Shown here: positions 1 to 64,000 of the stretch, one piece after another | How the letters are laid out: each line of letters begins with the position of its first letter | Numbering within the stretch: position 1 is the stretch's first letter | Origin: a virus | Virus record (IMG/VR): IMGVR_UViG_3300009071_000007 | Length of the DNA stretch: 64,000 bases | Reading direction: 5' to 3' (one strand) | Program-made: the position numbers and the translations under genes | Notes under the pieces: model-generated | Told to the model about the DNA's origin: nothing | What the model saw: the letters and a program-made list of their open reading frames with translations, nothing else | Database searches by the model: none

Positions 1-1
1 A

Positions 2-655
2 AGGACTGATGTGTTCGGGAACGAAGGCCCTCAACTAGAGTCTGATGTTTATAACGAGAACAAAACGTTGATACACGAAGTAGGGCACTTTGTTAGCTTG
101 CATCATGTATTCAGGAACGTAGATAACTGCGGACAAAATCTTGGGGATTGTTTAGAAACAGGGGACTTTGTTTGTGATACTCCCCCAACTAAACTTAACT
201 GGAGTTGTGAAAACCCTATTTGCCCACCTGGGGCGTACGACTACACTCCCAATAACCACATGGACTACTACGTGGATTCATGCAGAACTAATTTTACCCC
301 CGGCCAAATAGAACGGATACACGCCGCACTCCCGGTGCTACGCCCCGGCCTTACGGACCAGCCAACCTTCTGCTTAGGAGATGTAAGCGGGGATTTAGTA
401 GTGGGGATGAATGACATGCTGCTTATGCTTGCAAACTGGGAGGACCCATACTGGGCTCCAGGAGATTTAAACAATAACGGATACTTCAACGTAATAGACT
501 TTTCAATACTTCTAGGTCAGTGGGGCACAATATGTTTTGGGGCGGAGCTTGACCCATTCTACAGGGAAAAAAAGATATCAATAGAATACGAAAATGCTTC
601 AGGATTATTAGATTTGCTAAACAAATACAGAAGCAATGGAACTGGAAGTAATTAG
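2..655 (+). CDS. Zn-metallopeptidase, M43 (ulilysin/pappalysin/cytophagalysin-like) catalytic domain plus C-terminal dockerin-like repeats; 5' partial, continues left of the window
   Basis: The frame is open from the left window edge, so the N-terminus is missing. The HEVGHFVSLHH zinc site is followed by a Cys-rich GDFVCDTP..NHMDYY..FTPGQIERI block. This matches the M43B signature HExxHxxGxxH..DTP..NxMdY..FTxgQ. The C-terminus has two dockerin/EF-hand-like loops (GDVSGDLVVGMNDMLLML; GDLNNNGYFNVIDFSILL). Confidence 0.8.
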   Translation, partial: RTDVFGNEGPQLESDVYNENKTLIHEVGHFVSLHHVFRNVDNCGQNLGDCLETGDFVCDTPPTKLNWSCENPICPPGAYDYTPNNHMDYYVDSCRTNFTPGQIERIHAALPVLRPGLTDQPTFCLGDVSGDLVVGMNDMLLMLANWEDPYWAPGDLNNNGYFNVIDFSILLGQWGTICFGAELDPFYREKKISIEYENASGLLDLLNKYRSNGTGSN

Positions 656-1106
656 AATTAGCTCAGAAAAAGACAGCACACTTGGTGTGCTTTTTAACGT
701 CACAGATAAAAAGAGAGAGTTTTTGTGCTACACGCTAGAAGATGAATACAGAGAGCAAAAAGTTATGCATGAAACCCGCATCCCTGCTGGGACATATGAA
801 ATCAAACTTCGTACATGGGGTGGAGTTCATGAAAAATACAGTAAACGCTTTGCTGACATTCATAAAGGGACTCTTTGGCTTCAAGATGTTCCTAATTTTA
901 AGTATATTCTTATCCATTGCGGTAATGACGATGATGATACTAGTGGGTGTTTACTCGTGGGGAACACGCAAACGGAAAATGTAGAATCCGACGGCTTTGT
1001 GGGATCATCAGTAACGGCATACAGAAGAATATACCCCCCAATTGCTAAAGCAATAGAAAATGGGGAATGCGTAGAAATTACTTACATAGATTTTGATACT
1101 ATATAA
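636..1106 (+). CDS. DUF5675-like protein with YkuD-like His/Cys pocket (candidate cell-wall peptidase)
   Basis: 156-aa ORF overlapping the preceding stop by 20 nt. The pattern STLGVL..FLCYTLED..IPAGTYEIKL..FKYILIHCGNDDDDTSGCLLVG is what I recall for Pfam DUF5675. The H-x(9)-SGC segment resembles the YkuD L,D-peptidase active site. Assignment is from memory, not searched. Confidence 0.5.
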   Translation: MELEVIRISSEKDSTLGVLFNVTDKKREFLCYTLEDEYREQKVMHETRIPAGTYEIKLRTWGGVHEKYSKRFADIHKGTLWLQDVPNFKYILIHCGNDDDDTSGCLLVGNTQTENVESDGFVGSSVTAYRRIYPPIAKAIENGECVEITYIDFDTI

Positions 1107-1124
1107 CTTTTCTTTATATATTTG
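1092..1124 (+). promoter_or_regulatory. Bacteroidota-type sigma-A promoter candidate (TTTG -33 / TATATTTG -7)
   Basis: TTTG lies at 1092-1095. TATATTTG (TAnnTTTG consensus) lies at 1117-1124, with a 21-nt spacer, about 18 nt upstream of the 1142 ATG. The only sizeable intergenic gap in this region is here. Confidence 0.55.
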
Positions 1125-1141
1125 CTGCAAAGCAAACTATA

Positions 1142-1426
1142 ATGGCAAAGTTAAAATTCAAACCAACCCGTGACTGGGTAATATTTCCGTCCCCAAGAGT
1201 AGAAACAACCGACTCTGGTATTCACCTACTTGGGGCGGCACAAAAAGCAATCAGTACTAACGTAGTAAAAGTACACGCTGCGGGACCCGAGTGTTTAATG
1301 GTTAAAGAGGGGGACACAGTTCTTGTGCACCCAGAATCAGCAGCTCTTATTATACATTTAGATGAAGGAGAGTTTGCCTGCATCAATGAATTTCAAGTTG
1401 TAGGAGTTATTCCTAAAGCAATCTAA
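1142..1426 (+). CDS. groES: GroES-like co-chaperonin (Cpn10)
   Basis: 94 aa. It aligns by eye over its whole length with E. coli GroES: FKPTRDWVIF ~ IRPLHDRVIV; ETTDSGIHLLGAAQ ~ ETKSAGGIVLTGSAA (mobile loop); VKEGDTVLV ~ VKVGDIVIF; EFQVVGVI ~ ESDILAIV. Confidence 0.6.
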   Translation: MAKLKFKPTRDWVIFPSPRVETTDSGIHLLGAAQKAISTNVVKVHAAGPECLMVKEGDTVLVHPESAALIIHLDEGEFACINEFQVVGVIPKAI

Positions 1427-1429
1427 CTA

Positions 1430-1672
1430 ATGGACGGGACAGTAACAATCCCGTTGAAGGACTTTGATGAGTTAAGAAACTCGTCAGAGGCCGCAGTACA
1501 GATGAAACAAAAGCTCTCTATGGCTGCAAAAGAAATAGAGGTGTTTTTGTCTTTCCTGTGCACACGCGAACACATACAAACATATGTAGATGAATTCAAC
1601 ACCCAATCACTCCGATCGACAATAAAAATTGTTGATGGGAAAGCTAAAGTGCAGATCAATGAAAACTCTTAA
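1430..1672 (+). CDS. hypothetical protein (80 aa)
   Basis: ORF starts 4 nt after the preceding stop, on the same strand as its neighbours, with balanced charged composition. No motif recognised. Confidence 0.65.
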   Translation: MDGTVTIPLKDFDELRNSSEAAVQMKQKLSMAAKEIEVFLSFLCTREHIQTYVDEFNTQSLRSTIKIVDGKAKVQINENS

Positions 1673-1979
1673 AATAAAAGTAGACTCCACCTTAAAATAC
1701 CTACAAGTATTTAACGGAATACTGGAGCTAACAGACAAAGAGCTCTTAGTCCTCTCCAAATTTATTGATCTTTCAGATACAGTAAATCTATGCTCTACAG
1801 AAAACAAAAAAGCTGTAGCAAAGAGCCTAAACATGGAAGATCATAACACCCTTAACAATTATGTTAAAAAACTTAAGGACAAGGGAGCAATCAAAAAGAA
1901 CAAGAACGGGTACGCTTTGTCCCCCATACTGCTGCCTCAGAAGAGTATAAATCTTCAAATATTCTATAGCAATGAATAA
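1659..1979 (+). CDS. small winged-helix (MarR-like) DNA-binding protein candidate
   Basis: I prefer the ATG at 1659 (14-nt overlap) over the track start at 1629. LTDKELLVLSKFI..NKKAVAKSLNMEDHNTLNNYVKKLKDKGAIKKNKNGYALSP has the helix-turn-helix plus wing pattern of wHTH regulators. Confidence 0.45.
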   Translation: MKTLKIKVDSTLKYLQVFNGILELTDKELLVLSKFIDLSDTVNLCSTENKKAVAKSLNMEDHNTLNNYVKKLKDKGAIKKNKNGYALSPILLPQKSINLQIFYSNE

Positions 1980-2244
1980 GAAACTTTCCGTATTTAAAAT
2001 GCTTAGCAACTTTAAAAAAGAATTAGTAGAGTATGCAAGACAAGGAGCCCCAAGTGTGACAGAAAACAAGTACAAAGACAGATTACTTACATGTAACAAA
2101 TGCCCACATCTAAAGAATGCTTATAGGTGTGGGCTTTGTGGTTGTGTGGTAGAAGAAAAGGCTAAATGGGCAACAGCAGAGTGCCCAGATAATAGATGGG
2201 AAAAAAATGAAGGAAAAAGTAACCATACAAAAACTAGCAAGTGA
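1972..2244 (+). CDS. small Cys-rich (zinc-ribbon-like) protein
   Basis: 90 aa with CNKCPHLKNAYRCGLCGCVVEEKAKWATAEC (CxxC..CxxCxC..C). Its start overlaps the upstream stop (ATGAATAA). Confidence 0.6.
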   Translation: MNKKLSVFKMLSNFKKELVEYARQGAPSVTENKYKDRLLTCNKCPHLKNAYRCGLCGCVVEEKAKWATAECPDNRWEKNEGKSNHTKTSK

Positions 2245-2416
2245 ATATAGTCTCCCACTCCATAAAGTAGAAGAAGCAGTTTACTATCAGTTTAAATATG
2301 TGGCAGATACGATACGATCTGGAAAATTTGAGTCCGTAAGACTCCCATTTCTTGGAAAGTTCCACGTAAGAAAAGGAAGATTAAACTATTTAAATGAAAG
2401 ACCTAATAACAGTTAG
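2207..2416 (+). CDS. short HU/IHF-like DNA-binding protein candidate (lacks the beta-arm)
   Basis: 69 aa. TIQKLASEYSLPLHKVEEAVYYQFKYVADTIRSGKFESVRLPFLGKFHVR parallels the HU N-terminal half ([48 protein letters not shown]). It overlaps the preceding ORF by 38 nt. Confidence 0.4.
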   Translation: MKEKVTIQKLASEYSLPLHKVEEAVYYQFKYVADTIRSGKFESVRLPFLGKFHVRKGRLNYLNERPNNS

Positions 2417-2891
2417 TGGAAATAAGGTAATCCCCTCCCCGTACGCACTCACTATCCCGGAGTTCAAAGCTTTAAAGGTAGATGAGTTGTCTGCGGTATA
2501 TTTTTTCATAGACCATCGTTCCCCATACAGTGTATACGATAAAGAAAGCAGGTGGGAACAAATAAAAGAAGTCCTAAAGGTACGTGCTTCTCCCAATATC
2601 GAAGCTGCTATACAGGTATATGCAGAGCTATCAGAGACGTCTGCTGTAAAGCTTCTAAAAGCTGCGCGCGCATCTGTAGCAAAGCTAGAGAAATACTTTA
2701 ACGACGTAGATCTTTCTATGATGGACGATAATGGGAAACCCATATTCCATGCTAAAGACCTAATATCTAATCTATCTAACATGGCTAAAGTTGTGCAGGG
2801 GTTGGATGATCTAGAGGAGCTGGTCAAAAAACAACAACAAAAGGAGAACCCTAACCGAGGTGGGGTAGTGACTAACAAGTATTCGCAGTAA
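2394..2891 (+). CDS. hypothetical protein; small-terminase candidate by position only
   Basis: 165-aa ORF ending in a TAATG overlap with the large terminase. The mirror ORF on the minus strand (2390..2908) is Ser/Cys-rich and looks non-coding. No motif recognised. Confidence 0.7.
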   Translation: MKDLITVSGNKVIPSPYALTIPEFKALKVDELSAVYFFIDHRSPYSVYDKESRWEQIKEVLKVRASPNIEAAIQVYAELSETSAVKLLKAARASVAKLEKYFNDVDLSMMDDNGKPIFHAKDLISNLSNMAKVVQGLDDLEELVKKQQQKENPNRGGVVTNKYSQ

Positions 2892-4852
2892 TGTTTAAGG
2901 ACACGCACTTATTTTCCCCAGCAGCTACGCATTACCTAAAACACGGGTACTATACAGATACATTAGAAGGGACAAGGGAGTATTACGACCACTGGGATAA
3001 AGAACGAAACAGGTGTTTGTACGGATTCGAGGTTAATAAGATTAGAATTACCGGATATCATTACTTCTACCTAAACTATTGCCCAATTGACCGCGCAGTA
3101 GATGAAGTACTCCCAGATGGGACGATCCAGGCTCGCAGAGAGCGTACATTTCCTGCATTCTACGACGGCGACTACAACTACTACCACGCAGTAGACCAAT
3201 GTCGTAAAGAAAACAAGCATATGTCTGTATTAAAAGCTAGACGTAAGGGATTCTCCTACAAAGCGGGGTCTATGCTAGCACGTAACTACTTCCACTTGCG
3301 TAACTCCAAGAACTTTGTATTTGCAGAGCAGAAAGAATACTTAACGGGGGACGGATTGCTATCCAAAACGTGGGACTTTATCTCATTCATAGATGATAAC
3401 ACTGCATGGACGCAGCCTCGACTGACCGACAAAGAGATGCACAAACAATCCGGATATAAAAAGAGGGTTAACGGAACTGATGTAGCATTGGGGATGAAAT
3501 CCCAGATTATCGGGGTATCACTTAAGGACAATCCGCACAAAGTCCGTGGTAAGGCAGGGGAACTTATCTTTTTTGAAGAGGCCGGCTCATTCTCAGGACT
3601 ACTAACTGCGTGGGAGATTGCAATGCCTACAATGAAGCAAGGCTCTAAGACACTTGGGACCATGATTGCCTTTGGTACTGGGGGTGAAGAGGGACACGGC
3701 TTTGAGTCACTAGAAGAGTTGTTCTATCACCCAGAAGCATACAACTGCTTATCCTTTGATAATGAGTGGGATGCAGGAGCTGTAGGAACACAGTGCGGGT
3801 ACTTTGTCCCAATCTACCAAAACCTAGATGGGTTTATGGATGAGGACGGGAACTCTTTAATTGACAAGGCTAAGGAGTTTGAAGAGGCAGCTAGAGAAAA
3901 CAAGAAGAAGGCAAACGATCCAAAGGCGCTAGACCAATATACAGCTGAGCACCCGTTTACTCCGCAAGAAGCTACACTGCAAACAACAATCAACATCTTC
4001 GATGTAACGTCTCTAAAAGAACAGTACAATAGAGTCAAGGCACACAACCTAGAAAAAGAAGGAACTGCAGGAGTACTATACCACAAAGGAGAGGGTGTAG
4101 AGTTTCGCCCAGACCCAGGAGTAAAACCTATAACTAAATTCCCACACAGAAAAGACGATAACTTAGCTGGGGGTGTAGTTGTTTATGAGAACCCGTTTAA
4201 AACCAAGGAAGGTAACACACCTCATAATCTCTATATAATATGCCATGACCCGTATGCACAAGGAAGATCCACAACCAACCAGTCGCTCGGGGCAGCATAT
4301 GTAATTAAACGACCCAACAATCTTTCTAAGCCTGACGATATAATTGTAGCTAGCTACGTAGGTCGCCCAGAAACACAGGACGAGTACAACCGTAATCTAT
4401 TCTTACTCGCAGATTACTACAACGCAAAGATTGGGTTTGAGAATGATCGTGGTGAGCTCATAGCGTATGCTAAGCGCTACCGCAAGCTACACAAACTACA
4501 AGAAGAATTTGAAATGCTAGATAAACGTGAGCTGCAATCTAGAAATGTGCGCCGGCAATATGGGATGCACATGACAGAGCAACGAAAACGTCAAGGAGAG
4601 CTTTACATAAAGGACTGGTTAATTTCTCCACGAAGTTCTGACGAAGATGGGAACATAAGGCTTAACTTACACGAGATTTACGACGTTGGATTATTACAAG
4701 AACTAATTAAATTTAACCATAAAGGTAACTTTGACCGAGTTATGGCATTTATGATTGGGATGTATCACACACGAGAGCTATATAATAAAGAGGTGGTGGA
4801 AACCATAAATGATATGGCGCAGGACGATTGGTTTGACCGGAATTATAAATAA
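2891..4852 (+). CDS. terL: terminase large subunit
   Basis: 653 aa. It has a deviant Walker A, KARRKGFSYK, like the lambda-type KSARVGYSK, and a Walker B/catalytic block ELIFFEEAG. A C-terminal acidic nuclease block (ICHDPYAQ) is present. It sits directly upstream of the portal-sized gene. Confidence 0.85.
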   Translation: MFKDTHLFSPAATHYLKHGYYTDTLEGTREYYDHWDKERNRCLYGFEVNKIRITGYHYFYLNYCPIDRAVDEVLPDGTIQARRERTFPAFYDGDYNYYHAVDQCRKENKHMSVLKARRKGFSYKAGSMLARNYFHLRNSKNFVFAEQKEYLTGDGLLSKTWDFISFIDDNTAWTQPRLTDKEMHKQSGYKKRVNGTDVALGMKSQIIGVSLKDNPHKVRGKAGELIFFEEAGSFSGLLTAWEIAMPTMKQGSKTLGTMIAFGTGGEEGHGFESLEELFYHPEAYNCLSFDNEWDAGAVGTQCGYFVPIYQNLDGFMDEDGNSLIDKAKEFEEAARENKKKANDPKALDQYTAEHPFTPQEATLQTTINIFDVTSLKEQYNRVKAHNLEKEGTAGVLYHKGEGVEFRPDPGVKPITKFPHRKDDNLAGGVVVYENPFKTKEGNTPHNLYIICHDPYAQGRSTTNQSLGAAYVIKRPNNLSKPDDIIVASYVGRPETQDEYNRNLFLLADYYNAKIGFENDRGELIAYAKRYRKLHKLQEEFEMLDKRELQSRNVRRQYGMHMTEQRKRQGELYIKDWLISPRSSDEDGNIRLNLHEIYDVGLLQELIKFNHKGNFDRVMAFMIGMYHTRELYNKEVVETINDMAQDDWFDRNYK

Positions 4853-4871
4853 TTTTTATACTTTTACAAGA

Positions 4872-7094
4872 ATGTACGGAGCCGCAAAAATACCGCAGCA
4901 ACGTCTCCCATTAAGCAAGAAGACAAAGAAATGGAGGGAGGAGTGCGTTGACGCTTTTATTAATATATCTAAGTTTGGGTTGAGTGAGCGAAGAAGCAAT
5001 CTCAAAGCCCTATACGACTATTACAATGGAGAAGTAGACGAAGCAGATTACAGGTATGTAATTAAACCATACGGAAAGACAAGAGAAAACTTTCCGTCAA
5101 AGCTTAGAAACTACCCAATCATCAAGCCCATTATTGACTTGTTGCTTGGTGAAAAATCTAAGCGCCCCCTGAACTACACTGTCACAGTTAAAAACGCAGA
5201 CTCTGTAAGCCTCAAAGAAGAGGCTAAGAAAAAGCAGCTACTTAAAACAGTGGAGGCTATGTTTCTTAAAGAGATTGCAACTCCTAAAGATCCGCAAACT
5301 CAACAGATACAGGAACAACAACCAATGCTGCCCCCACAAATTATGGAGCAGTTTGAGCGCACATACGTAGATGATAGAGCCATCAAAGGACAAGCTGCTA
5401 TCAACTACATTATGTACGAGCAGGAAATCTACGATAAGTTCCAGAAGCAATTTTTCCACTTCCTTGTATCCGGGGAAACATATTCACACAAAGGTGTTCG
5501 CCGCTCTGAACCATTCTACGACGTAATTAACCCAATTGACGTAGACTTTGACAAAGACCCAGATGTAGACTTTGTAGAGGACGGAGATTGGGCAATAATT
5601 AGACGATACTCTCACGCATCTACAGTAATCGATCAATACGGGGAGTTCCTTACAGAGGAACAGTGCCTAGAACTTGAAGACCCAAAACACCAGTCAGTAG
5701 ATACATATCTGCTGTACAGATCAGAAGCTACAGGGTCAGACGACAATATATCTCGGAACAGGCTAGTAGAGGTAGTAACCGTATACTGGAAGTCTCGAAA
5801 AAGAATTGGGTTTGTAGCATACCCAGACCCGCAGACCGGAATGGTAGAGGAGTTTGAAGTAGACGAATCTTTCCGCATGCCCGCAGAGATGAAAGAGATG
5901 GGAGCTAAAGTTGAGTGGGAGTGGGTAAACGAAGTATGGGAAGGAACTAAAATTGACGGTAGGTTCTACGTTAAGATTAGCCCAATAGCCAATCAGCGTA
6001 CGTCTCTAGACAACCCATCTGAATGCAAGCTCCCCATCAATGGATGTAAATACTCAGACATCAACTCAAATAATATCTCGCTAGTTAGTTTAGGTATCCC
6101 CTTCCAGATTAACTACAACATATTCAAGTATCGTATGGAGCTTTCGATCGCACGATCAAAAGATATTATTGCACAGTTTGATATTAACATGATCCCAAAG
6201 AAGTGGGACATGGACAAATTTATGTACTACGTAGAAGGAACTGGTATTGCCTGGGTTGACTACAATAAAGAAGGAATACAATTATCTCCACAGCACCAAT
6301 CTGTTTTGGATATGTCAATTAAGACAATCCAACAATATATTATGCTTCTTGAGACTACGATGCAGGAATGGGAAAAGATATCAGGGGTCAATAGACAACG
6401 ACAAGGAACTATTGGTGCATACGAAGGCAAAGGCTCTTCACAACAAGCTATAGTGCAGTCTTCACACATTACAGAAGACTTATTCCGTAAGTTCTCACGA
6501 TTCGAACAACGAGAACTCCAGGGTTTACTAGATTACTCTAAAGAAGCTTGGATATCTGGGAAGAAAGGAATGTATGTAATGCCTGATACTACGGCACAGT
6601 ATATTGACCTTGACTCTCTTGGGCACATGGAATCTGAGTACGGAATCTTTGTATCTGATGCAGGCAGAGACCAGGAAAATATCAGACAGGCTAAGGAGTT
6701 GTCACAGGCTATGATTCAGAACGGGATGCCAGCATCTGCAGTACTTGAATTGCTTGATACTGAAAACTTCTCTGGAATTAAAGATAAGCTTCGTAAAGCA
6801 GAAGCGGCACAGGCAGAACTTGAACAAGCGCAGCAACAAGCTCAACAACAGATGCAGCAGCAACAGATGCAAATGCAGCAGCAGCAAATGCAGGCGCAGG
6901 CTCAAGACAAAGACAGAGACCGCCAGAAAGATATCGAGATTGCTCTCATCAACGCTGAAGCCAAAGACCAAAATAATAGACTTGACATAGACCTGCAAAA
7001 GCTTGTACAGGACTATGATATCAAGCTAAAGGAAATTGACTTAAAACGTGAAGCACTAGACAAAGAGGGTGACCTTGAACCTAATGGTGAGTAA
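4872..7094 (+). CDS. portal protein candidate
   Basis: 740-aa ORF right after terL. I prefer the ATG at 4872 to the in-terL ATG at 4809. The call rests on size and position. The C-terminus is a Gln/Met-rich coiled coil. No specific motif recognised. Confidence 0.65.
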   Translation: MYGAAKIPQQRLPLSKKTKKWREECVDAFINISKFGLSERRSNLKALYDYYNGEVDEADYRYVIKPYGKTRENFPSKLRNYPIIKPIIDLLLGEKSKRPLNYTVTVKNADSVSLKEEAKKKQLLKTVEAMFLKEIATPKDPQTQQIQEQQPMLPPQIMEQFERTYVDDRAIKGQAAINYIMYEQEIYDKFQKQFFHFLVSGETYSHKGVRRSEPFYDVINPIDVDFDKDPDVDFVEDGDWAIIRRYSHASTVIDQYGEFLTEEQCLELEDPKHQSVDTYLLYRSEATGSDDNISRNRLVEVVTVYWKSRKRIGFVAYPDPQTGMVEEFEVDESFRMPAEMKEMGAKVEWEWVNEVWEGTKIDGRFYVKISPIANQRTSLDNPSECKLPINGCKYSDINSNNISLVSLGIPFQINYNIFKYRMELSIARSKDIIAQFDINMIPKKWDMDKFMYYVEGTGIAWVDYNKEGIQLSPQHQSVLDMSIKTIQQYIMLLETTMQEWEKISGVNRQRQGTIGAYEGKGSSQQAIVQSSHITEDLFRKFSRFEQRELQGLLDYSKEAWISGKKGMYVMPDTTAQYIDLDSLGHMESEYGIFVSDAGRDQENIRQAKELSQAMIQNGMPASAVLELLDTENFSGIKDKLRKAEAAQAELEQAQQQAQQQMQQQQMQMQQQQMQAQAQDKDRDRQKDIEIALINAEAKDQNNRLDIDLQKLVQDYDIKLKEIDLKREALDKEGDLEPNGE

Positions 7095-10000
7095 TGGATA
7101 ACGCTACAAGAAGGCAACTATTACAACGACACAAGCAGTCCGGATTTACGGGCTCCATACTTGACGTATATAACGCATACAATCAAGGAGTAGATCTTAT
7201 TGGGCAGTTCGAGCAACAGAATAATATAGGAGTTGCGGAATCTCCGCAGCAACAACAGCAAGGACTGAGGCCTGCACACCAGGCTGGGGACATTAATAAA
7301 AGTATGGTATTCCCTGATGTCCCTCCTAATACCACATTCAATACAGAGGGCATGAAAGCCCCGATTAACATAGAAAAGTATGATGAGCAGGGACACCTAG
7401 TTAAGTCATACGAGAATGTTCCCCCAGGTGTGCGAAACCTCCCAACAGGACCACAGCGTGGTACAGTCATTGAGACTCCTGCAAGAATGCAAGGCGGCGG
7501 ATTTAACGATACAATGCAGCAGTATGCTAATATGTACAATAAGTTTAATCCAGAGGGCGCTGCTGCTATGGCAAATATGCCTGAGCGTACACCAGACCGT
7601 TTGACAAGCTACACAGATGCGGAAATGACGCGTAATGAAAACCGGCAGAATGCGCTTATTGACCAAGCAGGTTTAAATACAGCTAAAGATGTTGCAGGTA
7701 ATGTAGTGCAGTATCATAAAGATAAACCGCTAGATGCTTTAGGTATGGATTTGGCTGTATTAGGGCAAGTTCCTATTGTTGGGGAAGTGGCAGATTTAGC
7801 AAATGCTGGAATTAGTGGAGCTCGAGGCATTTACAATACAGTGGTGGGGGATACAGCAAAAGCTAATGAGCAGTTTGCATTAGCAGGTCTGAGTGCCGCT
7901 AGTGCAATACCGATTGCAGGAAATGCAGTTGGGGGCGCCCGCATTGTTAAAGCTGGGCACAACATAGCACATAAGGCACACAATCTTGAGAAGGGGGTAA
8001 TTGGGGCTAAAGGTATCAAAGCTGGTAGCTACGAAGCCCCCGCAATGCAAGCAGGCGGTCCAAGAAAACTCCAAAATGCTGGGTGGAAAAACTCGTATAT
8101 TGCAGAAAGTACAGCTCAACCAAGCTTTGCAGAACAAGCATTTCTTAATCAACAAAATGCTCTCCCTGCACTCCCACTCCCACGTTATAAAGACGAGGGT
8201 ACAATCAGGGAGGGAAACTTTGAAGTAGATAAGGATAACAATATTGTAGAAGATAGACCCTCTTTCCTAGAGATGGCTGCTAACCCTATGGCCACGGCTA
8301 GAGCAATAATTGACCCATCAGTAGAAGGACTACCATCTCAAGTAGAGTTTGATCAGTCTAAAGATAAGGGTAACATGTTAGGGCAAGCAGCTAATGATAT
8401 AGTTAATCCTGCTGCATGGGTTAATTATGGTGTAAACGCTTACCAAGATTTTGGGGATGCTACAAAATATGCTATTCAAGGTGAAGGGCAAAAAGCATTG
8501 CAGGCTGCAGGAAGTGGGGCAATGAATGTATTGGGAGCTGTGCCTGGTGTAAGCGTATCTGGGGGGACAGCAGCAAGGCTAGGTAAACAAGCTTTAAATG
8601 CAACAGCAGGACAGGCAGCCAGAAATGTAGCATATAATATGGTAACCCCCATGGGCTACAAGCCCAGATTTCTATCCCCAAAAGAAATTTTAAAAAATGT
8701 GACTGATCCTATGGGAAGGCCTGCACGTACTGCGGAGCGGCTTGTAAGGGAGGCTCCAGAAGATTTATTTACTATAAATCCCCAAACGACTTCTGATTAT
8801 CTTCAAATGAAAACAGAGCAAATAGCTAGAAGATTAGATGCATTTGCTTTAGGCTTAGGAAAGACCCCAAGATATAACACACTTCAAAAAACAGGAGACA
8901 ATCTGTATGAGCCTATTGATGCTGGGTGGGGAGCCCAGGGGCCGCCAGTCACTGTAGGACCCAACTTCCAGAAGCAAGTAAAAGGCGCACTTAGTAACAG
9001 GATTTTCCAGAATCAAATGAAATACGGCACCCCGGACCTAGGAAAAAGAGGCAGTACTATTGGCTATAGTGATGGCACATATGAGCTTATGGGTGGATAT
9101 CATTTAGTTGATGAAGCAGTCCCAAACAACCCAATGCTGCGGAGAATAACTATGAACGATACGTGGGATCTTCACCCGTTTTCAAAAGGAGCAGGGCTTT
9201 TTGCAAATTCCTATCCTGCAACAAAAAAAATATGGGATGTTATGCCTAGAGGTATGCAAAATACTTTAGATAACAAATTAAAAAATACAGAAGTACTCAG
9301 TGCTCTCGGAGGAAAACCAATAAACATAAAATCCAGATGGACCGCAGAGTTGCCACAAGGCTGGGACACACAAATACGTCCACATCGTCTGGGAGATATA
9401 AAACTAACTCACGAGCCTCCTTCTTTTAAAACTGGGGGTATACGTAAAATGCAGGCAGCTGGATTTAATACTGCAGAAAGCACAGCTCGGCCTAATTATG
9501 CAGAACAAGCATTTTTGAATTTACAAAATGCAGTGCCTCCAATAAAGGAAGATCCTTTGGAAAAGTATCGCCCAAGTCAAACATCTGTAAAAGAAGATAC
9601 TAGAACTGATTCGGAGAGAAAAGCTGCCTCTGAAAGAATAGAAAAAGAGAAGAAAAGAGAGGAAGCTATTGAAAAAGGAATAAATCCTAATCTTGCATTT
9701 ATGATGCCTCCAGGACTCCAAGGAGATCCTCAGGCAATAGCCGCATATCAGTATGATAACCCACTTAGTTCACCTATTGGGACAATAGCTACTGGTATAG
9801 CTGGAATTCCAATTGACATCGCGCTTGGGGCTGGGGTTGGATATTTAGCCCCCCGAGTAAGCTCTGCCGCACCTAAGGCAATAAACCTTAGTAAATCAGC
9901 TATGCCTGAAAGTATGAAGATATTAAAACTGCAAAATCAAGCAGCAAGAATGCCAAGATCTATGAGACAAGCTGAGCTTGACTTCATTGATAATGCAAAG

Positions 10001-10225
10001 AATACTCTTAACACAGCTCGCAGAGAAGATATGGGAGCAATATCTGCATTAAAGAATCAAGCAGATGATGTTATACGACAAACAGATGATTTGTATAACC
10101 CCACAAGAATACAAGAAAGGCTGCTAACTCCTCTAGACCCTGACAGAATAGATGTAACAAGGTATCTCGCAAATCAACCAATATCTAGAAACCGGAGAGG
10201 CGGATTTACAAGAAAGCGGAGATAG
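7094..10225 (+). CDS. large virion-associated protein with an internal duplication, Gly-Gly motifs and a basic C-terminal tail (function unknown)
   Basis: 1043-aa ORF with a TAATG overlap to the portal gene. Two copies of a roughly 40-aa unit are present. It ends in NRRGGFTRKRR. Confidence 0.8.
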   Translation: MDNATRRQLLQRHKQSGFTGSILDVYNAYNQGVDLIGQFEQQNNIGVAESPQQQQQGLRPAHQAGDINKSMVFPDVPPNTTFNTEGMKAPINIEKYDEQGHLVKSYENVPPGVRNLPTGPQRGTVIETPARMQGGGFNDTMQQYANMYNKFNPEGAAAMANMPERTPDRLTSYTDAEMTRNENRQNALIDQAGLNTAKDVAGNVVQYHKDKPLDALGMDLAVLGQVPIVGEVADLANAGISGARGIYNTVVGDTAKANEQFALAGLSAASAIPIAGNAVGGARIVKAGHNIAHKAHNLEKGVIGAKGIKAGSYEAPAMQAGGPRKLQNAGWKNSYIAESTAQPSFAEQAFLNQQNALPALPLPRYKDEGTIREGNFEVDKDNNIVEDRPSFLEMAANPMATARAIIDPSVEGLPSQVEFDQSKDKGNMLGQAANDIVNPAAWVNYGVNAYQDFGDATKYAIQGEGQKALQAAGSGAMNVLGAVPGVSVSGGTAARLGKQALNATAGQAARNVAYNMVTPMGYKPRFLSPKEILKNVTDPMGRPARTAERLVREAPEDLFTINPQTTSDYLQMKTEQIARRLDAFALGLGKTPRYNTLQKTGDNLYEPIDAGWGAQGPPVTVGPNFQKQVKGALSNRIFQNQMKYGTPDLGKRGSTIGYSDGTYELMGGYHLVDEAVPNNPMLRRITMNDTWDLHPFSKGAGLFANSYPATKKIWDVMPRGMQNTLDNKLKNTEVLSALGGKPINIKSRWTAELPQGWDTQIRPHRLGDIKLTHEPPSFKTGGIRKMQAAGFNTAESTARPNYAEQAFLNLQNAVPPIKEDPLEKYRPSQTSVKEDTRTDSERKAASERIEKEKKREEAIEKGINPNLAFMMPPGLQGDPQAIAAYQYDNPLSSPIGTIATGIAGIPIDIALGAGVGYLAPRVSSAAPKAINLSKSAMPESMKILKLQNQAARMPRSMRQAELDFIDNAKNTLNTARREDMGAISALKNQADDVIRQTDDLYNPTRIQERLLTPLDPDRIDVTRYLANQPISRNRRGGFTRKRR
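8045..8167 (+). repeat. intragenic repeat copy 1 (MQAGGPRKLQNAGW..AESTAQPSFAEQAFLNQQNALP)
   Basis: The nucleotide core tgcagaaagtacagctc..gcagaacaagcatttcttaatcaacaaaatgc recurs at 9472-9532 with few changes. Confidence 0.85.
9425..9541 (+). repeat. intragenic repeat copy 2 (FKTGGIRKMQAAGF..AESTARPNYAEQAFLNLQNAVPP)
   Basis: See copy 1. It is in the same reading frame, about 1.4 kb downstream. Confidence 0.85.
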
Positions 10226-10286
10226 TGATATATTATAAGGAGTATTGTAAAAAATAATTTTACATAAAACTATAGAATTAACTAAA

Positions 10287-10294
10287 TAAATTTG
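10287..10294 (+). promoter_or_regulatory. TAAATTTG -7 box candidate 5 nt upstream of the 10300 ATG (possible leaderless transcript)
   Basis: It matches TAnnTTTG exactly within a 74-nt AT-rich intergenic gap. I found no convincing TTTG -33 element at the expected spacing. Confidence 0.35.
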
Positions 10295-10299
10295 TAGAC

Positions 10300-11376
10300 A
10301 TGCAACCAGATAACAAGTTAAATATTGACTCTCTAACACTAGACGATGTGCTGGGGGAAGGAGTTGATACAATCGGAGACGTCCAGGACGTTGAAGAAGT
10401 AGCCCCTCAAGAAGTTGAGGAGGTAGAAAAAATTAACAGCGAAGTTGAGATCGAAGAACCTGAGGTTGAAGAACAAGAAACCAAAGAAGAAGTCGAAGAA
10501 GACGACGTTGAAGAAGTTGAAGAACCGAGTAGTGTTGCTTTTGAAGTAGCTAAGACCTTGGGCTTTGAGTTAGAAAATGACTACGAAGATTCCCTAGAAG
10601 GTATTACAAACTTTGTAAGAGACATTAGTCAAAACGCTGCAGAGGAACAACTCGCCGGTCTATTTGAGCAGTTCCCCGACATTCAACAACATCTAGACTA
10701 TGTACTAGCGGGAGGTGATTCCCGTGAGTTCTTTCAAAGACAGGGCCAGCAAGTAGATTACAACTCTATTGAAGTTAAAGAAGCTGATGTTAGCATGCAA
10801 CGAGCAGTCCTTGCGCAGTTCCTGCAGACTAAGGGTCATGACGCAGAATTTATACAAGACACTATTGACACGTATGAAGATTCTGGACGACTCTTTAGCA
10901 ATGCGCAAAAGGCAAAACAACATCTTGTTCAGTTCCAGCAAGAAGAGCAGCAACAGCTCATGGAACAACAACAGCAGATGTATCAGCAGCAACAAGAACA
11001 ACAACAACAGTTCTGGAGTGAGGTTGCTGATACAATAGAGTCAGGTAACGAATTTGCAGGGGTCCGTATCCCAGATAGAGAAAAATCAAACTTTTTTGAG
11101 TACATATCTACACCTGTAGGAGAGGGAGGAAAGACACAACGTGATCTTGACTACCAAGAAGCAGGAACAGATATCAAACTCGCTATAGATTATATGCTGT
11201 ATAGTGGGTTTGACCTAAATGGTGTAATTGAAAAGAAGGCTAAGACGCAAGCTGCTAAGAATTTGAGACAAAGAATTATCTCAAACGAAGAGAAGTCCAA
11301 GTCTGCCCGAAAACAACAACGTAGCTCTAAGACGATCGATTTTGATCAATTAGATTTAGGTAGCATATTACAATAA
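10300..11376 (+). CDS. scaffolding-protein candidate
   Basis: 358 aa immediately upstream of the capsid candidate. The N-terminal third is extremely acidic (E/V/D-rich). The centre is Gln-rich coiled coil (QQEEQQQLMEQQQQMYQQQQEQQQQ). Composition and position are typical of scaffolds. Confidence 0.5.
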   Translation: MQPDNKLNIDSLTLDDVLGEGVDTIGDVQDVEEVAPQEVEEVEKINSEVEIEEPEVEEQETKEEVEEDDVEEVEEPSSVAFEVAKTLGFELENDYEDSLEGITNFVRDISQNAAEEQLAGLFEQFPDIQQHLDYVLAGGDSREFFQRQGQQVDYNSIEVKEADVSMQRAVLAQFLQTKGHDAEFIQDTIDTYEDSGRLFSNAQKAKQHLVQFQQEEQQQLMEQQQQMYQQQQEQQQQFWSEVADTIESGNEFAGVRIPDREKSNFFEYISTPVGEGGKTQRDLDYQEAGTDIKLAIDYMLYSGFDLNGVIEKKAKTQAAKNLRQRIISNEEKSKSARKQQRSSKTIDFDQLDLGSILQ

Positions 11377-11397
11377 ACAACTAAAAATTAGAAAACT

Positions 11398-12819
11398 ATG
11401 GCTTTAACTCAAGTACTTAAGACGTACTACAATGACTCGCAGATGACCGACACTAACTCGTTGGTTAATGCGCTTATGGAGAAACCAGAAGAACTCTCCC
11501 CAATTATTACTCACCTCGCAGGACGTGAGGAGAAAAAGTTCCCATTGTCCTTCTTGACTGAAGGTGTTGGTAACACTAAATCTATTGACCGCTTTGAATA
11601 CGAGTACCGCGTGAAGACTCACGAGGTAAATGTTCGGCCTGTTGTTGCATCTACAGGTACAGGTGCTGGAGGTTCTATGTTCAAAGTAACCTTCCCAGAC
11701 AAGTGGTTCGTATTCCCTTACACTTTGGTTTCTCAATCAGGTGCATTGGCTCGAATCATGGAGCAGCCTAAGCCTGCAGCTGGGGGCTATGAGTACATCT
11801 TGAAAGTTGTATCTCCTGATGTGTCTGCAATTGCAAGTACTGATCTCGACGACGGCGCATTGTGGGGTATGCTTTTTGCTAACGTAGGAGTTGACTTCTC
11901 TCGTGGTAATGCTTCTAACTGGAGTGCACCCGGGTTGGTTCGATCTAAGATTGGTACCGTACGTAAGTCTTACCACTTCTCTGGTAATGCTAAGGACTAC
12001 GTTGCTGAGTTTAATCTCCCAACTAAAGAGGGTTCTACCACTAAGTTGTGGATGGACTACGAAGAGTACCGTCACATGCTCAAGTTTAAGGAAGAGTGTG
12101 AGATGTACTACTGGTACGGTCAAAAGACTTACGACGCTGACGGCTCAAACAGAATGTTGGACGAGAACGGCCAGCCAGTTATTTCTGGTCCTGGTTTGTT
12201 CGAGCAGATTATCAACAAAGACACTTACTCTTCTTTGACTCAAAAGAAGATTGAGGACGTTATTGGTGACTTGTTCTACGGCATGACTGACGCTACTGAT
12301 AAGCAGGTTACTTTGTACACTGGTATTGGTGGAGCACGTGAGTTTGATAAGGCACTGAAAAATTACTACGGCGATAGCAATAACTCTTATCTCCAAACTA
12401 CTGAATCTAAGTTCATCACTGGAAGTGGACGTAGCTTGGGTATTACCGGTTACTTCAATTCTTATGACCACGTTGATGGCCACAGAGTGAACGTAGTAAA
12501 AGTTCCATTATTTGACCATGGCCCAGTTGCTCAAGCTTCTACTAAGCACCCAGATACTGGATTGCCATTGGAATCTTACAGAATGACCTTCGTTGATCAG
12601 TCATCTTATGACGGAGAAAACAACCTCCAAATGATTAATAAGAAGGGTCGTGAAATGTTGCGTTGGGCTGTTGCTGGTTCAGTTGTCCCTAAGGGATTTG
12701 CTGAGTCTGACACTCGCGCAAGTGATATAGACGGTGCGTCTGTACACATGTTGAAAACAGCAGGTATCTTGCTTCGCCGCTTTGATACTTCGCTTGATCT
12801 GCAGTGTGTGGCATCGTAA
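11398..12819 (+). CDS. major capsid protein candidate
   Basis: 473-aa ORF following the scaffold-like gene. Its codon usage looks biased toward highly expressed genes. A GC-rich hairpin follows it. No sequence motif recognised, so the call rests on position and size. Confidence 0.6.
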   Translation: MALTQVLKTYYNDSQMTDTNSLVNALMEKPEELSPIITHLAGREEKKFPLSFLTEGVGNTKSIDRFEYEYRVKTHEVNVRPVVASTGTGAGGSMFKVTFPDKWFVFPYTLVSQSGALARIMEQPKPAAGGYEYILKVVSPDVSAIASTDLDDGALWGMLFANVGVDFSRGNASNWSAPGLVRSKIGTVRKSYHFSGNAKDYVAEFNLPTKEGSTTKLWMDYEEYRHMLKFKEECEMYYWYGQKTYDADGSNRMLDENGQPVISGPGLFEQIINKDTYSSLTQKKIEDVIGDLFYGMTDATDKQVTLYTGIGGAREFDKALKNYYGDSNNSYLQTTESKFITGSGRSLGITGYFNSYDHVDGHRVNVVKVPLFDHGPVAQASTKHPDTGLPLESYRMTFVDQSSYDGENNLQMINKKGREMLRWAVAGSVVPKGFAESDTRASDIDGASVHMLKTAGILLRRFDTSLDLQCVAS

Positions 12820-12838
12820 TTTGTGTTTGGTTTGCATA

Positions 12839-12867
12839 GGGGGGACTGCCAACGGGTTGGTCCCCCC
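12839..12867 (+). terminator. GC-rich hairpin downstream of the capsid gene (GGGGGGAC-N13-GTCCCCCC)
   Basis: A perfect 8-bp G/C stem lies 20 nt after the stop. No U-tract follows, so intrinsic-terminator function is uncertain. Confidence 0.5.
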
Positions 12868-12952
12868 ACTTACCAATAAACCCATTAAGTTATTCTTCTT
12901 AACAAAAGAACAGCTTAGTTATTCTTTCTAAACTTAAAAGAACAATCAAACC

Positions 12953-13759
12953 ATGCGAAAAATATACATACGCAGAAAAGAAGTCCTGAATCACTTACCC
13001 AAAGAAGTACGTGCAGGCGCAAAAATTAGTATTGGGAGTATCTATGTCGGAAGACAACCTCTACGAGGTGTAGAAGGAGAAGAAGCTCATAAGCTTTTAT
13101 CCGGTATATTAGACGTCCCTCCCGGACATGCAGACTGGCCAAAACAAGAAAAAGACTTTTGGGCTAGTATGACTGTAAAGATTCCATTTGAAGGAATGGA
13201 GCTTGATATCAGTACTGACGAAGATGGTAATCCTACTAACGTGATGGATTACATTATTTATAAGTGGTGCATGAAGCATAGACAAGTAGCTGAGTCTGAA
13301 GCTCAAATGAAATCAGACGCAACAAAAAAATTCTATGTCTATGACCCACAAAAAGATTTACTCAAACTCAATGTTCAAGTAAAGCTTAGAAAAGAAGCAG
13401 ATAAGGAGTTTATCAAAATAAGCTCTGATCCTGATAAGATGCGTAGATTGCTTCGTGTATTGTCCAAAGGATCTCGACCAGAGAAACTTACTGATATGGA
13501 AGTTGAGAACCAATTGTACAACCTTAAAAACGAAAAGGCTGGCCAGTTCCTAAAACTTAGTACAGACAAACACCTTGATGTACGCGCTGAGCTTGAACAA
13601 ATGCTTGAACTCGGTGTGCTTCGAGCCATTGGTAATCAAATTATCTACGGAGATGAAACTATTGGGGAGAACATTACCGATACTATTGTATATTTCAACA
13701 ACAAAAAGAACTCGGGGCAAGTAAACGCCATGCGAGCACAACTTAAAGAACTTAAATGA
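12953..13759 (+). CDS. hypothetical protein (268 aa), virion-module gene
   Basis: Long ORF with an ATGA overlap to the next gene. No motif recognised. Confidence 0.8.
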   Translation: MRKIYIRRKEVLNHLPKEVRAGAKISIGSIYVGRQPLRGVEGEEAHKLLSGILDVPPGHADWPKQEKDFWASMTVKIPFEGMELDISTDEDGNPTNVMDYIIYKWCMKHRQVAESEAQMKSDATKKFYVYDPQKDLLKLNVQVKLRKEADKEFIKISSDPDKMRRLLRVLSKGSRPEKLTDMEVENQLYNLKNEKAGQFLKLSTDKHLDVRAELEQMLELGVLRAIGNQIIYGDETIGENITDTIVYFNNKKNSGQVNAMRAQLKELK

Positions 13760-15093
13760 CAATAGAAGAGATGCATATTGCTGTCAACCTGGGGGTGCAA
13801 AAGATTGCATCTTTCCAGGTTGACAATCTCTTACCACAAGAGATTGATCACGAGCTTAATAATTCAATGAATCGATTTATTAAGCAGCGCTATAGCCCTA
13901 TGGGCAATAAATACCGAAGAGGATTTGAACAATCTCAAAAAAGAATTGATGATCTGCGAGCACTAGTAGTAGACAGCAGAACTAAATGTTTCTATGTTGG
14001 GGAATCTCTTACTGGCTATAAAATTGATAGAGCACCACTTCCTATGGACTATATGTTCTTAGTTAATGCTGTTGCTGATAACTATCAGGCTTGTAACAAT
14101 GTTATTGAGTGGAAATTTGATGAAGATCAAACTTTTAAATACAAGCAGTGGGATATCAGAATGACTCCCCCTCCCGGAGCTGAAGGATATAAGCTTGGGC
14201 AGCTAAAGTTTGGGGATGCAGTTTTAATTGCATCTGTAGAGTCAGATGGTACAATCATTGGAGAGGGCTTAACAAGAAGGCACCTTGCAAATTGGTACAA
14301 CTTTATACAAGCTCCTGGAACACCTCCCGCACAAGAAAGTAATAGTAGTGGTGAGCAGTCTGGGTTTGATTCTGACTTTTTAGAACAAGTAGTTGTAGTA
14401 GACTCTGATCCTTATTGGAGAAAAAATGTAACAACTAATAGTGCGGGGCTTGGTTCACAAGATGATGAAAATACGGGACAAGAATCATTTGACCTGTTTA
14501 TGCTTCAAGGGTCAGAGAGAACCCCAACTATGCACTCTAACTTAGTAAAAATACTAATTAAGAGCGCTGCAATCCAGACTGCAACTAACAGTTCTACTCC
14601 CGCGATGACCGCCGTCTGGTACAATCCTACAGACCAAACATCTGTAACTCAAACTATTCCGTGTGGGACACCCTCGCAGCTAGAATCTATCGACGATGCA
14701 GGAAAAACCAACAGGTCAATAAAATTTAGAGCATATGATAAAGATGCTACTGTCCCAGGAGTAAGAAGTAGAGACCGAATGTGGTTTGCACAACATGACG
14801 ACTTGTATGCAATGTTCTCTGATCCATTCAATACGACGTCTTACGACAAGATTAAATACACAATACAAGAAAACTTTATTGACGTACATAGTGACGAAAC
14901 TTTTTTCACTACATTTGTTGATGTTAAATATATTAGGCACCCTAAGTTTATGAACAAAGGTTTAGGCATAGGGTGTGAGTTGCCAGAACACACTCATCAA
15001 GAGATCGTGGAACTGGCAATACAAAGCATACTAGAGGCCATTTCGGACCCGAGGTATAACTCACAATCTAGGGAAGTCCTAGAGAGTGAATAA
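13756..15093 (+). CDS. hypothetical protein (445 aa), probable structural protein
   Basis: Long ORF in the morphogenesis arm. No motif recognised. Confidence 0.8.
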   Translation: MTIEEMHIAVNLGVQKIASFQVDNLLPQEIDHELNNSMNRFIKQRYSPMGNKYRRGFEQSQKRIDDLRALVVDSRTKCFYVGESLTGYKIDRAPLPMDYMFLVNAVADNYQACNNVIEWKFDEDQTFKYKQWDIRMTPPPGAEGYKLGQLKFGDAVLIASVESDGTIIGEGLTRRHLANWYNFIQAPGTPPAQESNSSGEQSGFDSDFLEQVVVVDSDPYWRKNVTTNSAGLGSQDDENTGQESFDLFMLQGSERTPTMHSNLVKILIKSAAIQTATNSSTPAMTAVWYNPTDQTSVTQTIPCGTPSQLESIDDAGKTNRSIKFRAYDKDATVPGVRSRDRMWFAQHDDLYAMFSDPFNTTSYDKIKYTIQENFIDVHSDETFFTTFVDVKYIRHPKFMNKGLGIGCELPEHTHQEIVELAIQSILEAISDPRYNSQSREVLESE

Positions 15094-15128
15094 ATATGAT
15101 GTTTAATCCCAAAAAAAAATAAATTAAG

Positions 15129-16175
15129 ATGGGAACTAATCTTTCACAGGTATTCGTTTCAGACGCACTAACAGCCCTGAGCGGTACTACTTTTAATACT
15201 TCCGGCGATACTGCCGATGATGTAGGTATATGGAAATTGGATGCAACTGCAGGTTACTTGGCTACAGCATTGTTTCAAGCAAATATTGACACTGATGCTG
15301 AAGCAGGCGACGACACCACTGGTTTGACTGCAATTAACAACCCTTTGTGGTTGGTAAACGATATTCAAATCGTACAGAGAGCTGCTCCTCATTTCATTGC
15401 ATCTCCATTGATCAACACTCGCAATATCAAGAGCATTAAGTACCAAAACCACACTGGATCTACGATGCATGCTGGCACCGTTACTTTTGCTGCTGATGAT
15501 GCTAACGATGACTGCAATGTAAAAATCATTGTGCGTTCAATTCCAACTGACTACTTGAACTTCGGTAATGAGAACACTGCAATTGCAGACTTCTCTAACG
15601 AAGGCTACCGCTTTCCAATAAGTGTTAGCCGAGCAGGACAGTTGTTGAACATTGGTGCAAAAGGAGCATCTGCTGACGCTGCAGGTGCTAACTTAGTAGC
15701 TAACATTGAAGGTAACGCTACATTAAACGCTATGTTGAATGTTTCTAACTCTAGTGGAACAGTAACATTGACTGCACGTCACCCAGGCTTTATCTTTGAC
15801 TTGTACGCATACAACAACACTGACTCTACTGAGCCCGCTGCATCTAGCGGCACTGCAAAGTTCGATGCAGGTGTTGGTAATGACTGGCAGGTAGTTGGTG
15901 ATGAAATGCGTTGCAGAAGCCGTTACGGTAACTTCAACAGAATGTACTTCCCACAAAATCAGACTACGTATGGACAAAATGGTTCTGCGTATGATAAGAT
16001 TGTTGTTGAGTACGCACACAACTGGCCATCATCTACAGGTATTGCACCTGCTGGTGATTTGAACCAAGCTGTGATTTACTGCACAAATGCTGGAACAGAT
16101 CCAAGCACCACCAGTAGTGAATTCGGAACCTTGTTTGGATTCACAGCTGGAACCGACATCGAGTACCGTTGGTAA
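15129..16175 (+). CDS. abundant virion structural protein candidate (second capsid/decoration or tail component)
   Basis: 348-aa ORF followed by a canonical intrinsic terminator. Composition is Thr/Ala/Asn/Gly-rich. Function not recognised. Confidence 0.75.
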   Translation: MGTNLSQVFVSDALTALSGTTFNTSGDTADDVGIWKLDATAGYLATALFQANIDTDAEAGDDTTGLTAINNPLWLVNDIQIVQRAAPHFIASPLINTRNIKSIKYQNHTGSTMHAGTVTFAADDANDDCNVKIIVRSIPTDYLNFGNENTAIADFSNEGYRFPISVSRAGQLLNIGAKGASADAAGANLVANIEGNATLNAMLNVSNSSGTVTLTARHPGFIFDLYAYNNTDSTEPAASSGTAKFDAGVGNDWQVVGDEMRCRSRYGNFNRMYFPQNQTTYGQNGSAYDKIVVEYAHNWPSSTGIAPAGDLNQAVIYCTNAGTDPSTTSSEFGTLFGFTAGTDIEYRW

Positions 16176-16193
16176 TAAGACTGTTTAATAGAA

Positions 16194-16225
16194 TAGGGGC
16201 AGGAATTGGCCTGTCCCTATTTTTT
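16194..16225 (+). terminator. rho-independent terminator
   Basis: The TAGGGGCAGG-aattgg-CCTGTCCCTA stem has one G.U pair. It is followed by TTTTTT at 16220-16225. Confidence 0.8.
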
Positions 16226-16238
16226 AATTTTTAATCAC

Positions 16239-16829
16239 ATGGCATCAGCAGAAGACGTACGGATCTTAAACGTATCCACAAATTGTAAAACTGTAACCGG
16301 GAGAATAGAGAACGGGCACATTGATATGTTTGGGAGTGCTATTTCAAATGTTAATGCTATTCTTAAGGTATATGTGTACGACCAAAGTAATACAGTTCAA
16401 ATATACCTATCAGGAAGTGACCTAGACACTACAACAGAGGCTGGAGTTTTAACATTTACCGCAACATCAACTACTCAGTTTACAGGAGTCATATCAGTAG
16501 AGCTACATGATGCTACTACCCTCAACGATGATATAGATGCAGACGGAGTAAAGAATGAAAATGCGGCAGATACTACGCTGATGGAAACAGTGTACACGGT
16601 AGCTCCTTGTAAAATAAACTGCTGCATTGCTAAGCTTGTTGATGCAGCAATAGAATGTCACTGCAAGTGTGACAAGTGTAAAGAAGACTTGCTACGAGCA
16701 GAAAAAGTACTTCTAATGTTGCAAGGCGCAACTTTTGCTGCAGAACAGGAAAGTAACTACGATCATGCAGTAAACATGTATAACAAAGCAAATACTCTAT
16801 GTACTGAGGTTTGCGCATGTGGATGCTAA
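16239..16829 (+). CDS. hypothetical protein with a Cys-cluster C-terminus
   Basis: I chose the ATG at 16239 because the track's TTG start at 16206 lies inside the terminator stem. The C-terminal 70 aa hold 11 Cys (CKINCC..ECHCKCDKC..LCTEVCACGC). Confidence 0.75.
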   Translation: MASAEDVRILNVSTNCKTVTGRIENGHIDMFGSAISNVNAILKVYVYDQSNTVQIYLSGSDLDTTTEAGVLTFTATSTTQFTGVISVELHDATTLNDDIDADGVKNENAADTTLMETVYTVAPCKINCCIAKLVDAAIECHCKCDKCKEDLLRAEKVLLMLQGATFAAEQESNYDHAVNMYNKANTLCTEVCACGC

Positions 16830-17254
16830 TGTCTGTAAGAAGTTACACCAACAACCAAGAAATTGTCGACAAGATTAAGGCACTAAGAACGTGCATAACT
16901 CGTCGTCACCATGCCCTCTATAAAAAAATCCATGGAGGGCTAGAATGTTCTACTATTGAGAACATAAAGCTAACCCTTATTGCATACCTCCTGATAGACT
17001 ATCAAAAGAATGGGGAGGATGACAATGCAAAGGACTGCCTGCAGGCCACAAACTCTGATAGAAAAGGTTGGAAAATACTTAACGTATTCCTAGACTTTGT
17101 ATCAAGAGAATGCAGAGACTGCTTTCCAACAGAAACTGCTTATACTTTGGGAGATGGCGGAATAATCGCGACAGACCCAGATATTAACTTTATTACCACA
17201 TCTTCAGGAGACCAGCTTACTGATCAAGGTGGAAATCCCATTATAACAACATAA
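16829..17254 (+). CDS. hypothetical protein (141 aa)
   Basis: A TAATG overlap gives a start at 16829. The track start at 16811 is a TTG inside the upstream gene. Confidence 0.7.
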   Translation: MSVRSYTNNQEIVDKIKALRTCITRRHHALYKKIHGGLECSTIENIKLTLIAYLLIDYQKNGEDDNAKDCLQATNSDRKGWKILNVFLDFVSRECRDCFPTETAYTLGDGGIIATDPDINFITTSSGDQLTDQGGNPIITT

Positions 17255-17258
17255 GAAA

Positions 17259-18260
17259 ATGGCTAACGTAACCCTAGACGATTTATCAGCTACACTGCTT
17301 GCAGACGTAACTAGTGCGCACTATCTGCTTATAGATAATGCTACCACTACAACTAAAGTGTCTGCATTGTCAGGTCTGATACAATCTATTTCAACATTAG
17401 GATCAGCCGGTGCTTCTGTGGTTAAAAGCCACACCCTTGGAGTGCTCTATCAAAGAGACATTGTGGGCAGCACTGGCATTACTGTGGCGCAGAACACAAA
17501 CGATCTTACTCTGTCTGTAACTCAAGCGGACATTAATATTAATAACCTTGCTGGAATATCAAGCTTTGATCTGAGCGGGGCGGACAATACGTCTTCCCTG
17601 TTTCTTGCAAGGGTAAACCTAGCATCCGACGTTACAGGTAGTCTCCCGATTGCAAATGGGGGAACCGGACTAACAAGTCTTACAGCTAACTCAGTATTGA
17701 TTGGGGGAGCTAGCATCACAAGTGCGGTTCTTGATGCAGACAGAGAAATACTTGTAGGAACCTCTAGTGGTCCTGAGATGAAAACTTTGACTGCGGGCTC
17801 TAGTATTGCTATTACACAGAATAACTCTGCAAACACTCTCACAATAGGATTTACAAAAGGTAATTTTGTAGAAGTAAATGATGACGTAACTCTCGGAGAC
17901 ACGACAGTGGGAGCGCTGACTGTTGGATCTATTACTCCCACTAATAGAGGTGCCGTTACGCAAGCAACGTCTATGGCAACTGCTGTAACAGTAAATGCCC
18001 CAGCAGGAATTATTCAACTATTCACAGGAGCAATTACAGCAGACACTAATACACAATTTACCGTTAATAATACTAGTGTCGCAGCGACGTCTACTGTACT
18101 TTTGAGCAAAGAGTTTCAAAGCAACACTGCTGCAGATAACGGAGTGCACATAAGCGTTGCTTCTGTATCTGACGATAGCTTTATAGTAAATATTACTCAC
18201 ACTGGAAACCAAGGTGCAGGATCAGTTGCAAGAAAAATTCATTTCCTAATAATAGGATAA
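17259..18260 (+). CDS. fibre-like structural protein candidate (333 aa)
   Basis: Thr/Ser/Ala/Gly/Asn-rich beta-type composition typical of fibres or head fibres. No specific motif. Confidence 0.6.
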   Translation: MANVTLDDLSATLLADVTSAHYLLIDNATTTTKVSALSGLIQSISTLGSAGASVVKSHTLGVLYQRDIVGSTGITVAQNTNDLTLSVTQADININNLAGISSFDLSGADNTSSLFLARVNLASDVTGSLPIANGGTGLTSLTANSVLIGGASITSAVLDADREILVGTSSGPEMKTLTAGSSIAITQNNSANTLTIGFTKGNFVEVNDDVTLGDTTVGALTVGSITPTNRGAVTQATSMATAVTVNAPAGIIQLFTGAITADTNTQFTVNNTSVAATSTVLLSKEFQSNTAADNGVHISVASVSDDSFIVNITHTGNQGAGSVARKIHFLIIG

Positions 18261-18284
18261 TAATAACCAATCAAACCATACACA

Positions 18285-18692
18285 ATGTTTAATCAAGTAA
18301 AAATGAAGGTGGCAGATGCTATCGAATTGTACAAAGGACTGGAAGCAGTTAAACAACACAAAGGCGCACGATTCGCAGTAATTGTAGCCAAGAATGTAAA
18401 AGAACTGGAACAGGTTCTAAGTAAGTACGAGGAGACAGCAAAACCGTCAGATGAATTCCTTAAAATTTCTGGAGAAGCACACAGACTTGCAGAAGCAGAA
18501 GATGAAGAAGGAATAAAAAAACTAGAAGAAGAGCATGCAGATTTAATTGAGGAGCGTAAGACACAACTTGCACAACTCGAAGCAACAATGCAAAACGAGA
18601 TCAACGTTGATCTGCACTCTATCAAAGAAACTCAACTCCCTGAAGATGTAACCCCAGAACAAATTGTTCCAATACTACCGATACTAGTATGA
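18285..18692 (+). CDS. acidic coiled-coil protein (135 aa)
   Basis: ORF with strongly acidic helical segments (AEAEDEEGIKKLEEEHADLIEERK). ATGA overlap with the next gene. Confidence 0.7.
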   Translation: MFNQVKMKVADAIELYKGLEAVKQHKGARFAVIVAKNVKELEQVLSKYEETAKPSDEFLKISGEAHRLAEAEDEEGIKKLEEEHADLIEERKTQLAQLEATMQNEINVDLHSIKETQLPEDVTPEQIVPILPILV

Positions 18693-19825
18693 GATCTAAA
18701 CAGGACATAAGAAAGTTTTTGCTTGACAAGCCCGGGTACCTTAAAAAAGGTGCCTGGGTTTTAGCACGTAAACTGGAGTGCTCTGTAAAAGATTGTCAAG
18801 AAGTGTTGAAGGAGCTAAGGAACACAAATACATCAGAGAATAGACTTGATAGAGAAGACCTAGTTAAGACTTCTAGTCTGCAGAAATTCCTAAGTACCCA
18901 CGGAATTAGTGAAGCATCTGTATCAAGTGTAAAGTTTTGGCAAACAGCTACCGGAGATTTACGATACTCGATAGTTACTAGCGATGCTCCTAACATAGAG
19001 GACATCAAACAAGAGGTAGAAGATTTTGCAGCAGAGTATGCTCCGATATATCCAGATCAGGAATATCCAGAGCATGAAGACCCTATTGCATATGAGATAT
19101 CTCTCCCGGACATACACTACGGCAAGTTGGTAGACATGCCACTGCCGTACGATTTTCAAGAAAAAGAATACATTACAGTTGTAGAAAATCTTGTAGCTAA
19201 AGCAGCAGGATTGGAGATCGAAAGATTCATTCTCCCCATTGGGAATGACGGGTTAAACTCAGAGGGAATGAGAATGACTACAACTAAAGGTACCCCACAA
19301 CAGGACTATATGGACTGGAGAAAAAGCTTTAGGGGATACTGGAAGCTAATAGTTTACACCATTGACTATTTAAAGCAGATAGCACCCGTGGATGTTATAG
19401 TTGTCTCAGGCAACCACGATTACGAACGTATGTACTACGTAGGAGATGTTATTGCAGGATGGTTCCGCGATGACATCAATGTAAACGTGGACAACAGTGA
19501 TGACCCTAGAAAGTATTACCAATACGGAACAAACATGTTAATGTTTACTCACGGTGATAAAGAAAAGGCCCAAAACATTCCTTTGATAATGGCAACAGAA
19601 CAACCAGAAATGTTCGCAGCTACATCTCACAGAGAGGCGCACTGCGGACACTTTCATAAAGAGCAAGTCAATGAGTATCGAGGAATCAAAGTCCGTTTCG
19701 TTCCTTCTATTTGCCCTAACGATTCATGGCACAAGCAAATGGGATATGAATCCAAGCGAACAGGACAGGCTTATATATGGAGTAAAGAGAGGGGAATGGA
19801 GGGATATAATCAGTACAATGTTTGA
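18689..19825 (+). CDS. calcineurin-like metallophosphoesterase
   Basis: Ordered motifs PIGNDG, VVSGNHDYE, MFTHGD and CGHFHKE correspond to MPP motifs (GD, GNH[DE], H, GH). A roughly 130-aa N-terminal extension has unknown function. Confidence 0.7.
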   Translation: MRSKQDIRKFLLDKPGYLKKGAWVLARKLECSVKDCQEVLKELRNTNTSENRLDREDLVKTSSLQKFLSTHGISEASVSSVKFWQTATGDLRYSIVTSDAPNIEDIKQEVEDFAAEYAPIYPDQEYPEHEDPIAYEISLPDIHYGKLVDMPLPYDFQEKEYITVVENLVAKAAGLEIERFILPIGNDGLNSEGMRMTTTKGTPQQDYMDWRKSFRGYWKLIVYTIDYLKQIAPVDVIVVSGNHDYERMYYVGDVIAGWFRDDINVNVDNSDDPRKYYQYGTNMLMFTHGDKEKAQNIPLIMATEQPEMFAATSHREAHCGHFHKEQVNEYRGIKVRFVPSICPNDSWHKQMGYESKRTGQAYIWSKERGMEGYNQYNV

Positions 19826-20126
19826 TGACTTATCATACAACAATGACGAGTCTGATGACACTCTAGACATCAACGAGGAAATTGAAATCCTCGGAGAGGC
19901 CTATGAAAATGCATATAAAATACTAACGGGAAAAGTTCAGGTAGAAGAGTTCTTACTAGAAAAAACAGATTCAGGTGATATAGTCTTCCTCCCATTTGAT
20001 CCGAAAGAACCAGAGACAATAGAATTAATTATAGAAGACGTAATAGCATATTTTGAAGAAGGTGAAGAGTATGAAAAGTGCTCAGAGCTATTAGTAATAA
20101 AGAATAAGTTCGATGACACTGAATGA
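19818..20126 (+). CDS. highly acidic small protein (102 aa)
   Basis: The ATG at 19818 overlaps the upstream stop (ATGTTTGA). Earlier track codons lie inside the MPP gene. Very Asp/Glu-rich. Confidence 0.65.
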   Translation: MFDDLSYNNDESDDTLDINEEIEILGEAYENAYKILTGKVQVEEFLLEKTDSGDIVFLPFDPKEPETIELIIEDVIAYFEEGEEYEKCSELLVIKNKFDDTE

Positions 20127-20784
20127 AATCGCATATAACCTGCTAAACTTAATGCGAGCGGGACGTACTCACAACGATGAGAACATCTCAATAGCACAGA
20201 TCAAGTTTAATATTAAGCATTACCGTGCGATGTTTATTCGTAGGGACTTTATGCGTAATGGGCTTATCACAAGACACCTAGAACAAGACCTAGGGTGCCT
20301 CGAGCTTGAAAAAGTAGATGCAAGCGTGTGTAGGGATTGCGGCTTTATTGTAGATTGTCCGGTTTGGAAAACAAAAAAGAAAATACCTCGTACTGTGCGA
20401 TTTAATTTCAGAGATGCAATTACACACGTAGGAGATATTACTGGTCTTGGGCGTATTCCTCTCATAGAGCCGTATGAAGTACAGTGGCTTCCTTATGATA
20501 AATACACAGCCAATAGACCAAAAGCGTACATGATAGAGGACTACCTCTACGTGTACAACCCTAATGCTATGGAACTAGTAAATGTTCGTGGCGTATTTGA
20601 GGATCCGGAAGAACTCGCAGGACTTAAGAGTTGCGATCCAGTATGTTACGATGCAGACTCCCCATTCCCAATTCCAGCAGATATGGTTGGTCAAATATCT
20701 GCAGGTCTAATAAATGGGGAACTTAAATTATTAGTTACTACCTTAGTAGACGACGAAAACGACAGGCAACAAGACAAGCAATAA
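20113..20784 (+). CDS. hypothetical protein (223 aa)
   Basis: ORF overlapping the upstream stop by 14 nt. No motif recognised. Confidence 0.8.
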   Translation: MTLNEIAYNLLNLMRAGRTHNDENISIAQIKFNIKHYRAMFIRRDFMRNGLITRHLEQDLGCLELEKVDASVCRDCGFIVDCPVWKTKKKIPRTVRFNFRDAITHVGDITGLGRIPLIEPYEVQWLPYDKYTANRPKAYMIEDYLYVYNPNAMELVNVRGVFEDPEELAGLKSCDPVCYDADSPFPIPADMVGQISAGLINGELKLLVTTLVDDENDRQQDKQ

Positions 20785-20785
20785 G

Positions 20786-21064
20786 ATGGCTAAATCGGCA
20801 GCATGGACACGCAAAGAGGGTCAGAGCGCAAGCGGAGGCCTTAACAAACGTGGGATAGCATCTTACAGAAGAGCTAACCCCGGAAGTGAACTGTCTGCGG
20901 CTGTAACCGAAAAGAATCCCACTGGAAAAAGGAAAGCCAGAAGAAAGTCTTTCTGTTCCCGTATGTGTGGTATGAAAAAAAGCAGAACCAGCTCAAAAAC
21001 AGCAAATGACCCTAACTCTAGAATAAATAAGGCACTACGAAAGTGGAGGTGCCGTTGTAACTAA
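20786..21064 (+). CDS. small very basic Cys-containing protein (92 aa)
   Basis: Lys/Arg-rich with SFCSRMCGMKK and a C-terminal WRCRC. It resembles a small basic protein type I have seen in marine phages but cannot name. Confidence 0.65.
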   Translation: MAKSAAWTRKEGQSASGGLNKRGIASYRRANPGSELSAAVTEKNPTGKRKARRKSFCSRMCGMKKSRTSSKTANDPNSRINKALRKWRCRCN

Positions 21065-21075
21065 CAACCCCGATA

Positions 21076-21294
21076 ATGGACCTAATGGAAAACATATCAC
21101 ATTTTGAGTTTCTGCTGGTGGCAGGTTCTCTTGTAGGTGTTTGGATAAAACACCAAAGCGACTACGCAACATTAAAAAGCAGAGTAAAAGCTATGGAGCT
21201 TAAAAGTGATGAAATAACTGCAATGTTGAAGAAACTGGCTGAAGACGTTGCTGAGATTAAACTTCTACTAGCCAGAAAACAAATTGACAACTAA
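21076..21294 (+). CDS. small membrane protein (one N-terminal TM helix plus coiled coil); holin-like only by shape
   Basis: 72 aa. FEFLLVAGSLVGVWI is a hydrophobic helix, followed by an amphipathic charged helix. Confidence 0.55.
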   Translation: MDLMENISHFEFLLVAGSLVGVWIKHQSDYATLKSRVKAMELKSDEITAMLKKLAEDVAEIKLLLARKQIDN

Positions 21295-21301
21295 TACTAT
21301 T

Positions 21302-22249
21302 ATGGCAAATAAAAAAAGAATGTACAAGAAAGGCAGCTTCTTGGAACCAAATAAAGCGCTCACGTTTGGGAGCATGAAAAAAGGTAAGTACGAAGCTGCT
21401 GGTCCTGTAGCTCGGCAGATGGAGAACGCAAAAAAAGCAAAGGCTGCAGCTGATAGAATCGAAGCAGAAGAAGCTTCAAAAGCAGCAGCAGCACAAAGAG
21501 GCCCTAGCAGACAAGAAAAACAAAACACTCCCCAAGGAACTGGGGGTGGTGCAAAACCTCAAGTAGGAAGTAAGCTTAAAGAATTAAGTAATGCTCCAGG
21601 CCCAACTTCTACTGGACCAAAACCAGGTACATATGCATACGCAAAGAAGCGTAACCCTAACTTGGATAAGCTGATTGCTGAGCGTAAAAAGTATGCTAAA
21701 GGATCTGATGATTATAATAGAGTGCAGAATCAGATTAACAAAGCATACAACAAAGGACCTATGCGTAACGAGAATCAATCTGTAAGCAAACCAAAACCTA
21801 GACCGGCTGCTAAGAACACAATTAAGCCTACGCTTAAAGTTAAAACTCCAGCAAAACCAGCAGCTAAGCCTGCTGCTAAAAAGCCTACACCTACTAAAAC
21901 TCCTAGTGGGGGTTCAGGTATGGGTGCTGTAGCTAAAGAGAATGCAATAAAGAAAGAGCTGCAATCTGCAAAGCCAGCAGATCGCAGAACCTCTGCTCCA
22001 GCTACAAAATCTACATCTAAAAAGATGGATAGACTTGTAAAGAAAGTGAAGAAAGAAGATGCAAGACTCCGCCGTAAATTGGAAAAGGATCTCAAATCAA
22101 GAGGTATGATGATGGGCGGCATGAAGTATGGCATGGGCGGTAAGTACATGAATAAAGGTGGATTCCCAGACCTTAACGGAGACGGAAAAGTAACCTTTGC
22201 AGATGTACTTAAAGGTCGACTCAAAGGCAAAAAGCGTAACCGCAAGTAA
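21302..22249 (+). CDS. Lys/Ala/Pro-rich histone-H1-like basic protein with a Met/Gly-rich segment and EF-hand/dockerin-like loop
   Basis: I prefer the ATG at 21302, just after the upstream stop. It contains AKPAAKPAAKKPTPTKTP repeats, then MMMGGMKYGMGGKYMNKGG and PDLNGDGKVTFADVL. The C-terminus is KGKKRNRK. Confidence 0.75.
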   Translation: MANKKRMYKKGSFLEPNKALTFGSMKKGKYEAAGPVARQMENAKKAKAAADRIEAEEASKAAAAQRGPSRQEKQNTPQGTGGGAKPQVGSKLKELSNAPGPTSTGPKPGTYAYAKKRNPNLDKLIAERKKYAKGSDDYNRVQNQINKAYNKGPMRNENQSVSKPKPRPAAKNTIKPTLKVKTPAKPAAKPAAKKPTPTKTPSGGSGMGAVAKENAIKKELQSAKPADRRTSAPATKSTSKKMDRLVKKVKKEDARLRRKLEKDLKSRGMMMGGMKYGMGGKYMNKGGFPDLNGDGKVTFADVLKGRLKGKKRNRK

Positions 22250-22731
22250 TGCACACGTTCAAGGACATATATAACAGCTATGCAAAATCTGTAGCAGAGC
22301 CTATAAGCAAGAAATTGTTTAAGGAAATCTGCGAAAAGTTCAACATAGAAGTTATAGAGGGTGTCCTTGAGGGTGATGTATTTAATATGAAAAACAATCT
22401 TTCCAACCTTTCTATTCGTAGGATTGAACGCAATCCGTCCAAGCCTACAATAGATTGGTGGGAGAGTAACAAGTACAAACAGGAGTTGTTGGCTGAAGGC
22501 AAAACATTGTATTCAGAAGACAACCCTGATGGAGAGAAGTGGTTTATATACTACACCGATCCATGGTACTGTAAATACCATTGGGAGAAGCATAGATGCA
22601 AGATCCCAAACAAGACTGCATACAGGTTTACCCCGACCCGTGGAATTAAAGGGAACAAAGAAAAGCTAACTAAGCTACTAAAAGAAGACGAACTAGCATA
22701 CCTCAGATTCAAGAAGCATGGCAATATATAA
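22249..22731 (+). CDS. hypothetical protein (160 aa)
   Basis: TAATG overlap with the upstream gene. No motif recognised. Confidence 0.75.
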   Translation: MHTFKDIYNSYAKSVAEPISKKLFKEICEKFNIEVIEGVLEGDVFNMKNNLSNLSIRRIERNPSKPTIDWWESNKYKQELLAEGKTLYSEDNPDGEKWFIYYTDPWYCKYHWEKHRCKIPNKTAYRFTPTRGIKGNKEKLTKLLKEDELAYLRFKKHGNI

Positions 22732-24109
22732 GACAATATCTAGTAAGGTCGTTATCCGCAAGATATTCCGAGACATCAATCCCAATACTGACAACTGGGT
22801 TGATGACGCTATTGAATGGATGGGAGAAGCGCTGGAGCATATAGGAGCAGCACCACAGCTAGAGATAAAAACATGTGTGCTTACAGTAAAAGATTACAAA
22901 GCAGCTCTCCCAAACGATCTGTACTATATCAATCAAGTAGCACTAAACGAAACAGAAGAAGGGGTAATCATCTCACAGCAGATGGATACCCTTTTAGAGC
23001 GAATAGACGCCATTGTAAATGGTGGGGCTTCCTACAACTATACTCTTAATGAGATAAACTCTAGACTGCAGGTTTTAGAGAACCAACTGGCCGGAGCAGA
23101 TAACATGACTGTACTTAATAAGTGCCGAACAAGTTTCCCTAAAACAGTAGACTGCCCGGACTGCATCAATGACAATAACCTCCCATTTAGATGCTACTAC
23201 ACAGAAGCAGACAAGCTTAAGGCATCCTTTTCTCAGGGCAAAGTTTGCATTAGCTACATGGCATTTCCAGTAGATGATGAATGCTTCCCTCTAGTCCCAG
23301 ACGACATCTCATTTAAAGAGGCTATGTTCTGGTACGTATACAAAAAGATGTTGCTTGGCAATATGACCCCATCCCAGAACGGGATAGGATATGAGTTTGC
23401 AGAAATGCAATGGAAGTACTACTGCACTCAAGCTAGAAATGCAGCTAACTATCCAGATATTGATGCATATGAATCCTTTATGGATCAGTGGGTTAGGCTC
23501 ATTCCAAACATCAATAGACACGCAGAAGGCTTTGCAGGTCTTAATCAAAGAGAATCTCTTAGCAGAGACAAGTACAAGTATATGGTGGATAATATGCCTA
23601 TATCCAACGGTGTCCCAACTAAAGCGTCCTCTACAAATCTTACACGTAAGACTACTAGCGTTGCTTGGACCTCAAATACAAATCAACTTGCATCAATACC
23701 TGCAGGTAACGACACAATCTACAAGCTGCTCAATCCTCCAAGTGATGGGTACAGCTTTGTACTTGGAACCTCAACAATCACATATGGGGCGGATAGCTGG
23801 TTAGTGACAGGTCTTGCATCTTCTATGACTATTACATATGCTTATACAATTAACTTGTTTACAAGTTTTGGTGTAAGTGGTCCTTTGGAAGTAGAGGTTG
23901 TTATGGTAAACAATGAGACTGGGCAAGAAACAATCATTGGGGATACTACATATCAACTTGCTTCGCTGAGTAACACTATACAGGGAGACGAAACTTCATT
24001 GGTAGGCAGCATACAATCTGCAACAGTGTTTGTTAGAATTCCAACACAAACAAATAACCCAGTAATTACAGCTATAAAGATGTCAGCAGGAACATTGAAA
24101 ATTGAGTAA
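22718..24109 (+). CDS. hypothetical structural protein (463 aa)
   Basis: Long ORF in the tail/fibre region with a Thr/Ser-rich C-terminal half. Confidence 0.8.
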   Translation: MAIYKTISSKVVIRKIFRDINPNTDNWVDDAIEWMGEALEHIGAAPQLEIKTCVLTVKDYKAALPNDLYYINQVALNETEEGVIISQQMDTLLERIDAIVNGGASYNYTLNEINSRLQVLENQLAGADNMTVLNKCRTSFPKTVDCPDCINDNNLPFRCYYTEADKLKASFSQGKVCISYMAFPVDDECFPLVPDDISFKEAMFWYVYKKMLLGNMTPSQNGIGYEFAEMQWKYYCTQARNAANYPDIDAYESFMDQWVRLIPNINRHAEGFAGLNQRESLSRDKYKYMVDNMPISNGVPTKASSTNLTRKTTSVAWTSNTNQLASIPAGNDTIYKLLNPPSDGYSFVLGTSTITYGADSWLVTGLASSMTITYAYTINLFTSFGVSGPLEVEVVMVNNETGQETIIGDTTYQLASLSNTIQGDETSLVGSIQSATVFVRIPTQTNNPVITAIKMSAGTLKIE

Positions 24110-25479
24110 TGGCTAGTAAGTACATTGTAAAAAATGAAGGTGGTAACCATGTAGTTATTACAGTGGACTCAGAGGACTTAACAACTTCTTTGGGTACTAG
24201 ACGATTCTTGCCCAGAGGTTTATCTGCATCAGAACGAGTAGGAGCGGTAGACCTTAAAGATGAGGTTACTGATGCTACAGTATTTAGTGCTCTTCCACAC
24301 GGTGATATCTACAAAGACACCAGTGGGACAGTGTGGGGCGTAACTGCAGCAGCTACAGTAACCGCACTCAATGCATTTTTTGCAACATCTCCACACGACC
24401 TGGAGGATCTGCAAGATGTTCCTAGTCCAACAAACAACACACTCTTAAAGTATACAACAGCCGACGGGTATGTCTGGGAATCTGCATCAGATGCAGTACC
24501 TAGAGATGTCGAAAACCTTAATGACTTAGATGATGTAACTGTTACAAGTCCAACAGATGACCAAATACTGCAGTACAATAACAGCACATCATTATGGGAA
24601 AATGTAGACTTCCCGGACACAGGTGCAACATTAGGCTCAACAATAACTATTACAAACGGAGATGCCGCATTCTCTCATATGAGCAGCCCAATAGCATCTG
24701 GGACATCATTAGAACAGGTAGTTAGAGACATATTAGAAAAGTATAACCTAACTAATATTACATTCTCAAGCTTTAGTGCTGCACTTGAAAGTACTTCTTC
24801 TACATATGGCAGCCCTACTACTAGTGTAGGCGCTGTATTGGAGATAGGGAGAGGAGTTAAAATATATGGATTTAACTACAACGTAGGAGATCCGACGCAG
24901 ACTACAGACGACAGTGTCAACTTTGTACAAGGAGGCAGCACTCTGATAGAAAGTGGATTTGCAGACGATGCTCTTCAGGCAACTCTTGCAACTGTAGTTA
25001 CACTAGACCCCGGGAATGAGTCTAGTACACAGTACAGGCTTACAGTAGTAGACTCTGGAGGTGGGAGTAATGTAATTAGAAATAGCGTCTCAAGAGGATT
25101 TAGCTGGCAATACAGAGTTCGTGTGGGAGCACACTCAACCAGCTCAATAACCTCAGATTCAGAAGCAGCAACATTATGGGCCCTGATTACTGATGGGTAC
25201 AATAATATAAGAAATACAAGTAATCTTACTATCTCTGCAACTTCTGCAATGAATACAGCTTTAAACTACACCTGGATAGCATATCCAGCAAGTTGGGGCA
25301 ACTTAACCCAAATACTATTAGACGGTTCAACTAACGTACTGTCTGATTTTCAATCACCAGTAGATTACAATATTACCAACGACTATGGAATAACAGCATC
25401 CTACCGATTCTACAGAAGCACCTACGACCAAGCCTTCTCTCATTCAAATCCTACTCAACTCTTAACTATTGACTTCTAA
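24109..25479 (+). CDS. tail fibre / receptor-binding protein candidate
   Basis: Two copies of the fibre motif: LEDLQDVPSPTNNTLLKYTTADGYVWE (24400-24480) and LNDLDDVTVTSPTDDQILQYNNSTSLWEN (24517-24603). The same motif occurs in ORF 26023. Confidence 0.6.
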   Translation: MASKYIVKNEGGNHVVITVDSEDLTTSLGTRRFLPRGLSASERVGAVDLKDEVTDATVFSALPHGDIYKDTSGTVWGVTAAATVTALNAFFATSPHDLEDLQDVPSPTNNTLLKYTTADGYVWESASDAVPRDVENLNDLDDVTVTSPTDDQILQYNNSTSLWENVDFPDTGATLGSTITITNGDAAFSHMSSPIASGTSLEQVVRDILEKYNLTNITFSSFSAALESTSSTYGSPTTSVGAVLEIGRGVKIYGFNYNVGDPTQTTDDSVNFVQGGSTLIESGFADDALQATLATVVTLDPGNESSTQYRLTVVDSGGGSNVIRNSVSRGFSWQYRVRVGAHSTSSITSDSEAATLWALITDGYNNIRNTSNLTISATSAMNTALNYTWIAYPASWGNLTQILLDGSTNVLSDFQSPVDYNITNDYGITASYRFYRSTYDQAFSHSNPTQLLTIDF

Positions 25480-25952
25480 TGCCAATTTTTCCAGGACCAG
25501 TATCGCACAACAATGCCAATGCTCCTATTCTAGATGCGACTGGGAATCAAATTAAGGGGTTTGGATTCTTTGATAATACCACAGAAAGAGACGACCTTGA
25601 CGCAAACTTACAGGTAGATGGCTTTCTTGCTATTGTAGGTACTGCAGCATATGTGTTTCAAGGTGGAACCTGGACAGATGCAAATAACTGGACAGAGGTA
25701 GGAAGTGGTAGCGGATTAGATAACGTAGTCGAAGATCTAACACCTCAACTAGGGGGTGATTTAGATGTTAACGGACAATCAATCGTGTCAGTAAGTAATG
25801 GGGATATAGTATTTACCCCTAATGGTACTGGGCACGTTAATCTTGATGGAGTTGTAGAATTTAAACAATTCCCTGTTGCATCACCCCCCGCAGCCTTTGC
25901 TGGGGGTATGTATGCAGATGATAATGATAATTTATTCTTTGGTGTAACCTAA
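25479..25952 (+). CDS. short fibre-module protein (157 aa)
   Basis: It contains GSGSGLDNVVEDLTPQLGGDLDVNG (25701-25775). This motif is shared with ORF 27607. Confidence 0.6.
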   Translation: MPIFPGPVSHNNANAPILDATGNQIKGFGFFDNTTERDDLDANLQVDGFLAIVGTAAYVFQGGTWTDANNWTEVGSGSGLDNVVEDLTPQLGGDLDVNGQSIVSVSNGDIVFTPNGTGHVNLDGVVEFKQFPVASPPAAFAGGMYADDNDNLFFGVT

Positions 25953-26022
25953 CAGAATATTTTATATATTTACAACAACTTTTCGAAAAAGTAAAAATTT
26001 ATAAATTTAAAAACAAAATATC

Positions 26023-27195
26023 ATGGCAACATGGAAAAAAGTCCTGCTTGAAGGAACATCAAGCGTTGGAGATTTATCAGACGTTACGATAACTAACGCG
26101 TCTGACGCACAAATTTTAGTTCACGACGGAACAGACTTCGACAACGTAGATGTCAGTGGTGACGTAACGATCACAAACGGTGGTGCGGTCACCATCGCGA
26201 ATGACGCTGTAACCACACTGAAGATCCTCGATGCGAATGTAACATTAGCTAAAATGGCTGATAACTCAGTAGATAGCGATCAGTATGTAGATGGCTCTAT
26301 CGATACAATCCACATCGGAGACAGCCAAGTAACTTTCGCTAAGCTCGCTAATCTCTCGGCACTCAGTGTTATGGGTAACAGCTCAGGAATCGCAGCTACC
26401 CCAACTAACATCGCAATCGATACAGACCTATCCTCTGTTTCCGCTAGTAACGATACAGTTGCTTCTGCTCTTGCTATTAAAAGCTATGTCGATACGCAGG
26501 TTGCTTCTGGTTACGATCTCAATATTTCTGCTGATACGGGCACTGCCCAGGTAATCACCAACGGTGAGACGCTTGATTTAGCGGGAACGTCCAATCAGAT
26601 TACTACGACCACAGGCAGCAATTCCGTTACGTTTAGTATTCCGACCGCCTTCACCGCTCCAGGAAGTATCGCTTCAACAACTACAATCACTGCGGCTACT
26701 GGCTTGACGGTTACCACTGGCGGTGCCACGGTTACCGCTGGCGGATTGACAGTATCAGCGGGTGGAGCAGACATCACAGGAACGCTTGATGTAACTGGAG
26801 TTGCTACGTTTGATACAAACGTTACTATTGCTGGTAACCTGAGCGTTACAGGTGAAGTCACCTCTACGTCAACTACTGAGCTCCTTGTTGAAGACAAGAC
26901 CATTTTGGTTGCGAGTGGAGCTTCAGCGGCAGGCTCTGCAAACAATGCAGGTTTTGTGGTTGACACTTCTGCTTTGACCACACACACTGGAGATGCCAAG
27001 CTGAACTACCTTGAGTCAGGTGCCACGTTCTCTGAGTGGCAGATGATTAAGGCTGAAGGCGGAACCCCTAAAGACTCTGCTTATCTTGCAGGTATGGCTG
27101 TTGGAACCTCTCAGTCAGACCTCAATACCAACTATGACTGTGGCCTTGGTTCACTTGGTTGGGACGGAACTAATCTGTACATCCAAACTGCATAA
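26023..27195 (+). CDS. tail fibre protein 1
   Basis: The N-terminus MATWKKVLLEG is shared with ORF 27607. The motif GDLSDVTITNASDAQILVHDG lies at 26068-26148. A long Thr/Gly/Ala/Val beta-repeat region is present. The gene is preceded by a 70-nt AT-rich gap. Confidence 0.65.
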   Translation: MATWKKVLLEGTSSVGDLSDVTITNASDAQILVHDGTDFDNVDVSGDVTITNGGAVTIANDAVTTLKILDANVTLAKMADNSVDSDQYVDGSIDTIHIGDSQVTFAKLANLSALSVMGNSSGIAATPTNIAIDTDLSSVSASNDTVASALAIKSYVDTQVASGYDLNISADTGTAQVITNGETLDLAGTSNQITTTTGSNSVTFSIPTAFTAPGSIASTTTITAATGLTVTTGGATVTAGGLTVSAGGADITGTLDVTGVATFDTNVTIAGNLSVTGEVTSTSTTELLVEDKTILVASGASAAGSANNAGFVVDTSALTTHTGDAKLNYLESGATFSEWQMIKAEGGTPKDSAYLAGMAVGTSQSDLNTNYDCGLGSLGWDGTNLYIQTA

Positions 27196-27368
27196 TGGGT
27201 CTTCTTGGTAAGGGCAGGGATGTTGGTGGAATTGCCACTGACACCCTGACCCAACAAGAGTTAACGTTCATCTTAAAAACTTTGCACGAAACAAAGTTTG
27301 ACGGGAAGGACGTACTTTTGTTGGCCGACGTAGTAAACAAACTTCAGAATCAACTGAAGGCAAAATAG
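27195..27368 (+). CDS. small ORF (57 aa) missing from the ORF track; paralogue of ORF 27392
   Basis: Hand translation from the TAATG overlap gives MGLLGKGRDVGGIATDTLTQQELTFILKTLHETKFDGKDVLLLADVVNKLQNQLKAK, ending at TAG 27366-27368. It fills an otherwise empty 197-nt gap and aligns with the next small ORF. Confidence 0.55.
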   Translation: MGLLGKGRDVGGIATDTLTQQELTFILKTLHETKFDGKDVLLLADVVNKLQNQLKAK

Positions 27369-27391
27369 AAACATTTTAAAAACCAAATACA

Positions 27392-27595
27392 ATGTTAAAT
27401 TTAGACATAACCGAAGTGTACTTCTTATCAGAAGCTGTAAAGGCAGTAAGCGTTAAGGCATCAGACGCCCGTACAGTGGTAGCTCTTTTGGATAAACTTG
27501 AAAACGAGTTTTCTAAACTCCAAGCAAAACAAGAAGAGCCACAAGCAGCCGAACCTAAAATCTCGGAAAAGGGAAAAAAACTCAAAAAAGCATAA
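27392..27595 (+). CDS. small protein (67 aa), paralogue of ORF 27195; fibre-chaperone candidate by position
   Basis: LDITEVYFLSEAVKAVSVKASDARTVVALLDKLENEF aligns with LTQQELTFILKTLHETKFDGKDVLLLADVVNKLQNQL. Confidence 0.6.
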   Translation: MLNLDITEVYFLSEAVKAVSVKASDARTVVALLDKLENEFSKLQAKQEEPQAAEPKISEKGKKLKKA

Positions 27596-27606
27596 GGCTT
27601 TTGTAA

Positions 27607-28653
27607 ATGGCAACTTGGAAGAAAATATTAGTAGAAGGTGATGCGGTAGTCGATAACTTGGCTACCGCTGACCTTACTATAGCCGATGCCACAAGAGACG
27701 TTACTCTTGCCACGAACGGTATTCTTAATTACAAGGGTAGCGGCGGGAACATAGTACAACAGTTTGTTGATCTTGGCGGAACAAGCGCCACGGCAAACTT
27801 TGGCTGCTTAAGGATATATGAAGACAGCAACGCCGCGCAGGGGTGCGTCGAGCTTTATGAAGCTGGGGCGGGAACCAATCGTATTACGCTTTTAGCTCCG
27901 TCAAGCTTCACTCAAAACCAAAAGATAGTCTTTCCTTCTTCGTTGCCTACTGCTGGGCAGGTGCTTGAGGCCACCAGCATAAATAGCACTACGGTAACAA
28001 CTAGTTGGGCAGACGCTGGAAGCGGGTCAGGCATATCAAACGTTGTTGAAGACGAATCTCCTCAACTTGGCAGTCATTTAGACACCAACGGATACCGAGT
28101 ACAGCTAGATAATAATATCCCAATCACGGGAGACAACACCAGCGCAACAAGGTTAAACATTGCTAAGGTTAATACGAGCAATCACATTGAGTTCGGACAG
28201 GCCAGTGTAGATGCATTCCATCTTGGCGACACATACCTGGACAGATATGTGTTTGACGACGACGGAATTACATCTGACGGAAATGTAGGCAATGGAGGTC
28301 AAGTAACGCTTCTCGGTAGTAATACATCTACAACAGCAGGTAGGGCTTACTACTACAATGGCTCTGGAGGTTGGTCTTTTGCTGCTGTTTCTTCGGCTGC
28401 CGCAAATGCCTCTTTGCTTGCTGTACCTACTGGTAACACCAGTAACAGAGGCATGCTGCTGAGAGGTGTTGTCCAGGTTTCTAATGGGGGTACGAGCTTG
28501 TCTACTGGCAAGGCGGTTTACCTTACCACAAACGGTAGCTTCACCACTACTGTTCCTACCACTTCTGGTCACTATGCCCGCATCGTGGGTTACGCCCTCG
28601 ACGCAAACACGATCTTCTTTACTCCGTCTAACGATTACATTGAGATTGCGTAA
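27607..28653 (+). CDS. tail fibre protein 2
   Basis: It has the MATWKKILVEG N-terminus also found in ORF 26023. It has the GSGSGISNVVEDESPQLGSHLDTNG motif (28018-28092) also found in ORF 25479. Confidence 0.65.
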   Translation: MATWKKILVEGDAVVDNLATADLTIADATRDVTLATNGILNYKGSGGNIVQQFVDLGGTSATANFGCLRIYEDSNAAQGCVELYEAGAGTNRITLLAPSSFTQNQKIVFPSSLPTAGQVLEATSINSTTVTTSWADAGSGSGISNVVEDESPQLGSHLDTNGYRVQLDNNIPITGDNTSATRLNIAKVNTSNHIEFGQASVDAFHLGDTYLDRYVFDDDGITSDGNVGNGGQVTLLGSNTSTTAGRAYYYNGSGGWSFAAVSSAAANASLLAVPTGNTSNRGMLLRGVVQVSNGGTSLSTGKAVYLTTNGSFTTTVPTTSGHYARIVGYALDANTIFFTPSNDYIEIA

Positions 28654-29465
28654 TGCCTATTGCTTCAGTCTCTGGAATTCTGTTCTCTAATATTGCTAGT
28701 TATGCTGGCAATGCAATAGCTAATATCGCTAGGTTTCAGGGAAGGGCAACTTCTTTGTATAGTCAGGAGTGGGAGTTTGACAACCAAGTAGTAGTTCTTA
28801 CTAGCAGCGGTAACGGATGGTCTCCCAACGGGACGCATGCAAACTGGGCTAGCGGAACAGATGCTTGTTCGGATTTGAATAACAGGTGGTTTTCCACTTC
28901 TACAAGAACGGCTACTGGTTTTCGTGTAGACTCGAACGCTACTGGGTCTAGTCAGACTGGCCCCGCAGGAGCTCATAACGGTAGTGGGGGCCATGACACT
29001 AGTTCTAACACTAGGTATCTTTTTGCCGAGACGTCTGGAACCTTAGATACCAATAATGTTTTCATCGCTAGGATGCCTGGGTTCGACCCAGGCGCGTCAA
29101 TCACAGATCAGACAAACAACTTAGACCTTAAGTTTTACATGCATGGATATGGAAGGGACTGTGGTTCTCTTTATGTGTATGTAAGCACCGAGTTAAGTAC
29201 AACTGACGGTTCGTCCAACACCACGCTTCTTTGCCGATACGACAGTAGTCAGCAAAACAATACTGCTTGGACTAGAAGTAGCGGAACCAGCACCCCAAGC
29301 TCTGTGAGTTTTAATGGTAACTCCTCGAATTGGCAACAGATCACCGTCAGCTTAAACAGCATAAGAACGGATACGGGTAATAGATACATATATTTCGTAT
29401 ATGTCGGAACAGACAGCTTCAGGGGTGACTTATCTTTAGATACAATAACCATAGAGGAATCATAA
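28653..29465 (+). CDS. MAM-domain-like beta-sandwich protein (candidate adhesin / receptor-binding module)
   Basis: GW..W..TGPAGAHNG..RYLFAETSG..ARM..LKFYMHGYGRDCGSLYVYV..W..ITVSL..YFVYVG..RGDLSLDTITI follows the MAM consensus: tGP..Dht..yl..e.s, FwYhmyG...G.L.v, gdiAiDdi. Confidence 0.5.
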   Translation: MPIASVSGILFSNIASYAGNAIANIARFQGRATSLYSQEWEFDNQVVVLTSSGNGWSPNGTHANWASGTDACSDLNNRWFSTSTRTATGFRVDSNATGSSQTGPAGAHNGSGGHDTSSNTRYLFAETSGTLDTNNVFIARMPGFDPGASITDQTNNLDLKFYMHGYGRDCGSLYVYVSTELSTTDGSSNTTLLCRYDSSQQNNTAWTRSSGTSTPSSVSFNGNSSNWQQITVSLNSIRTDTGNRYIYFVYVGTDSFRGDLSLDTITIEES

Positions 29466-29665
29466 TGCCACAACAATCAGCATGGTACTGTTGCGTCTCT
29501 GGGGCGTATAAAATCTTTGACGAGACCAAGGAAAACGTTTTGGCCGTATACAAGGAGCATTCAATTCATGGAAATGATCACGAAGTAGGTCAACACTACG
29601 AAGGGACTTGGGATTCTGACATTCAAAGGTTTACTTTCCCTAACGGGGATTACCATCAATTATAG
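29465..29665 (+). CDS. hypothetical small protein (66 aa)
   Basis: TAATG overlap with the upstream gene. No motif. Confidence 0.6.
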   Translation: MPQQSAWYCCVSGAYKIFDETKENVLAVYKEHSIHGNDHEVGQHYEGTWDSDIQRFTFPNGDYHQL

Positions 29666-29686
29666 GCCACTTTAAATATATTAGTA

Positions 29687-32600
29687 ATGAAGAAGTTTAT
29701 TGCAGGAATGACAAAAGATCCAGAGAGGGTGGATCAACCGGAGGGCACCTACAGAGATGCTCTTAATGCTAATTTATACTATCAAAAAGGTGCTGTTGTA
29801 AATGAACAAGGAACAACTGCTTTTACGAATGTAGGAGGATTTTCCATAACTAATATTATCGGGCAGTGTGCGCTTAAAGATGGGAGGATAGTATTGTTCT
29901 TTAACTACGAACTAAATGGAGCGATTACAAGCGCTATTTCTATTGTAGATCCTGCAGATAAAACTAACGATATAATCTACAGAAATGCTGCACTTAATTT
30001 TAAGCCTTCTAACACAATAGAGGCTACATCTAAGACTGATGTGAACGGGGAAACTCTTGTATACTTTACAGATAATTATATGCAAAAAACTGTAGAGGCT
30101 AATACAGGTATTGAATACATATCTGACTACAATCCCCCAAGAGTACTTAATATTACTCGTCAACAAAAGAGCATCAACTTTACTAGATTGTATAACAACC
30201 CAGACTATACAGTAGAAAAGCTAGATCTATTCTTAAACGCAGGATTTGTACCAGAGTTTAGAGACATTAAAATAGAAGAGGGTGGAGGTGTTGTTAGTGG
30301 GACATATCATTTAGCACTAGCTTATGTAGACGAAGATCTCAACAGGACCAATTACTTGGTTACATCTAACCCTGTACACGTAGTTACTGAGCATGAAGAT
30401 GCTATCCCAACAGAAACAATTACAGGTGATCCACAGGGTTCACAATCAAACAAGTCCATCAGTTGGATAGTAGATATCCCTATCCCATCCAATTACACGC
30501 ACGTACGGCCCGTAATTATTCAACGATTTGGAGGAGGAATCAATCAAGAGTCTAGTGAGTTTGCGTACGAACTAGATATTGTACAAATACCAGAAGGCAC
30601 AAACAGTGAACAGTTTGTAAATCTAGAAATTACCTATACCGGACTCGAACAAGCATCAGCAGCATCTATCTCTGAAGTAGTAATTGACTCTGTTAGATAC
30701 GAAACTGCTAAATCATTTGTACAATTAGATAACAGACTGTACATCTCTAACCTAAGGGCACGAGGAGATATTGGATATCAGCGCTTTGCAAACAACATTA
30801 AAGTAATTCCTACTAACACCCAGGTACGAAAATTTGATCCAAAAAGATTTAAGGCAAGCGTGTTAAATTCTGGTTATACGAATGCGTTTGACACATATAA
30901 GCAGCTGCAGAAAGATGACCTAAATGATTCATTCTTTGCATCAAATGTAAGAAAGGGATACAAAGATGTTAGAATGTCACACAAGTACAGAGGATATCGG
31001 CGCTCTGAGGTATACGCATTCTACATCTCTTTTGTGCTTAAGGACGGATCAGAAACTTATGCGTATCATATACCAGGAAGAGAGGAACAGCTTATAGACA
31101 GAATTAATAAATATGAAACTGCATCAATCTCAGATGCAAGTAATGCGCTTCAAGACCTAGGGCTAGATGTCTCAGAATTTGAAGACCTCTACCCAGATTC
31201 AAAGATCTATCAAATTACAGACTCTCAATATTTACTAGACGAGGGTAGCACAGACATGAGCTACTGGGAAAATGAGGATGAGTTATACCCCGACACTGAG
31301 GACTTCTCTGTCTGGAGTGTTAATAGTGCTGGAGACCCTGTAGATCTTGGACTTCATCTTGGGAATACAAATATCAGGCATCACAAAATGCCCCCAAACA
31401 AGAACGACAATTTTACTTTTATTGGGCTGGAAGGAGCAGGAAACTCTACCCAGGTAAGTCCCAGCCTTTTTAATGAAAGCTCTGAGACTACTACTGGCTT
31501 CGAACTTAAAGAGTCAATAAATATACTGGGTGTTACGTTTACAGATATTGCAATTCCAACATTTATTGAAAGTCAGGTCCAGGGATTTAAAATATACTAC
31601 GCAAAAAGAAGTCAGCAAGAAAAAACTATAATAGGGCAGAGTGTAGTTGTCCCAAGTTGGTACGAGGATGAAATAGCTCTAGGAAATAGAATGAGTAATG
31701 CAGCCCATGGACCATACCTAGACGCATGGTTTTTGAGAGGGCTACTGCCTACATACTTTAGCAGATACCACCAAATCCCAGGCGATCAGATACCGAACTA
31801 TAATTCATCATCTGGTAATAAGCGAGTTATAGGTGCATTTACATTCCACGATTTTAATATGCTTAAAAATAAGCATACATTAAGTGGGGCCAGCCACATA
31901 GATGTACAGAAAGTACTTAATATGCGGATGTGGGCTGGGGGTCCCAAAAAAAAGGCAGGGAATAATGCTCCCTATATGCTAGATGGAGACTGGATAAACC
32001 CTACAATAGGAAATACACAATGGTATGAATGGACTGACGAAGGGGAACAATCAGTGCACGGCGATCCCGATGACACGACCGCAAATCCAGCAGGTGTAGC
32101 TAATTATTGGACATCAATATGGATAGCACAAAGGTATTACAACCCGAACTACGTAAATACCTCTAGCACACAGTGGAGTACAGATCAAATCGAATCTGCG
32201 CCCTACTTTCTAAACAACTACCAAACAATATTTACGTTAGCTCTTAATAGTAAAACATATATTACAGGAAGCACACTGCTTAACAATACGGACAGTAGCG
32301 CATTTAAAGACGTCGACTATTTAATGCACTTTGCTGGAGAGTCTTGTATGGCATTTGGGCTAAGCTCTGGACTTCCGGTGCTAATAGAGGAAAGAAGTTT
32401 TACTTCGACTAATGGCTATGTTGAATGGTGGCAGGACGCAAAATGGAAAACGGCTACCGGCTCAGTAAATTCTACTACCGTCGGCCTTGATTTAGAAGAA
32501 GTAAATGTAACAAACTCCAGCGGAAGTAAGATATATGGGGGATGGCCCACTATGTTCCTAGTAAATCTTTGTAGTTACAAAACAAATGTTTACAAACCAT

Positions 32601-34153
32601 TTGACCAACAAAAACTTGTTTGGACAGGGTACTACCAAGCTGTTGACTCTACAGATAGACCAGTCTCATCAGCGACAAGAGCAAAAGGACCTCAAGAGCC
32701 TACTTACAAAACAGAGACCGTATTTGGGGGAGACACTTACGTAGGGAGATACTCTTTCCGTACTACATCTCAAGATTGGGGAGCAGTTTTTTTTAAAGGA
32801 GGATCTGAAATAGACAATTCAAGTAATTGGGCGACATCCTCATGGCAAGCTGTTACTGGGGCTGGCGTTCAGTCTGTTCCTCCTTTCTATAGAGCAGTAG
32901 ATCCTTGGGCTACTGTATACAATTTCTTTTGTGAATCAGATGATTTATTAGGCTTTAGACATCAAGGAGATAATACTGAAGGGGTTTCGGTAGGAGAAAG
33001 CATGTTCTTTGATGGATCTATTGGGGCAGACGTATTATTTAATGGCCCAAACAACGATAATACTAAGTCGGAGAATCTGTTGTATATGAACAACTATTCT
33101 GCGGTGCAGGATGTAAAAGTTACAGCCCCACTCCCAAAGAAACTATTTAATCCAACATTCTACCCAACTAGAACTATTCGTTCTACTGTGGATGATGGAA
33201 GCATACAAGACAAGTATAGATTCTTCTTGGCCCTTGATTACAAAGATATTCCTAGAAACCGAGGAGCAATAACTAAAGCATTTACTTTAGGTTCTATCCT
33301 TTATCTGCATACTGAGCGCTCATTGTTTGTTACTAGAGGTAGGCAACAACTGGGATTGAGTGATAATACTCAAGCATTTGTTGGGAGCGGGGACATATTT
33401 GAGCAGAATCCTGATGAGCTAATCCCAACGACAGAGGGGTATGGGGGTAGTGATTGTCAGTTTGCATCTCTTACTACGCGCTTTGGACAGTTCTTTGTCA
33501 ATCGCAGAGACCGCAAAGTATACATGATGTCTGAGAACATAGAAGAGCTAAGTTCAGTTGGTATGGAGAAGTGGTTTTTAGACAACATTCCGTATCAGTT
33601 AGAATCATACATAGACTTGGGGGACGACATAAACTTTGACTCCCCTACAGGGAACTTCGGGTTCAACGCAACGTACGATCCAAAGTATAAAAGAATCATT
33701 CTATCCAAAAGAGAGCTAATCCCTATAGGGACATTTCTAGTTACACTTACAGGGGGATATACAATTAACGTGGATAGCGTTACAAATGATGCAATTACTA
33801 TCTCCGGTAACTTCCCAGCATTAGGAGGAAAAGCTACATTCTCATTCTCCGATACAAATAACTTCCGAGCAAGTGGATGGACAATATCCTATTACCCAGA
33901 AATAAAAGTATGGGGCAGCAGACATAGTTACTTGCCTAACCTCTTTGCAAACAACCAAAGAGAGTATTACGGATTAACTAACACAGGTCCTACTAATGTT
34001 TGGGAGCACTCTAACTTTGCATCCCCAGGCAATTTTTACAATACTCAGTACAATTTTGAGTTTGAGTTCATAGATAATACCGAGGTAGCAAGCCCTAAAA
34101 TTTTCACAGCGCTCCGGTATTGGCTAGAGGTTGTAGAGCCCACAGGAATATGA
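29687..34153 (+). CDS. large virion (tail/hub-type) structural protein, 1488 aa
   Basis: Uninterrupted 4.5-kb ORF in the tail region. It ends at TGA 34151-34153, and the same frame continues open downstream. See findings. Confidence 0.85.
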   Translation: MKKFIAGMTKDPERVDQPEGTYRDALNANLYYQKGAVVNEQGTTAFTNVGGFSITNIIGQCALKDGRIVLFFNYELNGAITSAISIVDPADKTNDIIYRNAALNFKPSNTIEATSKTDVNGETLVYFTDNYMQKTVEANTGIEYISDYNPPRVLNITRQQKSINFTRLYNNPDYTVEKLDLFLNAGFVPEFRDIKIEEGGGVVSGTYHLALAYVDEDLNRTNYLVTSNPVHVVTEHEDAIPTETITGDPQGSQSNKSISWIVDIPIPSNYTHVRPVIIQRFGGGINQESSEFAYELDIVQIPEGTNSEQFVNLEITYTGLEQASAASISEVVIDSVRYETAKSFVQLDNRLYISNLRARGDIGYQRFANNIKVIPTNTQVRKFDPKRFKASVLNSGYTNAFDTYKQLQKDDLNDSFFASNVRKGYKDVRMSHKYRGYRRSEVYAFYISFVLKDGSETYAYHIPGREEQLIDRINKYETASISDASNALQDLGLDVSEFEDLYPDSKIYQITDSQYLLDEGSTDMSYWENEDELYPDTEDFSVWSVNSAGDPVDLGLHLGNTNIRHHKMPPNKNDNFTFIGLEGAGNSTQVSPSLFNESSETTTGFELKESINILGVTFTDIAIPTFIESQVQGFKIYYAKRSQQEKTIIGQSVVVPSWYEDEIALGNRMSNAAHGPYLDAWFLRGLLPTYFSRYHQIPGDQIPNYNSSSGNKRVIGAFTFHDFNMLKNKHTLSGASHIDVQKVLNMRMWAGGPKKKAGNNAPYMLDGDWINPTIGNTQWYEWTDEGEQSVHGDPDDTTANPAGVANYWTSIWIAQRYYNPNYVNTSSTQWSTDQIESAPYFLNNYQTIFTLALNSKTYITGSTLLNNTDSSAFKDVDYLMHFAGESCMAFGLSSGLPVLIEERSFTSTNGYVEWWQDAKWKTATGSVNSTTVGLDLEEVNVTNSSGSKIYGGWPTMFLVNLCSYKTNVYKPFDQQKLVWTGYYQAVDSTDRPVSSATRAKGPQEPTYKTETVFGGDTYVGRYSFRTTSQDWGAVFFKGGSEIDNSSNWATSSWQAVTGAGVQSVPPFYRAVDPWATVYNFFCESDDLLGFRHQGDNTEGVSVGESMFFDGSIGADVLFNGPNNDNTKSENLLYMNNYSAVQDVKVTAPLPKKLFNPTFYPTRTIRSTVDDGSIQDKYRFFLALDYKDIPRNRGAITKAFTLGSILYLHTERSLFVTRGRQQLGLSDNTQAFVGSGDIFEQNPDELIPTTEGYGGSDCQFASLTTRFGQFFVNRRDRKVYMMSENIEELSSVGMEKWFLDNIPYQLESYIDLGDDINFDSPTGNFGFNATYDPKYKRIILSKRELIPIGTFLVTLTGGYTINVDSVTNDAITISGNFPALGGKATFSFSDTNNFRASGWTISYYPEIKVWGSRHSYLPNLFANNQREYYGLTNTGPTNVWEHSNFASPGNFYNTQYNFEFEFIDNTEVASPKIFTALRYWLEVVEPTGI
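34151..34153 (+). other. in-frame TGA (UGA-C context) separating ORF 29687 from the ATG-less ORF 34166 in the same frame
   Basis: 29687 and 34166 are both congruent to 2 mod 3. Only the sense codons caa tct tca gta lie between the TGA and the TTG the track uses as a start. Confidence 0.9.
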
Positions 34154-34165
34154 CAATCTTCAGTA

Positions 34166-34591
34166 TTGTATAAACATACATCCCCCGGATTCGATGCATT
34201 CTATGTTTACAACAGCACCCAAATCTCTGGAGATGGAACAGACCCTATAAACTACCTGTCAAATGCAAGGCTTGTAAATAACTTTTGGTATATTAACCAA
34301 TTTAGAGATAAAAGCACATATGAACTTAACACCTCAACTGTACTGGCTAATGGCGAGCTCAACGTCCAGGATGACTTTAATCAAGGGTCAACAACTACGC
34401 TGTTTAATACCTCCATGTTTACGGAAGAAGGCATCGTAAATGGAGACTATATAAATGCTAATAAATCTTGGTACAACCAAAAAAGATTTGTTGATCATTA
34501 CCTAGGAATACGTTTGATTAATAACAACTTAGATGGTAATTTAATATATTTGTATTCCGCAGGAACTAAGTTCCGACAATCCTTTAGATAA
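34166..34591 (+). CDS. either a read-through C-terminal extension of the 1488-aa protein or a separate 141-aa ORF with a TTG start
   Basis: It is in the same frame as ORF 29687. The first ATG is at codon 84 of 141, and no promoter or leader is present. The composition looks coding. Confidence 0.6.
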   Translation: MYKHTSPGFDAFYVYNSTQISGDGTDPINYLSNARLVNNFWYINQFRDKSTYELNTSTVLANGELNVQDDFNQGSTTTLFNTSMFTEEGIVNGDYINANKSWYNQKRFVDHYLGIRLINNNLDGNLIYLYSAGTKFRQSFR

Positions 34592-34593
34592 TC

Positions 34594-37500
34594 ATGGCTA
34601 AAAAGAAAACAACTAACAATAAAAAGAAGCGCGTAAATAGGTATCAAGGAGCGGGACCGTTTAAAGATGACGCTGCTAATAAAGCTCTACGTAATGCAGG
34701 TATTGGCTTCGCTGGTAGTACGCTTGCACGAGGTGTAGTATCCCCACTTATACAAAATAGACGAGCAGATAAAGCCGCATTTAACCAGTACACAGATATG
34801 ATGGACAGAGCGTATCAAAACTCTGGATATGACAGCTATGCTGATTACTGTCTAACAGGTGACTGTCCTCAAAATCCATTTCAAGGAGATCCCCCAAATT
34901 TTAGAGACTGGAGAAACCATGATTACTTTGGGGCAGGAGAAACTAATGCACGTCCTACATATAGGTTTCTAAATGACGTTAAAGAAAACCCACTACAAGG
35001 AACTATGGGCCCTGCGATCAAAGCAGGTGCAAGAGATGCTGCAATCAGTGGAGCACTTACTTATGGTGCAAACAAACTGCTTGACAATACCAAATTTGGG
35101 AGAAAGCTTAAGCGTAACTTTAATGTCAATCTAGGATTTAAGCGAGCATACCAAACTGGTGGGCCGCAGGGCAATCCATACGCTATGCCTACTTCTGCGT
35201 CTACATCAGGGTATACAAGTACTATGTCTGGAATGGCAGGAGCACACCAATCTCAAATGCAATTAGCACAACTTCAACAAGAAGTTATGGCTGAGCAGGC
35301 TAGAAGAAAAGAAGAGAATGACGCAAGAAATGCAGCAGAGGATGCACAATTTAAACAACAAGTTGCTGGTTTAGGTAGTGAGGAATTTTTAAGTCAAGCC
35401 AATACCGCCGTAAAAGACATTACGGGTAAGAGGGCTGCAGCACAAGATCTTAGAATGAAACAGGCGGCGGCAGACTATGGAGCAAGTCTTACCGGGCACA
35501 CAGCTAACGCAACTAACGTAAAAGACATAGTACAAGGAGGAAAAACGGCAGCAGAAGCTCTTAGTCCAACAGTTAATGTGGTCACGAACCCCATGTATAC
35601 TACGGGATCAAAACAAGTTATAACTTCTGCTGTACCTGATATGGGTAAGGAAGTTGTGCTGCAGGGTACTCAGCAGGTAGGACAAGAAGCAGGTAAACAG
35701 GTTGCGGCAGAAACAGGCAAGAATTTTGGTCTAGCTGCATCTGCAGCAAACCCAAGCTGGGCTAATCCTGCTGCCGCAATAGCAGCGGTCGGGGGCAAAG
35801 CAATTGAACATGTTGCAGACGATGACGACGATACTAAGATAAGCGCTGGGGAAGGAATAGGACGAGGGTTATCTGGTGCCGGACAGGGTGCATCAATTGG
35901 GTTGATGTTTGGTCCAGTAGGAGGACTTATTGGAGCAGGTGTAGGAGCACTAGCTTCACTCACCACACAACAAATACAAAAAAGAAAAGCGCGAAAAGAA
36001 GCAGAAAAACAAAGGCGTCAAGACGCAGTGAGAGCTAGTCAAGAAGGTACTCTATTTAAAAATGCAATGGTAACCCAAGGTCAAGACCTGGGCTACAATA
36101 TTGGTAACTCTCAAACTAACGCATATCTTCCTGGGTATCAAATGAAAGGAGGAGGTCTTTGGGCAAACATTCATGCCAAACGTAAACGTATAGCAGCAGG
36201 CTCGGGAGAGCGTATGCGTAATCCTGGAGACCCAGGAGCCCCTACAGAAGAAAATTTAAAGAACAGCAAGGAAGCTGGAGGCAGCTTTGTAAGATCTCTT
36301 CCCGGCGGGGCAGTAGAATTTGTAGGCCCTAAACATGCACAGGGGGGCATTATGATTGATCCGCAAACTGAAGTAGAGGGAGGTGAAACTATGGATAAAG
36401 TAGGCATGTCTACAGGAGGAGCTAAAGACTACATCTTCTCTGATTTCTTAAAGGTAGGCAAAAAGAGCTTCGCACAGCGACATAAAGAAATGCTCGATAG
36501 AGGAGCATCTCAAGCAGAAATACAACAACTTGCTAAGTTGCAAGAAGAAGTAGCACAGCGAAAGGGTAGAGATGAGAACGGTCCTAGAGACCCTAATATG
36601 ATTATGAGGAAAGGTGGTATGTATCAAGCTGGGAGTGCAGTTGAGAATACATATCTACCGCAAGATGAAACCCTTGATCCAGATGATCCTAGATTTACTG
36701 ACCAAGGTGTTGGATTTGACTGGTTCTATGATATAGAAGATGAGAACAATCCTGCAATTGATATGGCAGGACGTGTTGGACGAGAGGGAGACACCGAACA
36801 AATCCTTGCATCAAACTGGGCAAAACGTCAAGGCCTGCCAGAAGACATGACAACTGAAGAGCTTGAAAGCTATTATAACGATATATATCTCCCGCAGATA
36901 CAGGAATACTTCACTGCTAACAAAGAGCAAGTGGTTGCCAATGCAAAAAGAATGGCTATGCTTGATGACAAAAACCAATCTAACTTTACAAAGAGGATTG
37001 GTAAGGCAGAAGACGGCACGTTTGAAATGAGTGACGATGAGATATTTGAACAGGCACTTAAACTAACCACAGATGGGAATGTAGGTTCTTGGCACTCATT
37101 GCTTCCAAAAACAGGAACTCCGGAAGATGGGGGTGACGAAGGTGGGGGTGAGGAGTTTAATATAGAACAAGATATAGAGACTCAAGAAACAGAAATATCA
37201 CAAAAGGGGTGTCCTTGTGAAGATGGGTCTCTTTCCCCATCCTGCTGCGATATTCCAGAAAAGCGAGATATACTGCTTCCGTACCAATTGATTGGGCCAA
37301 TGGCAGAATTGACTAGCAAATACCCACAGCCTAATGCAATAGCTGCACAACCTACTGGTAGAATTAAACTCCCAAGAGTAAACTACAATGCAGAAAGAGC
37401 GTCCCTAGGAAACTCAACTACTGCAGCAAATAGGTTTATCCAAAACAACGCTGCTGGTCCTGCTGCAATTTCAGCTATGATGGCTACAAATGAAAAGCAG

Positions 37501-38154
37501 AGATCTGGTAACTTGGATATTGCCAACGCAGAAGCAAGAAGCAATAAAGAGCTTGCGGCACAAGAGAAGCTTGCTAACTTGCAAGCATCTCAATTTGACT
37601 CTACTCAAGGAATGCGGGCTTCTATGTTTAATGCACAAGCACAAAACCAGCGAGACCAGAATGAGTATGAGAAGCGTATGCTTGGATTTAATCAGTTGGG
37701 AACTAACCTTGCGCAGTACGCAAATGATCGTCGTGCATACGCAGGAGAAGAAAGAGCAGCAGAAGCATATCAAATAGATAATGAATACTCTAGACAAAAA
37801 GCTTATGAGGCTGCTATGTCTAAGCGTGGGAATAAGAAATCCCCATACTATGGTAAAAACCCTATGGAAATTAAAGAGATGATTGCACAGTCATTTCAGT
37901 ATGGGGCTCCAACATGGAATGCACAAAACACTCAAAGGCGTGACGCTGTTATTCAAAATATGAATCCAACAGCAGCGGGACCAACAACAACAATACAGGG
38001 CCCAACTACTGTAACAACTCAAACTAACGCTACAACTCCACAAGAGTTATTGCTCGCGCTCGAAAATGCATCAGGTACTGGTGCAACAGAACAAATGCTG
38101 ACCGGTGGATACCTTCGTAAGTTTGGAAAAATAAAGAGAAAAAGAAAAAAGTAA
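34594..38154 (+). CDS. giant virion cargo/ejection-protein candidate (1186 aa)
   Basis: It has a basic N-terminus (KKKTTNNKKKR) and C-terminus (KFGKIKRKRKK). A Gly-rich hydrophobic segment (GLSGAGQGASIGLMFGPVGGLIGAGVGALASL) and recurrent x-G-G motifs are present. No enzymatic motif recognised. Confidence 0.85.
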   Translation: MAKKKTTNNKKKRVNRYQGAGPFKDDAANKALRNAGIGFAGSTLARGVVSPLIQNRRADKAAFNQYTDMMDRAYQNSGYDSYADYCLTGDCPQNPFQGDPPNFRDWRNHDYFGAGETNARPTYRFLNDVKENPLQGTMGPAIKAGARDAAISGALTYGANKLLDNTKFGRKLKRNFNVNLGFKRAYQTGGPQGNPYAMPTSASTSGYTSTMSGMAGAHQSQMQLAQLQQEVMAEQARRKEENDARNAAEDAQFKQQVAGLGSEEFLSQANTAVKDITGKRAAAQDLRMKQAAADYGASLTGHTANATNVKDIVQGGKTAAEALSPTVNVVTNPMYTTGSKQVITSAVPDMGKEVVLQGTQQVGQEAGKQVAAETGKNFGLAASAANPSWANPAAAIAAVGGKAIEHVADDDDDTKISAGEGIGRGLSGAGQGASIGLMFGPVGGLIGAGVGALASLTTQQIQKRKARKEAEKQRRQDAVRASQEGTLFKNAMVTQGQDLGYNIGNSQTNAYLPGYQMKGGGLWANIHAKRKRIAAGSGERMRNPGDPGAPTEENLKNSKEAGGSFVRSLPGGAVEFVGPKHAQGGIMIDPQTEVEGGETMDKVGMSTGGAKDYIFSDFLKVGKKSFAQRHKEMLDRGASQAEIQQLAKLQEEVAQRKGRDENGPRDPNMIMRKGGMYQAGSAVENTYLPQDETLDPDDPRFTDQGVGFDWFYDIEDENNPAIDMAGRVGREGDTEQILASNWAKRQGLPEDMTTEELESYYNDIYLPQIQEYFTANKEQVVANAKRMAMLDDKNQSNFTKRIGKAEDGTFEMSDDEIFEQALKLTTDGNVGSWHSLLPKTGTPEDGGDEGGGEEFNIEQDIETQETEISQKGCPCEDGSLSPSCCDIPEKRDILLPYQLIGPMAELTSKYPQPNAIAAQPTGRIKLPRVNYNAERASLGNSTTAANRFIQNNAAGPAAISAMMATNEKQRSGNLDIANAEARSNKELAAQEKLANLQASQFDSTQGMRASMFNAQAQNQRDQNEYEKRMLGFNQLGTNLAQYANDRRAYAGEERAAEAYQIDNEYSRQKAYEAAMSKRGNKKSPYYGKNPMEIKEMIAQSFQYGAPTWNAQNTQRRDAVIQNMNPTAAGPTTTIQGPTTVTTQTNATTPQELLLALENASGTGATEQMLTGGYLRKFGKIKRKRKK
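38145..38151 (+). other. canonical -1 slippery heptamer A_AAA_AAG one codon before the stop of ORF 34594
   Basis: The zero-frame codons are aga aaa aag taa. A -1 slip reads GTA ATG GCA, which is the frame and start of ORF 38154. Confidence 0.3.
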
Positions 38155-40946
38155 TGGCATATCGTAATCTGTATACACCCTTATCTCAATTTGTAGATCC
38201 ACAATCTACAGAAATAGCACAAGAGCTAAGAGCTAAATATCTTACATCTTTTCAAGCTCAGGATCAGGTAGCTCAAGCATTATCACAGCTGCCTGTTGCC
38301 TCATTTGAGAATGATCAAAAGATTTACAATGACTTGTACAATAGTACTCGTGCTGAGATAGATGGGCTTGCATCTAGAGGGGACTACGAAAATATGTTTG
38401 TACCTGTCTCTCGTCTGGCAAGAACATACAAGAATACGGCAACGCCTCTTGAAACTAACTACAATAGATATCAAGCTGATGTAGAAACAAAAAAAGAGAT
38501 GCTTGACAAGGGTGAGATTACAATGTCAGACTATGAAGGCTGGCTTAAAAAAAGCAGGCTAAAACAAGGTACTGATGATTACACCCCGTACCTCGGTATT
38601 GAACTAGACGGTAATGGGAGAGCTGTCCAATCAAGCTATTATGGAGGCACCCCAATTGCACAATACGTAGACATACAGAAGGAGATACTTACGCAGCTTA
38701 ATCAAATCCCGGAAGTAAAAAGAGGAGGATATAAGGTAAAAGAAATACAAGCACCAGATGCTGACGGTCTAGTATTTGCAATTACACACAAAGATCAGAT
38801 AGTAGAATACGTCCCACAAGAAGCGGTAGATGCAGTGACTGCCAACATTGTGCAACGCCCAGATGTACAAGCCTACATGACGCAGTCTGCAGACTTCAAC
38901 ACTCTAGACCTTGATGAAAATGAGCTAGATACTATTCTTAGAACTGCAGCACAATCATATATGTCTTCAGAAGACAAAGACGAGCAAAGATATGGTGACC
39001 AGCTTGCACACATAATCTCTACACAAACTGTTGGGGGTAAAAGACGTGCTGTAAAAGCTATGCTGTACAACGAGGATATCAACCGCTATATGACTACAGC
39101 TAGATTGACTAGACAGCCTAGTGCATACGGAGGAAGCTATTCTGTATCCTACGAGTCAGCTCTCACAAACAAACTTAACGAAACCAGAGGTGGTGGAGCC
39201 GGTGCTTATACTCCAGTACTCCCAGGCGATAATGTAGTAACTACTAATAGTCACTTAATTGGAGAAGGGCAAACTGCCCCAACAATAGCCGGGGTTGAAG
39301 GGCACATCGGAAACATAGGCAACAACAAGGAGGCAGTAGAGTCAGCTTTGATGGAACTCCACCCAGAACTTGCAGACATATACGGCATACCTACTGGGCC
39401 TATGTCTGCTACAGGTGGGGAAGGAATTGGAGCTGCGGTAGGCTCTCTTCCTGGTGCTAACTCTTTTGAATCTATACAAGACGATCTCTACAAAGAGAAC
39501 GGAGTAGAAATTATAACTACTAAACTGCTATATGCAAACCCAGAACTGGCTGAAAATAAAGCACAGATTGAAAACCATCTAAGACAGGCTAGAGCAGATT
39601 TGTTTAACTATGATGCTCAAAGAGATGCGGCAGAGAAGATAATTAAAAACGCATACGCTGAATTTAAAGACACCTTCGTCAATGAGGTTATTGCAGATAT
39701 TAGCAATGACATAGAAATGCCTGCTCAGCAGCTCCCTACATTTTACAACAATCCAGGATTGGGACAAATAGGAGCTACTTATAACCCAGAAACTAATGAG
39801 GTAGAGTTTAAACAGTCAGGTACATTTGACCCTGATGCATATAAGCTTGGGGTTGCAGCAAACATTATGACTGAACTTGAATACGTAGAGAAGTTCGATA
39901 AGACTCTGTCTCGATCTGGGTTAGGGGGAAGTCTTGATGTTGGGGCTGCCTTGTTTAGTCAAATGTTTGGGTTGGATGCTGAAGAAGCTATGGCGCTTGC
40001 ACAGACTGCTTCAACTGTTACAGTAACAGGAACAGAACGTATAGAAAATCTGTCGCAAGGGTCGCTGCTTGATGGGGTAGGATACAGAGGAACAGCTGGA
40101 CCTGTTAGATCTATGACTGCAGGAGAAGACCGACTCACTGGAATGACAGCAGTTGGCTCTATGGGTAAGATTAACATACGTGAGAAGCTTGACAAAGCAA
40201 CTGAACAAGCTGAGGAAAGAATAGGTAAGCTTGGGCGGGTTACATATACTACAAGCCAGTCTGAGGCAGCACTTGGAGACTCAAGCGGTAAACTGTCTAA
40301 AGAGATTAATGATACGGTTAAGGGTAGATTCTTGAGCACCCTTGCAAATGTTCCTGTAATTCTTACAGAGTCAACACAAACTAGACTAAACGAAAACAAT
40401 CCAGAGATAGCTAATCAAGCAAGGGCTGGAGTTCCTGGATCAATTGTAACAATAGCAGATTTGTATAAAGAAGGAGACGAAGATTATGCTAAGGCAAAAA
40501 TAGCAAGAGCAGACTTTACCTCGTATCTTGACCCAGTAACAGGAAGCATGAAGGCCGGAATGTCTATAGAGACAAGTACCGGTGATCAAATTCTTGTTCC
40601 ATACGACGAATTAATTATGGGTTACGATCCAACAATGCCTAGCAAAATTACAAATACGTACAACAGTCCGGGCGGAATGATAGCTAGTAAAGCAATTGCA
40701 ACAATGCTCCAATACCCAACAGCATTTGGTGAAGAAAATGGGTATGTGCACAGAGATGTGATTGGGGGAAGAAGCGTAGAAATTGAATTCCTTGCACCAC
40801 AAATGCCATTAGAAGAAGATGGCCTTGCTGTTACAGCAGGACCAAATAGAGTTATTGTTAGAGCCAGTGGTGGAGCAGGAGAAGATGTGGAACAAGAACT
40901 AGCTATCGACGACTTCATAATATTCTATAACGCAGCAATACAATGA
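38154..40946 (+). CDS. giant virion cargo-protein candidate (930 aa)
   Basis: Uninterrupted ORF with a TAATG overlap upstream and an ATGA overlap downstream. No motif recognised. Confidence 0.85.
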   Translation: MAYRNLYTPLSQFVDPQSTEIAQELRAKYLTSFQAQDQVAQALSQLPVASFENDQKIYNDLYNSTRAEIDGLASRGDYENMFVPVSRLARTYKNTATPLETNYNRYQADVETKKEMLDKGEITMSDYEGWLKKSRLKQGTDDYTPYLGIELDGNGRAVQSSYYGGTPIAQYVDIQKEILTQLNQIPEVKRGGYKVKEIQAPDADGLVFAITHKDQIVEYVPQEAVDAVTANIVQRPDVQAYMTQSADFNTLDLDENELDTILRTAAQSYMSSEDKDEQRYGDQLAHIISTQTVGGKRRAVKAMLYNEDINRYMTTARLTRQPSAYGGSYSVSYESALTNKLNETRGGGAGAYTPVLPGDNVVTTNSHLIGEGQTAPTIAGVEGHIGNIGNNKEAVESALMELHPELADIYGIPTGPMSATGGEGIGAAVGSLPGANSFESIQDDLYKENGVEIITTKLLYANPELAENKAQIENHLRQARADLFNYDAQRDAAEKIIKNAYAEFKDTFVNEVIADISNDIEMPAQQLPTFYNNPGLGQIGATYNPETNEVEFKQSGTFDPDAYKLGVAANIMTELEYVEKFDKTLSRSGLGGSLDVGAALFSQMFGLDAEEAMALAQTASTVTVTGTERIENLSQGSLLDGVGYRGTAGPVRSMTAGEDRLTGMTAVGSMGKINIREKLDKATEQAEERIGKLGRVTYTTSQSEAALGDSSGKLSKEINDTVKGRFLSTLANVPVILTESTQTRLNENNPEIANQARAGVPGSIVTIADLYKEGDEDYAKAKIARADFTSYLDPVTGSMKAGMSIETSTGDQILVPYDELIMGYDPTMPSKITNTYNSPGGMIASKAIATMLQYPTAFGEENGYVHRDVIGGRSVEIEFLAPQMPLEEDGLAVTAGPNRVIVRASGGAGEDVEQELAIDDFIIFYNAAIQ

Positions 40947-43900
40947 GTAATAAGGGTACTATAAATCCCATTACAGGTCTTCCGCAACAAAACACTTTAA
41001 ACCCTATTACAGGGCTCCCGTTTACTACTGCAGAAGAGCTGGGTGCATTTCAAGCAAAAGTTAACCGCCAACGACCTCAAGTATCAGTAGCTCCTGGATT
41101 TGCTGCAACAACTGGGGACTTCTCTTCATATGCAGACAGAGGAGTAACACTTTCTGGGGGACCTAGCTACAAGGATTACTCTACTATAAGAGCCCTCAAT
41201 CAAAGCGCAGGAGAAAAATTGTTAATCGGGGCCAAAAAAGGAACCGTTACTGGAGCTAGCGCTTTTGTAAACGGATTGCTTGGTATGGCGGGCGCTCTTG
41301 ACTTTGCCGCTGGAAGTAATTTGAATCCTAAAAGCAGAGGATCTCTAGTTGGGACAGCTCAGGATTGGACAAATCTTGTTAATACTGAGGAGTGGCGGGA
41401 GAACTCTCGTAAAAACAATCCACACTATTACACAAAGACAGAGCTGGATAACATAGGAAACTTTAACCCATTCTCTGAAAACAACTCATTTACATGGAAC
41501 TTCCTTACTGACAAGATATTTGATGGTATAGGATTCTTAGTTGGGACAGCTGCATCAATATATGTTACAGCGGGTACAGGAGTTATTGGACGTGTTGGTC
41601 AGCTTGGGAATATAAGCAAGGGACTTGCAACGTGGAGAACTGCTAAAACTATAAAGAGTGGGCAGTCTTTGTCTAAGGCTCTTGGTACATACAGAACTAC
41701 TAAAAACGTAGCAAGTAAGATATACAACGGTGCTGCTAAGACCGAAGCAGCTTTCTTATCTGCAGTAGGGGAAGCATCTATTGAAGGAAAGGAAACAGGT
41801 AAACAAGTGTATGAAAAGCTATATGCAGAAGCTCTGAGAAAGAAGACTGCAATGGGTTTACCTGCACAGCTTTCTGCACAAGAAGTGCAACAGCTTAAGT
41901 TACAAGCATTAGAAGCAGAGGGTGCTGCTTTTTATTCAAACGTGGGAGTACTGAGCTTGAGTAACTCTATAATGTTTAGGGGTCTGTTCAAACAGTTTGG
42001 AAAAGCAGCAGGAACATCTAGATGGCTAAGAGCTGCAACAGCAGCAGAGAGAGCTGCAAAACCATCACTGCGTGTTGTAGACAAACTCAGTGGACTTCCA
42101 GGTTATGGTATTCGACAAACTGCACAAGCAGCAAGATTTTCAGCCCCCTTCTTAAAAACAATGGCGGCTGAAGGATCAGAAGAAGCTGCACAGTATGCAA
42201 TTACTGAGGGGATGATTGAGTACGAGATGGCAAAGATGCATGACTCCGGATTGGGGGATATAGTAGAAAGTCTTATTGACACAAATAAGCTCCGAATTGC
42301 AGCAGAGTCATCTCCTGAGGTTGCAAGTAAAATGCTTGAGACATTTAGTAACCCAGAAGCGCGAGAACAATTTGTCATTGGATCTATTGTTGGTATTCTG
42401 GGTGGGGGAATACAAGGCTACAAGGAATCAAAGGCAAGCAGAAAACAAAGAGATGAGCAGGCAACTTTGCTTAACAACGAAGGTATGTTCCGAGCAGCAA
42501 GAGGAGCAGAGTCTGTAAACAAGCAGTCCTTTTTCTTGCAGAGAATGAATGAAGCAGAGCAAGCAGGAGACAGGGAGCAATTTGAATACTATCAAAGAAG
42601 ACTGCAGGCAGAACAAATACTGCAGCATTATAATAAAGGAAGCTTAGACTTGTTCAGAGAGATGCTGGAAGACTCAAAAAGTCTCCCGGAGAATGAGTTC
42701 AAAGAGCTTTATGGAATCAGCCCAGAGACAGTTATAGACCAGAATAAACTGGTAGATGATATTGTATCTAGATCCAAAGAGATAGAGAAGTCTGCAGAAA
42801 TGATAGACGAACTCTACACAAGCTCCCCAACTGTTGGAGCAGGTAAGCTGTTCATGTCAAAAGAAGAGAAGGAGCTAGAGAAAAATAATCTTCAAGATGA
42901 AGCTATTTATAAAAACTATTTAAAGCTAGAGCTAGGGTCGCTAAAGTTTATTGATGGGGCAATCTCAGAGAAAGTAGATAAAATTGAGGAGATGTTCCCA
43001 GGCCTCTTGACAGATGTGCTTGTTACACAGACATACAAGAAAGGAAAAGAGGCAGACTATGAAGAGGGTACACGTACTAAGTCTGTTAATATGCGTGATC
43101 GTATACGCAACTATGTAAGAAACAGATTTGGGGAGGTGGCTCTAGAAGAAGGCAAATTCAGTTTAGATGTACAGCAAAATCTAGAAAAGAATCTAAACAC
43201 CATTCTAGCGAATAATCAAGAACACACAGAGTTCGAGACTGTCAGAAAAGAATTGGTAGAGCTTAGGGAGCTTATTAGTCAAAGGGGTAATGCAGTCACT
43301 GCATACAATAACCTCAACAGAAGCCCGGAGCTGCGAGACCTTGCAATATCTGGAACAAAGATTGCATTGGAGCGGGAAGCACAAACAAAGAGAGATGCAC
43401 TTGTTGATCAAATTATTGCAGATACTGTAACACCTGAACAACTAAAAGCAAAAGCGGATAGAATTCTGCAACAAGGGAGCATCTCAGAAGAAGCTAGAAA
43501 AAGAGCCAACGACGAAATAGCTGCAAGAACAAAAACCAGATCAGATGCTCAACAGAAATGGGACACTATGTCCAGACCCGCAGTTGAAAATCTTGAAGGA
43601 CTAAGCCCACTGCTAGACTCGTACAGAGAACAATATCTTAAGGACAGATCTCAAGAGGCCCCAATAAGAGATACTACTGTTGAGCAGAAGAGAAAAGCTG
43701 ATGAGGCAGCAGAAATAATAAAGAGACGAAAACAAGAGGGAGCACGACTTGCGGCTGAAAACCGCAAAACAGGAGAGCAATCTGCACCTGGACAACAGCC
43801 GACGGAGAAGGAACAAAAAGGATTGCAAAGGAGGATTGACAGGAGTAAAAAGGATTTTGCTGCCGCTACAAGTCTTGAAGAAAAAGCTAAAGCCCTTCTT

Positions 43901-46900
43901 AGGTACCTTAATAGCGTCTCTAACTCCAAGGGTATTGCAAGTGAAGAGGATGCGGCTTGGTACGAAGCGAGTAAAGCTGAGCTAGAAGCTGAGGGATTTG
44001 TATTTGATGATATAGGTGATGAACTAAATAGCGATGAGCGAGATGAGCGAATTGGAGCGCCTTTTGACATCCGCACCGAAGAAACTAGCGATGCTGTTCC
44101 TAAAGGGAAAATAATTATAAAGGCTGTAGTCAAACCAAGGCGGGTGGTAGACGGGAAGACAGTCAGCCGACCTACCTACGACGTAATTAGAGGAACAGGA
44201 ACAACGGCTGCAAGGGATGCCTTAGTTGCTGAAGTATATGCTTTGGAGGATGAAATAACTACAGATAATTTTAATGAAATATCTCCTAAGCTAAAAGCCG
44301 CAAGAAAGGCTTTGAAGGATTACGATGATGCTAATTTCCCTTCATCTAAATCTGTTGCCGCCCCTAAGAAAGCAGCCCCTGAGAAAGTCGCAGATCAGGG
44401 CACCGCATCAACAAAGAAAGATGCATTGTTTACAACACACAGTGAAAGCCTGAACAATGAGGTAGTTAAAGATGCACAAGGAAGAGTAGTTGTTTCTTCT
44501 GACGGAGTACCCATGGATAGTGGACTGGACTCAGAAAGAACAGTAAATGGGGAGCCTATTATTACTGATCGTAGCTTGCTTGATAGTGATAAAGTAGTAG
44601 CAGGAACGACGCTTGTACTGGAGGTTATAGAGGATGATTGGTGGCTTGGTAACAAAGGTAAGACTCAATATAGAAATGCCGCTGCACATATACCTATATA
44701 TGTAAAGCTCCCATCCGGAGAAGTACTCGGTGTGCTTACTGCTAATGACAGTGCTATGCGTCGTGCTGCCTACCAAGAATATCTGAAGGGCGCACAGGGA
44801 CAACAAGTTACTGTAGCAGTTGCTAAGAAGTATCTTAATAACAGAAACAATGCTGTTGTAGAACTGCAAGACGGTACTACAGGCACGTTCCTATCCAGAG
44901 TAGATGAGGTGTTTGGGAACACTCCTCTTGGTGTTGTTACCTACGCAAAGAACCTGAGCAAAAAAGGTTTGACCGTAGCTAATACACAAGGTCTCACGCA
45001 AGAAGACCTTGATGCTATTGCAGAGCTGTCTAACGAGGTGACTAGTGATAAAGTAAGATACGGTCAGGTAGTTGCACTGCACAAAGACTCAAACGGAAAG
45101 TGGAAGTATAGCTTACTACAGACGGCAAGACTTACTGAAGCAGAGCAAGAAGAAGCATTTAATCTGTTACTTGACTCTTCTCCGGAATCGTACCAGAAAC
45201 TGGTCGATGAGGTTGGTTTGAATACACTAAGCCCAGCAGAAGTTGGGGAAGTATCTGTTACATATCTGCAAGTAGAAAAAGACTACATGCGGAATGCGGA
45301 CAAGAGAGTGATAAGATTCGCAGTTCCTACACGCTCAGTAAAATCTGAGATGGCAAGAGCTGACTTAGAGAATGGGATGTTTGTAGTTGCATTAGACAAC
45401 CGAACACTTACAAATCTTGCAGACCCAAGTACAGCAGAAGCTACGGCTAAAGCAATACTCAACGGTAAGAAAGGAACAACAGAAGCTGGAATACTTGGTA
45501 ACCTTATACAGAAACTTGTTGAGAATGAGGATGGCTTTATAAATACAAAAGGAGCAGGTTTCCAGATTATAAAAGAGGACATGAGCAAAGAAGAAGCTCT
45601 TGCTTTTATAATGTCGTTGCCCGATGCTGTAAAAAGAACCTTAAAGAATAAGAGAAAGCAGGTAGATATTAACAGACTTAATGCTGACCCATCATACTAT
45701 AATACTCTTGTAGAAGAGACAAGAGAAGACCCGCTCCCACTACAAACGGTCTTTGGGCACCGTGGTGTTATTATGACTGACGTTGTTCTGCATAATGGCT
45801 CTATGTACAATGGTATTGGTCTTGAGTTTGACTTGTCCCAGCTTAAGATTGGGAACAAAAAACCAAAGGCAAACAACATAAAAGTATCTCGTCCTATATC
45901 AACAGCAGAAACTAATGATGCACAAGCATTGTTTGATGAAGCAGCAAAAGCTCGAGAACAAGAAGTAGGAGAACAAGAATACGATCCCACTCAAGTTACT
46001 GATGATGATATAGCAGAAGCAGAAAAAGCAACCCGGAAGAGGCTTCTCGCTATACTTGCTGAAAGACGCAAGAAAAAAGGCCAACAGGAAACGGGAACAG
46101 GAACGGAGACAGAAACGAAAACGGATCCAGAGGAAGAGAAGCTGAAGGGCATGGACTTAGAGGATGACGCATTTAGACTGTCTGCTAATAAGGGTAAGCG
46201 CTTGAATAAAGCTCAAGCTATTGCTTGGTTGAAGCAGCGAAACATCCCAGTAGAGTTTTATGAGATTGCAAAGCAGGTAGGTAGTAAAGTTGCACACGGC
46301 TATATGAAGAATGCTGCTGTGTATCTGTGGAACAACGCAGAAGTTGGGACTGAATACCACGAAGCATTCCACTATGTATTCCGCACATCTCTAAGCGAGA
46401 AGCAAAGAGAGGGATTGTACAAAGAAGCTAGAAAGCGGTTTAATCTCCCCAATGCTACAGAGCTTGAGCTTGAAGAGGCAATGGCAGAGGAGTTCCGTAA
46501 TTACGTATTTACTGCACAAGAGACCGGGAAGACTCTTCCTGGGAAGATCCGCAAGTTCTTCAACGATTTGTGGAACTTCATTAAGGCCCTGTTTGTAAAT
46601 CCTGTAGGCGTAGAGCAGTTCTATTCTTTGATCGAATCAAACAAGGTTCCAAATAAATATGAAAGAAGCGCTGAGAAGTTTGCAACCAAGGGCGAGGTAT
46701 ACAGATTGGTGAGTGACTTGGGGAATGACTATGAGATGCAACAACAAGTCCTTGACGTTATCTCTATGCAGTTCGTTGATACATATAACGAAAGCAATCA
46801 GATGTTGCAGGGAATGTCTCAACTAGAGGGCACAGGAAAAAACAACAAGGTTCTTGCAACTGCACTCCTTGGAACAACAGAACAAGACAAGGGAATTATT

Positions 46901-49900
46901 GCAGATTGGTTCTTGCAGCACTCTTTCTCAACAGAAACTGATGGGTACATGAGTGATGAGGCAATGGAGGCAATTAAAAATGCAAAGAGCTCAGAAGAAA
47001 TAAAGAACGCTGTAAAGAAATACAAGCTTCAACGAAAACCCCCTCTGCAGGCATTTATAGAAGGTGAACTTCCTACTACTGTATTTAATAAAGAGGAGAA
47101 GACCCAGCGAAACACAGCGATTATTTTCTACAATGTATGGAAAAACTGGTTTGACGTTACAGATGAGCTAGGTAACATTGAACAATACGGGTGGAGAGAT
47201 GCAGCAGCTGCAGATCTTCTTAAGTATGGGTTCACTATTCAGACTAGAGTTGCTACACGTACTGCACTGGAGCAAGAGGAAGAAGGGTCTCCTGAACAGG
47301 AGGAGGTGAACTTCGACAAGATCTATGACATTTCTCACTTTGAACAAGACCCACTCAAAGTGGCATCTAAAGAAGTGAGAAACCTGCTGTCTAGAATCGT
47401 GGACACAACGCCTAACGTATTCGGGATACCTACTTATATAGACGTTGAGGCTACCCTTAGAAAAACAATTGCAGTTACTGCGGGCGCTAAAGGGTATTCA
47501 GAGATACTGGGTAGAATACAAGAGGCTGCTCGTATAGAAGAGATAGAAGCACAAAAGACAGATAGAAAAAGTCTGATACTTGGCCCACTTAAGGACTATC
47601 TTAATGGGACTCCTACAGCACAAGAGGTTGCGGCACTTACCCGCTTCTTAACTAAGACATACTCAGAGCTTAGAATTGTACAAGAAAATCAGATCGAGAC
47701 TACTGACGGTGGAGTAGAGATGTCTGTACAGACTATCAACTCTGACAGAAAGAGTGCAGTTATTAACTGGCAAGACACTTGGAAGAACGACGGACTTCAA
47801 ACGCTTTCAGTCCCAAGACCCGGAGCAGTATTTACAGAGACTGAAGATGGGGGTATTGCCTTTAACAACAACATAACTGAGGGTCAAAATAGAATAGACC
47901 TGCTTAAAGAGGCATTCCTCAACTACGATAGAGAGAACACAGTTGAAGGTAAGGCTACACAGCTAGGTAAAATAATGTGGAACCTTTCTTTGGGTATGGG
48001 CAGTACTGAGCAAGAGGCTACAGATCGCCTCATGTCTTACGTGCTAAAGAATACTACTCTAGACAACAATGAAATATCCAAGATATTTAAGAAGGTAATT
48101 TACTTGGCCAACCAAGCAGTAGACTTTAAGGTAGAGGGCGGAAGAGTAAAAGACGTGATGCTTAAGAAGGGCAAGGTTAGAAACTTCTTTGTATCAGAGG
48201 GATCTACAGTAAAGGAGCTTGCTAATATTGCTGCAGAATACAGTGTCCCAGTTGCAATAGCATATGTAAACGGGAAGGGAAAGACTATCTATCCATACAA
48301 CCTCCCCACACCATTCACTGATTTGATAGAAGATCTCAAACAAAATGCAGCTTCAAATAAGTATGCATTCTTGCAAGGAGATGAGTCTTTCACAGCAATG
48401 AACACTGAGCACAAAGCAATGCTCATGACCTTGATTGCAAATCCAGAATTTGAAATATCCAGCTGGGCACTTGATACTATCAACAATGAGGCATCAGATG
48501 ACGCTAACATAGAGTACAAGAAAATGTCCGAACGAGACTCTCTGATACTCAAACTCAATATGTTTGTAAACCAAGGGTCAGCTATAAAGTATGGATGGAT
48601 ACCTGTTTCAACTCAGGAGACTAGAGGCAGATTGGACTTTGTTAAGTTCCCTAAGATAGAAGAGAAGAACTTCGCAGCTGTAGAAGCAGCAGGCTTGCAA
48701 CGAGAAAGCTTTAGTGGAAGACTCAAGAGTGTTGTCATACGTGACTTGGTTCGACTTAGCAATAACCCACGTGTAGCTGAAAACTACAACAACGGCTTTC
48801 ACTTAACGGGCATAGTCAATACTAAACTAGGTAGTGGCCTTTTGATGTCTGAAACTGTAAAGGACTATCTACAAAACCCAAAGGGTAAAGAATATCAGGA
48901 CTTCAATAAGGAGCTTGACAGACAGGTAAAAGAATACGTAAACACTGTATTCAAACGAAATAGAGAGAACCTCCGCAACGAGCTCTTGCGATACAACATC
49001 ATACGATTGGTTGAAGGCAAGCCAGAGTTCTTGGAGAAGTCCAAGCTTGACTCGTCAGTTCAGAAATACGGGGGAGTAAATAGATTCCTCAATAACTATA
49101 TGATGACAGACATGCTAGCTCGCATTGAGATGGCAGAGATGTTACGTGGTGGTGTTGTACAATTTGAGAACTTAACCAAGTTCTACAAAAGAATGGGTCT
49201 TATACAAACTCCCGGAGATAAGCTTATGCAGAAGGGAGAGTTTGAAGCTGATCCAGATTACGGAATGGCCCCAACAATTGTGGAGGCCTCTATAGAGAAA
49301 ATGCAAAACCAAGAGCCCTTTCATAACGAGGCAGCCGACAATCTTCGAGACCTTTCACTAGCTCCTTTCTATGAAAAGACTATGAAGATGTCTAAAGAGG
49401 AGGCACTTAAAAAAGCAGAAAGCATAGCAAAACAGTACAGAAACGATTTTGGTGACCATACAGATGCCCAAGCATTTGCTTCAGATCTCTTCTACAAAAT
49501 GTATAAGCAGGGTAAAGGACAGTGGACATCAGAAGATGACGTGTGGTTTGATGAATATCTGAACAAAAAAGGAGAATGGAAAGGGGATAAATACATAGAG
49601 CCTATAAAGCCATTTGTAAACAATCAGGTTATGGAGAATGGGGCGTCTATATCTGATATGCAGAAGAACTCACTCTTGGTTGTTACGCGACCACTAGCAG
49701 AAATGAACACAGTTCTGGCGGCTATGTATCTTAGAATGAACAAAGCGGGGGACAACATACACATAATAAATACGGAGTCTGCAAAGAAGGGTGCGAAGGG
49801 TCAGGAGTTTGCTGTAAATCAAGAACTTGGAGCGACCATGTTTGAAGGACTTGAAGGAACAGAGATGAGCACAGATGGGTTGTACATACCACAAACTATA

Positions 49901-50110
49901 AGTGACAAAAGAGCTGAGACAGCTAAGATGAATCGTCAGATTCGTAAGGTGCTCCCAACTATGGTTAAGGCAGATGGAGAGTATGATGTAAAAGGAGCAA
50001 AGTCCCCAATGTCAGGAAAAGAGGTTAGTGATAGATATCAAACCTTGCATGAAGAAATCCTTGACGCGCAAGCAAAAAGCTTTTCAAAGAGCTTGGGTGG
50101 GACGAGTTGA
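40943..50110 (+). CDS. 3055-aa polyvalent virion protein with an HEAFH zincin-like motif; probable N-terminal part (or partner subunit) of a virion RNA polymerase
   Basis: 9.2-kb uninterrupted ORF. The N-terminus has a tandem NPITGLP motif and hydrophobic Gly-rich segments. Long coiled coils are present. HEAFH lies at 46358-46372, with a downstream acidic helix EEAMAEEF. The ORF ends at TGA 50108-50110, overlapping the next ORF in the -1 frame. Confidence 0.85.
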   Translation: MSNKGTINPITGLPQQNTLNPITGLPFTTAEELGAFQAKVNRQRPQVSVAPGFAATTGDFSSYADRGVTLSGGPSYKDYSTIRALNQSAGEKLLIGAKKGTVTGASAFVNGLLGMAGALDFAAGSNLNPKSRGSLVGTAQDWTNLVNTEEWRENSRKNNPHYYTKTELDNIGNFNPFSENNSFTWNFLTDKIFDGIGFLVGTAASIYVTAGTGVIGRVGQLGNISKGLATWRTAKTIKSGQSLSKALGTYRTTKNVASKIYNGAAKTEAAFLSAVGEASIEGKETGKQVYEKLYAEALRKKTAMGLPAQLSAQEVQQLKLQALEAEGAAFYSNVGVLSLSNSIMFRGLFKQFGKAAGTSRWLRAATAAERAAKPSLRVVDKLSGLPGYGIRQTAQAARFSAPFLKTMAAEGSEEAAQYAITEGMIEYEMAKMHDSGLGDIVESLIDTNKLRIAAESSPEVASKMLETFSNPEAREQFVIGSIVGILGGGIQGYKESKASRKQRDEQATLLNNEGMFRAARGAESVNKQSFFLQRMNEAEQAGDREQFEYYQRRLQAEQILQHYNKGSLDLFREMLEDSKSLPENEFKELYGISPETVIDQNKLVDDIVSRSKEIEKSAEMIDELYTSSPTVGAGKLFMSKEEKELEKNNLQDEAIYKNYLKLELGSLKFIDGAISEKVDKIEEMFPGLLTDVLVTQTYKKGKEADYEEGTRTKSVNMRDRIRNYVRNRFGEVALEEGKFSLDVQQNLEKNLNTILANNQEHTEFETVRKELVELRELISQRGNAVTAYNNLNRSPELRDLAISGTKIALEREAQTKRDALVDQIIADTVTPEQLKAKADRILQQGSISEEARKRANDEIAARTKTRSDAQQKWDTMSRPAVENLEGLSPLLDSYREQYLKDRSQEAPIRDTTVEQKRKADEAAEIIKRRKQEGARLAAENRKTGEQSAPGQQPTEKEQKGLQRRIDRSKKDFAAATSLEEKAKALLRYLNSVSNSKGIASEEDAAWYEASKAELEAEGFVFDDIGDELNSDERDERIGAPFDIRTEETSDAVPKGKIIIKAVVKPRRVVDGKTVSRPTYDVIRGTGTTAARDALVAEVYALEDEITTDNFNEISPKLKAARKALKDYDDANFPSSKSVAAPKKAAPEKVADQGTASTKKDALFTTHSESLNNEVVKDAQGRVVVSSDGVPMDSGLDSERTVNGEPIITDRSLLDSDKVVAGTTLVLEVIEDDWWLGNKGKTQYRNAAAHIPIYVKLPSGEVLGVLTANDSAMRRAAYQEYLKGAQGQQVTVAVAKKYLNNRNNAVVELQDGTTGTFLSRVDEVFGNTPLGVVTYAKNLSKKGLTVANTQGLTQEDLDAIAELSNEVTSDKVRYGQVVALHKDSNGKWKYSLLQTARLTEAEQEEAFNLLLDSSPESYQKLVDEVGLNTLSPAEVGEVSVTYLQVEKDYMRNADKRVIRFAVPTRSVKSEMARADLENGMFVVALDNRTLTNLADPSTAEATAKAILNGKKGTTEAGILGNLIQKLVENEDGFINTKGAGFQIIKEDMSKEEALAFIMSLPDAVKRTLKNKRKQVDINRLNADPSYYNTLVEETREDPLPLQTVFGHRGVIMTDVVLHNGSMYNGIGLEFDLSQLKIGNKKPKANNIKVSRPISTAETNDAQALFDEAAKAREQEVGEQEYDPTQVTDDDIAEAEKATRKRLLAILAERRKKKGQQETGTGTETETKTDPEEEKLKGMDLEDDAFRLSANKGKRLNKAQAIAWLKQRNIPVEFYEIAKQVGSKVAHGYMKNAAVYLWNNAEVGTEYHEAFHYVFRTSLSEKQREGLYKEARKRFNLPNATELELEEAMAEEFRNYVFTAQETGKTLPGKIRKFFNDLWNFIKALFVNPVGVEQFYSLIESNKVPNKYERSAEKFATKGEVYRLVSDLGNDYEMQQQVLDVISMQFVDTYNESNQMLQGMSQLEGTGKNNKVLATALLGTTEQDKGIIADWFLQHSFSTETDGYMSDEAMEAIKNAKSSEEIKNAVKKYKLQRKPPLQAFIEGELPTTVFNKEEKTQRNTAIIFYNVWKNWFDVTDELGNIEQYGWRDAAAADLLKYGFTIQTRVATRTALEQEEEGSPEQEEVNFDKIYDISHFEQDPLKVASKEVRNLLSRIVDTTPNVFGIPTYIDVEATLRKTIAVTAGAKGYSEILGRIQEAARIEEIEAQKTDRKSLILGPLKDYLNGTPTAQEVAALTRFLTKTYSELRIVQENQIETTDGGVEMSVQTINSDRKSAVINWQDTWKNDGLQTLSVPRPGAVFTETEDGGIAFNNNITEGQNRIDLLKEAFLNYDRENTVEGKATQLGKIMWNLSLGMGSTEQEATDRLMSYVLKNTTLDNNEISKIFKKVIYLANQAVDFKVEGGRVKDVMLKKGKVRNFFVSEGSTVKELANIAAEYSVPVAIAYVNGKGKTIYPYNLPTPFTDLIEDLKQNAASNKYAFLQGDESFTAMNTEHKAMLMTLIANPEFEISSWALDTINNEASDDANIEYKKMSERDSLILKLNMFVNQGSAIKYGWIPVSTQETRGRLDFVKFPKIEEKNFAAVEAAGLQRESFSGRLKSVVIRDLVRLSNNPRVAENYNNGFHLTGIVNTKLGSGLLMSETVKDYLQNPKGKEYQDFNKELDRQVKEYVNTVFKRNRENLRNELLRYNIIRLVEGKPEFLEKSKLDSSVQKYGGVNRFLNNYMMTDMLARIEMAEMLRGGVVQFENLTKFYKRMGLIQTPGDKLMQKGEFEADPDYGMAPTIVEASIEKMQNQEPFHNEAADNLRDLSLAPFYEKTMKMSKEEALKKAESIAKQYRNDFGDHTDAQAFASDLFYKMYKQGKGQWTSEDDVWFDEYLNKKGEWKGDKYIEPIKPFVNNQVMENGASISDMQKNSLLVVTRPLAEMNTVLAAMYLRMNKAGDNIHIINTESAKKGAKGQEFAVNQELGATMFEGLEGTEMSTDGLYIPQTISDKRAETAKMNRQIRKVLPTMVKADGEYDVKGAKSPMSGKEVSDRYQTLHEEILDAQAKSFSKSLGGTS

Positions 50111-52854
50111 AAAAGAATCCAGGTAACAAAGAAGCACGACTTAAATTCCTGCAGAGAGTGAAAAGCGTTATTATGGATAACGCAATGAAGAATAACAAGC
50201 TTGACTCTAACTTAGATAAACAACTTAGGATCGTAGAGGACATGGTAAATAACACCGTGGACTTTAATGTCCCAACATATATGCCTGTTTATCAGCGGCA
50301 GTTACAGAACCAAATCTTCTCTCTGTTTAGATCCAATGTGTACCAGGTTAAGCTACCAGGACGTGACCTTGTACAAGCAAACTCTGGAGGTAAGTGGAAG
50401 ATTGGGGATGAGATAAGAGAGCTTAGACATATACATATAGATGAAAAAGGGAATACAGTGGCGGCAGAGATAATGATATCTGAAGACCTGGCAGAAATGC
50501 ATGGTATAGAGGTTGGGGATCGCATTATAATGTACCGTATCCCAAACCAGGACTACTCTTCAGCAGTCCCATCTCAAGTTGCTGGTATCCTTCCTCGAGG
50601 ATACTCAAAGACAGTTATGGTGGCAGGTGGTATTACAATTCAAACAGGATCTGACTTCGATATTGATAAACTATTTAACCTGTTTGAGAACAAGGATCCC
50701 AAGAATAGACTGGATAGGTTAAAGAATGAGCTGTTTAATATCTCCTATTCTATATTAATGAATAAGGAAACAGCACCCTACCTGTTTGCCCCACTTAATC
50801 AGGATACACTAAACGATCTAGCCGACAATCCTGAAATTGCAAAAGAAGAAGTCAGAGATTTTGATGACCCACTTGTAGAAATCAAGATGGAGTCTAACTA
50901 TAAAAGTGCTGCAACACTTGTGGGTGGGTATGCTAATGCTATTGCAGGTATGAGCATTGCTAATGTTGCATCTCAGTTCGAGAATGAAGAATACGTACAG
51001 AACGGTATAGCAGTAAATGCATCTAAGAAATTCATACTAAATGACACAGCACTTGGTCTGATATCTACTAGGTCAGAGATGACAAACGAAAGAAATATTG
51101 CTGGAATCGTAGAGAGACTTTCTGCAGCGCTAGATGCTGGTAGTAAATTAATCCACAGTACGCTTAACGATAATGATATTACTCTCAACGCTACAGTGTA
51201 TCTTAAGAGTATAGGATTTGGGGACCGAGATGTAGTGGCATTAATGACGACCCCCCTTGTTAGGGAGTTTGTTGAAAGTAAAAGAGACAACAGAAACAAG
51301 AGTAACCAGAGAGTATTCCAAGATTTAGGAATTAATAGAAAGACCTACAGCAAAATTGCAAGCTTTGATAGCAGCATACTGCCCCCAGCTTTAAATACTG
51401 AGGAACTTGAAAGAGTTTCTAAAGAGGGGAATAGAAAAGATCCGGTTGCAAAAGAAGCATTGTACGCATTTGCGCATGCACTTGTAGCAGGTAACAGCTT
51501 GTCAGACTTCTACAGAGTCATTGCTGCAGATAACCTGGATGGGATGGGGGACCTTGCTGAGATTGAGGCATACCTGGATGTGCTAGATAACTACAAGAGA
51601 AGCGGTAACAGAAACATCGTTGGTTACTCAGAGGTGGAGAAGATACTTAAGGGGGATGCATATAGAATTAGTAGAGCCTTCTTCAACATCATAGATGAGT
51701 CGATGCAGATATCATCGGAGCTGTTTATGAGCGGGACGAAGGGGGTTAGAGAGTTTAAACAGTTGCTGAAGGATGTTGCTGGAAAGCAAACTATGACTGC
51801 TGCAGAGCACAGATTTGTAGACAGAGCATTGTTCTACCACATCTTTACTAAGGAGGGTTCTCCGATAGGATCATTGATGCAGAAGTCTGTAGTAAAGTCG
51901 ATGCTTCTTGATCCTAAAAACAACTTGTACAAACAAGTGAAAGACCTGATCGAGGAGATTCCAGCATTGAGAAGTAACTCTATGATTGCGTCTATTAAAG
52001 AGGGACCTAAATACAATGATCCTACTACAAGAGTGTTTGGAATAAGCATAGAGAACACGGAGAAAATGTCACTCAGAGCAAGAGAAACCCAACGTCAGTC
52101 GTTTGGAGATCTATTGTACAGACCGGAGAAATACACTAGTGACCCACAAGAACAGAAGAAGATCCAGAATATGGGTAAGAGACTGGTACTCAACTCAATC
52201 GTAACAACCGGACTTGCACCTTCTTATGGTACATACTACGACGCCATCCCAATAGACTTCTTTATGGAGATAGCTGACGAGAGTGGGAAGACCTTGATGC
52301 AGTACTTGCGAGAAGAATTCCAGAATGTCAAGAATGACGAGAGATACTTTGACGATTTCATGTTCAGCTTTATGCAGAACTACGGTGCCGCTACTGTAGC
52401 ATCTGCACCACTTGTTGGACGAATGCCACGTTCGTATGTGCAACGCGGTGAAGGACTGTACGGATTGCCTGCATCAGTAGAACTAGATGGTCGTCCGGCG
52501 CGATATGTAACAAGAGCTAATTACAGTAAGGGTGTAGATAAGATGTCAGTGTATGAGTATAACAACACAGATGAGATGTATCACCTAATACAGAGCACGA
52601 GTATAACTAATAAGATTATCGAGCTCAACCTCAGAGACAGAAATGGGGATATTGTAACTAGCAGTTTCTTTGCTGAAAGCCAAGGAGAAAGAAAAGTAAG
52701 GATGGCAGGTAAAGGTAAAGGAAAAGATAAAGTTGTAGATTTACATTCTAGAGCTGGAATTACAAAGACTATGTCTGATCCTATGACTATGAACGAGGAG
52801 ACAAGAAGAATCAGAACTACAGACAGCTCTTCAGATATATCACATGTTTGCTAA
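50107..52854 (+). CDS. beta-prime-like double-psi beta-barrel RNA polymerase catalytic module (915 aa as an ORF; likely fused to or partnered with ORF 40943)
   Basis: SLFRSNVYQVKLPGRDLV .. VGDRIIMYRIPNQ .. VMVAGGITIQTGSDFDIDKLF parallels RpoC [20 protein letters not shown] .. [11 protein letters not shown] .. [18 protein letters not shown]. DFDID lies at 50653-50667. The track start is a TTG. The first ATG is at 50173, and the frame is open back to 50065. Confidence 0.7.
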   Translation: MKKNPGNKEARLKFLQRVKSVIMDNAMKNNKLDSNLDKQLRIVEDMVNNTVDFNVPTYMPVYQRQLQNQIFSLFRSNVYQVKLPGRDLVQANSGGKWKIGDEIRELRHIHIDEKGNTVAAEIMISEDLAEMHGIEVGDRIIMYRIPNQDYSSAVPSQVAGILPRGYSKTVMVAGGITIQTGSDFDIDKLFNLFENKDPKNRLDRLKNELFNISYSILMNKETAPYLFAPLNQDTLNDLADNPEIAKEEVRDFDDPLVEIKMESNYKSAATLVGGYANAIAGMSIANVASQFENEEYVQNGIAVNASKKFILNDTALGLISTRSEMTNERNIAGIVERLSAALDAGSKLIHSTLNDNDITLNATVYLKSIGFGDRDVVALMTTPLVREFVESKRDNRNKSNQRVFQDLGINRKTYSKIASFDSSILPPALNTEELERVSKEGNRKDPVAKEALYAFAHALVAGNSLSDFYRVIAADNLDGMGDLAEIEAYLDVLDNYKRSGNRNIVGYSEVEKILKGDAYRISRAFFNIIDESMQISSELFMSGTKGVREFKQLLKDVAGKQTMTAAEHRFVDRALFYHIFTKEGSPIGSLMQKSVVKSMLLDPKNNLYKQVKDLIEEIPALRSNSMIASIKEGPKYNDPTTRVFGISIENTEKMSLRARETQRQSFGDLLYRPEKYTSDPQEQKKIQNMGKRLVLNSIVTTGLAPSYGTYYDAIPIDFFMEIADESGKTLMQYLREEFQNVKNDERYFDDFMFSFMQNYGAATVASAPLVGRMPRSYVQRGEGLYGLPASVELDGRPARYVTRANYSKGVDKMSVYEYNNTDEMYHLIQSTSITNKIIELNLRDRNGDIVTSSFFAESQGERKVRMAGKGKGKDKVVDLHSRAGITKTMSDPMTMNEETRRIRTTDSSSDISHVC

Positions 52855-52865
52855 ATAAAGAATAA

Positions 52866-55800
52866 ATGAGTTGCAGATTTAAAGTCGGAGGTATAGATAA
52901 CCCATTGCTTTCAGACGTTATGTTCTACGTAGAGGATACTGCTGCAGAAGCAAGAGATCCATACAAAATAAAGCAGATGCTGGACGGCAAGATAGCCGTC
53001 TTAGATGGGGATACTCTTTACTTGCGAGATGATGTAATGGATGCAAGAAAAGAAATAGGTTACATCAACGCAGCAGCCCAAGACTTTTTTGGGGCATACA
53101 CAAATCTGATTACTGAGACTCGAGAAGGGAAGAACGTAAGGCTGGATATAGACCCTGAAGTATTGGAGGTTATGTTTAGAAATACTTCAGTGCAGTTTAC
53201 TATGTCTGAAGACACAGACATTGAGGCTGAAGGTGAAGATCTGACGCAAGACCCACTAGTAGACGAGGTATTTAATGTACAAGAAAGGGTAGATAATACA
53301 ACAGAAAAGCTCTTAACAAATGTGGAGCTTCAGATAGGGAGACTCGAGCGCTTAGAGCAGAAGGAGAAGACTAAGCAGAAGCTACGAGAGCTGGAGCTGT
53401 TAAAAGCAAACCTAAAGAAAATAAAGCAGGGACAGGAGAAGATATCTGACTATGCTGAATACATAGACTATGTCTTCGCACTAGCACAGAGAGCTGAGAA
53501 GTTGTACGATAGAATACAACAAGAGTATGCAGTTAGCTATAAAACAATGCCCAATGAGGATAAAGCTAACATACTTAAAAACATCTCAGACCTGCAGCAG
53601 ACTATACAAGCATTCTACAATAAGGACAAAAAGAAGTCCGCTCTTACTATTCTCAAAAACAAACTAGATACTCTAGCGGATACTGAAGGTTTAAAAGATG
53701 ACCTACTGCAAGACGTACGAGATACTATAAAAAGAATGGATGCTCTAGATGATAGGTACTTAGCTGTAGCTATCCCAATACAAGCAAGATTGCTTCTGTC
53801 ATTTGCTCCTATAGGTGTTAATCAAAAAATAGATGCAGACATAGAGTTTCTAGAAAAGGCGTTGGAGGAAAATAATCTTAACATCCCATTCCGAGGACTA
53901 GAGAGAAACAATAAACAATACGAAGCAATAGCTATGGAACGTAACCTTCGATCTGGTTACGGGTTACTTGACAGCAGACAAGCAAAGCAAAATAGACAAC
54001 GACGTCTGATAGAGCTAAATATCAAGCAGCTTAAAGAAAAACGTATTGGGCCAGCTCGTATCATAAAAGAGTTGAGAGAAACACACCAGGATGCATCCGG
54101 GTTCTCACTTTACACAGATCCTTTGGTTTACAGCTCGGATATTACACTCAGTTTGTTTTCAAGTGCAATCAAAACAGGCCTACTTGAAGGCCACAGAAGC
54201 ACCATAGATACTAAGTTTAAACTGCGTGATGCTTTCTACAAGTTTAGAGATGCAAGTACTGCGTCAGAAAGAAACCCGGCAGAAATGTTTAAGGATATGC
54301 TAGAGGTAGTTTCTGTGTATCGTAAAAACAAGAAAACACAGAAGGTAGAGAAGACTAATATCTTGAGTATTGTACAGCCTTTTGATATAGCTAGCTACAA
54401 CGAGAAGCAGAATACAATGTTTGAGCTTGCAAAAGAAGAATACGGCTACCCAGAGGATGTCTCAGAACTTGATGACTTCTTTAGAAGTAAAGAGGGAAGA
54501 CTATACAACCAAACAGTTGCGGAGTGGTATTCAAAAAATGGAAGACCGATAGACGGAGCTCAGGACATAATTGATGACATGCTTAATAAGCGGGATAAGA
54601 TACTACTCGCACGAAATAAAGCGTACAAAGAGGGTAGGGACTTTGAAGCAAGGGAGCTGTCTTATCAGTACAATGCGCTGGACCTTGAGATAAAGAAAGT
54701 ATACCGACGAGGAAAAGGGGGATGGGTAATTACAGGTAGCCTAACACAACCTAATGATAGCTACATTAACCCTAAGTTTACGAACATGCCCGCAGCAACA
54801 AGAGAGTTCTACGACGTGTTTATGGAGGTGTATAAAGAGCACCAAGCTAAACTTGGGAGACGCCCAATGGTTCAGAACTCCTGGGACAATTTTTCTTACA
54901 TGGCTCCTGCTATACTAAAGGATGCCATAGACTCTTTCAAAGAAAAGAAGTTTAAGGAGGGTGCCCAAAACGCAATTGGGGATGTGTTTACACAGAATGA
55001 AACCGATACAGAGTTTGGGGAACTCATCGATGCAAATGGGGAGAAGTTAAGAGTAATCCCCAAATACTTTACGAATACAGTAGAGGAGTCTAAGATCTCC
55101 AGAGACATAGTAAACAGTCTAGTCAAATTTGTTGACATGGCTAACCGCTATGAAGCCACAGCTAAAATGGCTGGAGTAGTTAATGTGATGCATGACTCTA
55201 TTAGAGATCGTACTGTTAAAGAACTGTCTGCTACAGGTATCCCAATAGTAGATAAGACTGCACAGCGACTAGGATTTGGAATAGAAAAAGAGGGACTTGG
55301 AAAAGATAGTCGAGACTTTGAGCATCTTAAAAACTTCATAGATAATGTAATCTATGGAGAGAGCATGAGAAAGCAGGAAACTGATAAAATCTTAGGATTC
55401 TCAAAGACAAAGCTTTACGGTAAAGCCGCGTCACTTACTGCACTATCAAGACTTGGATTTAACGGGCTGCAAGCTACTAACCAGTTGATAATAGACTCTA
55501 TATCAAATGGATCTGAAGGCTGGGCAAGACAGTTCTACAGCAAGGGAAGTCACTTCAAGGCACAGACAATAGTTAACCTCGCTCTGTCTGATCTTGGGAC
55601 AAGTGTAAGCGAGGCAATCTCACCTAAGTTTGTTAAACAAAGTAAGCTAAATCAAATGGCTGAAATGTTTGATGTCTTCCAGGAAATGGGTAGAACAGAG
55701 GATGTTACTGGGAGTGCTGTAAGAAAAGCCACTAACCTAAACTCCGTGTTTATTTTGCAAAGAATCCCGGAATGGCAAACAACTATGACGAAGATGGTGG

Positions 55801-56738
55801 CCCTTGCTCTAGAACAAAAAGGGTTCAAAGATAAGAATGGGAACATCATCAAAAATAAAGAGGGGGAAGAGGCAAATCTTTGGGATATATTAGAAAAGGA
55901 TTCAAAAGGTCAGTTAAAAGTTAGATCTGATGTTGCAAACTTTGGGAACAAAGAGATGGGTATGTTTGCCGCCAAAGTATCCGGGATGGTAAAGAGAACC
56001 AACCAGTTGAAGGGGAGCTTTGATAAGACTCTTATAGAGAGACAGGGGGCTTTGTCATTAGTAGCTCTGTTCCGCAAGTTCTTGAATCCTGCATACAGAA
56101 AAAGAATGGGTCACAGAAGTGGGGGATACCACATCGACGTAGAGCTAGGAGATATAACAGAAGGGTACTACACTACATATTATAATGCTATCACAGCAGC
56201 GGTACGTGGATTTAAAAATGACCCAATAGACTCTCTAAAACTCCTGGTTGGGAAAAGCAAGAATCAAAATGAATTGCAGAGACAAAACATTCGCAGAATT
56301 TTGCATGAGCAATTCTACATTACAATGACCGGAATGATAACACTGATTCTAAATGGTATGATGGACGATGATGATGAGTATGATAACTGGTACACACACA
56401 TGGCAATCTACCAGATGAATAGACTTCAAACAGAACTCAAAGCATTTAGAAGCGTAAATGAATTTGGGAGAATAATAGAGTCCCCCACTGCAGCTGCTAA
56501 CCTAGTTAAGGATGCATCCCAGCTTATTACAGCTACAAACAACTTAGCCGGATACTATATGGGTTGGCCAACAATAGAAGAAAAGGATGTCTTCTATCAA
56601 CGACGGTCTGGTAAATACGAGAGGGGAGATCTTAAGTGGGTTAAGGAACTAGAAGATATACTCCCAGTAATAAGCGGTATTGTAAAGACCGGGGACCCAG
56701 AAGAAGCTAACAAATATTTCATCCTTAGTAATAAATAA
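52866..56738 (+). CDS. giant virion cargo-protein candidate (1290 aa)
   Basis: This uninterrupted ORF is the last gene of the plus-strand arm. It has coiled-coil-rich regions and a hydrophobic segment (FYITMTGMITLILNGMM). No enzymatic motif recognised. Confidence 0.85.
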   Translation: MSCRFKVGGIDNPLLSDVMFYVEDTAAEARDPYKIKQMLDGKIAVLDGDTLYLRDDVMDARKEIGYINAAAQDFFGAYTNLITETREGKNVRLDIDPEVLEVMFRNTSVQFTMSEDTDIEAEGEDLTQDPLVDEVFNVQERVDNTTEKLLTNVELQIGRLERLEQKEKTKQKLRELELLKANLKKIKQGQEKISDYAEYIDYVFALAQRAEKLYDRIQQEYAVSYKTMPNEDKANILKNISDLQQTIQAFYNKDKKKSALTILKNKLDTLADTEGLKDDLLQDVRDTIKRMDALDDRYLAVAIPIQARLLLSFAPIGVNQKIDADIEFLEKALEENNLNIPFRGLERNNKQYEAIAMERNLRSGYGLLDSRQAKQNRQRRLIELNIKQLKEKRIGPARIIKELRETHQDASGFSLYTDPLVYSSDITLSLFSSAIKTGLLEGHRSTIDTKFKLRDAFYKFRDASTASERNPAEMFKDMLEVVSVYRKNKKTQKVEKTNILSIVQPFDIASYNEKQNTMFELAKEEYGYPEDVSELDDFFRSKEGRLYNQTVAEWYSKNGRPIDGAQDIIDDMLNKRDKILLARNKAYKEGRDFEARELSYQYNALDLEIKKVYRRGKGGWVITGSLTQPNDSYINPKFTNMPAATREFYDVFMEVYKEHQAKLGRRPMVQNSWDNFSYMAPAILKDAIDSFKEKKFKEGAQNAIGDVFTQNETDTEFGELIDANGEKLRVIPKYFTNTVEESKISRDIVNSLVKFVDMANRYEATAKMAGVVNVMHDSIRDRTVKELSATGIPIVDKTAQRLGFGIEKEGLGKDSRDFEHLKNFIDNVIYGESMRKQETDKILGFSKTKLYGKAASLTALSRLGFNGLQATNQLIIDSISNGSEGWARQFYSKGSHFKAQTIVNLALSDLGTSVSEAISPKFVKQSKLNQMAEMFDVFQEMGRTEDVTGSAVRKATNLNSVFILQRIPEWQTTMTKMVALALEQKGFKDKNGNIIKNKEGEEANLWDILEKDSKGQLKVRSDVANFGNKEMGMFAAKVSGMVKRTNQLKGSFDKTLIERQGALSLVALFRKFLNPAYRKRMGHRSGGYHIDVELGDITEGYYTTYYNAITAAVRGFKNDPIDSLKLLVGKSKNQNELQRQNIRRILHEQFYITMTGMITLILNGMMDDDDEYDNWYTHMAIYQMNRLQTELKAFRSVNEFGRIIESPTAAANLVKDASQLITATNNLAGYYMGWPTIEEKDVFYQRRSGKYERGDLKWVKELEDILPVISGIVKTGDPEEANKYFILSNK

Positions 56739-56744
56739 GGCCAG

Positions 56745-56778
56745 AAAAAGGGGGTGGCGAAAGCCGGCCCCCAATTTT
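56745..56778. terminator. bidirectional intrinsic terminator between convergent arms
   Basis: AAAAA-GGGGGTGGC-GAAA-GCCgGCCCCC-AATTTT forms a 9-bp stem with one bulge and a GNRA loop. T-runs follow on both strands. It lies between the stop at 56738 (+) and the stop at 56780 (-). Confidence 0.8.
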
Positions 56779-56779
56779 C

Positions 56780-57118
56780 CTATTGTTTCTCTCTGTTGAC
56801 AGCAACCATAAACAGTGTAAGATATCCCATGAGATCCATGAGGGTATCTTCACTATCACCATCAACACCTAAAGTTTTGAAGCGACGAAGTTTGTGCTCT
56901 ATCTGTCCCTCCAATAACTGGAGAGATGATAGATTACAAAACAAGTTCACATCAGAGAGTGCACTGTTTCCGTAAGATCTGTTCTTCTCTGCAAGCAGGG
57001 ACTTTAACTTATCTAATACAGCGTGTGCCTCTTTAATTGTAGGATGTACAGGCTCTATGTCATCAGTACTAGTAGCCACGTAATCATGTTCCCAAAACTT
57101 TTGGTTATTCATTGTCAT
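56780..57118 (-). CDS. DUF1599-like (nucleotide-modification-associated / MazG-like all-alpha NTP-pyrophosphohydrolase fold) protein
   Basis: 112 aa. LLAEKNRSYGNSAL..GQIEHKLRRFKTL..EDTLMDLMGYLTLF follows the K-x-x-DYG..DK..R..D..DL.nY pattern I recall for DUF1599. Assignment is from memory. Confidence 0.45.
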   Translation of the reverse strand: MTMNNQKFWEHDYVATSTDDIEPVHPTIKEAHAVLDKLKSLLAEKNRSYGNSALSDVNLFCNLSSLQLLEGQIEHKLRRFKTLGVDGDSEDTLMDLMGYLTLFMVAVNREKQ

Positions 57119-57824
57119 ACATTTTTATTTGTTCTTCTTCAGCAACAGCTGTAGGAAGTTGAAACCAATCTATTTTAGGTAGGTTTCTGGTTTGAAGTCT
57201 TTCATTAATATTAAGAAAGTGCCCACTCCCATAAAACCCTGCCTTATTACCACTGTATACTTCTGCAGCTGGGTGTGCAGATGTTAGTACAGCAATATGG
57301 ATGTGTTCTTTAAACTTCTGAGCATGTTTACCCCAGAGAACAAATATAGTGTGACGTCTACGTTCTTGAATAAGTTTTATCACTTGAACTGTAAACCAAT
57401 CCCACAACCCAGCATGGGCGCCGGCACTCTTCTCTTCTACAGTCAGTGCTGTATTTAAAAGAAGAACACCCTGCTTAGCCCAATGCTCGAGCGTGTGGTC
57501 GAACTCATCAATAGGTTGATGATGATCAAATTGATTACACAATTCTTTATGAATTATCCGTAACGATGGGGGAATAGGTTTATGAGCTACTCCAAAAGCT
57601 AACCCAGTAGCTTGTCCATTATGATACGGATCCTGTCCAAGAATAACGACTTCAACTTTATCGAGGGGACAAAGAGTAAAGGCTTTAAATGTATCCTGAC
57701 GTTTAGGATAAATCTTAGCGCCTCTAGATCTTATAGTCTCCACTGTAAAATCAAATTGAGAACTATCGATGAGAGGACGTAACTCCTCCCATCCATAGTC
57801 CACGTCTTTAAATAATAAGTGCAT
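57105..57824 (-). CDS. ung: uracil-DNA glycosylase, family 1
   Basis: [42 protein letters not shown] and SAHPAAE match E. coli Ung blocks [42 protein letters not shown] and HPSPLS. Confidence 0.9.
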   Translation of the reverse strand: [239 protein letters not shown]

Positions 57825-58567
57825 TATACTTTGTAGTATTCTTTGTCAAATCGTTCATAACGCATGTCAGGTATACTGTGTAACTCAGAGTCCCCCAGTT
57901 TTATGTCTAGCTTAACTTCTAGACTCTTTCGGAGTTCGGGGTCTTTGTATAGTATCTGACCTGTTTTACCATCAGCTTTGTAATCATGATAGTCTAGGAT
58001 CATCAGCTTCCAGATATCATCTATCTTAGAATACTGACCCTCCCTAAACCGTTTGTATGAATTCCTAGCCGAATCAGGAATATCAAAGACAAACAAAACG
58101 TGGTACGTATCCACATCTTCGAATTTGATAAAAGTTGGCATAGCACACATTGCTTCTTCAAACTTTGTAAACATCCTATCTCCAGAGAACCGATACAAGA
58201 GAGCAATACACTCATCGTATTCCGGTGTGGAAATAAAAGCATTTACAAAAAGAGAATCCCACAACATGTACTTCTTGTTGCCTCCAAGAAAAGGAAGAGC
58301 AAAAGTGCTAGAGCTAGTCAGCTTAGCACACTTGAGGTCATAGCAAATAAGCTTGCCCTCATGTATACCGCGCGTAATAACATTAACCTTGTGCTTTGTC
58401 TTCCTATAGGTTACCGAGCTTCCAATTTTAATTTCTATTGTCTCTTCTTCATTGTGCAATCTAACTATATCCGTTCCATTTACTTCTTCTCGATAGCTTA
58501 GAGGTACATGCAATCTAACAGTTCGCCCATCGACGGGCTGTAAATTGAGACCTTTGACATCATGCAT
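57824..58567 (-). CDS. hypothetical protein (247 aa)
   Basis: ORF with overlaps to the genes on both sides (ATGCATGA upstream, TAATG downstream). No motif recognised. Confidence 0.8.
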   Translation of the reverse strand: MHDVKGLNLQPVDGRTVRLHVPLSYREEVNGTDIVRLHNEEETIEIKIGSSVTYRKTKHKVNVITRGIHEGKLICYDLKCAKLTSSSTFALPFLGGNKKYMLWDSLFVNAFISTPEYDECIALLYRFSGDRMFTKFEEAMCAMPTFIKFEDVDTYHVLFVFDIPDSARNSYKRFREGQYSKIDDIWKLMILDYHDYKADGKTGQILYKDPELRKSLEVKLDIKLGDSELHSIPDMRYERFDKEYYKV

Positions 58568-59324
58568 CGTCCCATAGATCGTTTGAGATGTCAGTGCACA
58601 ACAAGGGAGGAAGCCTCAAACCATAACGGTCTAAGTCTTCATCCGTTTTAAGCAGATACACTAGATTAAAGTTTTTGAAGAACTCCATGATACCATTTAC
58701 CATACCGAACTTCTCTACGTACTTGCGTAATGCAAACGCTTCGAAGTCTTTTGTTCTATCCTTTAACCAATTCTCTGCAGTCTTTACACCTACACCAGGG
58801 ATACCCACAATATTATCTGTGCTGTCACCCATAAGCGTCTGTATCCAGAGAAACTTGAGAGCTTCCTCTGGGGACGTATGAGTAAACTCTGCTTTCCCAT
58901 AATTGTAATGCATCCCAACACATTGTTTGAGTACATCTTTATCGGGGGAACAAATAATCATAGTCTCCTCGTGATTGTAAGAATAGTAACTGACAAGATC
59001 ATCTGCTTCAAGTTCTGTCACGTAAGAGAATCCCCACTTCTGCATTGCATACTCCTTGAGTGAAGGAAACAACACAGAGCGATTAGATTTCTTCCGCTTA
59101 CCCTTGTAGTCAGTATCAATCTCGTACCTAAAACACTTGCCATGAGTTAGAAAACCCGCATACTTTGTAGTATTACATTGATGTAGTATATCATGGATGC
59201 GTTGGTCGAGGCCAGTCATAGCCTCCTCCAACGTTTCCTTACCCATCTCGTAATACAATAATGAATCTGCGTCAATCAAACAAACGGCCTTACCTTTGGG
59301 CAGTCGTTCAATTTGTTGACTCAT
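58560..59324 (-). CDS. 5'-3' exonuclease / flap endonuclease (PIN-like plus H3TH)
   Basis: The N-terminal acidic PIN block is CLIDADSLLYY. The H3TH motif LMGDSTDNIVGIPGVGVKTAENWL is as in the Pol I 5'-nuclease, T5 D15 and T4 RNase H families. Confidence 0.85.
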   Translation of the reverse strand: MSQQIERLPKGKAVCLIDADSLLYYEMGKETLEEAMTGLDQRIHDILHQCNTTKYAGFLTHGKCFRYEIDTDYKGKRKKSNRSVLFPSLKEYAMQKWGFSYVTELEADDLVSYYSYNHEETMIICSPDKDVLKQCVGMHYNYGKAEFTHTSPEEALKFLWIQTLMGDSTDNIVGIPGVGVKTAENWLKDRTKDFEAFALRKYVEKFGMVNGIMEFFKNFNLVYLLKTDEDLDRYGLRLPPLLCTDISNDLWDDA

Positions 59325-59325
59325 A

Positions 59326-60435
59326 TCACACAGTTGTAGTATTAGATTCTAAAATCTCTTTGCGCATCTCTTCCCATTCCTGGTCAGTGAGTGCTGCATA
59401 CTTAGATGAATGATACATACTACCATTCACACCAGCCAAGCTAGAGTGTACAAAGTACTGAAGGCAACGGATAGCACCATCAGTAGAGTTAGGGATTGCA
59501 CCAATATGCATAGGGTCTACAAAGACATTGTGAATCTCTCCCCCATAACCATTGATGTAATACAAACCACCGATATGCAGACCACGAACACAAACAGCAT
59601 TATCATCAGTGTTTACCTGATCCCATGATTCCAACTTGTGAATGCGTCCGACACGAATGAAGTGTCCAAGAGCGTCCCCACAAAAGAATGCATCACCGCT
59701 ACTTCCCATAACAGCTGGCTCAAAGAGTCTGTTCTCCACAAATTCTGGGAGTCCTTCTGAGTCAATTTCACCAGTATCTACGTTAAAGGTGCGCTTGTAA
59801 CGAGGCATGCGATCCCCAGTCTCAGCATCAAACTTATGCATGACTTCTCGAGACACTTTGTAACCATTGAGGAGACCCTCGTTAGTTATCTTGATTTGAT
59901 AAACAGTAGCAAGATCCGTAGCTACATTTTCGGCAAGACCTTTATCCATAAAGATTTTCTTGTTCTCCGGATGCACGTACTTCATGTTTACAAAATCAGC
60001 AAAGCGCTCAGCAAAATCTGCACCTTTCTTTCTGAGCAACGGATTGCGCAAGAACCTAGTCCACAACTTTACTACAGGGAGAAAGTCAATATCCTTGTCA
60101 ACAGAATCCATAATTCTCTCTACAAGAGACTGCGGCATAGGGATGTCAGATATCTCCTCATCATCGTGGGTCAAGAAATACTGCTTAGTCAGCTCATTGT
60201 ATTTCAAGTAACTACATTTTGACTCAATAAGCTGCTGTGCATCTATTCCATTGTCCTCAACAATTTGTACAATTCCATGAGTGTACATTTCATACTCTTC
60301 AAAAGACTCTGCAGCATTAGCCTGCACAGACAAATCAAAGAGTCGCTTGTACGTCACTTTGTTGTAGGGAACAACGCTGAAGTCTTCACCTATAGAAACA
60401 GATATGCTGTCTTCTACGACATTTAAATTTACCAT
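59326..60435 (-). CDS. rIIB: rIIB-like protein
   Basis: It lies directly downstream of the GHKL (rIIA-like) gene, as in T4. The C-terminal block QVNTDDNAVCVRGLHIGG..VFVDPMHIGAIP..AIRCLQYFV resembles the T4 rIIB block RVNDDDTQTCSRGLHVCS..VKVHPRDVVSIP..KMRTCQYEV as I remember it. Confidence 0.55.
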   Translation of the reverse strand: MVNLNVVEDSISVSIGEDFSVVPYNKVTYKRLFDLSVQANAAESFEEYEMYTHGIVQIVEDNGIDAQQLIESKCSYLKYNELTKQYFLTHDDEEISDIPMPQSLVERIMDSVDKDIDFLPVVKLWTRFLRNPLLRKKGADFAERFADFVNMKYVHPENKKIFMDKGLAENVATDLATVYQIKITNEGLLNGYKVSREVMHKFDAETGDRMPRYKRTFNVDTGEIDSEGLPEFVENRLFEPAVMGSSGDAFFCGDALGHFIRVGRIHKLESWDQVNTDDNAVCVRGLHIGGLYYINGYGGEIHNVFVDPMHIGAIPNSTDGAIRCLQYFVHSSLAGVNGSMYHSSKYAALTDQEWEEMRKEILESNTTTV

Positions 60436-60445
60436 ATTATTTTTG

Positions 60446-63211
60446 TTAATTGGTTTGAGGTGGGGTTAAACTAAACCAAAGTCTCGGAACCTCAACGTCC
60501 GGGACTTCGATATCAAATTTGTTGTAAGCAGAAAATAGAGTAGTAAGTGGGTCCATAATCTCAGTAAGCTTACCGCTGTGACTACAGGCAGTTAGGCCTT
60601 CGTGTATAGCCTTCATAAACTCCCCGATATCAGCATATGCTTCCTTTAATACTGTAATCAAACCCGCTAAGTCTTCGTCGTATGCATCGATGGTGGGAAC
60701 ATCTACAACAAAGAGCTCTCTGGATTTCTGCTTACGTAAAGATACATCTCCGCTATTGCAAACCCTTTGATACTCTATAAAGTTTTCTAGGTACTGCCTG
60801 AACTCTATTGCTTCCTTTGAAGAATCATTGTCAGTCAGTGCACTGGTATGAATACAGTGGTGACTGTGTCTGTATATTCTTTTGTAGGCTCTCGAAAGAT
60901 CCGGCAATAGAGTTTCACACGCACGAGCACCCATCCAACTAAACTTATGCATCCATGCTGTTTCTGTAATAACGTTATGTGTCAATACTCTACGTAAATA
61001 CTCACTAACTACAAGACCCCCATCTTCTGTAGAGGTAAAGAAGAACTCATCAATGTGTTTCCAATGTGGGTTCTTCTCTGCATACTTGAGGTTAGTCTCT
61101 GAGAGTCTAAACAACTGCGGAGCTTTTAGGTCCTTAGTTTTGTCCAGCTCAAAGTAATCTTTCCTCCAAGCATTGCTAGGAACTACCTCTCTAAACAGGA
61201 TAGGGCTAGTAGACCATGGCTCTTGAATCCTGCAACCGACCTTATCCCATTTAGGGATACGCTTATACAATATCTTAGCTGCCATTAGCATCTTGTAATC
61301 ATCTGCCTTAGAACAATAATAGGTCTCGTTCTCAGATTCTAGAATAGTCTGAATCTTAGGTTCGAACTTGTCCCATGTCCACTTTTGATTACTAAATCGT
61401 AGGGAGAAGCCTACGATACGTTTCTCAAGTACACGTTGTTCTGCGGGAGTGAGGTGGTGTCCTGCTGTTTCTTCTTCTTTAAACTTAATTCCTGCTGCGA
61501 ATGCCTCTGGGACGTCTATATCAGAGTAACTACGCAGCAGAGAAGTGTGATTACTAAGGCAGTTATTTATCTTACTTCTTTGCAATTCATAAGCTGCCTC
61601 CTCCTTCAGTATTCTTGCTTTGTGATCATCGTCAAAGGCTTCTGAGAGCTCTTTAACAAACTTGTCACTGCTAACTGCTGAGATCAAGACAAACTTATCA
61701 ACGCCTTGAGACGTAAGATAAAGGTCCTTTACCTTAGATACACTACCTTCTTCTGCTACATAGACTCTGGATAAATCAATCCCGGTCCAATCAGTTACAT
61801 CTGTACGAGCAATCCCGTCCCTATATCCGGTTGCATGAACTACTCTAACCCGATAGCCCTTGAACATAGATTTAGGATTTGAGAACTTAATACCTGTGTT
61901 CTCAAACTTAGGTCTAATGCTAGAAACATCCACCATACGAGCAACATGCTTAATGGCGCTAAGCTCATCAGTGCTACTCACACTATCGGTGTTTCCCTTG
62001 TACAGTATGTTTGAACAGAGTTGTATCCACTTTATAAAATCATCTTCTTTTAGTGCTTCTTCTACTATTTTTGTTGCGTCTTCTGCTGCCTTCTCCAGCA
62101 TCCCTTGTACATACTTCTTTGTATTATCATTCCATATAACTTTCTCACGTGACGGAGTCACATCTACACCGTCTTGAATTACAATCTCTTCCCCGGCATC
62201 GTTGATGTATGACTGCCGCATAGGACACTTAATGCCTATGTTGCCCCACAACTCCTCCATTTCGAGTTCACGAAAGTCAATGCGTCCGTAGTTGATACCC
62301 GTAGTATCCCCAGGATTCTTGACAATCACGATGTGTGGTCGTGCATACCAACCAGAGTCTGTCACAATAAGATTGTCTGTGTTCAGGAGGATATCTCTAC
62401 TAATTGTAGGAGAGTATGACCTCCCTTGAGAATCTACTATGTCAAACCTGACTGATGGTATATAGCAAAGCTGCTCTTCTACTGCATTACTAAATGCTCT
62501 GCGAGTGTGCTTCTTTGCCCCAAGGGAAATTTTAGTGTAATTCTTTCCGCTGTAGTTTTTGTAATACGCTGGTTCTCCATTGCTAAGAGTTATTTGTCCA
62601 TCGGAATCCCACTTCCCTATGACAAAGTCCGTCTTGTACGGGTAGCAGTTCATCTTGAACAGCTTACCGTTGTATGCACTTTCAATGCTGTAGTAAGGAA
62701 CACCAGTAGACAACGCTACTTTAGAACCTAAACCGAATGCACCGAAGTTCTCAGCAGTATTACGCTTTGTAGAATATCCAAGTTCAAGCATACCTTCAAG
62801 ACGACGTCCCCCGATGCCAACACCGAAGTCCGTAATCTCTACAGTATCACAGTATCCTGAACCTGAATCGTCCTCAATGTATCTGACCTTGACATGGTTG
62901 TTCTCCATATCCAGATAGTTGAGGTCGTAGTACTCACGATTGAAGTTAGATGCTTCATACTCTTCTCCTGAACGAGTAATAAAGTAGTCTTCAACCTGAG
63001 CTTTACCTGCAAGTATCTCTACTGCAATTTCCTTCTCCCGTTGTGAATCGCAGGCGTTAGTCACCAGCTCACGTATGGTCGAAGGTATTGGAGTAGAATA
63101 TTGCGTAGCTTGTAGTACATCAAAGATTAGATGCTCTGCACCTTTGCTAATCTTTTTCTCTAGCCCACGCGTGTTTGATTGGGTTGTTTGCCCAACTGTT
63201 TTTATGCTCAT
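60446..63211 (-). CDS. rIIA: rIIA-like GHKL (Bergerat-fold) ATPase, 921 aa
   Basis: The N-box is IRELVTNACDS, the G1 box is EITDFGVGIG, and the G2 box is ENFGAFGLGSKVALS, in the order typical of Hsp90/MutL/rIIA ATPases. The long C-terminal region and the adjacent rIIB-like gene also fit. Confidence 0.65.
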   Translation of the reverse strand: MSIKTVGQTTQSNTRGLEKKISKGAEHLIFDVLQATQYSTPIPSTIRELVTNACDSQREKEIAVEILAGKAQVEDYFITRSGEEYEASNFNREYYDLNYLDMENNHVKVRYIEDDSGSGYCDTVEITDFGVGIGGRRLEGMLELGYSTKRNTAENFGAFGLGSKVALSTGVPYYSIESAYNGKLFKMNCYPYKTDFVIGKWDSDGQITLSNGEPAYYKNYSGKNYTKISLGAKKHTRRAFSNAVEEQLCYIPSVRFDIVDSQGRSYSPTISRDILLNTDNLIVTDSGWYARPHIVIVKNPGDTTGINYGRIDFRELEMEELWGNIGIKCPMRQSYINDAGEEIVIQDGVDVTPSREKVIWNDNTKKYVQGMLEKAAEDATKIVEEALKEDDFIKWIQLCSNILYKGNTDSVSSTDELSAIKHVARMVDVSSIRPKFENTGIKFSNPKSMFKGYRVRVVHATGYRDGIARTDVTDWTGIDLSRVYVAEEGSVSKVKDLYLTSQGVDKFVLISAVSSDKFVKELSEAFDDDHKARILKEEAAYELQRSKINNCLSNHTSLLRSYSDIDVPEAFAAGIKFKEEETAGHHLTPAEQRVLEKRIVGFSLRFSNQKWTWDKFEPKIQTILESENETYYCSKADDYKMLMAAKILYKRIPKWDKVGCRIQEPWSTSPILFREVVPSNAWRKDYFELDKTKDLKAPQLFRLSETNLKYAEKNPHWKHIDEFFFTSTEDGGLVVSEYLRRVLTHNVITETAWMHKFSWMGARACETLLPDLSRAYKRIYRHSHHCIHTSALTDNDSSKEAIEFRQYLENFIEYQRVCNSGDVSLRKQKSRELFVVDVPTIDAYDEDLAGLITVLKEAYADIGEFMKAIHEGLTACSHSGKLTEIMDPLTTLFSAYNKFDIEVPDVEVPRLWFSLTPPQTN

Positions 63212-63539
63212 TTTTTACAAGTGATTTAATTACATGATACTCTTCTTTCTGTTCTTTAGACAAACACCTAGGGTCTGCATAAATAATCCTATCTGATATA
63301 CAACTTCCGTAGATATAGTCACAGTTTTTGTGTACCCACTCCAGTGTAGGAGAAGGCGGTAACTTTCTGCGAGACCAATAACCCCCCAGTATAAAATGGT
63401 TAACAATATAATGGCCATTGCCTTGTTTAACCCTTATAAATACAGAGGGACTGATCATCCCAGCTCCACCATAAGCTACACCAATTAAGTCTCCAGGATC
63501 GGGGGGTTCTACCCCTGACCTTAATTTAAATTTTTCCAT
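63147..63539 (-). CDS. hypothetical protein (130 aa)
   Basis: ORF preceded by a terminator/short gap. Its last 65 nt overlap the start of the rIIA-like gene. No motif recognised. Confidence 0.6.
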   Translation of the reverse strand: MEKFKLRSGVEPPDPGDLIGVAYGGAGMISPSVFIRVKQGNGHYIVNHFILGGYWSRRKLPPSPTLEWVHKNCDYIYGSCISDRIIYADPRCLSKEQKEEYHVIKSLVKNEHKNSWANNPIKHAWAREKD

Positions 63540-63547
63540 ATTATTGT

Positions 63548-63581
63548 AAATAAAAACGACCCCTATTTAGTAGGGGCCGTC
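63548..63581 (-). terminator. rho-independent terminator (minus strand)
   Basis: The minus strand reads ACGGCCCCTA-CTAAA-TAGGGGTCGT followed by TTTTTATTT. The stem is 10 bp with one G.U pair, and the TAG stop of the upstream gene lies inside it. Confidence 0.7.
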
Positions 63582-64000
63582 AGTTCTAAGATCATTTCTA
63601 TCGTCTGCAATACTTGCTTCTGATTTCTGGGTACAAATAATACAGGTGGATCATCTTGCTCCATGAGGAGCTTTAAAAACATCTTCCATTTCAAGGGAAA
63701 CCTTTCGTTAGCATATCCTTTGCACTCTATAATCCATTTCCCCTTTGGGTCAAGGAAGTCAGGAGTGTAAGTGATGTCTCTAACCTTATGAGATTTCTTA
63801 TCCTTGTATCCAGTTTTGCCGTTGTCTTCATATCTACTATTCCCGTAATGCATTCCCTCAAACAAGACAAACTTCTTAGTTTCGTACTCTGAACTGATAC
63901 CACTCTCTTTGAGTTTTTGGTAGCAGAATACTTCGAGCATACTCCTAAAGTTTATTCCGTCGACTTGTTTTCGTTTTGCGTTTCGAACTCTTGTAGATCG
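63563..64000 (-). CDS. PD-(D/E)XK nuclease (DUF1064 / resolvase-like); 5' end probably beyond the right window edge
   Basis: ITYTPDFLDPKGKWIIECKGY gives the D..(E)xK core. The frame stays open from ATG 63940 to nt 64000. The upstream residues VDGINFRSMLEVFCYQKL look like the family's N-terminal G.xFxSxxE element, so the true start is likely outside the window. Confidence 0.55.
   Translation of the reverse strand, partial: RSTRVRNAKRKQVDGINFRSMLEVFCYQKLKESGISSEYETKKFVLFEGMHYGNSRYEDNGKTGYKDKKSHKVRDITYTPDFLDPKGKWIIECKGYANERFPLKWKMFLKLLMEQDDPPVLFVPRNQKQVLQTIEMILELTAPTK

Follow-up and report, generated by a model that had tools for sequence, protein, structure and literature searches.

The stretch of DNA analysed here (the window) comprises 64,000 nucleotides of the viral record IMGVR_UViG_3300009071_000007, and it contains, on the plus strand, a block of five very long open reading frames (ORFs). 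These are protein A (1186 residues, positions 34594-38154), protein B (930 residues, 38154-40946), ORF C (3055 residues, 40943-50110), ORF D (915 residues, 50107-52854), which begins with a TTG start codon, and protein E (1290 residues, 52866-56738). The same five ORFs had been delimited in an earlier note, and the coordinates and lengths given there were reproduced exactly. The junctions are overlapping or nearly so, as also described in that note, i.e., A and B overlap by 1 nt, B and C as well as C and D by 4 nt, and D and E are separated by 11 nt. Two enzyme motifs lie within the block: HEAFH at residue 1806 of ORF C (nt 46358-46372) and DFDID at residue 183 of ORF D (residues 183-187, nt 50653-50667). 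From the length of these ORFs, 900-3000 codons in DNA of 42% G+C, we infer that a chance origin is excluded.

The block is found at the distal end of the morphogenesis arm, where genes for the terminase, the portal, the MCP, ring protein 1 and the muzzle precede it. The terminase, portal and MCP were identified by PHROG matches, the MCP being ~30% identical to those of Crassvirales, and tail ring protein 1 matched CrAss_Ring_1 (E 5e-51). On these similarities, the window belongs to a divergent crAss-like phage of environmental origin. The muzzle (tail gatekeeper) gene (29687..34591, plus strand, phrog_15100) is located directly 5' of the block and is cut by an in-frame TGA (34151-34153), which yields a 1488-residue ORF and a 141-residue ORF in an apparent gap (34153-34594). 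This gap is coding and constitutes the tail of the muzzle gene: the Pfam alignment to crAss_MUZ_C spans the stop once the TGA is read through, the codon is GGA in 99.86%-identical strains, and the ORF is unbroken (1634-1669 residues) in contigs L008, L009, L010 and L013-L015. The end of the repaired muzzle ORF is found 3 nt before the start of protein A.

Homology indicates that ORFs C and D together (CD) hold a complete two-barrel RNA polymerase (RNAP) of the QDE-1/gp66 type. The N-terminal half of this virion RNAP (vRNAP; C residues 1901-3045, 46643..50077, plus strand) corresponds to residues of about 10-1170 of gp66 from the Cellulophaga phage phi14:2 and runs on into the connector that joins the two barrels. 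A family profile of C 1901-3055 matched gp66 128-1168 at E 3e-34 and crAss001 gp50 97-1303 at E 3e-39, where both E-values were computed at a database size of Z = 1.8e9. An exhaustive search with this half gave 101 homologs, and DFDxD is found downstream of the matched region in nearly all full-length matches. The catalytic C-terminal half is ORF D (50107..52854, plus strand), in which DFDID is followed by the bridge-helix region. In a phmmer search, D aligned with residues 1331-1573 of phi14:2 gp66 (PDB 6VR4, E 1e-13), which was the sole significant match when the five ORFs were searched against PDB sequences. A clade profile aligned with gp66 1317-1375 (1e-12) and 1465-1558, D with gp50 1336-1798, and one clade-profile alignment (gp50 1057-1529) spans the C/D junction. 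An Ile or Val at position 4 of the motif is a criterion for crAss-like RNAPs (bioRxiv 10.1101/2020.03.07.982082), and the DFDID of D has Ile at this position. The form DFD[IV]D is kept in the checked relatives CD9 and P0002, and D[FY]DxD in nearly all full-length family matches.

The boundary between C and D is produced by a run of five A (50074..50078, plus strand), one base fewer than in relatives, which results in the stop codon of C at 50108-50110 and the TTG of D at 50107. The contig L016, which is 99.94% identical to the window with one gap in 15.9 kb, carries six A and encodes a single gene of 3970 residues. Six A are also found in L011, and in L006 AAAGAAG takes the place of the A run and CTG that of the TTG; these two contigs and L009 and L004, four relatives at 41-95% identity, read through the junction. 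None of 76 family matches is split here, i.e., D is contiguous with the N-terminal half in all of them. The block therefore consists of four genes, not of the five that the earlier note had counted. The C/D split is non-biological in this lineage, and the window alone carries the one-base difference that causes the break.

A real split, which would define a two-subunit polymerase with D made by coupled translation from a TTG overlapping the TGA stop of C (TTGA), is very unlikely. The break does fall within the connector (gp66 1095-1238, with the junction at ~gp66 1160), where the cellular beta and beta' subunits divide, and fragmented RNAP ORFs are found in zeta-group crAss-like phages (Yutin et al., PMC7886860). 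Such a split is at odds with the 99.94%-identical contig, which differs at the junction by the sixth A alone and encodes the 3970-residue product, with the four read-through contigs, one of which has CTG rather than TTG, and with the 76 undivided family matches. The private nonsense codon in the essential muzzle gene of the same window is likewise suggestive of errors or of a defective variant. The five A may also be considered as a site of a programmed -1 ribosomal or transcriptional slip that generates a truncated product in addition to the full-length polymerase. On A AAA A, tRNA-Lys is able to re-pair in the -1 frame, and reading in that frame yields exactly the sequence of the relatives. 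Yet, five A do not form a canonical X XXY YYZ heptamer and are too short for efficient transcriptional slippage. Because the relatives, including the 99.94%-identical contig, are simply in frame, there is no conserved recoding signal, and programmed slippage is highly improbable. The truncated product of such a slip would be composed of the N-module (see below), the zincin-like domain and the non-catalytic half. Given both the muzzle stop and the RNAP frameshift, the window might stem from a genome that is defective, or from an assembly of lower quality.

By sequence comparison, the part of the gene that precedes the polymerase (C residues 1-1900) is gp47/g067-like and carries a conserved HExxH…EE zincin-like domain at its end. 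The N-module (C residues 1 to ~1754, 40943..46204, plus strand; "RNAP-associated") has a hydrophobic segment at residues 192-210 and a variable insert at 954-1133. Its residues 96-499 align with crAss001 gp47 101-522 (E 1e-12), a clade profile matched the same protein at E 5e-19, and residues 13-350 of the relative CD9 align with phi14:2 g067 11-313 (E 4e-8). The N-terminus of C is common to 11 giant homologs. A charged linker, predicted to be disordered (pLDDT <50), leads into the zincin-like metallopeptidase domain (C residues 1755-1905, 46205..46657, plus strand), where HEAFH is followed by a pair of Glu (46472-46477). Residues H1806, E1807, H1810, E1844 and E1845 are invariant among 21 diverse homologs, and C 1783-1870 aligns with the C-terminus of crAss001 gp47 (2134-2219, 2e-11). 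The core of an AF2 model (pLDDT 82-94) combines a beta-sheet with two helices, one with HExxH and one with the Glu, in a topology compatible with that of a zincin. The top Foldseek hits of this model were ArdC, PPEP-1/3 and FtsH, none of which was significant (best E 0.25), and a profile search of the PDB with the domain returned no match.

In the family, gene boundaries are found ~100-130 residues before HExxH (in "zincin+RNAP" proteins) or, alternatively, ~180 residues past it (crAss001 gp47|gp50). A putative role of the zincin-like domain as a self-processing protease of the 3970-residue precursor is a tentative idea that we consider rather doubtful. If true, these fission points would mark cleavage sites at which active polymerase is freed from the N-module, and this release would occur during maturation or after ejection.

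Protein E, which adjoins the RNAP gene 11 nt past the end of D, is by homology a gp49/gp65-like RNAP-associated virion protein. It matched crAss001 gp49 at E 8e-35 (profile E 2e-41; E 4e-40 for an E profile against gp49 687-1296) and phi14:2 g065 at E 4e-19 (region 691-1366 at E 7e-19), and its conserved region encompasses residues 128-1272. The regions aligned in gp49 and g065 cover the C-terminal part (~600-700 residues) that is conserved in these proteins. Twelve giant homologs are fusions that carry a similar module at the C-terminus (E 1e-52 to 1e-154). A motif scan of protein E for HExxH gave no match, i.e., the second zincin (HEFGH) of many E relatives is missing here, as is the zincin reported for gp65 orthologs.

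Protein A is probably cargo/ejection protein 1, i.e., gp45-like. Like its counterparts in crAss001 and phi14:2, it follows directly after the muzzle gene, and it has 59 homologs. In an hhalign comparison, the A family aligned with the portal-bound region of gp45 (471-585) at 75.6% probability and E 2e-5, with controls at <=0.1%. This CARG1-like region of A (residues 594-761, nt 36373-36876) is preceded by a Gly-zipper hydrophobic segment (residues 435-456, nt 35896-35961) and a basic "GLWANIHAKRKR" motif (residues 520-558, nt 36151-36267). Searches of protein A against Pfam, including PF25725 (crAss_CARG1), and of A-family HMM profiles against gp45 gave no match, nor did Foldseek with a poor AF2 model of A; PF25725 was matched by one distant homolog alone (P0164), below threshold. 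The hydrophobic segment is also located elsewhere than the TM helix predicted at residues 136-158 of gp45 (PMC10172136).

The earlier note had described extremely basic termini and Gly-rich hydrophobic segments as general features of the block. The former were found in protein A, where the net charge is +8 in the first and +7 in the last 30 residues, but not in the other ORFs (-5 to +1). The latter are present at residues 435-456 of A and, close to the N-terminus, at residues 192-210 of C, and absent from B, D and E; protein E has a single ordinary hydrophobic segment.

By its position, protein B is placed as the equivalent of cargo protein 2 (gp46). It is acidic (net charge -52) and is kept at the same position in contigs L008-L010 and L013-L015 at 37-100% identity. 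No match to B was obtained in Pfam, PHROG, NCBIfam or the PDB. A relationship to crAss001 gp46 was undetectable (blastp E 0.14, an empty profile search, hhalign 2%), as was homology to g068-g070 of phi14:2 (hhalign 11% for g068).

A comparison with two known phages places these components in a common framework. The gene order agrees with that of phi14:2 g071-g065 followed by a strand switch, the block itself being colinear with g070-g065, and in both phages the genes share one strand and close the structural arm. Here, gp66 128-1168 and 1317-1558 are colinear with CD, DFDID is identical, g065 corresponds to E and, via a relative, the N-terminus of g067 to that of CD; outside the catalytic barrel the identity is very low. 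The lengths are similar, 3977 residues for g067 and g066 and 3970 for C and D, but in the window a single polypeptide unites the g067-like and g066-like parts, with the zincin-like domain between them, and the HExxH of phi14:2 (HEIMH) is located in gp65, whereas protein E has none. In crAss001, the block corresponds to the gp45/46/47/50/49 set, i.e., to the same five functional parts. The N-terminus of gp47 and its C-terminal zincin (YHEAFH...EExMAExFR) match C, gp50 97-2135 matches CD, gp49 matches E and, with moderate support, the portal-bound region of gp45 matches A. The gp47 of crAss001 has a gene of its own, which ends with the zincin and is encoded on the strand opposite to gp50-gp49; in the window, one strand carries all genes, and the gp47-like part is fused to the zincin and to the gp50-like part.

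The gp45, gp46, gp47, gp49 and gp50 proteins of crAss001 (PMC10172136) and gp65-67 of phi14:2 (Drobysheva preprint, bioRxiv 10.1101/2020.03.07.982082) were found in virions by mass spectrometry. Virion packaging and rifampicin-resistant transcription of early genes are known only for these two phages (PMC10172136; bioRxiv 10.1101/2020.03.07.982082), and from these homologs we infer that the products of the block would be packaged, ejected, processed and used in early-gene transcription.

That the ORFs terminate the structural arm, that the proteins are long, low-complexity and helix-rich, as is typical of tape measures, and that B and most of A lack an assigned fold may be taken to suggest ordinary tail, tape-measure, baseplate or fibre components instead of ejected enzymes. 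The earlier note had named such an assignment by profile searches as the outcome that would speak against its proposal. No tail, tape-measure, baseplate or fibre match was found for the block ORFs in Pfam, PHROG or NCBIfam. A tail assignment is also at odds with the strong homology that links the block to RNAP-associated virion proteins and to an RNAP of solved structure, and with the podovirus-like architecture of crassviruses, which lack a tape measure (PMC10172136). This explanation is exceedingly unlikely.

Among the analogues named in the earlier note, the crAss-like cargo proteins and vRNAP are homologs, while the N4 vRNAP and the "polyvalent proteins" are functional analogues only. Coliphage N4, with the ejection proteins gp51/gp52, follows an analogous strategy: its giant vRNAP (gp50) is encapsidated, bears accessory parts at both termini, one of which harbors HExxH, and is ejected alongside two membrane-spanning proteins, but its T7-like single-subunit fold is non-homologous. 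A horizontally acquired polyvalent-protein or N4-like vRNAP system (a T7-like polymerase or conjugative effector) would share this three-part logic of N-terminal part, polymerase and HExxH-containing C-terminal part (PMC13434306), and the best, non-significant fold match of the zincin-like domain, ArdC, is a conjugation-delivered protein. The two-barrel DFDxD catalytic motif, the context of a complete crassvirus structural arm and searches that found no polyvalent-protein domains in the block leave a negligible likelihood for such an origin, which comparison of the proteins already refutes at the level of homology; the functional analogy remains. None of the five ORFs matched an N4/T7-like polymerase in the PDB, where the N4 vRNAP is deposited (2PO4, cited in PMC13434306).

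We thus consider it very likely, with a probability of about 0.88, that the four genes of the block make up the conserved "cargo + virion RNA polymerase" module, and that the phage is a divergent crAss-like one from the environment. The earlier proposal of a virion-packaged, host-injected cargo module with a two-barrel RNAP is supported through homology to the crAss-like set. Protein A would be a relative of cargo protein 1 that acts on membranes during ejection, and B would serve as another cargo protein. C and D would be one polyprotein of ~3970 residues composed of the gp47/g067-like N-module, the zincin-like domain and the complete RNAP, and E the gp49/gp65-like protein associated with the polymerase. 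The products would be made late and packed into capsid and tail barrel, with the muzzle as the gatekeeper in front of them. Upon infection they would be extruded before the DNA, partly unfolded, where A and B may help form a trans-envelope channel and the zincin-like domain may cut the precursor. The polymerase would then refold in the cytoplasm and transcribe early genes without the host RNAP.

This arrangement is already known, and the window adds a new, distant crAss-like example. The combination of 3055 and 915 residues, which the earlier note did not recognize from described examples, is that of a frameshifted single gene of a fusion type common in the family. In other crAss-like phages, giant RNAP polyproteins formed by fusion have been noted (Drobysheva et al., with reference to Yutin et al. 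2018), with lengths of "up to ~6000 aa" (PMC10136315). In the family, the RNAP is found alone (23), as zincin+RNAP (16), as N-module+zincin+RNAP (12 of 65 full-length family clusters) or in the latter form also fused to an E-like module (11). Among other crAss-like giant fusions, 12 cluster representatives of 3185-4974 residues have the same layout and the same HExxH-to-DFDxD spacing, and five more, of up to 5515 residues, add the E-like module, which the clade represented by the window instead keeps as a separate gene that lacks the second zincin.

The 22-kb block at 34594-56738 is read as the cargo and virion-RNA-polymerase (RNAP) module of a divergent crAss-like phage. The six-frame ORF list contains five giant ORFs at exactly the coordinates claimed in the earlier note, i.e., A (34594-38154, 1186 aa), B (38154-40946, 930 aa), C (40943-50110, 3055 aa), D (50107-52854, 915 aa, with a TTG start) and E (52866-56738, 1290 aa). 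As was also claimed, they are joined by overlapping or near-overlapping junctions (TAATG, ATGA, TTGA and one 11-nt spacer), and both motifs named there are present; HEAFH is found at residue 1806 of C and DFDID at residue 183 of D. Of the features described for the block, strongly basic termini are seen only in A (net +8 and +7 over the terminal 30 residues), and the Gly-rich hydrophobic segments are confined to A 435-456 and C 192-210, near the start of C. Searches of the five ORFs against Pfam, PHROGs and NCBIfam were essentially empty, a PFK match in NCBIfam being noise (15.8 bits versus a cutoff of 395), and phmmer found no significant PDB match for any of A, B, C or E. The GC skew is 0.12-0.17 over C, D and E (40001-56000) as compared to 0.01-0.09 in the other plus-strand structural genes; the AT skew is likewise high across this region.

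The claim of five separate ORFs did not survive comparison with relatives: the break between C and D is a one-base defect. In the window, the reading frame of D is open only 42 nt upstream of the TTG, and five relatives are open across the junction. One of these (L004), 41% identical to D, has no break at this position; a second (L006, 95%) carries GCAAAGAAGCTT in place of GCAAAAAGCTT in the window, and CTG where D has its TTG "start"; a third (L011, 95-99% nucleotide identity) has A6 at the junction; and a fourth (L009 with L012, 44-48%) encodes an unbroken 3741-aa protein with HEAFH and DFDVD. The fifth, ENA contig L016, is 99.94% identical over 15.9 kb, with nine substitutions and a single gap, namely the A6 versus A5 run at 50074-50078; it carries a called gene of 3970 aa, which equals the length of the repaired C+D fusion (referred to as CD). 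The exact 3055-aa product of C is on record in no assembly. Furthermore, an alignment of the clade profile to residues 1057-1529 of gp50 from the Bacteroides phage crAss001 spans the junction as one segment, and the D region follows the N-terminal half in the same chain in 76/76 family members that match D. The read-through relatives, the junction-spanning alignment and the single chains together indicate that the block comprises four genes, with the A5 state explained either by an error in the homopolymer or by a mutation private to this sequence. A true split of C and D, similar to that of the beta and beta' subunits, or a programmed slip at the junction, is very unlikely. The L011 contig (ENA ERZ10646685 contig_34981) shows its cargo and RNAP genes in pieces of 1868, 76, 1006, 624 and 133 aa due to indels at positions other than that of the window. 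The contig resembles an assembly of noisy long reads, and "RNAP subunits" that are broken up in contigs of this kind are not to be taken as biology.

Direct comparisons link the block to virion proteins of crAss001 and of the Cellulophaga phage phi14:2. Residues 96-499 of C match crAss001 gp47 101-522 (E 1e-12), and C 1783-1870 matches gp47 2134-2219 (E 2e-11), with YHEAFH common to both. Residues 47-190 and 229-385 of D match crAss001 gp50 1336-1490 and 1645-1798 (E 2e-12 and 4e-7), D 139-195 matches phi14:2 gp66 1317-1373 (49% identity, E 2e-11), and the solved structure of gp66 (6VR4) is the sole PDB match of D (E 1e-13). E aligns with crAss001 gp49 (E 628-1252 with 696-1313, E-value 8e-35) and with phi14:2 g065 (580-1270 with 688-1402, E-value 2e-18). 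The last 1155 residues of C (1901-3055) gave nothing by tblastn against phage records, as did C by megablast, and a word-indexed homolog search was nearly blind to D (three matches) and to the C-terminal third of C (one match). Only an exhaustive HMMER search, run over 1.84 billion representatives, resolved this region; it returned 101 homologs, and nearly all of the full-length ones have DFDxD just downstream of the matched region. The profile of these homologs aligns with gp66 128-1168 in a single alignment (E 3e-34) and with gp50 97-1303 (E 3e-39; both E-values scaled to the whole library). From these matches and the downstream motif it follows that C 1901-3055 corresponds to the N-terminal half of the polymerase; by alignment, it would end inside the connector (gp66 1095-1238) between the two double-psi barrels.

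The surroundings of the block are those of a crAss-type genome. Upstream ORFs match the terminase, portal and major head protein PHROGs of crAss type, the major capsid protein is ~30% identical (tblastn) to those of Crassvirales only, and ORF 22718-24109 is the crassvirus tail ring protein 1 (PF24228, E 5e-51). The 1488-aa ORF directly before the block encodes the muzzle, i.e., the tail gatekeeper (phrog_15100, PF25729), and after the block a strand switch leads to replication-type genes (UDG, 5'-3' exonuclease, rIIA/rIIB-like). Because no deposited phage was matched by megablast, the window is assigned to a distant, uncultured crAss-like phage; homologs of the clade are found in environmental assemblies from JGI, ENA, Logan, Tara and IMG/VR. 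Gene order is colinear with that of phi14:2, which runs g071 (muzzle-like, 1340 aa), g070, g069, g068, g067 (1797 aa), g066 (virion RNAP, 2180 aa) and g065 (1421 aa) before the strand switches, and it matches the set gp44, gp45, gp46, gp47, gp50 and gp49 of crAss001. The structural arm also harbors a gene for an SbcD/Mre11-type DNA repair exonuclease (18689-19825, phrog_704, E 1e-57), overlapped by ~155 nt by ORF 19671-20126; in phi14:2, a similar position is occupied by a metallophosphatase gene (g075).

In crAss001 virions, gp45, gp46, gp47, gp49 and gp50 were detected by mass spectrometry; the cargo fills space in the capsid and, behind the muzzle, in the tail barrel, and gp45, which spans the portal, is proposed to leave first and to form a channel with gp46 (PMC10172136). 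In phi14:2, gp65, gp66 and gp67 are all virion proteins, and gp66 is a rifampicin-resistant, Mg- and DFDID-dependent RNAP that transcribes early genes; the authors add that in some phages the counterparts of gp65-gp67 form a single huge polyprotein that is probably cleaved, a zincin domain being a candidate activator (bioRxiv 10.1101/2020.03.07.982082). Homology, synteny and motif conservation of the block are shown at the sequence level, and given this homology the crAss001/phi14:2 mechanism would best explain it: the products would be packaged, ejected and cleaved, and the polymerase would transcribe early genes. The earlier interpretation as a cargo module was thus right, as judged from homology to these virion proteins. 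The accompanying statement that the arrangement is unlike described examples was not, i.e., the block is no new kind of system, and what is new is a divergent environmental member of a known one, together with two findings of the survey below. As regards annotation, a 22-kb stretch of "hypothetical" sequence can now be named as a module.

The 3970-aa CD protein begins with a gp47/g067-like N-module (residues 1 to about 1700), which contains a hydrophobic segment at 192-210 and whose N-terminus is common to 11 giant homologs. Within it, a variable or indel segment (C ~954-1133, nt 43797-44385) does not align to L011, which is 95-99% identical elsewhere, and the alignments with L009 and the giant homologs also break here; an overlapping 160-aa minus-strand ORF (43651-44133) is probably spurious. 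A disordered, charged linker is followed by a compact domain (1755-1905), in which H1806, E1807, H1810, E1844 and E1845 are invariant in 21 diverse homologs. Its AlphaFold2 core (pLDDT 82-94) is predicted to run from a small sheet through the HExxH helix to a helix with the Glu pair. Foldseek gave no significant match to this model, the top specific ones being zincins (ArdC protease domain, PPEP-1/3, FtsH), and a PDB profile search with the zincin alignment was empty. The domain is termed zincin-like, its zincin fold being a prediction. The polymerase extends over residues about 1900-3970, and its DFDID lies at 3238.

A survey of 65 full-length cluster representatives identified seven fusion states: RNAP alone (23/65), zincin with RNAP (16/65), the CD type, i.e., N-module, zincin and RNAP (12/65), zincin, RNAP and an E-like module (6/65), all four parts in chains of up to 5515 aa (5/65), RNAP with the E-like module (2/65) and N-module with RNAP (1/65). 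The distance from HExxH to DFDxD is usually about 1370-1550 residues across the family and 1432 in CD. Among the forms with the E-like module, many have a second motif, HEFGH, just before it; this motif is absent from E in this clade. In the literature consulted, the zincin is assigned to gp65 orthologs; as judged from motifs and alignments, the survey shows the putative zincin consistently just upstream of the polymerase, with natural gene-fission points on both of its sides; both observations are new here. It gives testable boundaries for the organization, and possibly the processing, of the polymerase and its partners. The environmental clade offers a natural single-chain gp47, zincin and virion RNAP, and such forms bear on how the three RNAP-associated crassvirus proteins relate to the domains of the N4 virion RNAP, a comparison said in 2026 to warrant further investigation (PMC13434306).

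Of the two remaining genes, A has 59 homologs with conserved cores at 160-300, 379-697 and 865-1132. The family profile matches crAss001 gp45 471-585 (hhalign probability 75.6%, E 2e-5; four control proteins ≤0.1%), which overlaps the portal-bound gp45 domain at 425-552 (PMC10172136), and the most divergent homolog touches PF25725 (crAss_CARG1) below threshold. None of the clade and family profiles built for A and B matched gp45, gp46 or g068-g070, a PDB profile search with the A-core alignment was empty, and AF2 modeled A 490-729 poorly (pLDDT 51.5), with a meaningless Foldseek result. Taken together, these results make A a probable relative of cargo protein 1. B is conserved within the clade; no relationship to gp46 or to anything else was detected (Pfam, PHROGs, NCBIfam, PDB, profiles, hhalign), and it is called cargo protein 2 by position only.

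The N-terminal ~180 residues of A (18-198, nt 34645-35187) recur at 53-62% identity in otherwise unrelated proteins (P0155-P0163), most of which have DUF192 at their start and are homologous to the post-portal ORF 7094-10225, itself only faintly matched to this segment (E 0.036). This pattern suggests that a module, which may serve in packaging or in tail-barrel binding, was swapped between two proteins that are probably internal to the virion. A very basic motif in A 520-558 (36151-36267), GGLWANIHAKRKRIAAGSGERMR, is the only PHROG match of the block (phrog_16028, E 5e-17); relatives have a different cassette, RGLWDNIRANKGSGKKPTK, in its place, and the corresponding part of one homolog (P0111) scores on Pfam DUF5824.

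The muzzle gene (29687-34591) is cut by an in-frame TGA at 34151-34153, which leaves a 141-aa "orphan" ORF (34166-34591) in an apparent intergenic gap. In three assemblies with 99.86% identity to the window, this site reads GGA (Gly) and the gene is continuous (1634 aa); in relatives further away, it is a Gly or Tyr codon. Recoding of TGA to Trp was rejected since TGA serves as an ordinary stop at other sites of the window (it ends 8/35 ORFs, overlapping ATGA junctions included); the Gly and Tyr codons and the lack of tRNAs in the window also argue against it. Both this stop and the frameshift at 50074-50078 are flagged as defects, as they would otherwise be misread as unusual gene architecture. 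Fourteen of the 24 differences from a 99.86%-identical strain lie within 54 nt of A (34702-34755, aa 37-54), and a second, looser cluster is found at 29728-30286, at the N-terminus of the muzzle. The changes in A are not adenine-specific, which makes an origin from a diversity-generating retroelement (DGR) unlikely; this looks like a small recombination patch.

Follow-up and report, generated by a model that had tools for sequence, protein, structure and literature searches.

The phage RNA polymerase (RNAP) gp66 of Cellulophaga phage phi14:2 (PDB 6VR4) carries two double-psi beta-barrel domains on a single chain, linked by a Connector domain at residues 1095-1238, whereas in cellular RNAPs each of the two barrels has its own chain; gp66 is packaged in the virion and transcribes the early genes (bioRxiv 10.1101/2020.03.07.982082). 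Giant RNAP ORFs that are apparently broken by frameshifts in assemblies have been described in the Zeta group of crAss-like phages (Yutin et al. 2021, PMC7886860). We analyzed a 64,000-nt stretch of the IMG/VR virus record IMGVR_UViG_3300009071_000007 (the window), in which a related polymerase is written as two overlapping ORFs. The RNAP disruptions of the Zeta group are numerous and recur within clades (PMC7886860), whereas the window gene has a single lesion, absent from genomes at 99.9% identity.

In the ORF list, ORF1 occupies 40943..50110 on the + strand, encodes 3055 aa and stops at TGA 50108-50110; its C-terminal end reads ...LDAQAKSFSKSLGGTS followed by the stop, with ...AQAKSFSKSLGGTS as the C-terminal peptide. 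In the -1 frame, a TGA at 50062-50064 is followed by an open stretch from 50065 to 52854, in which TTG 50107 is the earliest candidate start and 50173 the position of the earliest ATG. ORF1 and the ORF with the DFDID motif (ORF2) can be joined solely by a -1 change made between 50065 and about 50080, where a run of five A (A5, 50074-50078) is read in the ORF1 frame as GCA AAA AGC. Translation of 40943-50077 followed by re-reading from 50077 gives the junction ..EEILDAQAKKLFKELGWDELKKNPGNK.. and a product of 3970 aa; the fusion peptide across the junction is AQAKKLFKELGWDELKK, and the trans-frame peptide is AQAKKLFK. An earlier sequence-only reading of this DNA had listed the same ORFs, stop codon, TTG, ATG and A5 run, all at the positions found here, and recomputation of the frames bore out its claim that joining requires a -1 change in the 43-nt overlap containing A5. 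The features, read in the light of the comparisons below with the near-identical assemblies L157, L160, L161 and L162, are as follows.

40943..50077, + strand: 5' part of the putative RNAP gene, codons 1-3045 (ORF list; colinear with the single gene in L157, L160, L161 and L162)
49019..51270 (approximate), + strand: region homologous to the two-barrel RNAP core of gp66, residues 851-1671 (24-homologue profile against PDB 6VR4)
50074..50078, + strand: A5 run, site of the missing base (relatives have six bases, AAAAAA or, in one lineage, AAAGAA, encoding Lys-Lys)
50077..52854, + strand: 3' part of the putative RNAP gene, codons 3046-3970 and stop, in the -1 frame (L157 is open across the junction)
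50078..50110, + strand: out-of-frame tail SFSKSLGGTS and TGA, probably due to the missing base and outside the native protein
50107..50109, + strand: TTG, codon 3056 (Leu), apparently not a start (TTG or CTG in relatives)
50173..50175, + strand: first ATG of the -1 frame, apparently internal Met 3078 (32 conserved codons in the same frame upstream)
50653..50667, + strand: DFDID catalytic motif in the second barrel domain (aligns to gp66 1361-DFDID-1365)

The A5 run in the overlap is unremarkable by itself. Runs of at least five A occur at 2.5 per kb and in 9% of random 43-nt segments, and nothing singles out the junction site because ORF1 has 43 other in-phase A_AAA sites. What goes beyond chance at the junction, judging from the alignments, is the homology pattern, in which the similarity of relatives switches frame at the A run.

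Homology and gene context indicate that ORF1 and ORF2 make up one gene, which encodes the 3970-residue virion RNA polymerase of a marine phage of the crAss-like group. The segment spanning the junction was used to build a profile from 24 homologues, and this profile matched gp66 residues 851-1671 in PDB 6VR4 with E = 4.5e-155. The match spans barrel, Connector and barrel plus the bridge-helix and trigger-loop region, and the C-terminal ~350 aa of ORF1 align to gp66 residues 851 to about 1174. The junction itself corresponds to about gp66 1172-1180, within the Connector; therefore the first barrel would end ORF1, and the second barrel, with DFDID, would lie in ORF2. The DFDID motif is identical in gp66, the barrel - Connector - barrel order is shared, the genome context is of crAss type, and all relatives of the window gene encode one polypeptide. 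The differences are that gp66 has 2180 aa against an unusually long 3970 aa here, with low identity, that the window polymerase has about 1800 extra N-terminal residues with a HEAFH motif at residue 1806, and that the interruption inside the Connector occurs in the window record only. Crass_capsid (PF23898), CrAss_Ring_1 (PF24228) and CrAss_Ring_2 (PF25702) are encoded on the near-identical contigs. Motif, core homology and genome context thus all place the gene, as a predicted member, in the crAss-like virion two-barrel RNAP family, and by homology to gp66 its product may be packaged in the virion and transcribe early genes. Both barrels are on one polypeptide in every relative; the window as written has them split by the missing base.

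Searches of the junction region with megablast and blastn against GenBank phages gave no match, and Pfam and PHROGs returned no family for ORF1 or ORF2. A word-indexed protein search led to only 3 clusters; pattern scans and look-ups of exact products supplied the useful relatives. Such look-ups, made with neighbouring proteins of the window, yielded the following near-identical assemblies.

L157: ENA ERZ27295518, k141_668408; 79,720 bp; 99.93% identical to the window over 11.9 kb
L160: ENA NODE_457; 52,719 bp; 99.91-99.93% identical to the window over 22.8 kb
L161: JGI Ga0115567_10000154; 65,223 bp; 99.91-99.93% identical to the window over 22.8 kb
L162: ENA NODE_173; 79,405 bp; 99.91-99.93% identical to the window over 22.8 kb

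These are four independent short-read assemblies, L157 having a MEGAHIT-style name (k141_), L160 and L162 SPAdes-style names (NODE_), and L161 coming from JGI. All four have six A at the site (A6, GCA AAA AAG CTT), and one gene is called there, of 3970 aa in L157, L161 and L162 and of 3943 aa in L160. A6 versus A5 at 50074 is the sole indel against the window in each of them. The L157 frame is open over all 1329 codons present and differs from the fused window protein by 2 aa over 1328 aa. The fused window peptide and its length of 3970 aa match the near-identical genomes exactly, so the junction peptide and the product of about 3970 aa that the sequence-only reading had derived are those that these genomes encode. 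The comparison was extended to window 1-34109 with L158, L159 and L163-L166, and the sole gap found was one base at window 18763, just seven bases in from where contig L159 is cut off, a position that L158 spans without a gap. Against near-identical assemblies, no internal indel other than A5/A6 is thus seen over window 1-60738. Exact-product look-ups for ORF1 (3055 aa) and for ORF2 from ATG 50173 (893 aa) found nothing, so the broken products are known from no other record. As far as the compared records tell, the A5 lesion is private to the window record.

Relatives from 96% nucleotide identity down to 21% protein identity read through in a single frame. A pattern scan found GCAAAAAAGC, that is A6, in the JGI contigs L084, L087, L091 and L092 (90-96% identity), and the IMG/VR contig L003 has GCAAAGAAGC at the site, that is AAAGAA (AAG AAG), which is non-slippery. 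Together with L001 these are the relatives at 90-96% nucleotide identity, each with A6 or AAAGAA. Where the assembly is clean (L003, L084 and L091) there is a single long ORF, and L091 (3537 aa present), L003 (2641 aa present) and L084 keep the frame open through the site. When the indels between the window and these contigs were clustered, 50074 was the sole coding indel that was not a multiple of three. The contigs L004 and L006 have GGC AAA AAG at the site, and Lys-Lys is absent from the more distant homologues L007 and L002. All seven ENA proteins covering the site read QAKKLF. Three ENA assemblies of the 'contig_' type, L001, L154 and L155, contain dozens of 1-nt insertions confined to the RNAP gene and were for this reason discounted as evidence for A6; it is on the clean short-read assemblies that the conclusion is based. 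Over 49700-50380, L155 matches the window at 100% identity except for two inserted bases, one of which makes the run A6 and the other of which is an extra C four bases downstream; therefore, indel states at this spot vary among assemblies of the same local haplotype.

The same picture was obtained at the protein level. In relatives, the similarity lies in the ORF1 frame as far as the A run and in the -1 frame directly onward. A tblastn search with the junction-spanning segment against GenBank crAss-like phages matched 72 records, and each of the matches listed (40 of 72) was one continuous segment across the junction at 22-24% identity. Among the matches listed are the 'putative RNA polymerase' genes of gut crAss-like phages (crAss001, cr85_1, cr128_1 and others), which are much more distant from the window gene and come from another habitat and host group; they are unbroken, and none is interrupted at the junction position. 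At 57 of 86 loci from IMG/VR, JGI and ENA, one tblastn segment ran across the junction, and a break there was seen at none of the 86, the remainder being without detectable upstream similarity or too short. An ELG motif, encoded at 50086-50094 and thus upstream of both TTG 50107 and ATG 50173, is kept in many homologues down to about 22% identity (KKLFKELGW, KKLFDELGW, DLKNELGF and RLYGELGY, among other forms). Nothing corresponding to the tail SFSKSLGGTS occurs in the homologues, all of which align in the other frame. The sequence-only reading had proposed checking whether homologues in related phages are a single ORF, and had offered a true A6 sequence as one option for the junction. Every related genome examined has six bases at the site and one ORF, and no homologue is broken at the junction; of the three options offered there, the data favour the A6 one.

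Relative to these genomes, the window lacks one A of an A6 run and has GCA AAA AG in place of GCA AAA AAG. As a result, the ORF1 frame ends in a nonsense tail of 11 codons, and the DFDID part comes to lie in the -1 frame. The intact gene would be translated conventionally as a single chain, like its homologue gp66. The comparisons show the unity of the gene, the exact place of the break and its restriction to this record; we read the junction as a lesion of the record, not a programmed frameshift or a designed expression signal.

The arrangement as written could also be taken at face value, and three ways in which a real A5 allele might still provide a polymerase were weighed. The polymerase could consist of two separately translated chains, of 3055 aa and of about 915 or 893 aa, associated in the manner of beta and beta-prime, with translation of the second reinitiating after termination, either at the TTGA overlap or from Met 50173; a single-chain two-barrel RNAP would then have turned naturally, and very recently, into a heterodimer. 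Because the break lies in the Connector between the barrels (about gp66 1172-1180), such a split is structurally conceivable, cellular RNAPs having the barrels on separate chains, and this gene block has frequent stop-start overlaps of 1-4 nt (38154, 40943-40946). Against it, no relative is split at the junction at any distance examined, and the allele is private to the window. The position of TTG 50107 is TTG in the A6-bearing L001, L154 and L157 and CTG in L003, L084, L087, L091 and L092, and TTG 50107 is for this reason read as just the inherited Leu 3056. Almost all genes of the window (41.9% G+C) start with ATG after A-rich leaders, and no Shine-Dalgarno sequences were found in it; the sequence before TTG 50107 is G-rich, unlike those leaders, and there is no new start signal. 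A second chain would also lack 10-32 conserved residues, the ELG motif included. The two-subunit option of the sequence-only reading, as a designed feature, is therefore not supported by the relatives, and we regard two working chains from a tolerated A5 as very unlikely. A programmed and selected -1 ribosomal frameshift as the normal route of the lineage to its polymerase, the other option offered there, is contradicted by the comparisons with relatives, and its credibility is negligible. It has the geometry of a 43-nt overlap with an A run on its side, and frameshifted RNAP ORFs have been reported in Zeta-group crAss-like phages (PMC7886860). Genomes at 99.9% identity, however, encode the protein in one frame, so neither the break nor the slippery site is conserved even at that distance, the AAG AAG of one lineage is not slippery, and homologues at greater distance are without Lys-Lys. 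The site GCA AAA AGC is not an X_XXY_YYZ heptamer in the zero-frame phase, as had been noted from the sequence; the P-site tRNA-Lys alone could re-pair, and the next codon, AGC, cannot. Folds of 50079-50160 and 50060-50125 were no more stable than those of shuffled sequences (z = +0.72 and -0.08). Low-level slippage could nevertheless rescue a real A5 by supplying small amounts of the 3970-aa protein, either through a -1 shift of the P-site tRNA-Lys from AAA 50075-50077 to 50074-50076 or through insertion of one A by the transcribing polymerase. The A_AAA quadruplet permits perfect re-pairing, either route would recreate the native Lys-Lys exactly, and a virion-delivered protein may, as we assume, be needed in few copies. 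The absence of an in-phase tandem heptamer, of a stimulatory structure and of conservation speaks against such rescue, as do the 43 other in-phase A_AAA sites in ORF1, and five A is a short run for transcriptional slippage; we give this rescue a very low probability. Altogether, a real allele that still gives a working enzyme, by split chains or by slippage rescue, seems unlikely.

The junction was also compared with the programmed -1 frameshift sites of the dnaX and IS911 type (A_AAA_AAG). The intact relatives with GCA AAA AAG do carry A_AAA_AAG in phase, and the window keeps the A_AAA quadruplet. Unlike those systems, the relatives need no shift, there is no stimulator, the motif is not conserved, and the window site is not a heptamer. 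A -1 slip at the A_AAA_AAG of the relatives would merely truncate the polymerase after about 17 codons, and because of this and the lack of conservation no function was attached to the motif. For the A6 relatives, a truncated product of the dnaX kind was rejected, the heptamer not being conserved. Two other candidates were also rejected: stop-codon reassignment, since a frame change rather than read-through is required and the window has no tRNA gene, and an intron or intein at the junction, since the overlap is 43 nt and the relatives differ by one base.

The remaining question is whether the missing base is an error or a real deletion, and here we infer an error: with a probability of roughly 0.6, A5 is unselected noise in the record, caused by a consensus or base-calling miscall. 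The lesion resembles an assembly homopolymer indel in that it is a private single-base change in an A6 run, that near-identical genomes have the other length with an intact ORF, and that reverting it restores a long conserved ORF. It is also accompanied by a second private lesion, a TGA at 34151-34153 in codon 1489 of a 1634-aa virion gene (29687..34591), which yields an apparent 1488-aa ORF followed by a 441-nt gap; the codon is GGA in L160, L161 and L162. The window has 17 private SNPs, 8 of them clustered in 29728-30286, a cluster that looks like a recombined patch. Of the other nine, 7 are coding (2 synonymous, 4 non-synonymous and 1 nonsense). The scattered private differences, about 10 in all, thus include a nonsense change and a frameshift, a mix that looks unselected, as would be expected of noise. 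If the window came from the 'contig_N' series (L154 and two other ENA assemblies), residual consensus error would be plausible here. Unlike the usual assembly homopolymer indel, however, the lesion is without several accompanying errors. All 93 homopolymer runs between 12.7 and 60.7 kb (A/T of at least 6 or G/C of at least 5, up to 9 nt) agree in length with the short-read assemblies, so that 0 of 93 show another length error, and no further indel occurs in 60 kb. Homopolymer trouble across the platform is thus not apparent, which makes a true deletion of 1 nt in the sampled DNA a serious alternative. It would be a rare or recent loss-of-function allele with no compensating mechanism, possibly propagated by complementation or captured from few reads. 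Because no second homopolymer mismatch turned up in 60 kb, the case for a systematic miscall is weaker; replication slippage is naturally frequent at A6 runs, and the nonsense codon at 34151 is as compatible with a degraded genome as with noise. On the other hand, a genome with two defects should not come to dominate a consensus; four assemblies at 99.9% identity are intact at the A run and three at codon 34151, and the exact products of ORF1 and of ORF2 from its ATG are on record nowhere else. We consider such a defective allele possible, though on balance improbable, and keep to a miscall as the preferred explanation.

If A5 were real and viable, it would mean that a single-chain two-barrel polymerase tolerates a cut exactly where cellular polymerases divide, a prospect to which we give little weight. 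On the preferred reading the locus should be annotated as one 3970-aa RNA polymerase gene, either flagged as frameshifted or corrected to A6, and the record should not show two genes or a programmed frameshift; the same goes for the TGA at 34151. The case shows how a single-base lesion in a giant gene can mimic recoding.

The virion structural gene at window positions 29687-34591, which encodes 1634 aa and whose 5' part matches phrog_15100, is interrupted by an in-frame TGA at 34151-34153. Because this TGA splits the gene, the record appears to carry an ORF of 1488 aa with a 441-nt "gap" behind it. Three assemblies with 99.9% identity to the window have GGA (Gly) at the equivalent position and encode a single 1634-aa product. 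The TGA is the second private disruptive lesion of the record, the first being the A5 run in the polymerase gene. No tRNA genes were found in the window. We also noticed eight window-private SNPs clustered within 560 nt (29728-30286), five of which are synonymous; the pattern resembles a short stretch acquired by recombination more than it does errors.

Variation between strains is concentrated in the gene for the 3970-aa virion RNA polymerase, at window 44.4-52.8 kb together with 43797-44385. When the window was compared with L155, one of three ENA assemblies named "contig_N", mismatches numbered 28-103 per kb in the polymerase gene and 2-21 per kb in the flanks. The stretch of roughly 590 nt at 43797-44385 did not align to L001, another of these assemblies, or to the JGI relative L091, both of which have a shorter in-frame segment in its place.

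Over 44.4-52.8 kb, the three "contig_N" assemblies (L001, L154, L155) show 30-40 insertions relative to the window, most of them of a single base, which break their polymerase gene into many pieces. All of the insertions fall where the gene diverges most, and the 4-8 kb flanks are free of them. Several, for example those at window 50414, 50670, 50770, 52024 and 52168, are common to more than one of the assemblies. It is likely that they are consensus artefacts of a strain-variable region. A frame change was also seen in a distant relative with 33% identity, L002 (ENA contig_7001), at its positions 5830-5856. It lies about 100 codons downstream of the position equivalent to the junction, does not coincide with the break in the window, and may be another assembly indel.

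Two further features of the polymerase were observed, one in its second-barrel region in relatives and one in its long N-terminal extension:

Between the equivalents of window 50406 and 50413: 615-nt insertion, in carriers about 91% identical to the window.
Window about 46358-46372: HEAFH motif, at residue 1806 of ORF1, the 5' part of the gene.

The insertion is open and in frame (205 aa); L084, L087, L091 and L008 carry it, and the window, L001, L003 and L157 do not. It contains a VYHGS motif and gave a weak match to PF18760 ART-PolyVal, an ADP-ribosyltransferase family (E = 1.3e-4; 23.2 bits, below the cut-off of 31.2 bits). HEAFH, a zincin-like HExxH motif, is kept in P0003, P0004 and P0006, and the Pfam search returned no domain at its position.

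No close relative of the phage was found in the GenBank phage collection. The same phage, with a genome of about 79-80 kb, was seen again at 99.9% identity in many independent ENA and JGI assemblies, L157-L166 among them; for example, 44 blocks of the sequence collection list its 463-aa ring protein. It is therefore an abundant, well-sampled environmental crAss-like phage.

Follow-up and report, generated by a model that had tools for sequence, protein, structure and literature searches.

A virion RNA polymerase (RNAP), carried by all crAss-like phages, is a defining and already characterized hallmark of the Crassvirales (Drobysheva et al., preprint 10.1101/2020.03.07.982082; Yutin et al., PMC7886860). 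For gp66 of Cellulophaga phage phi14:2, packaging, ejection, and Mg-dependent, DNA-templated RNA synthesis, assayed on denatured phage DNA and lost when Asp is replaced by Ala, have been demonstrated, and the same work gives DFD[I/V]D, with Ile or Val rather than Gly at position 4, as the motif criterion for crAss-like phages (preprint 10.1101/2020.03.07.982082). In phi14:2, gp66 is a separate protein of 2180 aa whose gene follows the structural genes and adjoins those for gp67, a virion structural or cargo protein, and gp65, which carries an HExxH motif and, like its orthologues, has been proposed to be a zincin-like metallopeptidase. In certain phages, these three proteins are joined as one polyprotein (preprint 10.1101/2020.03.07.982082). 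In addition, gp47, gp49, and gp50 have been detected in the virions of crAss001 (PMC10172136).

Virion genes and the layout of the polyprotein

The window, by which we mean the whole 64,000-nt stretch of DNA that was analyzed, is DNA of a podophage that is crAss-like (Crassvirales-type) and divergent. It encodes TerL, portal, and MCP, with a TerL that is ~42% identical to those of gut crassviruses in GenBank, and its closest relatives are uncultured metagenome contigs. A search of the 64,000-nt window found no tRNAs, which leaves no sign of reassigned stop codons. Its genes follow the standard genetic code, whereas 65 in-frame stops are met in the crassvirus cr114_1 when table 11 is applied.

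At the end of the structural module lies a giant virion polyprotein gene (40943..52854, + strand), which in the sequence as it stands consists of ORF A (40943-50110; 3055 aa) and ORF B (50107-52854; 915 aa). When one A is added to the run at 50074-50078, the two become a single ORF of 3970 aa, the length that the preliminary description had estimated for the fused product. Each of its nearest cluster representatives is one protein, 3692-4105 aa in length, in which the B-like part is C-terminal, and cr114_1 and the nearest metagenomic representatives, like the fused window gene, encode single products of ~3700-4300 aa. Immediately downstream, ORF C (52866..56738, + strand) encodes an RNAP-associated cargo protein that is homologous to crAss001 gp49 (phmmer E=1.8e-36) and phi14:2 gp65 (E=1.8e-13). 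The gene order is the same as the g067-g066-g065 order of phi14:2, with the polymerase flanked by gp67-like and gp65/gp49-like cargo. Searches of Pfam and PHROGs returned no match for ORFs A, B, and C, and phmmer against PDB sequences returned none for ORF A or ORF C.

The polymerase occupies the C-terminal ~2000 residues of the ~3970-residue polyprotein. From the N terminus onward, the product comprises a gp67-like region, a zincin-like module, a beta-like barrel, a Connector, the barrel carrying DFDID, a bridge helix, a trigger loop, and a C-terminal region. The first of these (40994..41611, + strand) resembles the N terminus of phi14:2 gp67 in a weak profile match. Two features of this arrangement differ from phi14:2: the RNAP of the window is fused to gp67-like N-terminal ~1700 residues, and the HExxH motif stands directly N-terminal of the polymerase rather than within gp65.

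The putative zincin-like module (46187..46594, + strand) bears out the earlier claim that the polymerase module belongs to a far larger product that carries a zincin motif. It contains HEAFH at ORF A residues 1806-1810 (nt 46358-46372), followed by a Glu-Glu pair at residues 1844-1845 (nt 46472-46477). Of 153 family proteins, 71 also have an HExxH motif at a distance of 1300-1750 aa upstream of DFDxD, where the module has the consensus GTeYHEafH...lEE.mAe.F, and the H, E, H, E, and E of HEAFH plus E1844/E1845 are invariant in alignments of 26-36 sequences. In the AF2 model (pLDDT 73-88), strands at 81-107 precede an HExxH helix at 114-127 and an EE helix at 151-172; the model thus predicts what is expected of a zincin, namely, an HExxH helix after a beta-sheet with a Glu downstream as third ligand. 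Pfam searches with this segment from the window and nine relatives gave only noise, and Foldseek against the PDB with a 711-aa model of the region found nothing at E<=0.001, which is a weak test given a multi-domain model with a pTM of 0.48. Our analysis documents a fused gp67-like, zincin-like, and RNAP architecture with a sharply conserved HExxH...EE. The placement of this motif immediately N-terminal to the polymerase lends support to processing of the cargo polyprotein by a protease of its own, a task that the zincin-like module may perform. By homology to gp66, the polymerase would travel as capsid cargo, enter the host on ejection either before the DNA or with it, and then transcribe early phage genes.

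The polymerase core and its catalytic barrel

The segment at nt 50326-50670, which corresponds to residues 74-188 of ORF B, very probably encodes the beta'-like catalytic barrel of a crAss-like virion RNAP, that is, a single-chain, two-barrel, DNA-dependent enzyme homologous to phi14:2 gp66 and crAss001 gp50. Translation of the window places SLFRSNVYQVKLPGRDLV at residues 74-91, YRIP at residues 143-146, and GSDFDIDKLF at residues 181-190 (GSDFDIDK at 181-188), exactly as quoted when the segment was first described as an FRxN..GRxxV strand region, an R-x-P turn, and a metal-chelating DFDxD loop. The beta'-type double-psi beta-barrel proposed at that time extends over 50350..50685 (+ strand; ORF B residues ~82-193) in a reading that draws on translation, phmmer, family alignment, AF2, and Foldseek. 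The metal-binding motif itself (50653..50667, + strand) contributes D183, D185, and D187 and is the same as 1361-DFDID-1365 of gp66, by homology to which this Asp triad would chelate the catalytic Mg2+ where the two barrels meet. When 39 family sequences were aligned, YRIP kept its Arg and Pro throughout, and neither the three Asp nor the next Lys varied, such that the invariant columns around the motif are R, P, G, D, D, D, and K. Of the 128 motif-bearing family representatives, 62 have V and 60 have I at position 4 (I/V in 122/128), and the DFDID at ORF B residues 183-187 conforms to the DFD[I/V]D of crAss-like virion RNAPs.

The resemblance to gp66 far exceeds what chance would produce. When ORF B was compared by phmmer with all PDB sequences, the phi14:2 virion RNAP (6VR4_A) was the sole significant match (E=1.1e-13). 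The two proteins are identical over TGSDFDIDK and share 49% identity over the 57 residues surrounding the motif, and a second colinear block aligns ORF B 199-280 with gp66 1470-1555, reaching the bridge helix. A family profile built from 8 polyproteins matched gp66 by hmmsearch in a single domain (gp66 500-1661) that crosses the junction of ORFs A and B (E=1.2e-42), and matched crAss001 gp50 at E=5e-46 over residues 294-2135. Identity to gp66 over the aligned core is ~20% (190/965 profile columns). Pairwise similarity of ORF A to gp66 is weak (E=0.0016-0.035), and the predicted RNAP identity of this ORF comes from the family profile and the AF2 model. The family is large. An exhaustive HMMER search recovered 1064 cluster representatives at E<=1e-3, 117 of them at E<=1e-30, and tblastn against 50,697 phage records matched 59, nearly all of them named crAss-like phages or hosts of such phages and many annotated as "putative RNA polymerase". 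A word-prefiltered homologue search returned two proteins and then one; such a prefilter is insensitive for the gp66 family, which comprises >1000 clusters by HMMER.

The predicted structure agrees with the sequence comparison. The AF2 model of fused residues 2400-3460 has a pLDDT of 84 and a pTM of 0.83, and its top Foldseek match in the PDB was 6vr4_A (E=2e-35, TMq 0.73, 1233 columns). In BFVD there were 60 matches at E<=1e-3, and the named ones among those listed were all giant proteins of crAss-like or related uncultured phages. The profile searches and structural modeling proposed in the preliminary description thus both converge on gp66, the protein that it had singled out as a parallel and which proved to be the best match in sequence and in structure alike.

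Alignment with gp66, together with the model, allows the parts of the enzyme to be assigned. The two-barrel core (48161..51282, + strand; fused residues 2407-3447) aligns with gp66 497-1661 by profile, AF2, and Foldseek; gp66 is colinear with the window throughout this range and has the same GSDFDIDK loop, with Ile at position 4. The predicted beta-like, or first, double-psi beta-barrel (49604..49963, + strand; fused residues ~2888-3007) lies at the end of ORF A. We inferred its limits from its place directly before the Connector, as mapped from gp66, and from a strand-rich segment of the AF2 model. The family-invariant residues K2889, K2908, K2949, and Q2999 fall inside this barrel in the family alignment, while the invariant K2749/R2750 and D2841 are upstream of it and outside. 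The Connector equivalent (49874..50370, + strand; fused residues 2978-3143) corresponds to gp66 1095-1238, with limits taken from preprint 10.1101/2020.03.07.982082 and mapped from gp66, and it contains the frame break discussed below. Farther downstream, the predicted bridge helix (50875..50970, + strand; ORF B ~257-288, gp66 1529-1559) is a long helix in the model, H913-944, and the trigger-loop equivalent mapped from gp66 (51091..51207, + strand; ORF B ~329-367, gp66 1598-1636) has the conserved block LSAALDAG.K...LND/N. The model accordingly has all of the parts that define the gp66 fold, namely, two double-psi barrels, a Connector, a bridge helix, and a trigger loop.

Taken together, the tool-free reading of raw sequence recognized a crassvirus hallmark enzyme in a lineage whose TerL has ~42% identity to that of any GenBank phage. 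The enzyme is a divergent and well-modeled addition to the family of two-barrel virion RNAPs. As a polymerase of an already known type, it leaves the current understanding of crAss-like transcription unaltered.

The frame break in the Connector

As sequenced, the two barrels are encoded by two ORFs that overlap and differ in frame. The break occurs at a run of five A residues (GCAAAAAGC; 50074..50078, + strand), near the equivalent of gp66 residue 1158 and inside the Connector between the barrels. It is found in the window copy, unlike phi14:2 gp66. Seven relatives span the site, among them contigs 90-99% identical to the window, and every one of them is continuous there in one frame. Four related contigs have six A residues at the site (GCA AAA AAG), a fifth, L005, has AAAGAAG (GCAAAGAAG), the additional base is also present in a noisy and near-identical assembly, and one frame runs straight across the junction in a homologue of 41% identity. 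With six A residues, or after a shift between the frames, the product reads ...LDAQAKKLFKELGWDELK at the junction. Compared with Illumina-type relatives over ~8.5 kb, the A5 site is the only uncompensated frame-breaking indel in the polyprotein. The earlier statement that the product is split over two reading frames therefore holds for the window as sequenced, where there are indeed two ORFs, and not for the family, of which seven members are continuous.

Judged from these alignments, the split is a 1-nt contraction of the A-run that is peculiar to the window sequence and not a trait of the gene family. Most likely, the loss of the A is a homopolymer miscall, or else a minority or defective variant that was caught by the assembly, as opposed to the normal structure of the gene. 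Since the ORFs elsewhere in the window are long and intact and the ~8.5 kb compared contain no further frame-breaking indel, a real mutation and a sequencing error are about equally plausible. For purposes of annotation, ORFs 40943-50110 and 50107-52854 are best merged into one gene whose homopolymer is suspect.

It is unlikely that the A5 allele is genuine in a viable phage, in which case the polymerase would either consist of two chains split in the Connector or reach full length through low-level -1 slippage on A-AAA-A. Under the first of these alternatives, the deletion would be tolerated and the chains would assemble like cellular beta and beta'. The chain from ORF A would run from the gp67-like part through the zincin-like module and beta-like barrel into half of the Connector. 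The chain from ORF B, starting at TTG 50107 (TTGA, overlapping the TGA stop) or at ATG 50173, would take in the remaining Connector along with the DFDID barrel, bridge helix, and trigger loop. Such a cut would mirror the cellular division between beta and beta', since the Connector is topologically where cellular enzymes divide into two subunits. The overlap of TTG 50107 with the stop of ORF A and the lack of other frame errors in the rest of the window would also fit, as would the variation in RNAP ORF boundaries among crAss-like phages (Yutin et al., PMC7886860). Yet, we consider the two-chain arrangement improbable. None of the relatives, including those that are nearly identical to the window, has a stop or a start at the site, and homology in the frame of ORF B extends upstream of the TTG (KLFKELGWDE), a stretch that a true two-gene layout would lose or duplicate.

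Even less credible is the second alternative, in which the A5 allele would be recoded to full length, either by -1 slippage of tRNA-Lys on A-AAA-A (GCA AAA AGC) or by a stuttering polymerase that adds an A. If it did occur, slippage would yield, in a fixed ratio, the full-length polymerase and a truncated product made up of the gp67-like part, zincin-like module, and first barrel. A -1 shift at the A-run restores AQAK|KLFKELGWDE without a gap, and the relatives with six A residues have the classic A_AAA_AAG heptamer in frame. However, the heptamer of the window, A AAA AGC, departs from the canonical X XXY YYZ, frameshifting is seen in no relative, and the AAAGAAG of L005 is not slippery. A run of five A residues is short for transcriptional slippage. 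No frameshift-stimulating RNA structure was found downstream of the A-run, where predicted folding was no better than that of shuffled sequences (z=-0.77), and a scan for promoters and terminators around the junction was uninformative. Programmed -1 frameshifting, for which one would look for a canonical heptamer, a stimulatory structure, and conservation of two frames, thus finds no support in the heptamer, the RNA fold, or the relatives, although frameshifts that lack an explanation are reported for the RNAP genes of crAss-like phages in the zeta group (PMC7886860).

Relationship to cellular and other viral polymerases

The preliminary description had aligned the catalytic segment by eye with RpoC. 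The catalytic motif is shared, in that ORF B and cellular RpoC/Rpb1 both have a metal-binding loop at the end of a double-psi barrel, an R-x-P, and three Asp. When the family profile was compared with E. coli RpoC by hhalign, a weak test with a single-sequence template, the best local match fell at NADFDGD and was nonsignificant (E=0.12, prob 0.5%); a residue-by-residue alignment with RpoC is therefore unproven. The same comparison with E. coli RpoB, also as a single-sequence template, found nothing. The tie to cellular RNAPs appears instead to be structural, through short and nonsignificant Foldseek matches of the modeled barrel to Rpb1 (60-64 columns, rmsd 2.2-2.8 A, prob 0.97-0.98, E>0.1). 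ORF B has Ile at position 4 (SDFDID), where cellular RpoC has Gly (NADFDGD), and it shows neither significant RpoC similarity nor a separate beta gene as a partner; unlike in multisubunit RNAPs, both barrels probably belong to one gene product without other subunits. That DFDID arose by chance, or marks the beta' subunit of a multisubunit RNAP of cellular or jumbo-phage (AR9/PhiKZ) type, is a reading with next to no probability, despite the shortness of DxDxD, the position of the RpoC match, and the presence of the AR9 and PhiKZ nvRNAPs and Rpb1 in the weak Foldseek list, as it is effectively refuted by phmmer to 6VR4, the profile match to gp66, and Foldseek to 6vr4_A (E-values of 1e-13 to 1e-42 for gp66, TM 0.73 to 6VR4), by the colinearity of both barrels on what is probably one product, and by the crAss-like genome context.

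Among other two-barrel enzymes, QDE-1 ranked second in the Foldseek search of the PDB (7y7t_A, E=4.8e-4, prob 1.0), but with a TM of only 0.24-0.27. QDE-1 and the eukaryotic RDRs resemble the RNAP predicted for the window in being single-chain, two-barrel polymerases with a Connector, although their biology differs, consisting of RNAi-related RNA- and DNA-dependent synthesis in eukaryotes. Going by the model, the window enzyme would work as a two-barrel, single-chain RNAP outside the RDR family. Further Foldseek matches were weaker or nonsignificant and included RDR2, P32 gp64, the AR9 nvRNAP, designed DPBBs, and Rpb1, with the PhiKZ nvRNAP likewise among the weak ones. N4 vRNAP and P23-45 gp96 are giant polymerases that are carried in the virion and injected for transcription of early genes, as proposed here for the polymerase of the window. 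N4 vRNAP has a T7-like fold and is grouped with the single-subunit enzymes of T7 type rather than with the two-barrel ones (PMC13434306). P23-45 gp96, in which an RNAP is fused to the tape-measure protein, was a weak Foldseek match to our core model (E=4.8e-3).

Homology to crAss-like virion RNA polymerases

Our results support the view that the segment at 50326-50670 is a divergent new addition to a known, experimentally characterised family of RNA polymerases (RNAPs). The segment covers residues 74-188 of ORF B (50107-52854, + strand, 915 residues), which lies between ORF A upstream (40943-50110, + strand, 3055 residues) and ORF C downstream (52866-56738, + strand, 1290 residues). Translation of ORF B reproduced the residues quoted in the preliminary description, with SLFRSNVYQVKLPGRDLV at 74-91, YRIP at 143-146, and TGSDFDIDKLF at 180-190. 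That description had likened the product to the virion RNAP gp66 of Cellulophaga phage phi14:2, a reading that is borne out at the levels of sequence, profile, and predicted structure. Specifically, when all PDB sequences were searched with phmmer, the sole significant match to ORF B was gp66 itself (6VR4 chain A, E=1.1e-13), where residues 139-247 aligned to the catalytic-loop region with TGSDFDIDK identical, and a second colinear block extended toward the bridge helix. The core block was 49% identical to native gp66 over 57 residues. Similarly, a family profile built from 8 polyproteins matched gp66 as a single domain that crosses the A/B junction (gp66 500-1661, E=1.2e-42), crAss001 gp50 at residues 294-2135 (E=5e-46), and, weakly, the N-terminus of phi14:2 gp67 (residues 19-235, E=5.7e-4). 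With tblastn, ORF B matched 59 records among 50,697 phage genomes, nearly all of them either named crAss-like phages or their hosts, and 'putative RNA polymerase' is the annotation of many genes under the matches. Pfam and PHROGs returned no match in ORF A, B, or C. A word-indexed protein search found 2, then 1 homologues, and an exhaustive search found more than 1000 clusters for the polymerase family; the former failed to recover proteins that had themselves contributed segments to the query alignment, and its negatives are unreliable for fast-evolving phage proteins.

The predicted fold points in the same direction. An AlphaFold2 model of residues 2400-3460 of the fused polyprotein (ORFs A and B joined by one added A), made with a 39-sequence alignment, had a mean pLDDT of 84 and a pTM of 0.83. 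Among PDB structures, Foldseek matched the model to 6vr4_A (E=2e-35, query TM 0.73, 1233 columns) and to QDE-1 (7y7t_A, E=4.8e-4). Weaker or non-significant matches included P23-45 gp96, RDR2, P32 gp64, the non-virion RNAPs of AR9 and PhiKZ, and designed and VCP double-psi barrels; those to Rpb1 were short (60-64 columns, rmsd 2.2-2.8 A, E>0.1). In BFVD there were 60 matches at E<=1e-3, and every named one among those listed was a giant protein from a crAss-like phage or a related uncultured phage. Together, the profile and AlphaFold/Foldseek comparisons proposed in the preliminary description yielded a significant match to double-psi beta-barrel polymerases and a predicted two-barrel fold.

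The relationship to cellular RNAP is more distant. The by-eye alignment to RpoC (FRxN...GR, R-x-P) is structurally plausible, but it is unproven at the sequence level: with hhalign, the best local match of the family profile to E. coli RpoC was the NADFDGD region (RpoC 445-471, E=0.12), and nothing was found in E. coli RpoB. The catalytic motif's fourth position is Ile in the window, whereas the canonical motif has Gly; I or V occupies this position in 122 of 128 family representatives. The gp66 authors (gp66 preprint) describe I/V here as crAss-specific and incompatible with the canonical Gly conformation. In the 39-sequence alignment, the invariant residues of the second barrel are R3199 and P3201 (R-x-P), followed by G, D, D, D, and K of the catalytic loop, while those of the first barrel and the region preceding it are K2749, R2750, D2841, K2889, K2908, K2949, and Q2999. 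Using hmmalign and the domain limits in the gp66 preprint, we mapped the Connector (gp66 1095-1238) to fused residues 2978-3143, the bridge helix (gp66 1529-1559) to ORF B 254-284, and the trigger loop (gp66 1598-1636) to ORF B 329-367.

By analogy with crAss001, whose gp47, gp49, and gp50 are capsid cargo (PMC10172136), the polyprotein would be packed in the capsid, ejected into a Bacteroidota-type host, and possibly processed, and the polymerase would transcribe early genes, with DFDID as a putative Mg2+ site between the two barrels. We infer this mechanism as a whole by homology.

The frame break between ORFs A and B

ORF A stops at a TGA (50108-50110), and the frame of ORF B (-1) is open from 50065. 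Judged by alignment, this split is a 1-nt homopolymer contraction private to the window sequence, because relatives are continuous, there is a single frame-breaking indel, and one A restores the ORF. JGI contig L003 encodes a homologue (41% identity) in which the equivalent point is read through in one frame; the alignment follows window frame A to ...LDAQAK and then frame B from KLFKELGWDE, with no gap. The IMG/VR contig L005, 97% identical locally, carries GCAAAGAAGCTT in place of the window's GCAAAAAGCTT; its ORF is continuous for at least 2641 aa. Four more relatives from a pattern scan of metagenome contigs (L008-L011) all carry GCAAAAAAGCTT (A6, in frame), and the extra base is also present in L015, a noisy ENA assembly 96-99% identical to the window. 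Over the stretch of the polyprotein that the window has in common with the cleaner relatives, no uncompensated frame-breaking indel other than the A-run at 50074-50078 occurs in the window, and adding one A gives an ORF of 3970 residues. Furthermore, when 1.84 billion cluster representatives were searched exhaustively with HMMER, the nearest relatives were single proteins, 3692-4105 residues long, in which the B-like part is C-terminal. Thus, the larger product with a zincin motif that had been proposed stands; its division over two frames holds for the window as sequenced, but not for the gene family, whose members compared here are in one frame. This single-base break, which falls inside the Connector (gp66 ~1158 by hmmalign), is the only unusual point of the window itself.

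The missing base may reflect a sequencing error or a real variant. Because the window is otherwise clean, some probability stays with a genuine allele, whether defective, tolerated in the form of a split enzyme, or rescued by slippage. We regard all of these versions jointly as possible, perhaps, rather than probable, and the functionally interesting ones, taken together, as quite unlikely. Programmed frameshifting was unsupported at the window's A-run when the heptamer, downstream fold, and relatives were checked: the site A AAA AGC departs from the canonical slippery heptamer, the 92 nt lying downstream gave no sign of a stimulatory RNA structure, folding no better than shuffles (z=-0.77), and the two-frame arrangement occurs in no relative compared.

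Alongside the private contraction of the window, some relatives have features of their own in this gene. The A6 of L008-L011 (L008 1875-1883; window 50072-50082) forms a dnaX-type slippery heptamer, A_AAA_AAG, in zero frame. A slip there would reach a stop after 21 codons (-1) or 9 codons (+1), and either product would end in the Connector. The heptamer is not conserved, since L005 has the non-slippery AAAGAAG. In L015 (ENA ERZ10646685 contig_34981, 79.7 kb) about 20 additional runs of 1-2 nt, compared with the window, break the polyprotein gene into many ORFs. The contig has the look of an assembly from error-prone long reads, and gene calls on it, such as P0003 (1006 aa), are therefore artefactual fragments. 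The annotated 4272-aa RNAP polyprotein of CrAssphage cr114_1 (NC_055897.1 76247-89065) contains 65 in-frame stops under table 11, which indicates stop-codon reassignment. The window has no such in-frame stops and no tRNA genes.

Zincin-like module and genome context

The zincin-like motif HEAFH lies at ORF A residues 1806-1810, and 71 of 153 family proteins have HExxH at a distance of 1300-1750 residues upstream of DFDxD. In the consensus, GTeYHEafH.vFr...lEE.mAe.Fr.Y, the H, E, and H are invariant, as is a Glu-Glu pair 38 residues downstream. Stand-alone family polymerases of ~2400-2700 aa carry HExxH ~105 residues from the N-terminus, so the window's polymerase unit probably starts near residue 1700. 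An AlphaFold2 model of ORF A 1690-2400 (pLDDT 71.6) predicts a five-stranded sheet, then the HExxH helix, then a helix with the Glu pair, a topology that in the model is gluzincin-like; neither Pfam nor Foldseek gave a match for the module. In phi14:2, HExxH is in gp65, whereas in the window it is in the polyprotein. The gp66 authors (gp66 preprint) propose for the gp65 motif a role in activating the RNAP or digesting peptidoglycan; they also describe the three proteins as fused into one polyprotein in some phages. Two polyprotein segments are hypervariable: 43800-44385, where L010 and L011 have 372 nt against 585 nt in the window, and 45962-46173, just upstream of the zincin-like module, where several multiple-of-three indels cluster.

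The surrounding genes include a large terminase (2891-4852), portal protein (4809-7094), and major head protein (11398-12819), all assigned with PHROGs. Terminases of human-gut crassviruses share 41-43% identity with that of the window, and nothing is closer among GenBank phages. A 1488-aa virion protein (29687-34153; phrog_15100, E=2.5e-53) weakly resembles the crassvirus muzzle domain PF25729 at its C-terminus (E=4e-4, below cutoff), which fits a crAss-type tail. Transcription in phi14:2 runs from g067 (virion protein, 1797 aa) through g066 (RNAP, 2180 aa) to g065 (RNAP-associated, 1421 aa). Homologues of ORF C are gp65 (E=1.8e-13) and crAss001 gp49 (E=1.8e-36). Beyond ORF C, genes for replication and nucleotide metabolism follow on the opposite strand (56780-63211, minus), among them UDG-family (57105-57824), 5'-3' exonuclease (58560-59324), rIIB-like (59326-60435), and rIIA-like (60446-63211) genes, all on the minus strand. 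rII-like genes are not usually associated with crassviruses.

An insertion in the catalytic barrel of relatives

Three or four close relatives have an in-frame insertion of 612 nt (204 aa) within the catalytic barrel (L008 2214-2825; also L009, L010, and the start of L006). It is placed in the hairpin GGKWKIG^DEIRELRH, at a point equivalent to window nt 50409 to 50413. The window and L005 are without it. The insertion matches Pfam ART-PolyVal (an ADP-ribosyltransferase found in polyvalent proteins) below the 31.2 cutoff, with E=1.3e-4 and 23.2 bits, and has a YHGS...Y...E pattern. Similar segments occur in the family proteins P0133 and P0128, and the cr116_1 RNAP protein is labelled 'ART-PolyVal-like domain-containing' in UniProt.
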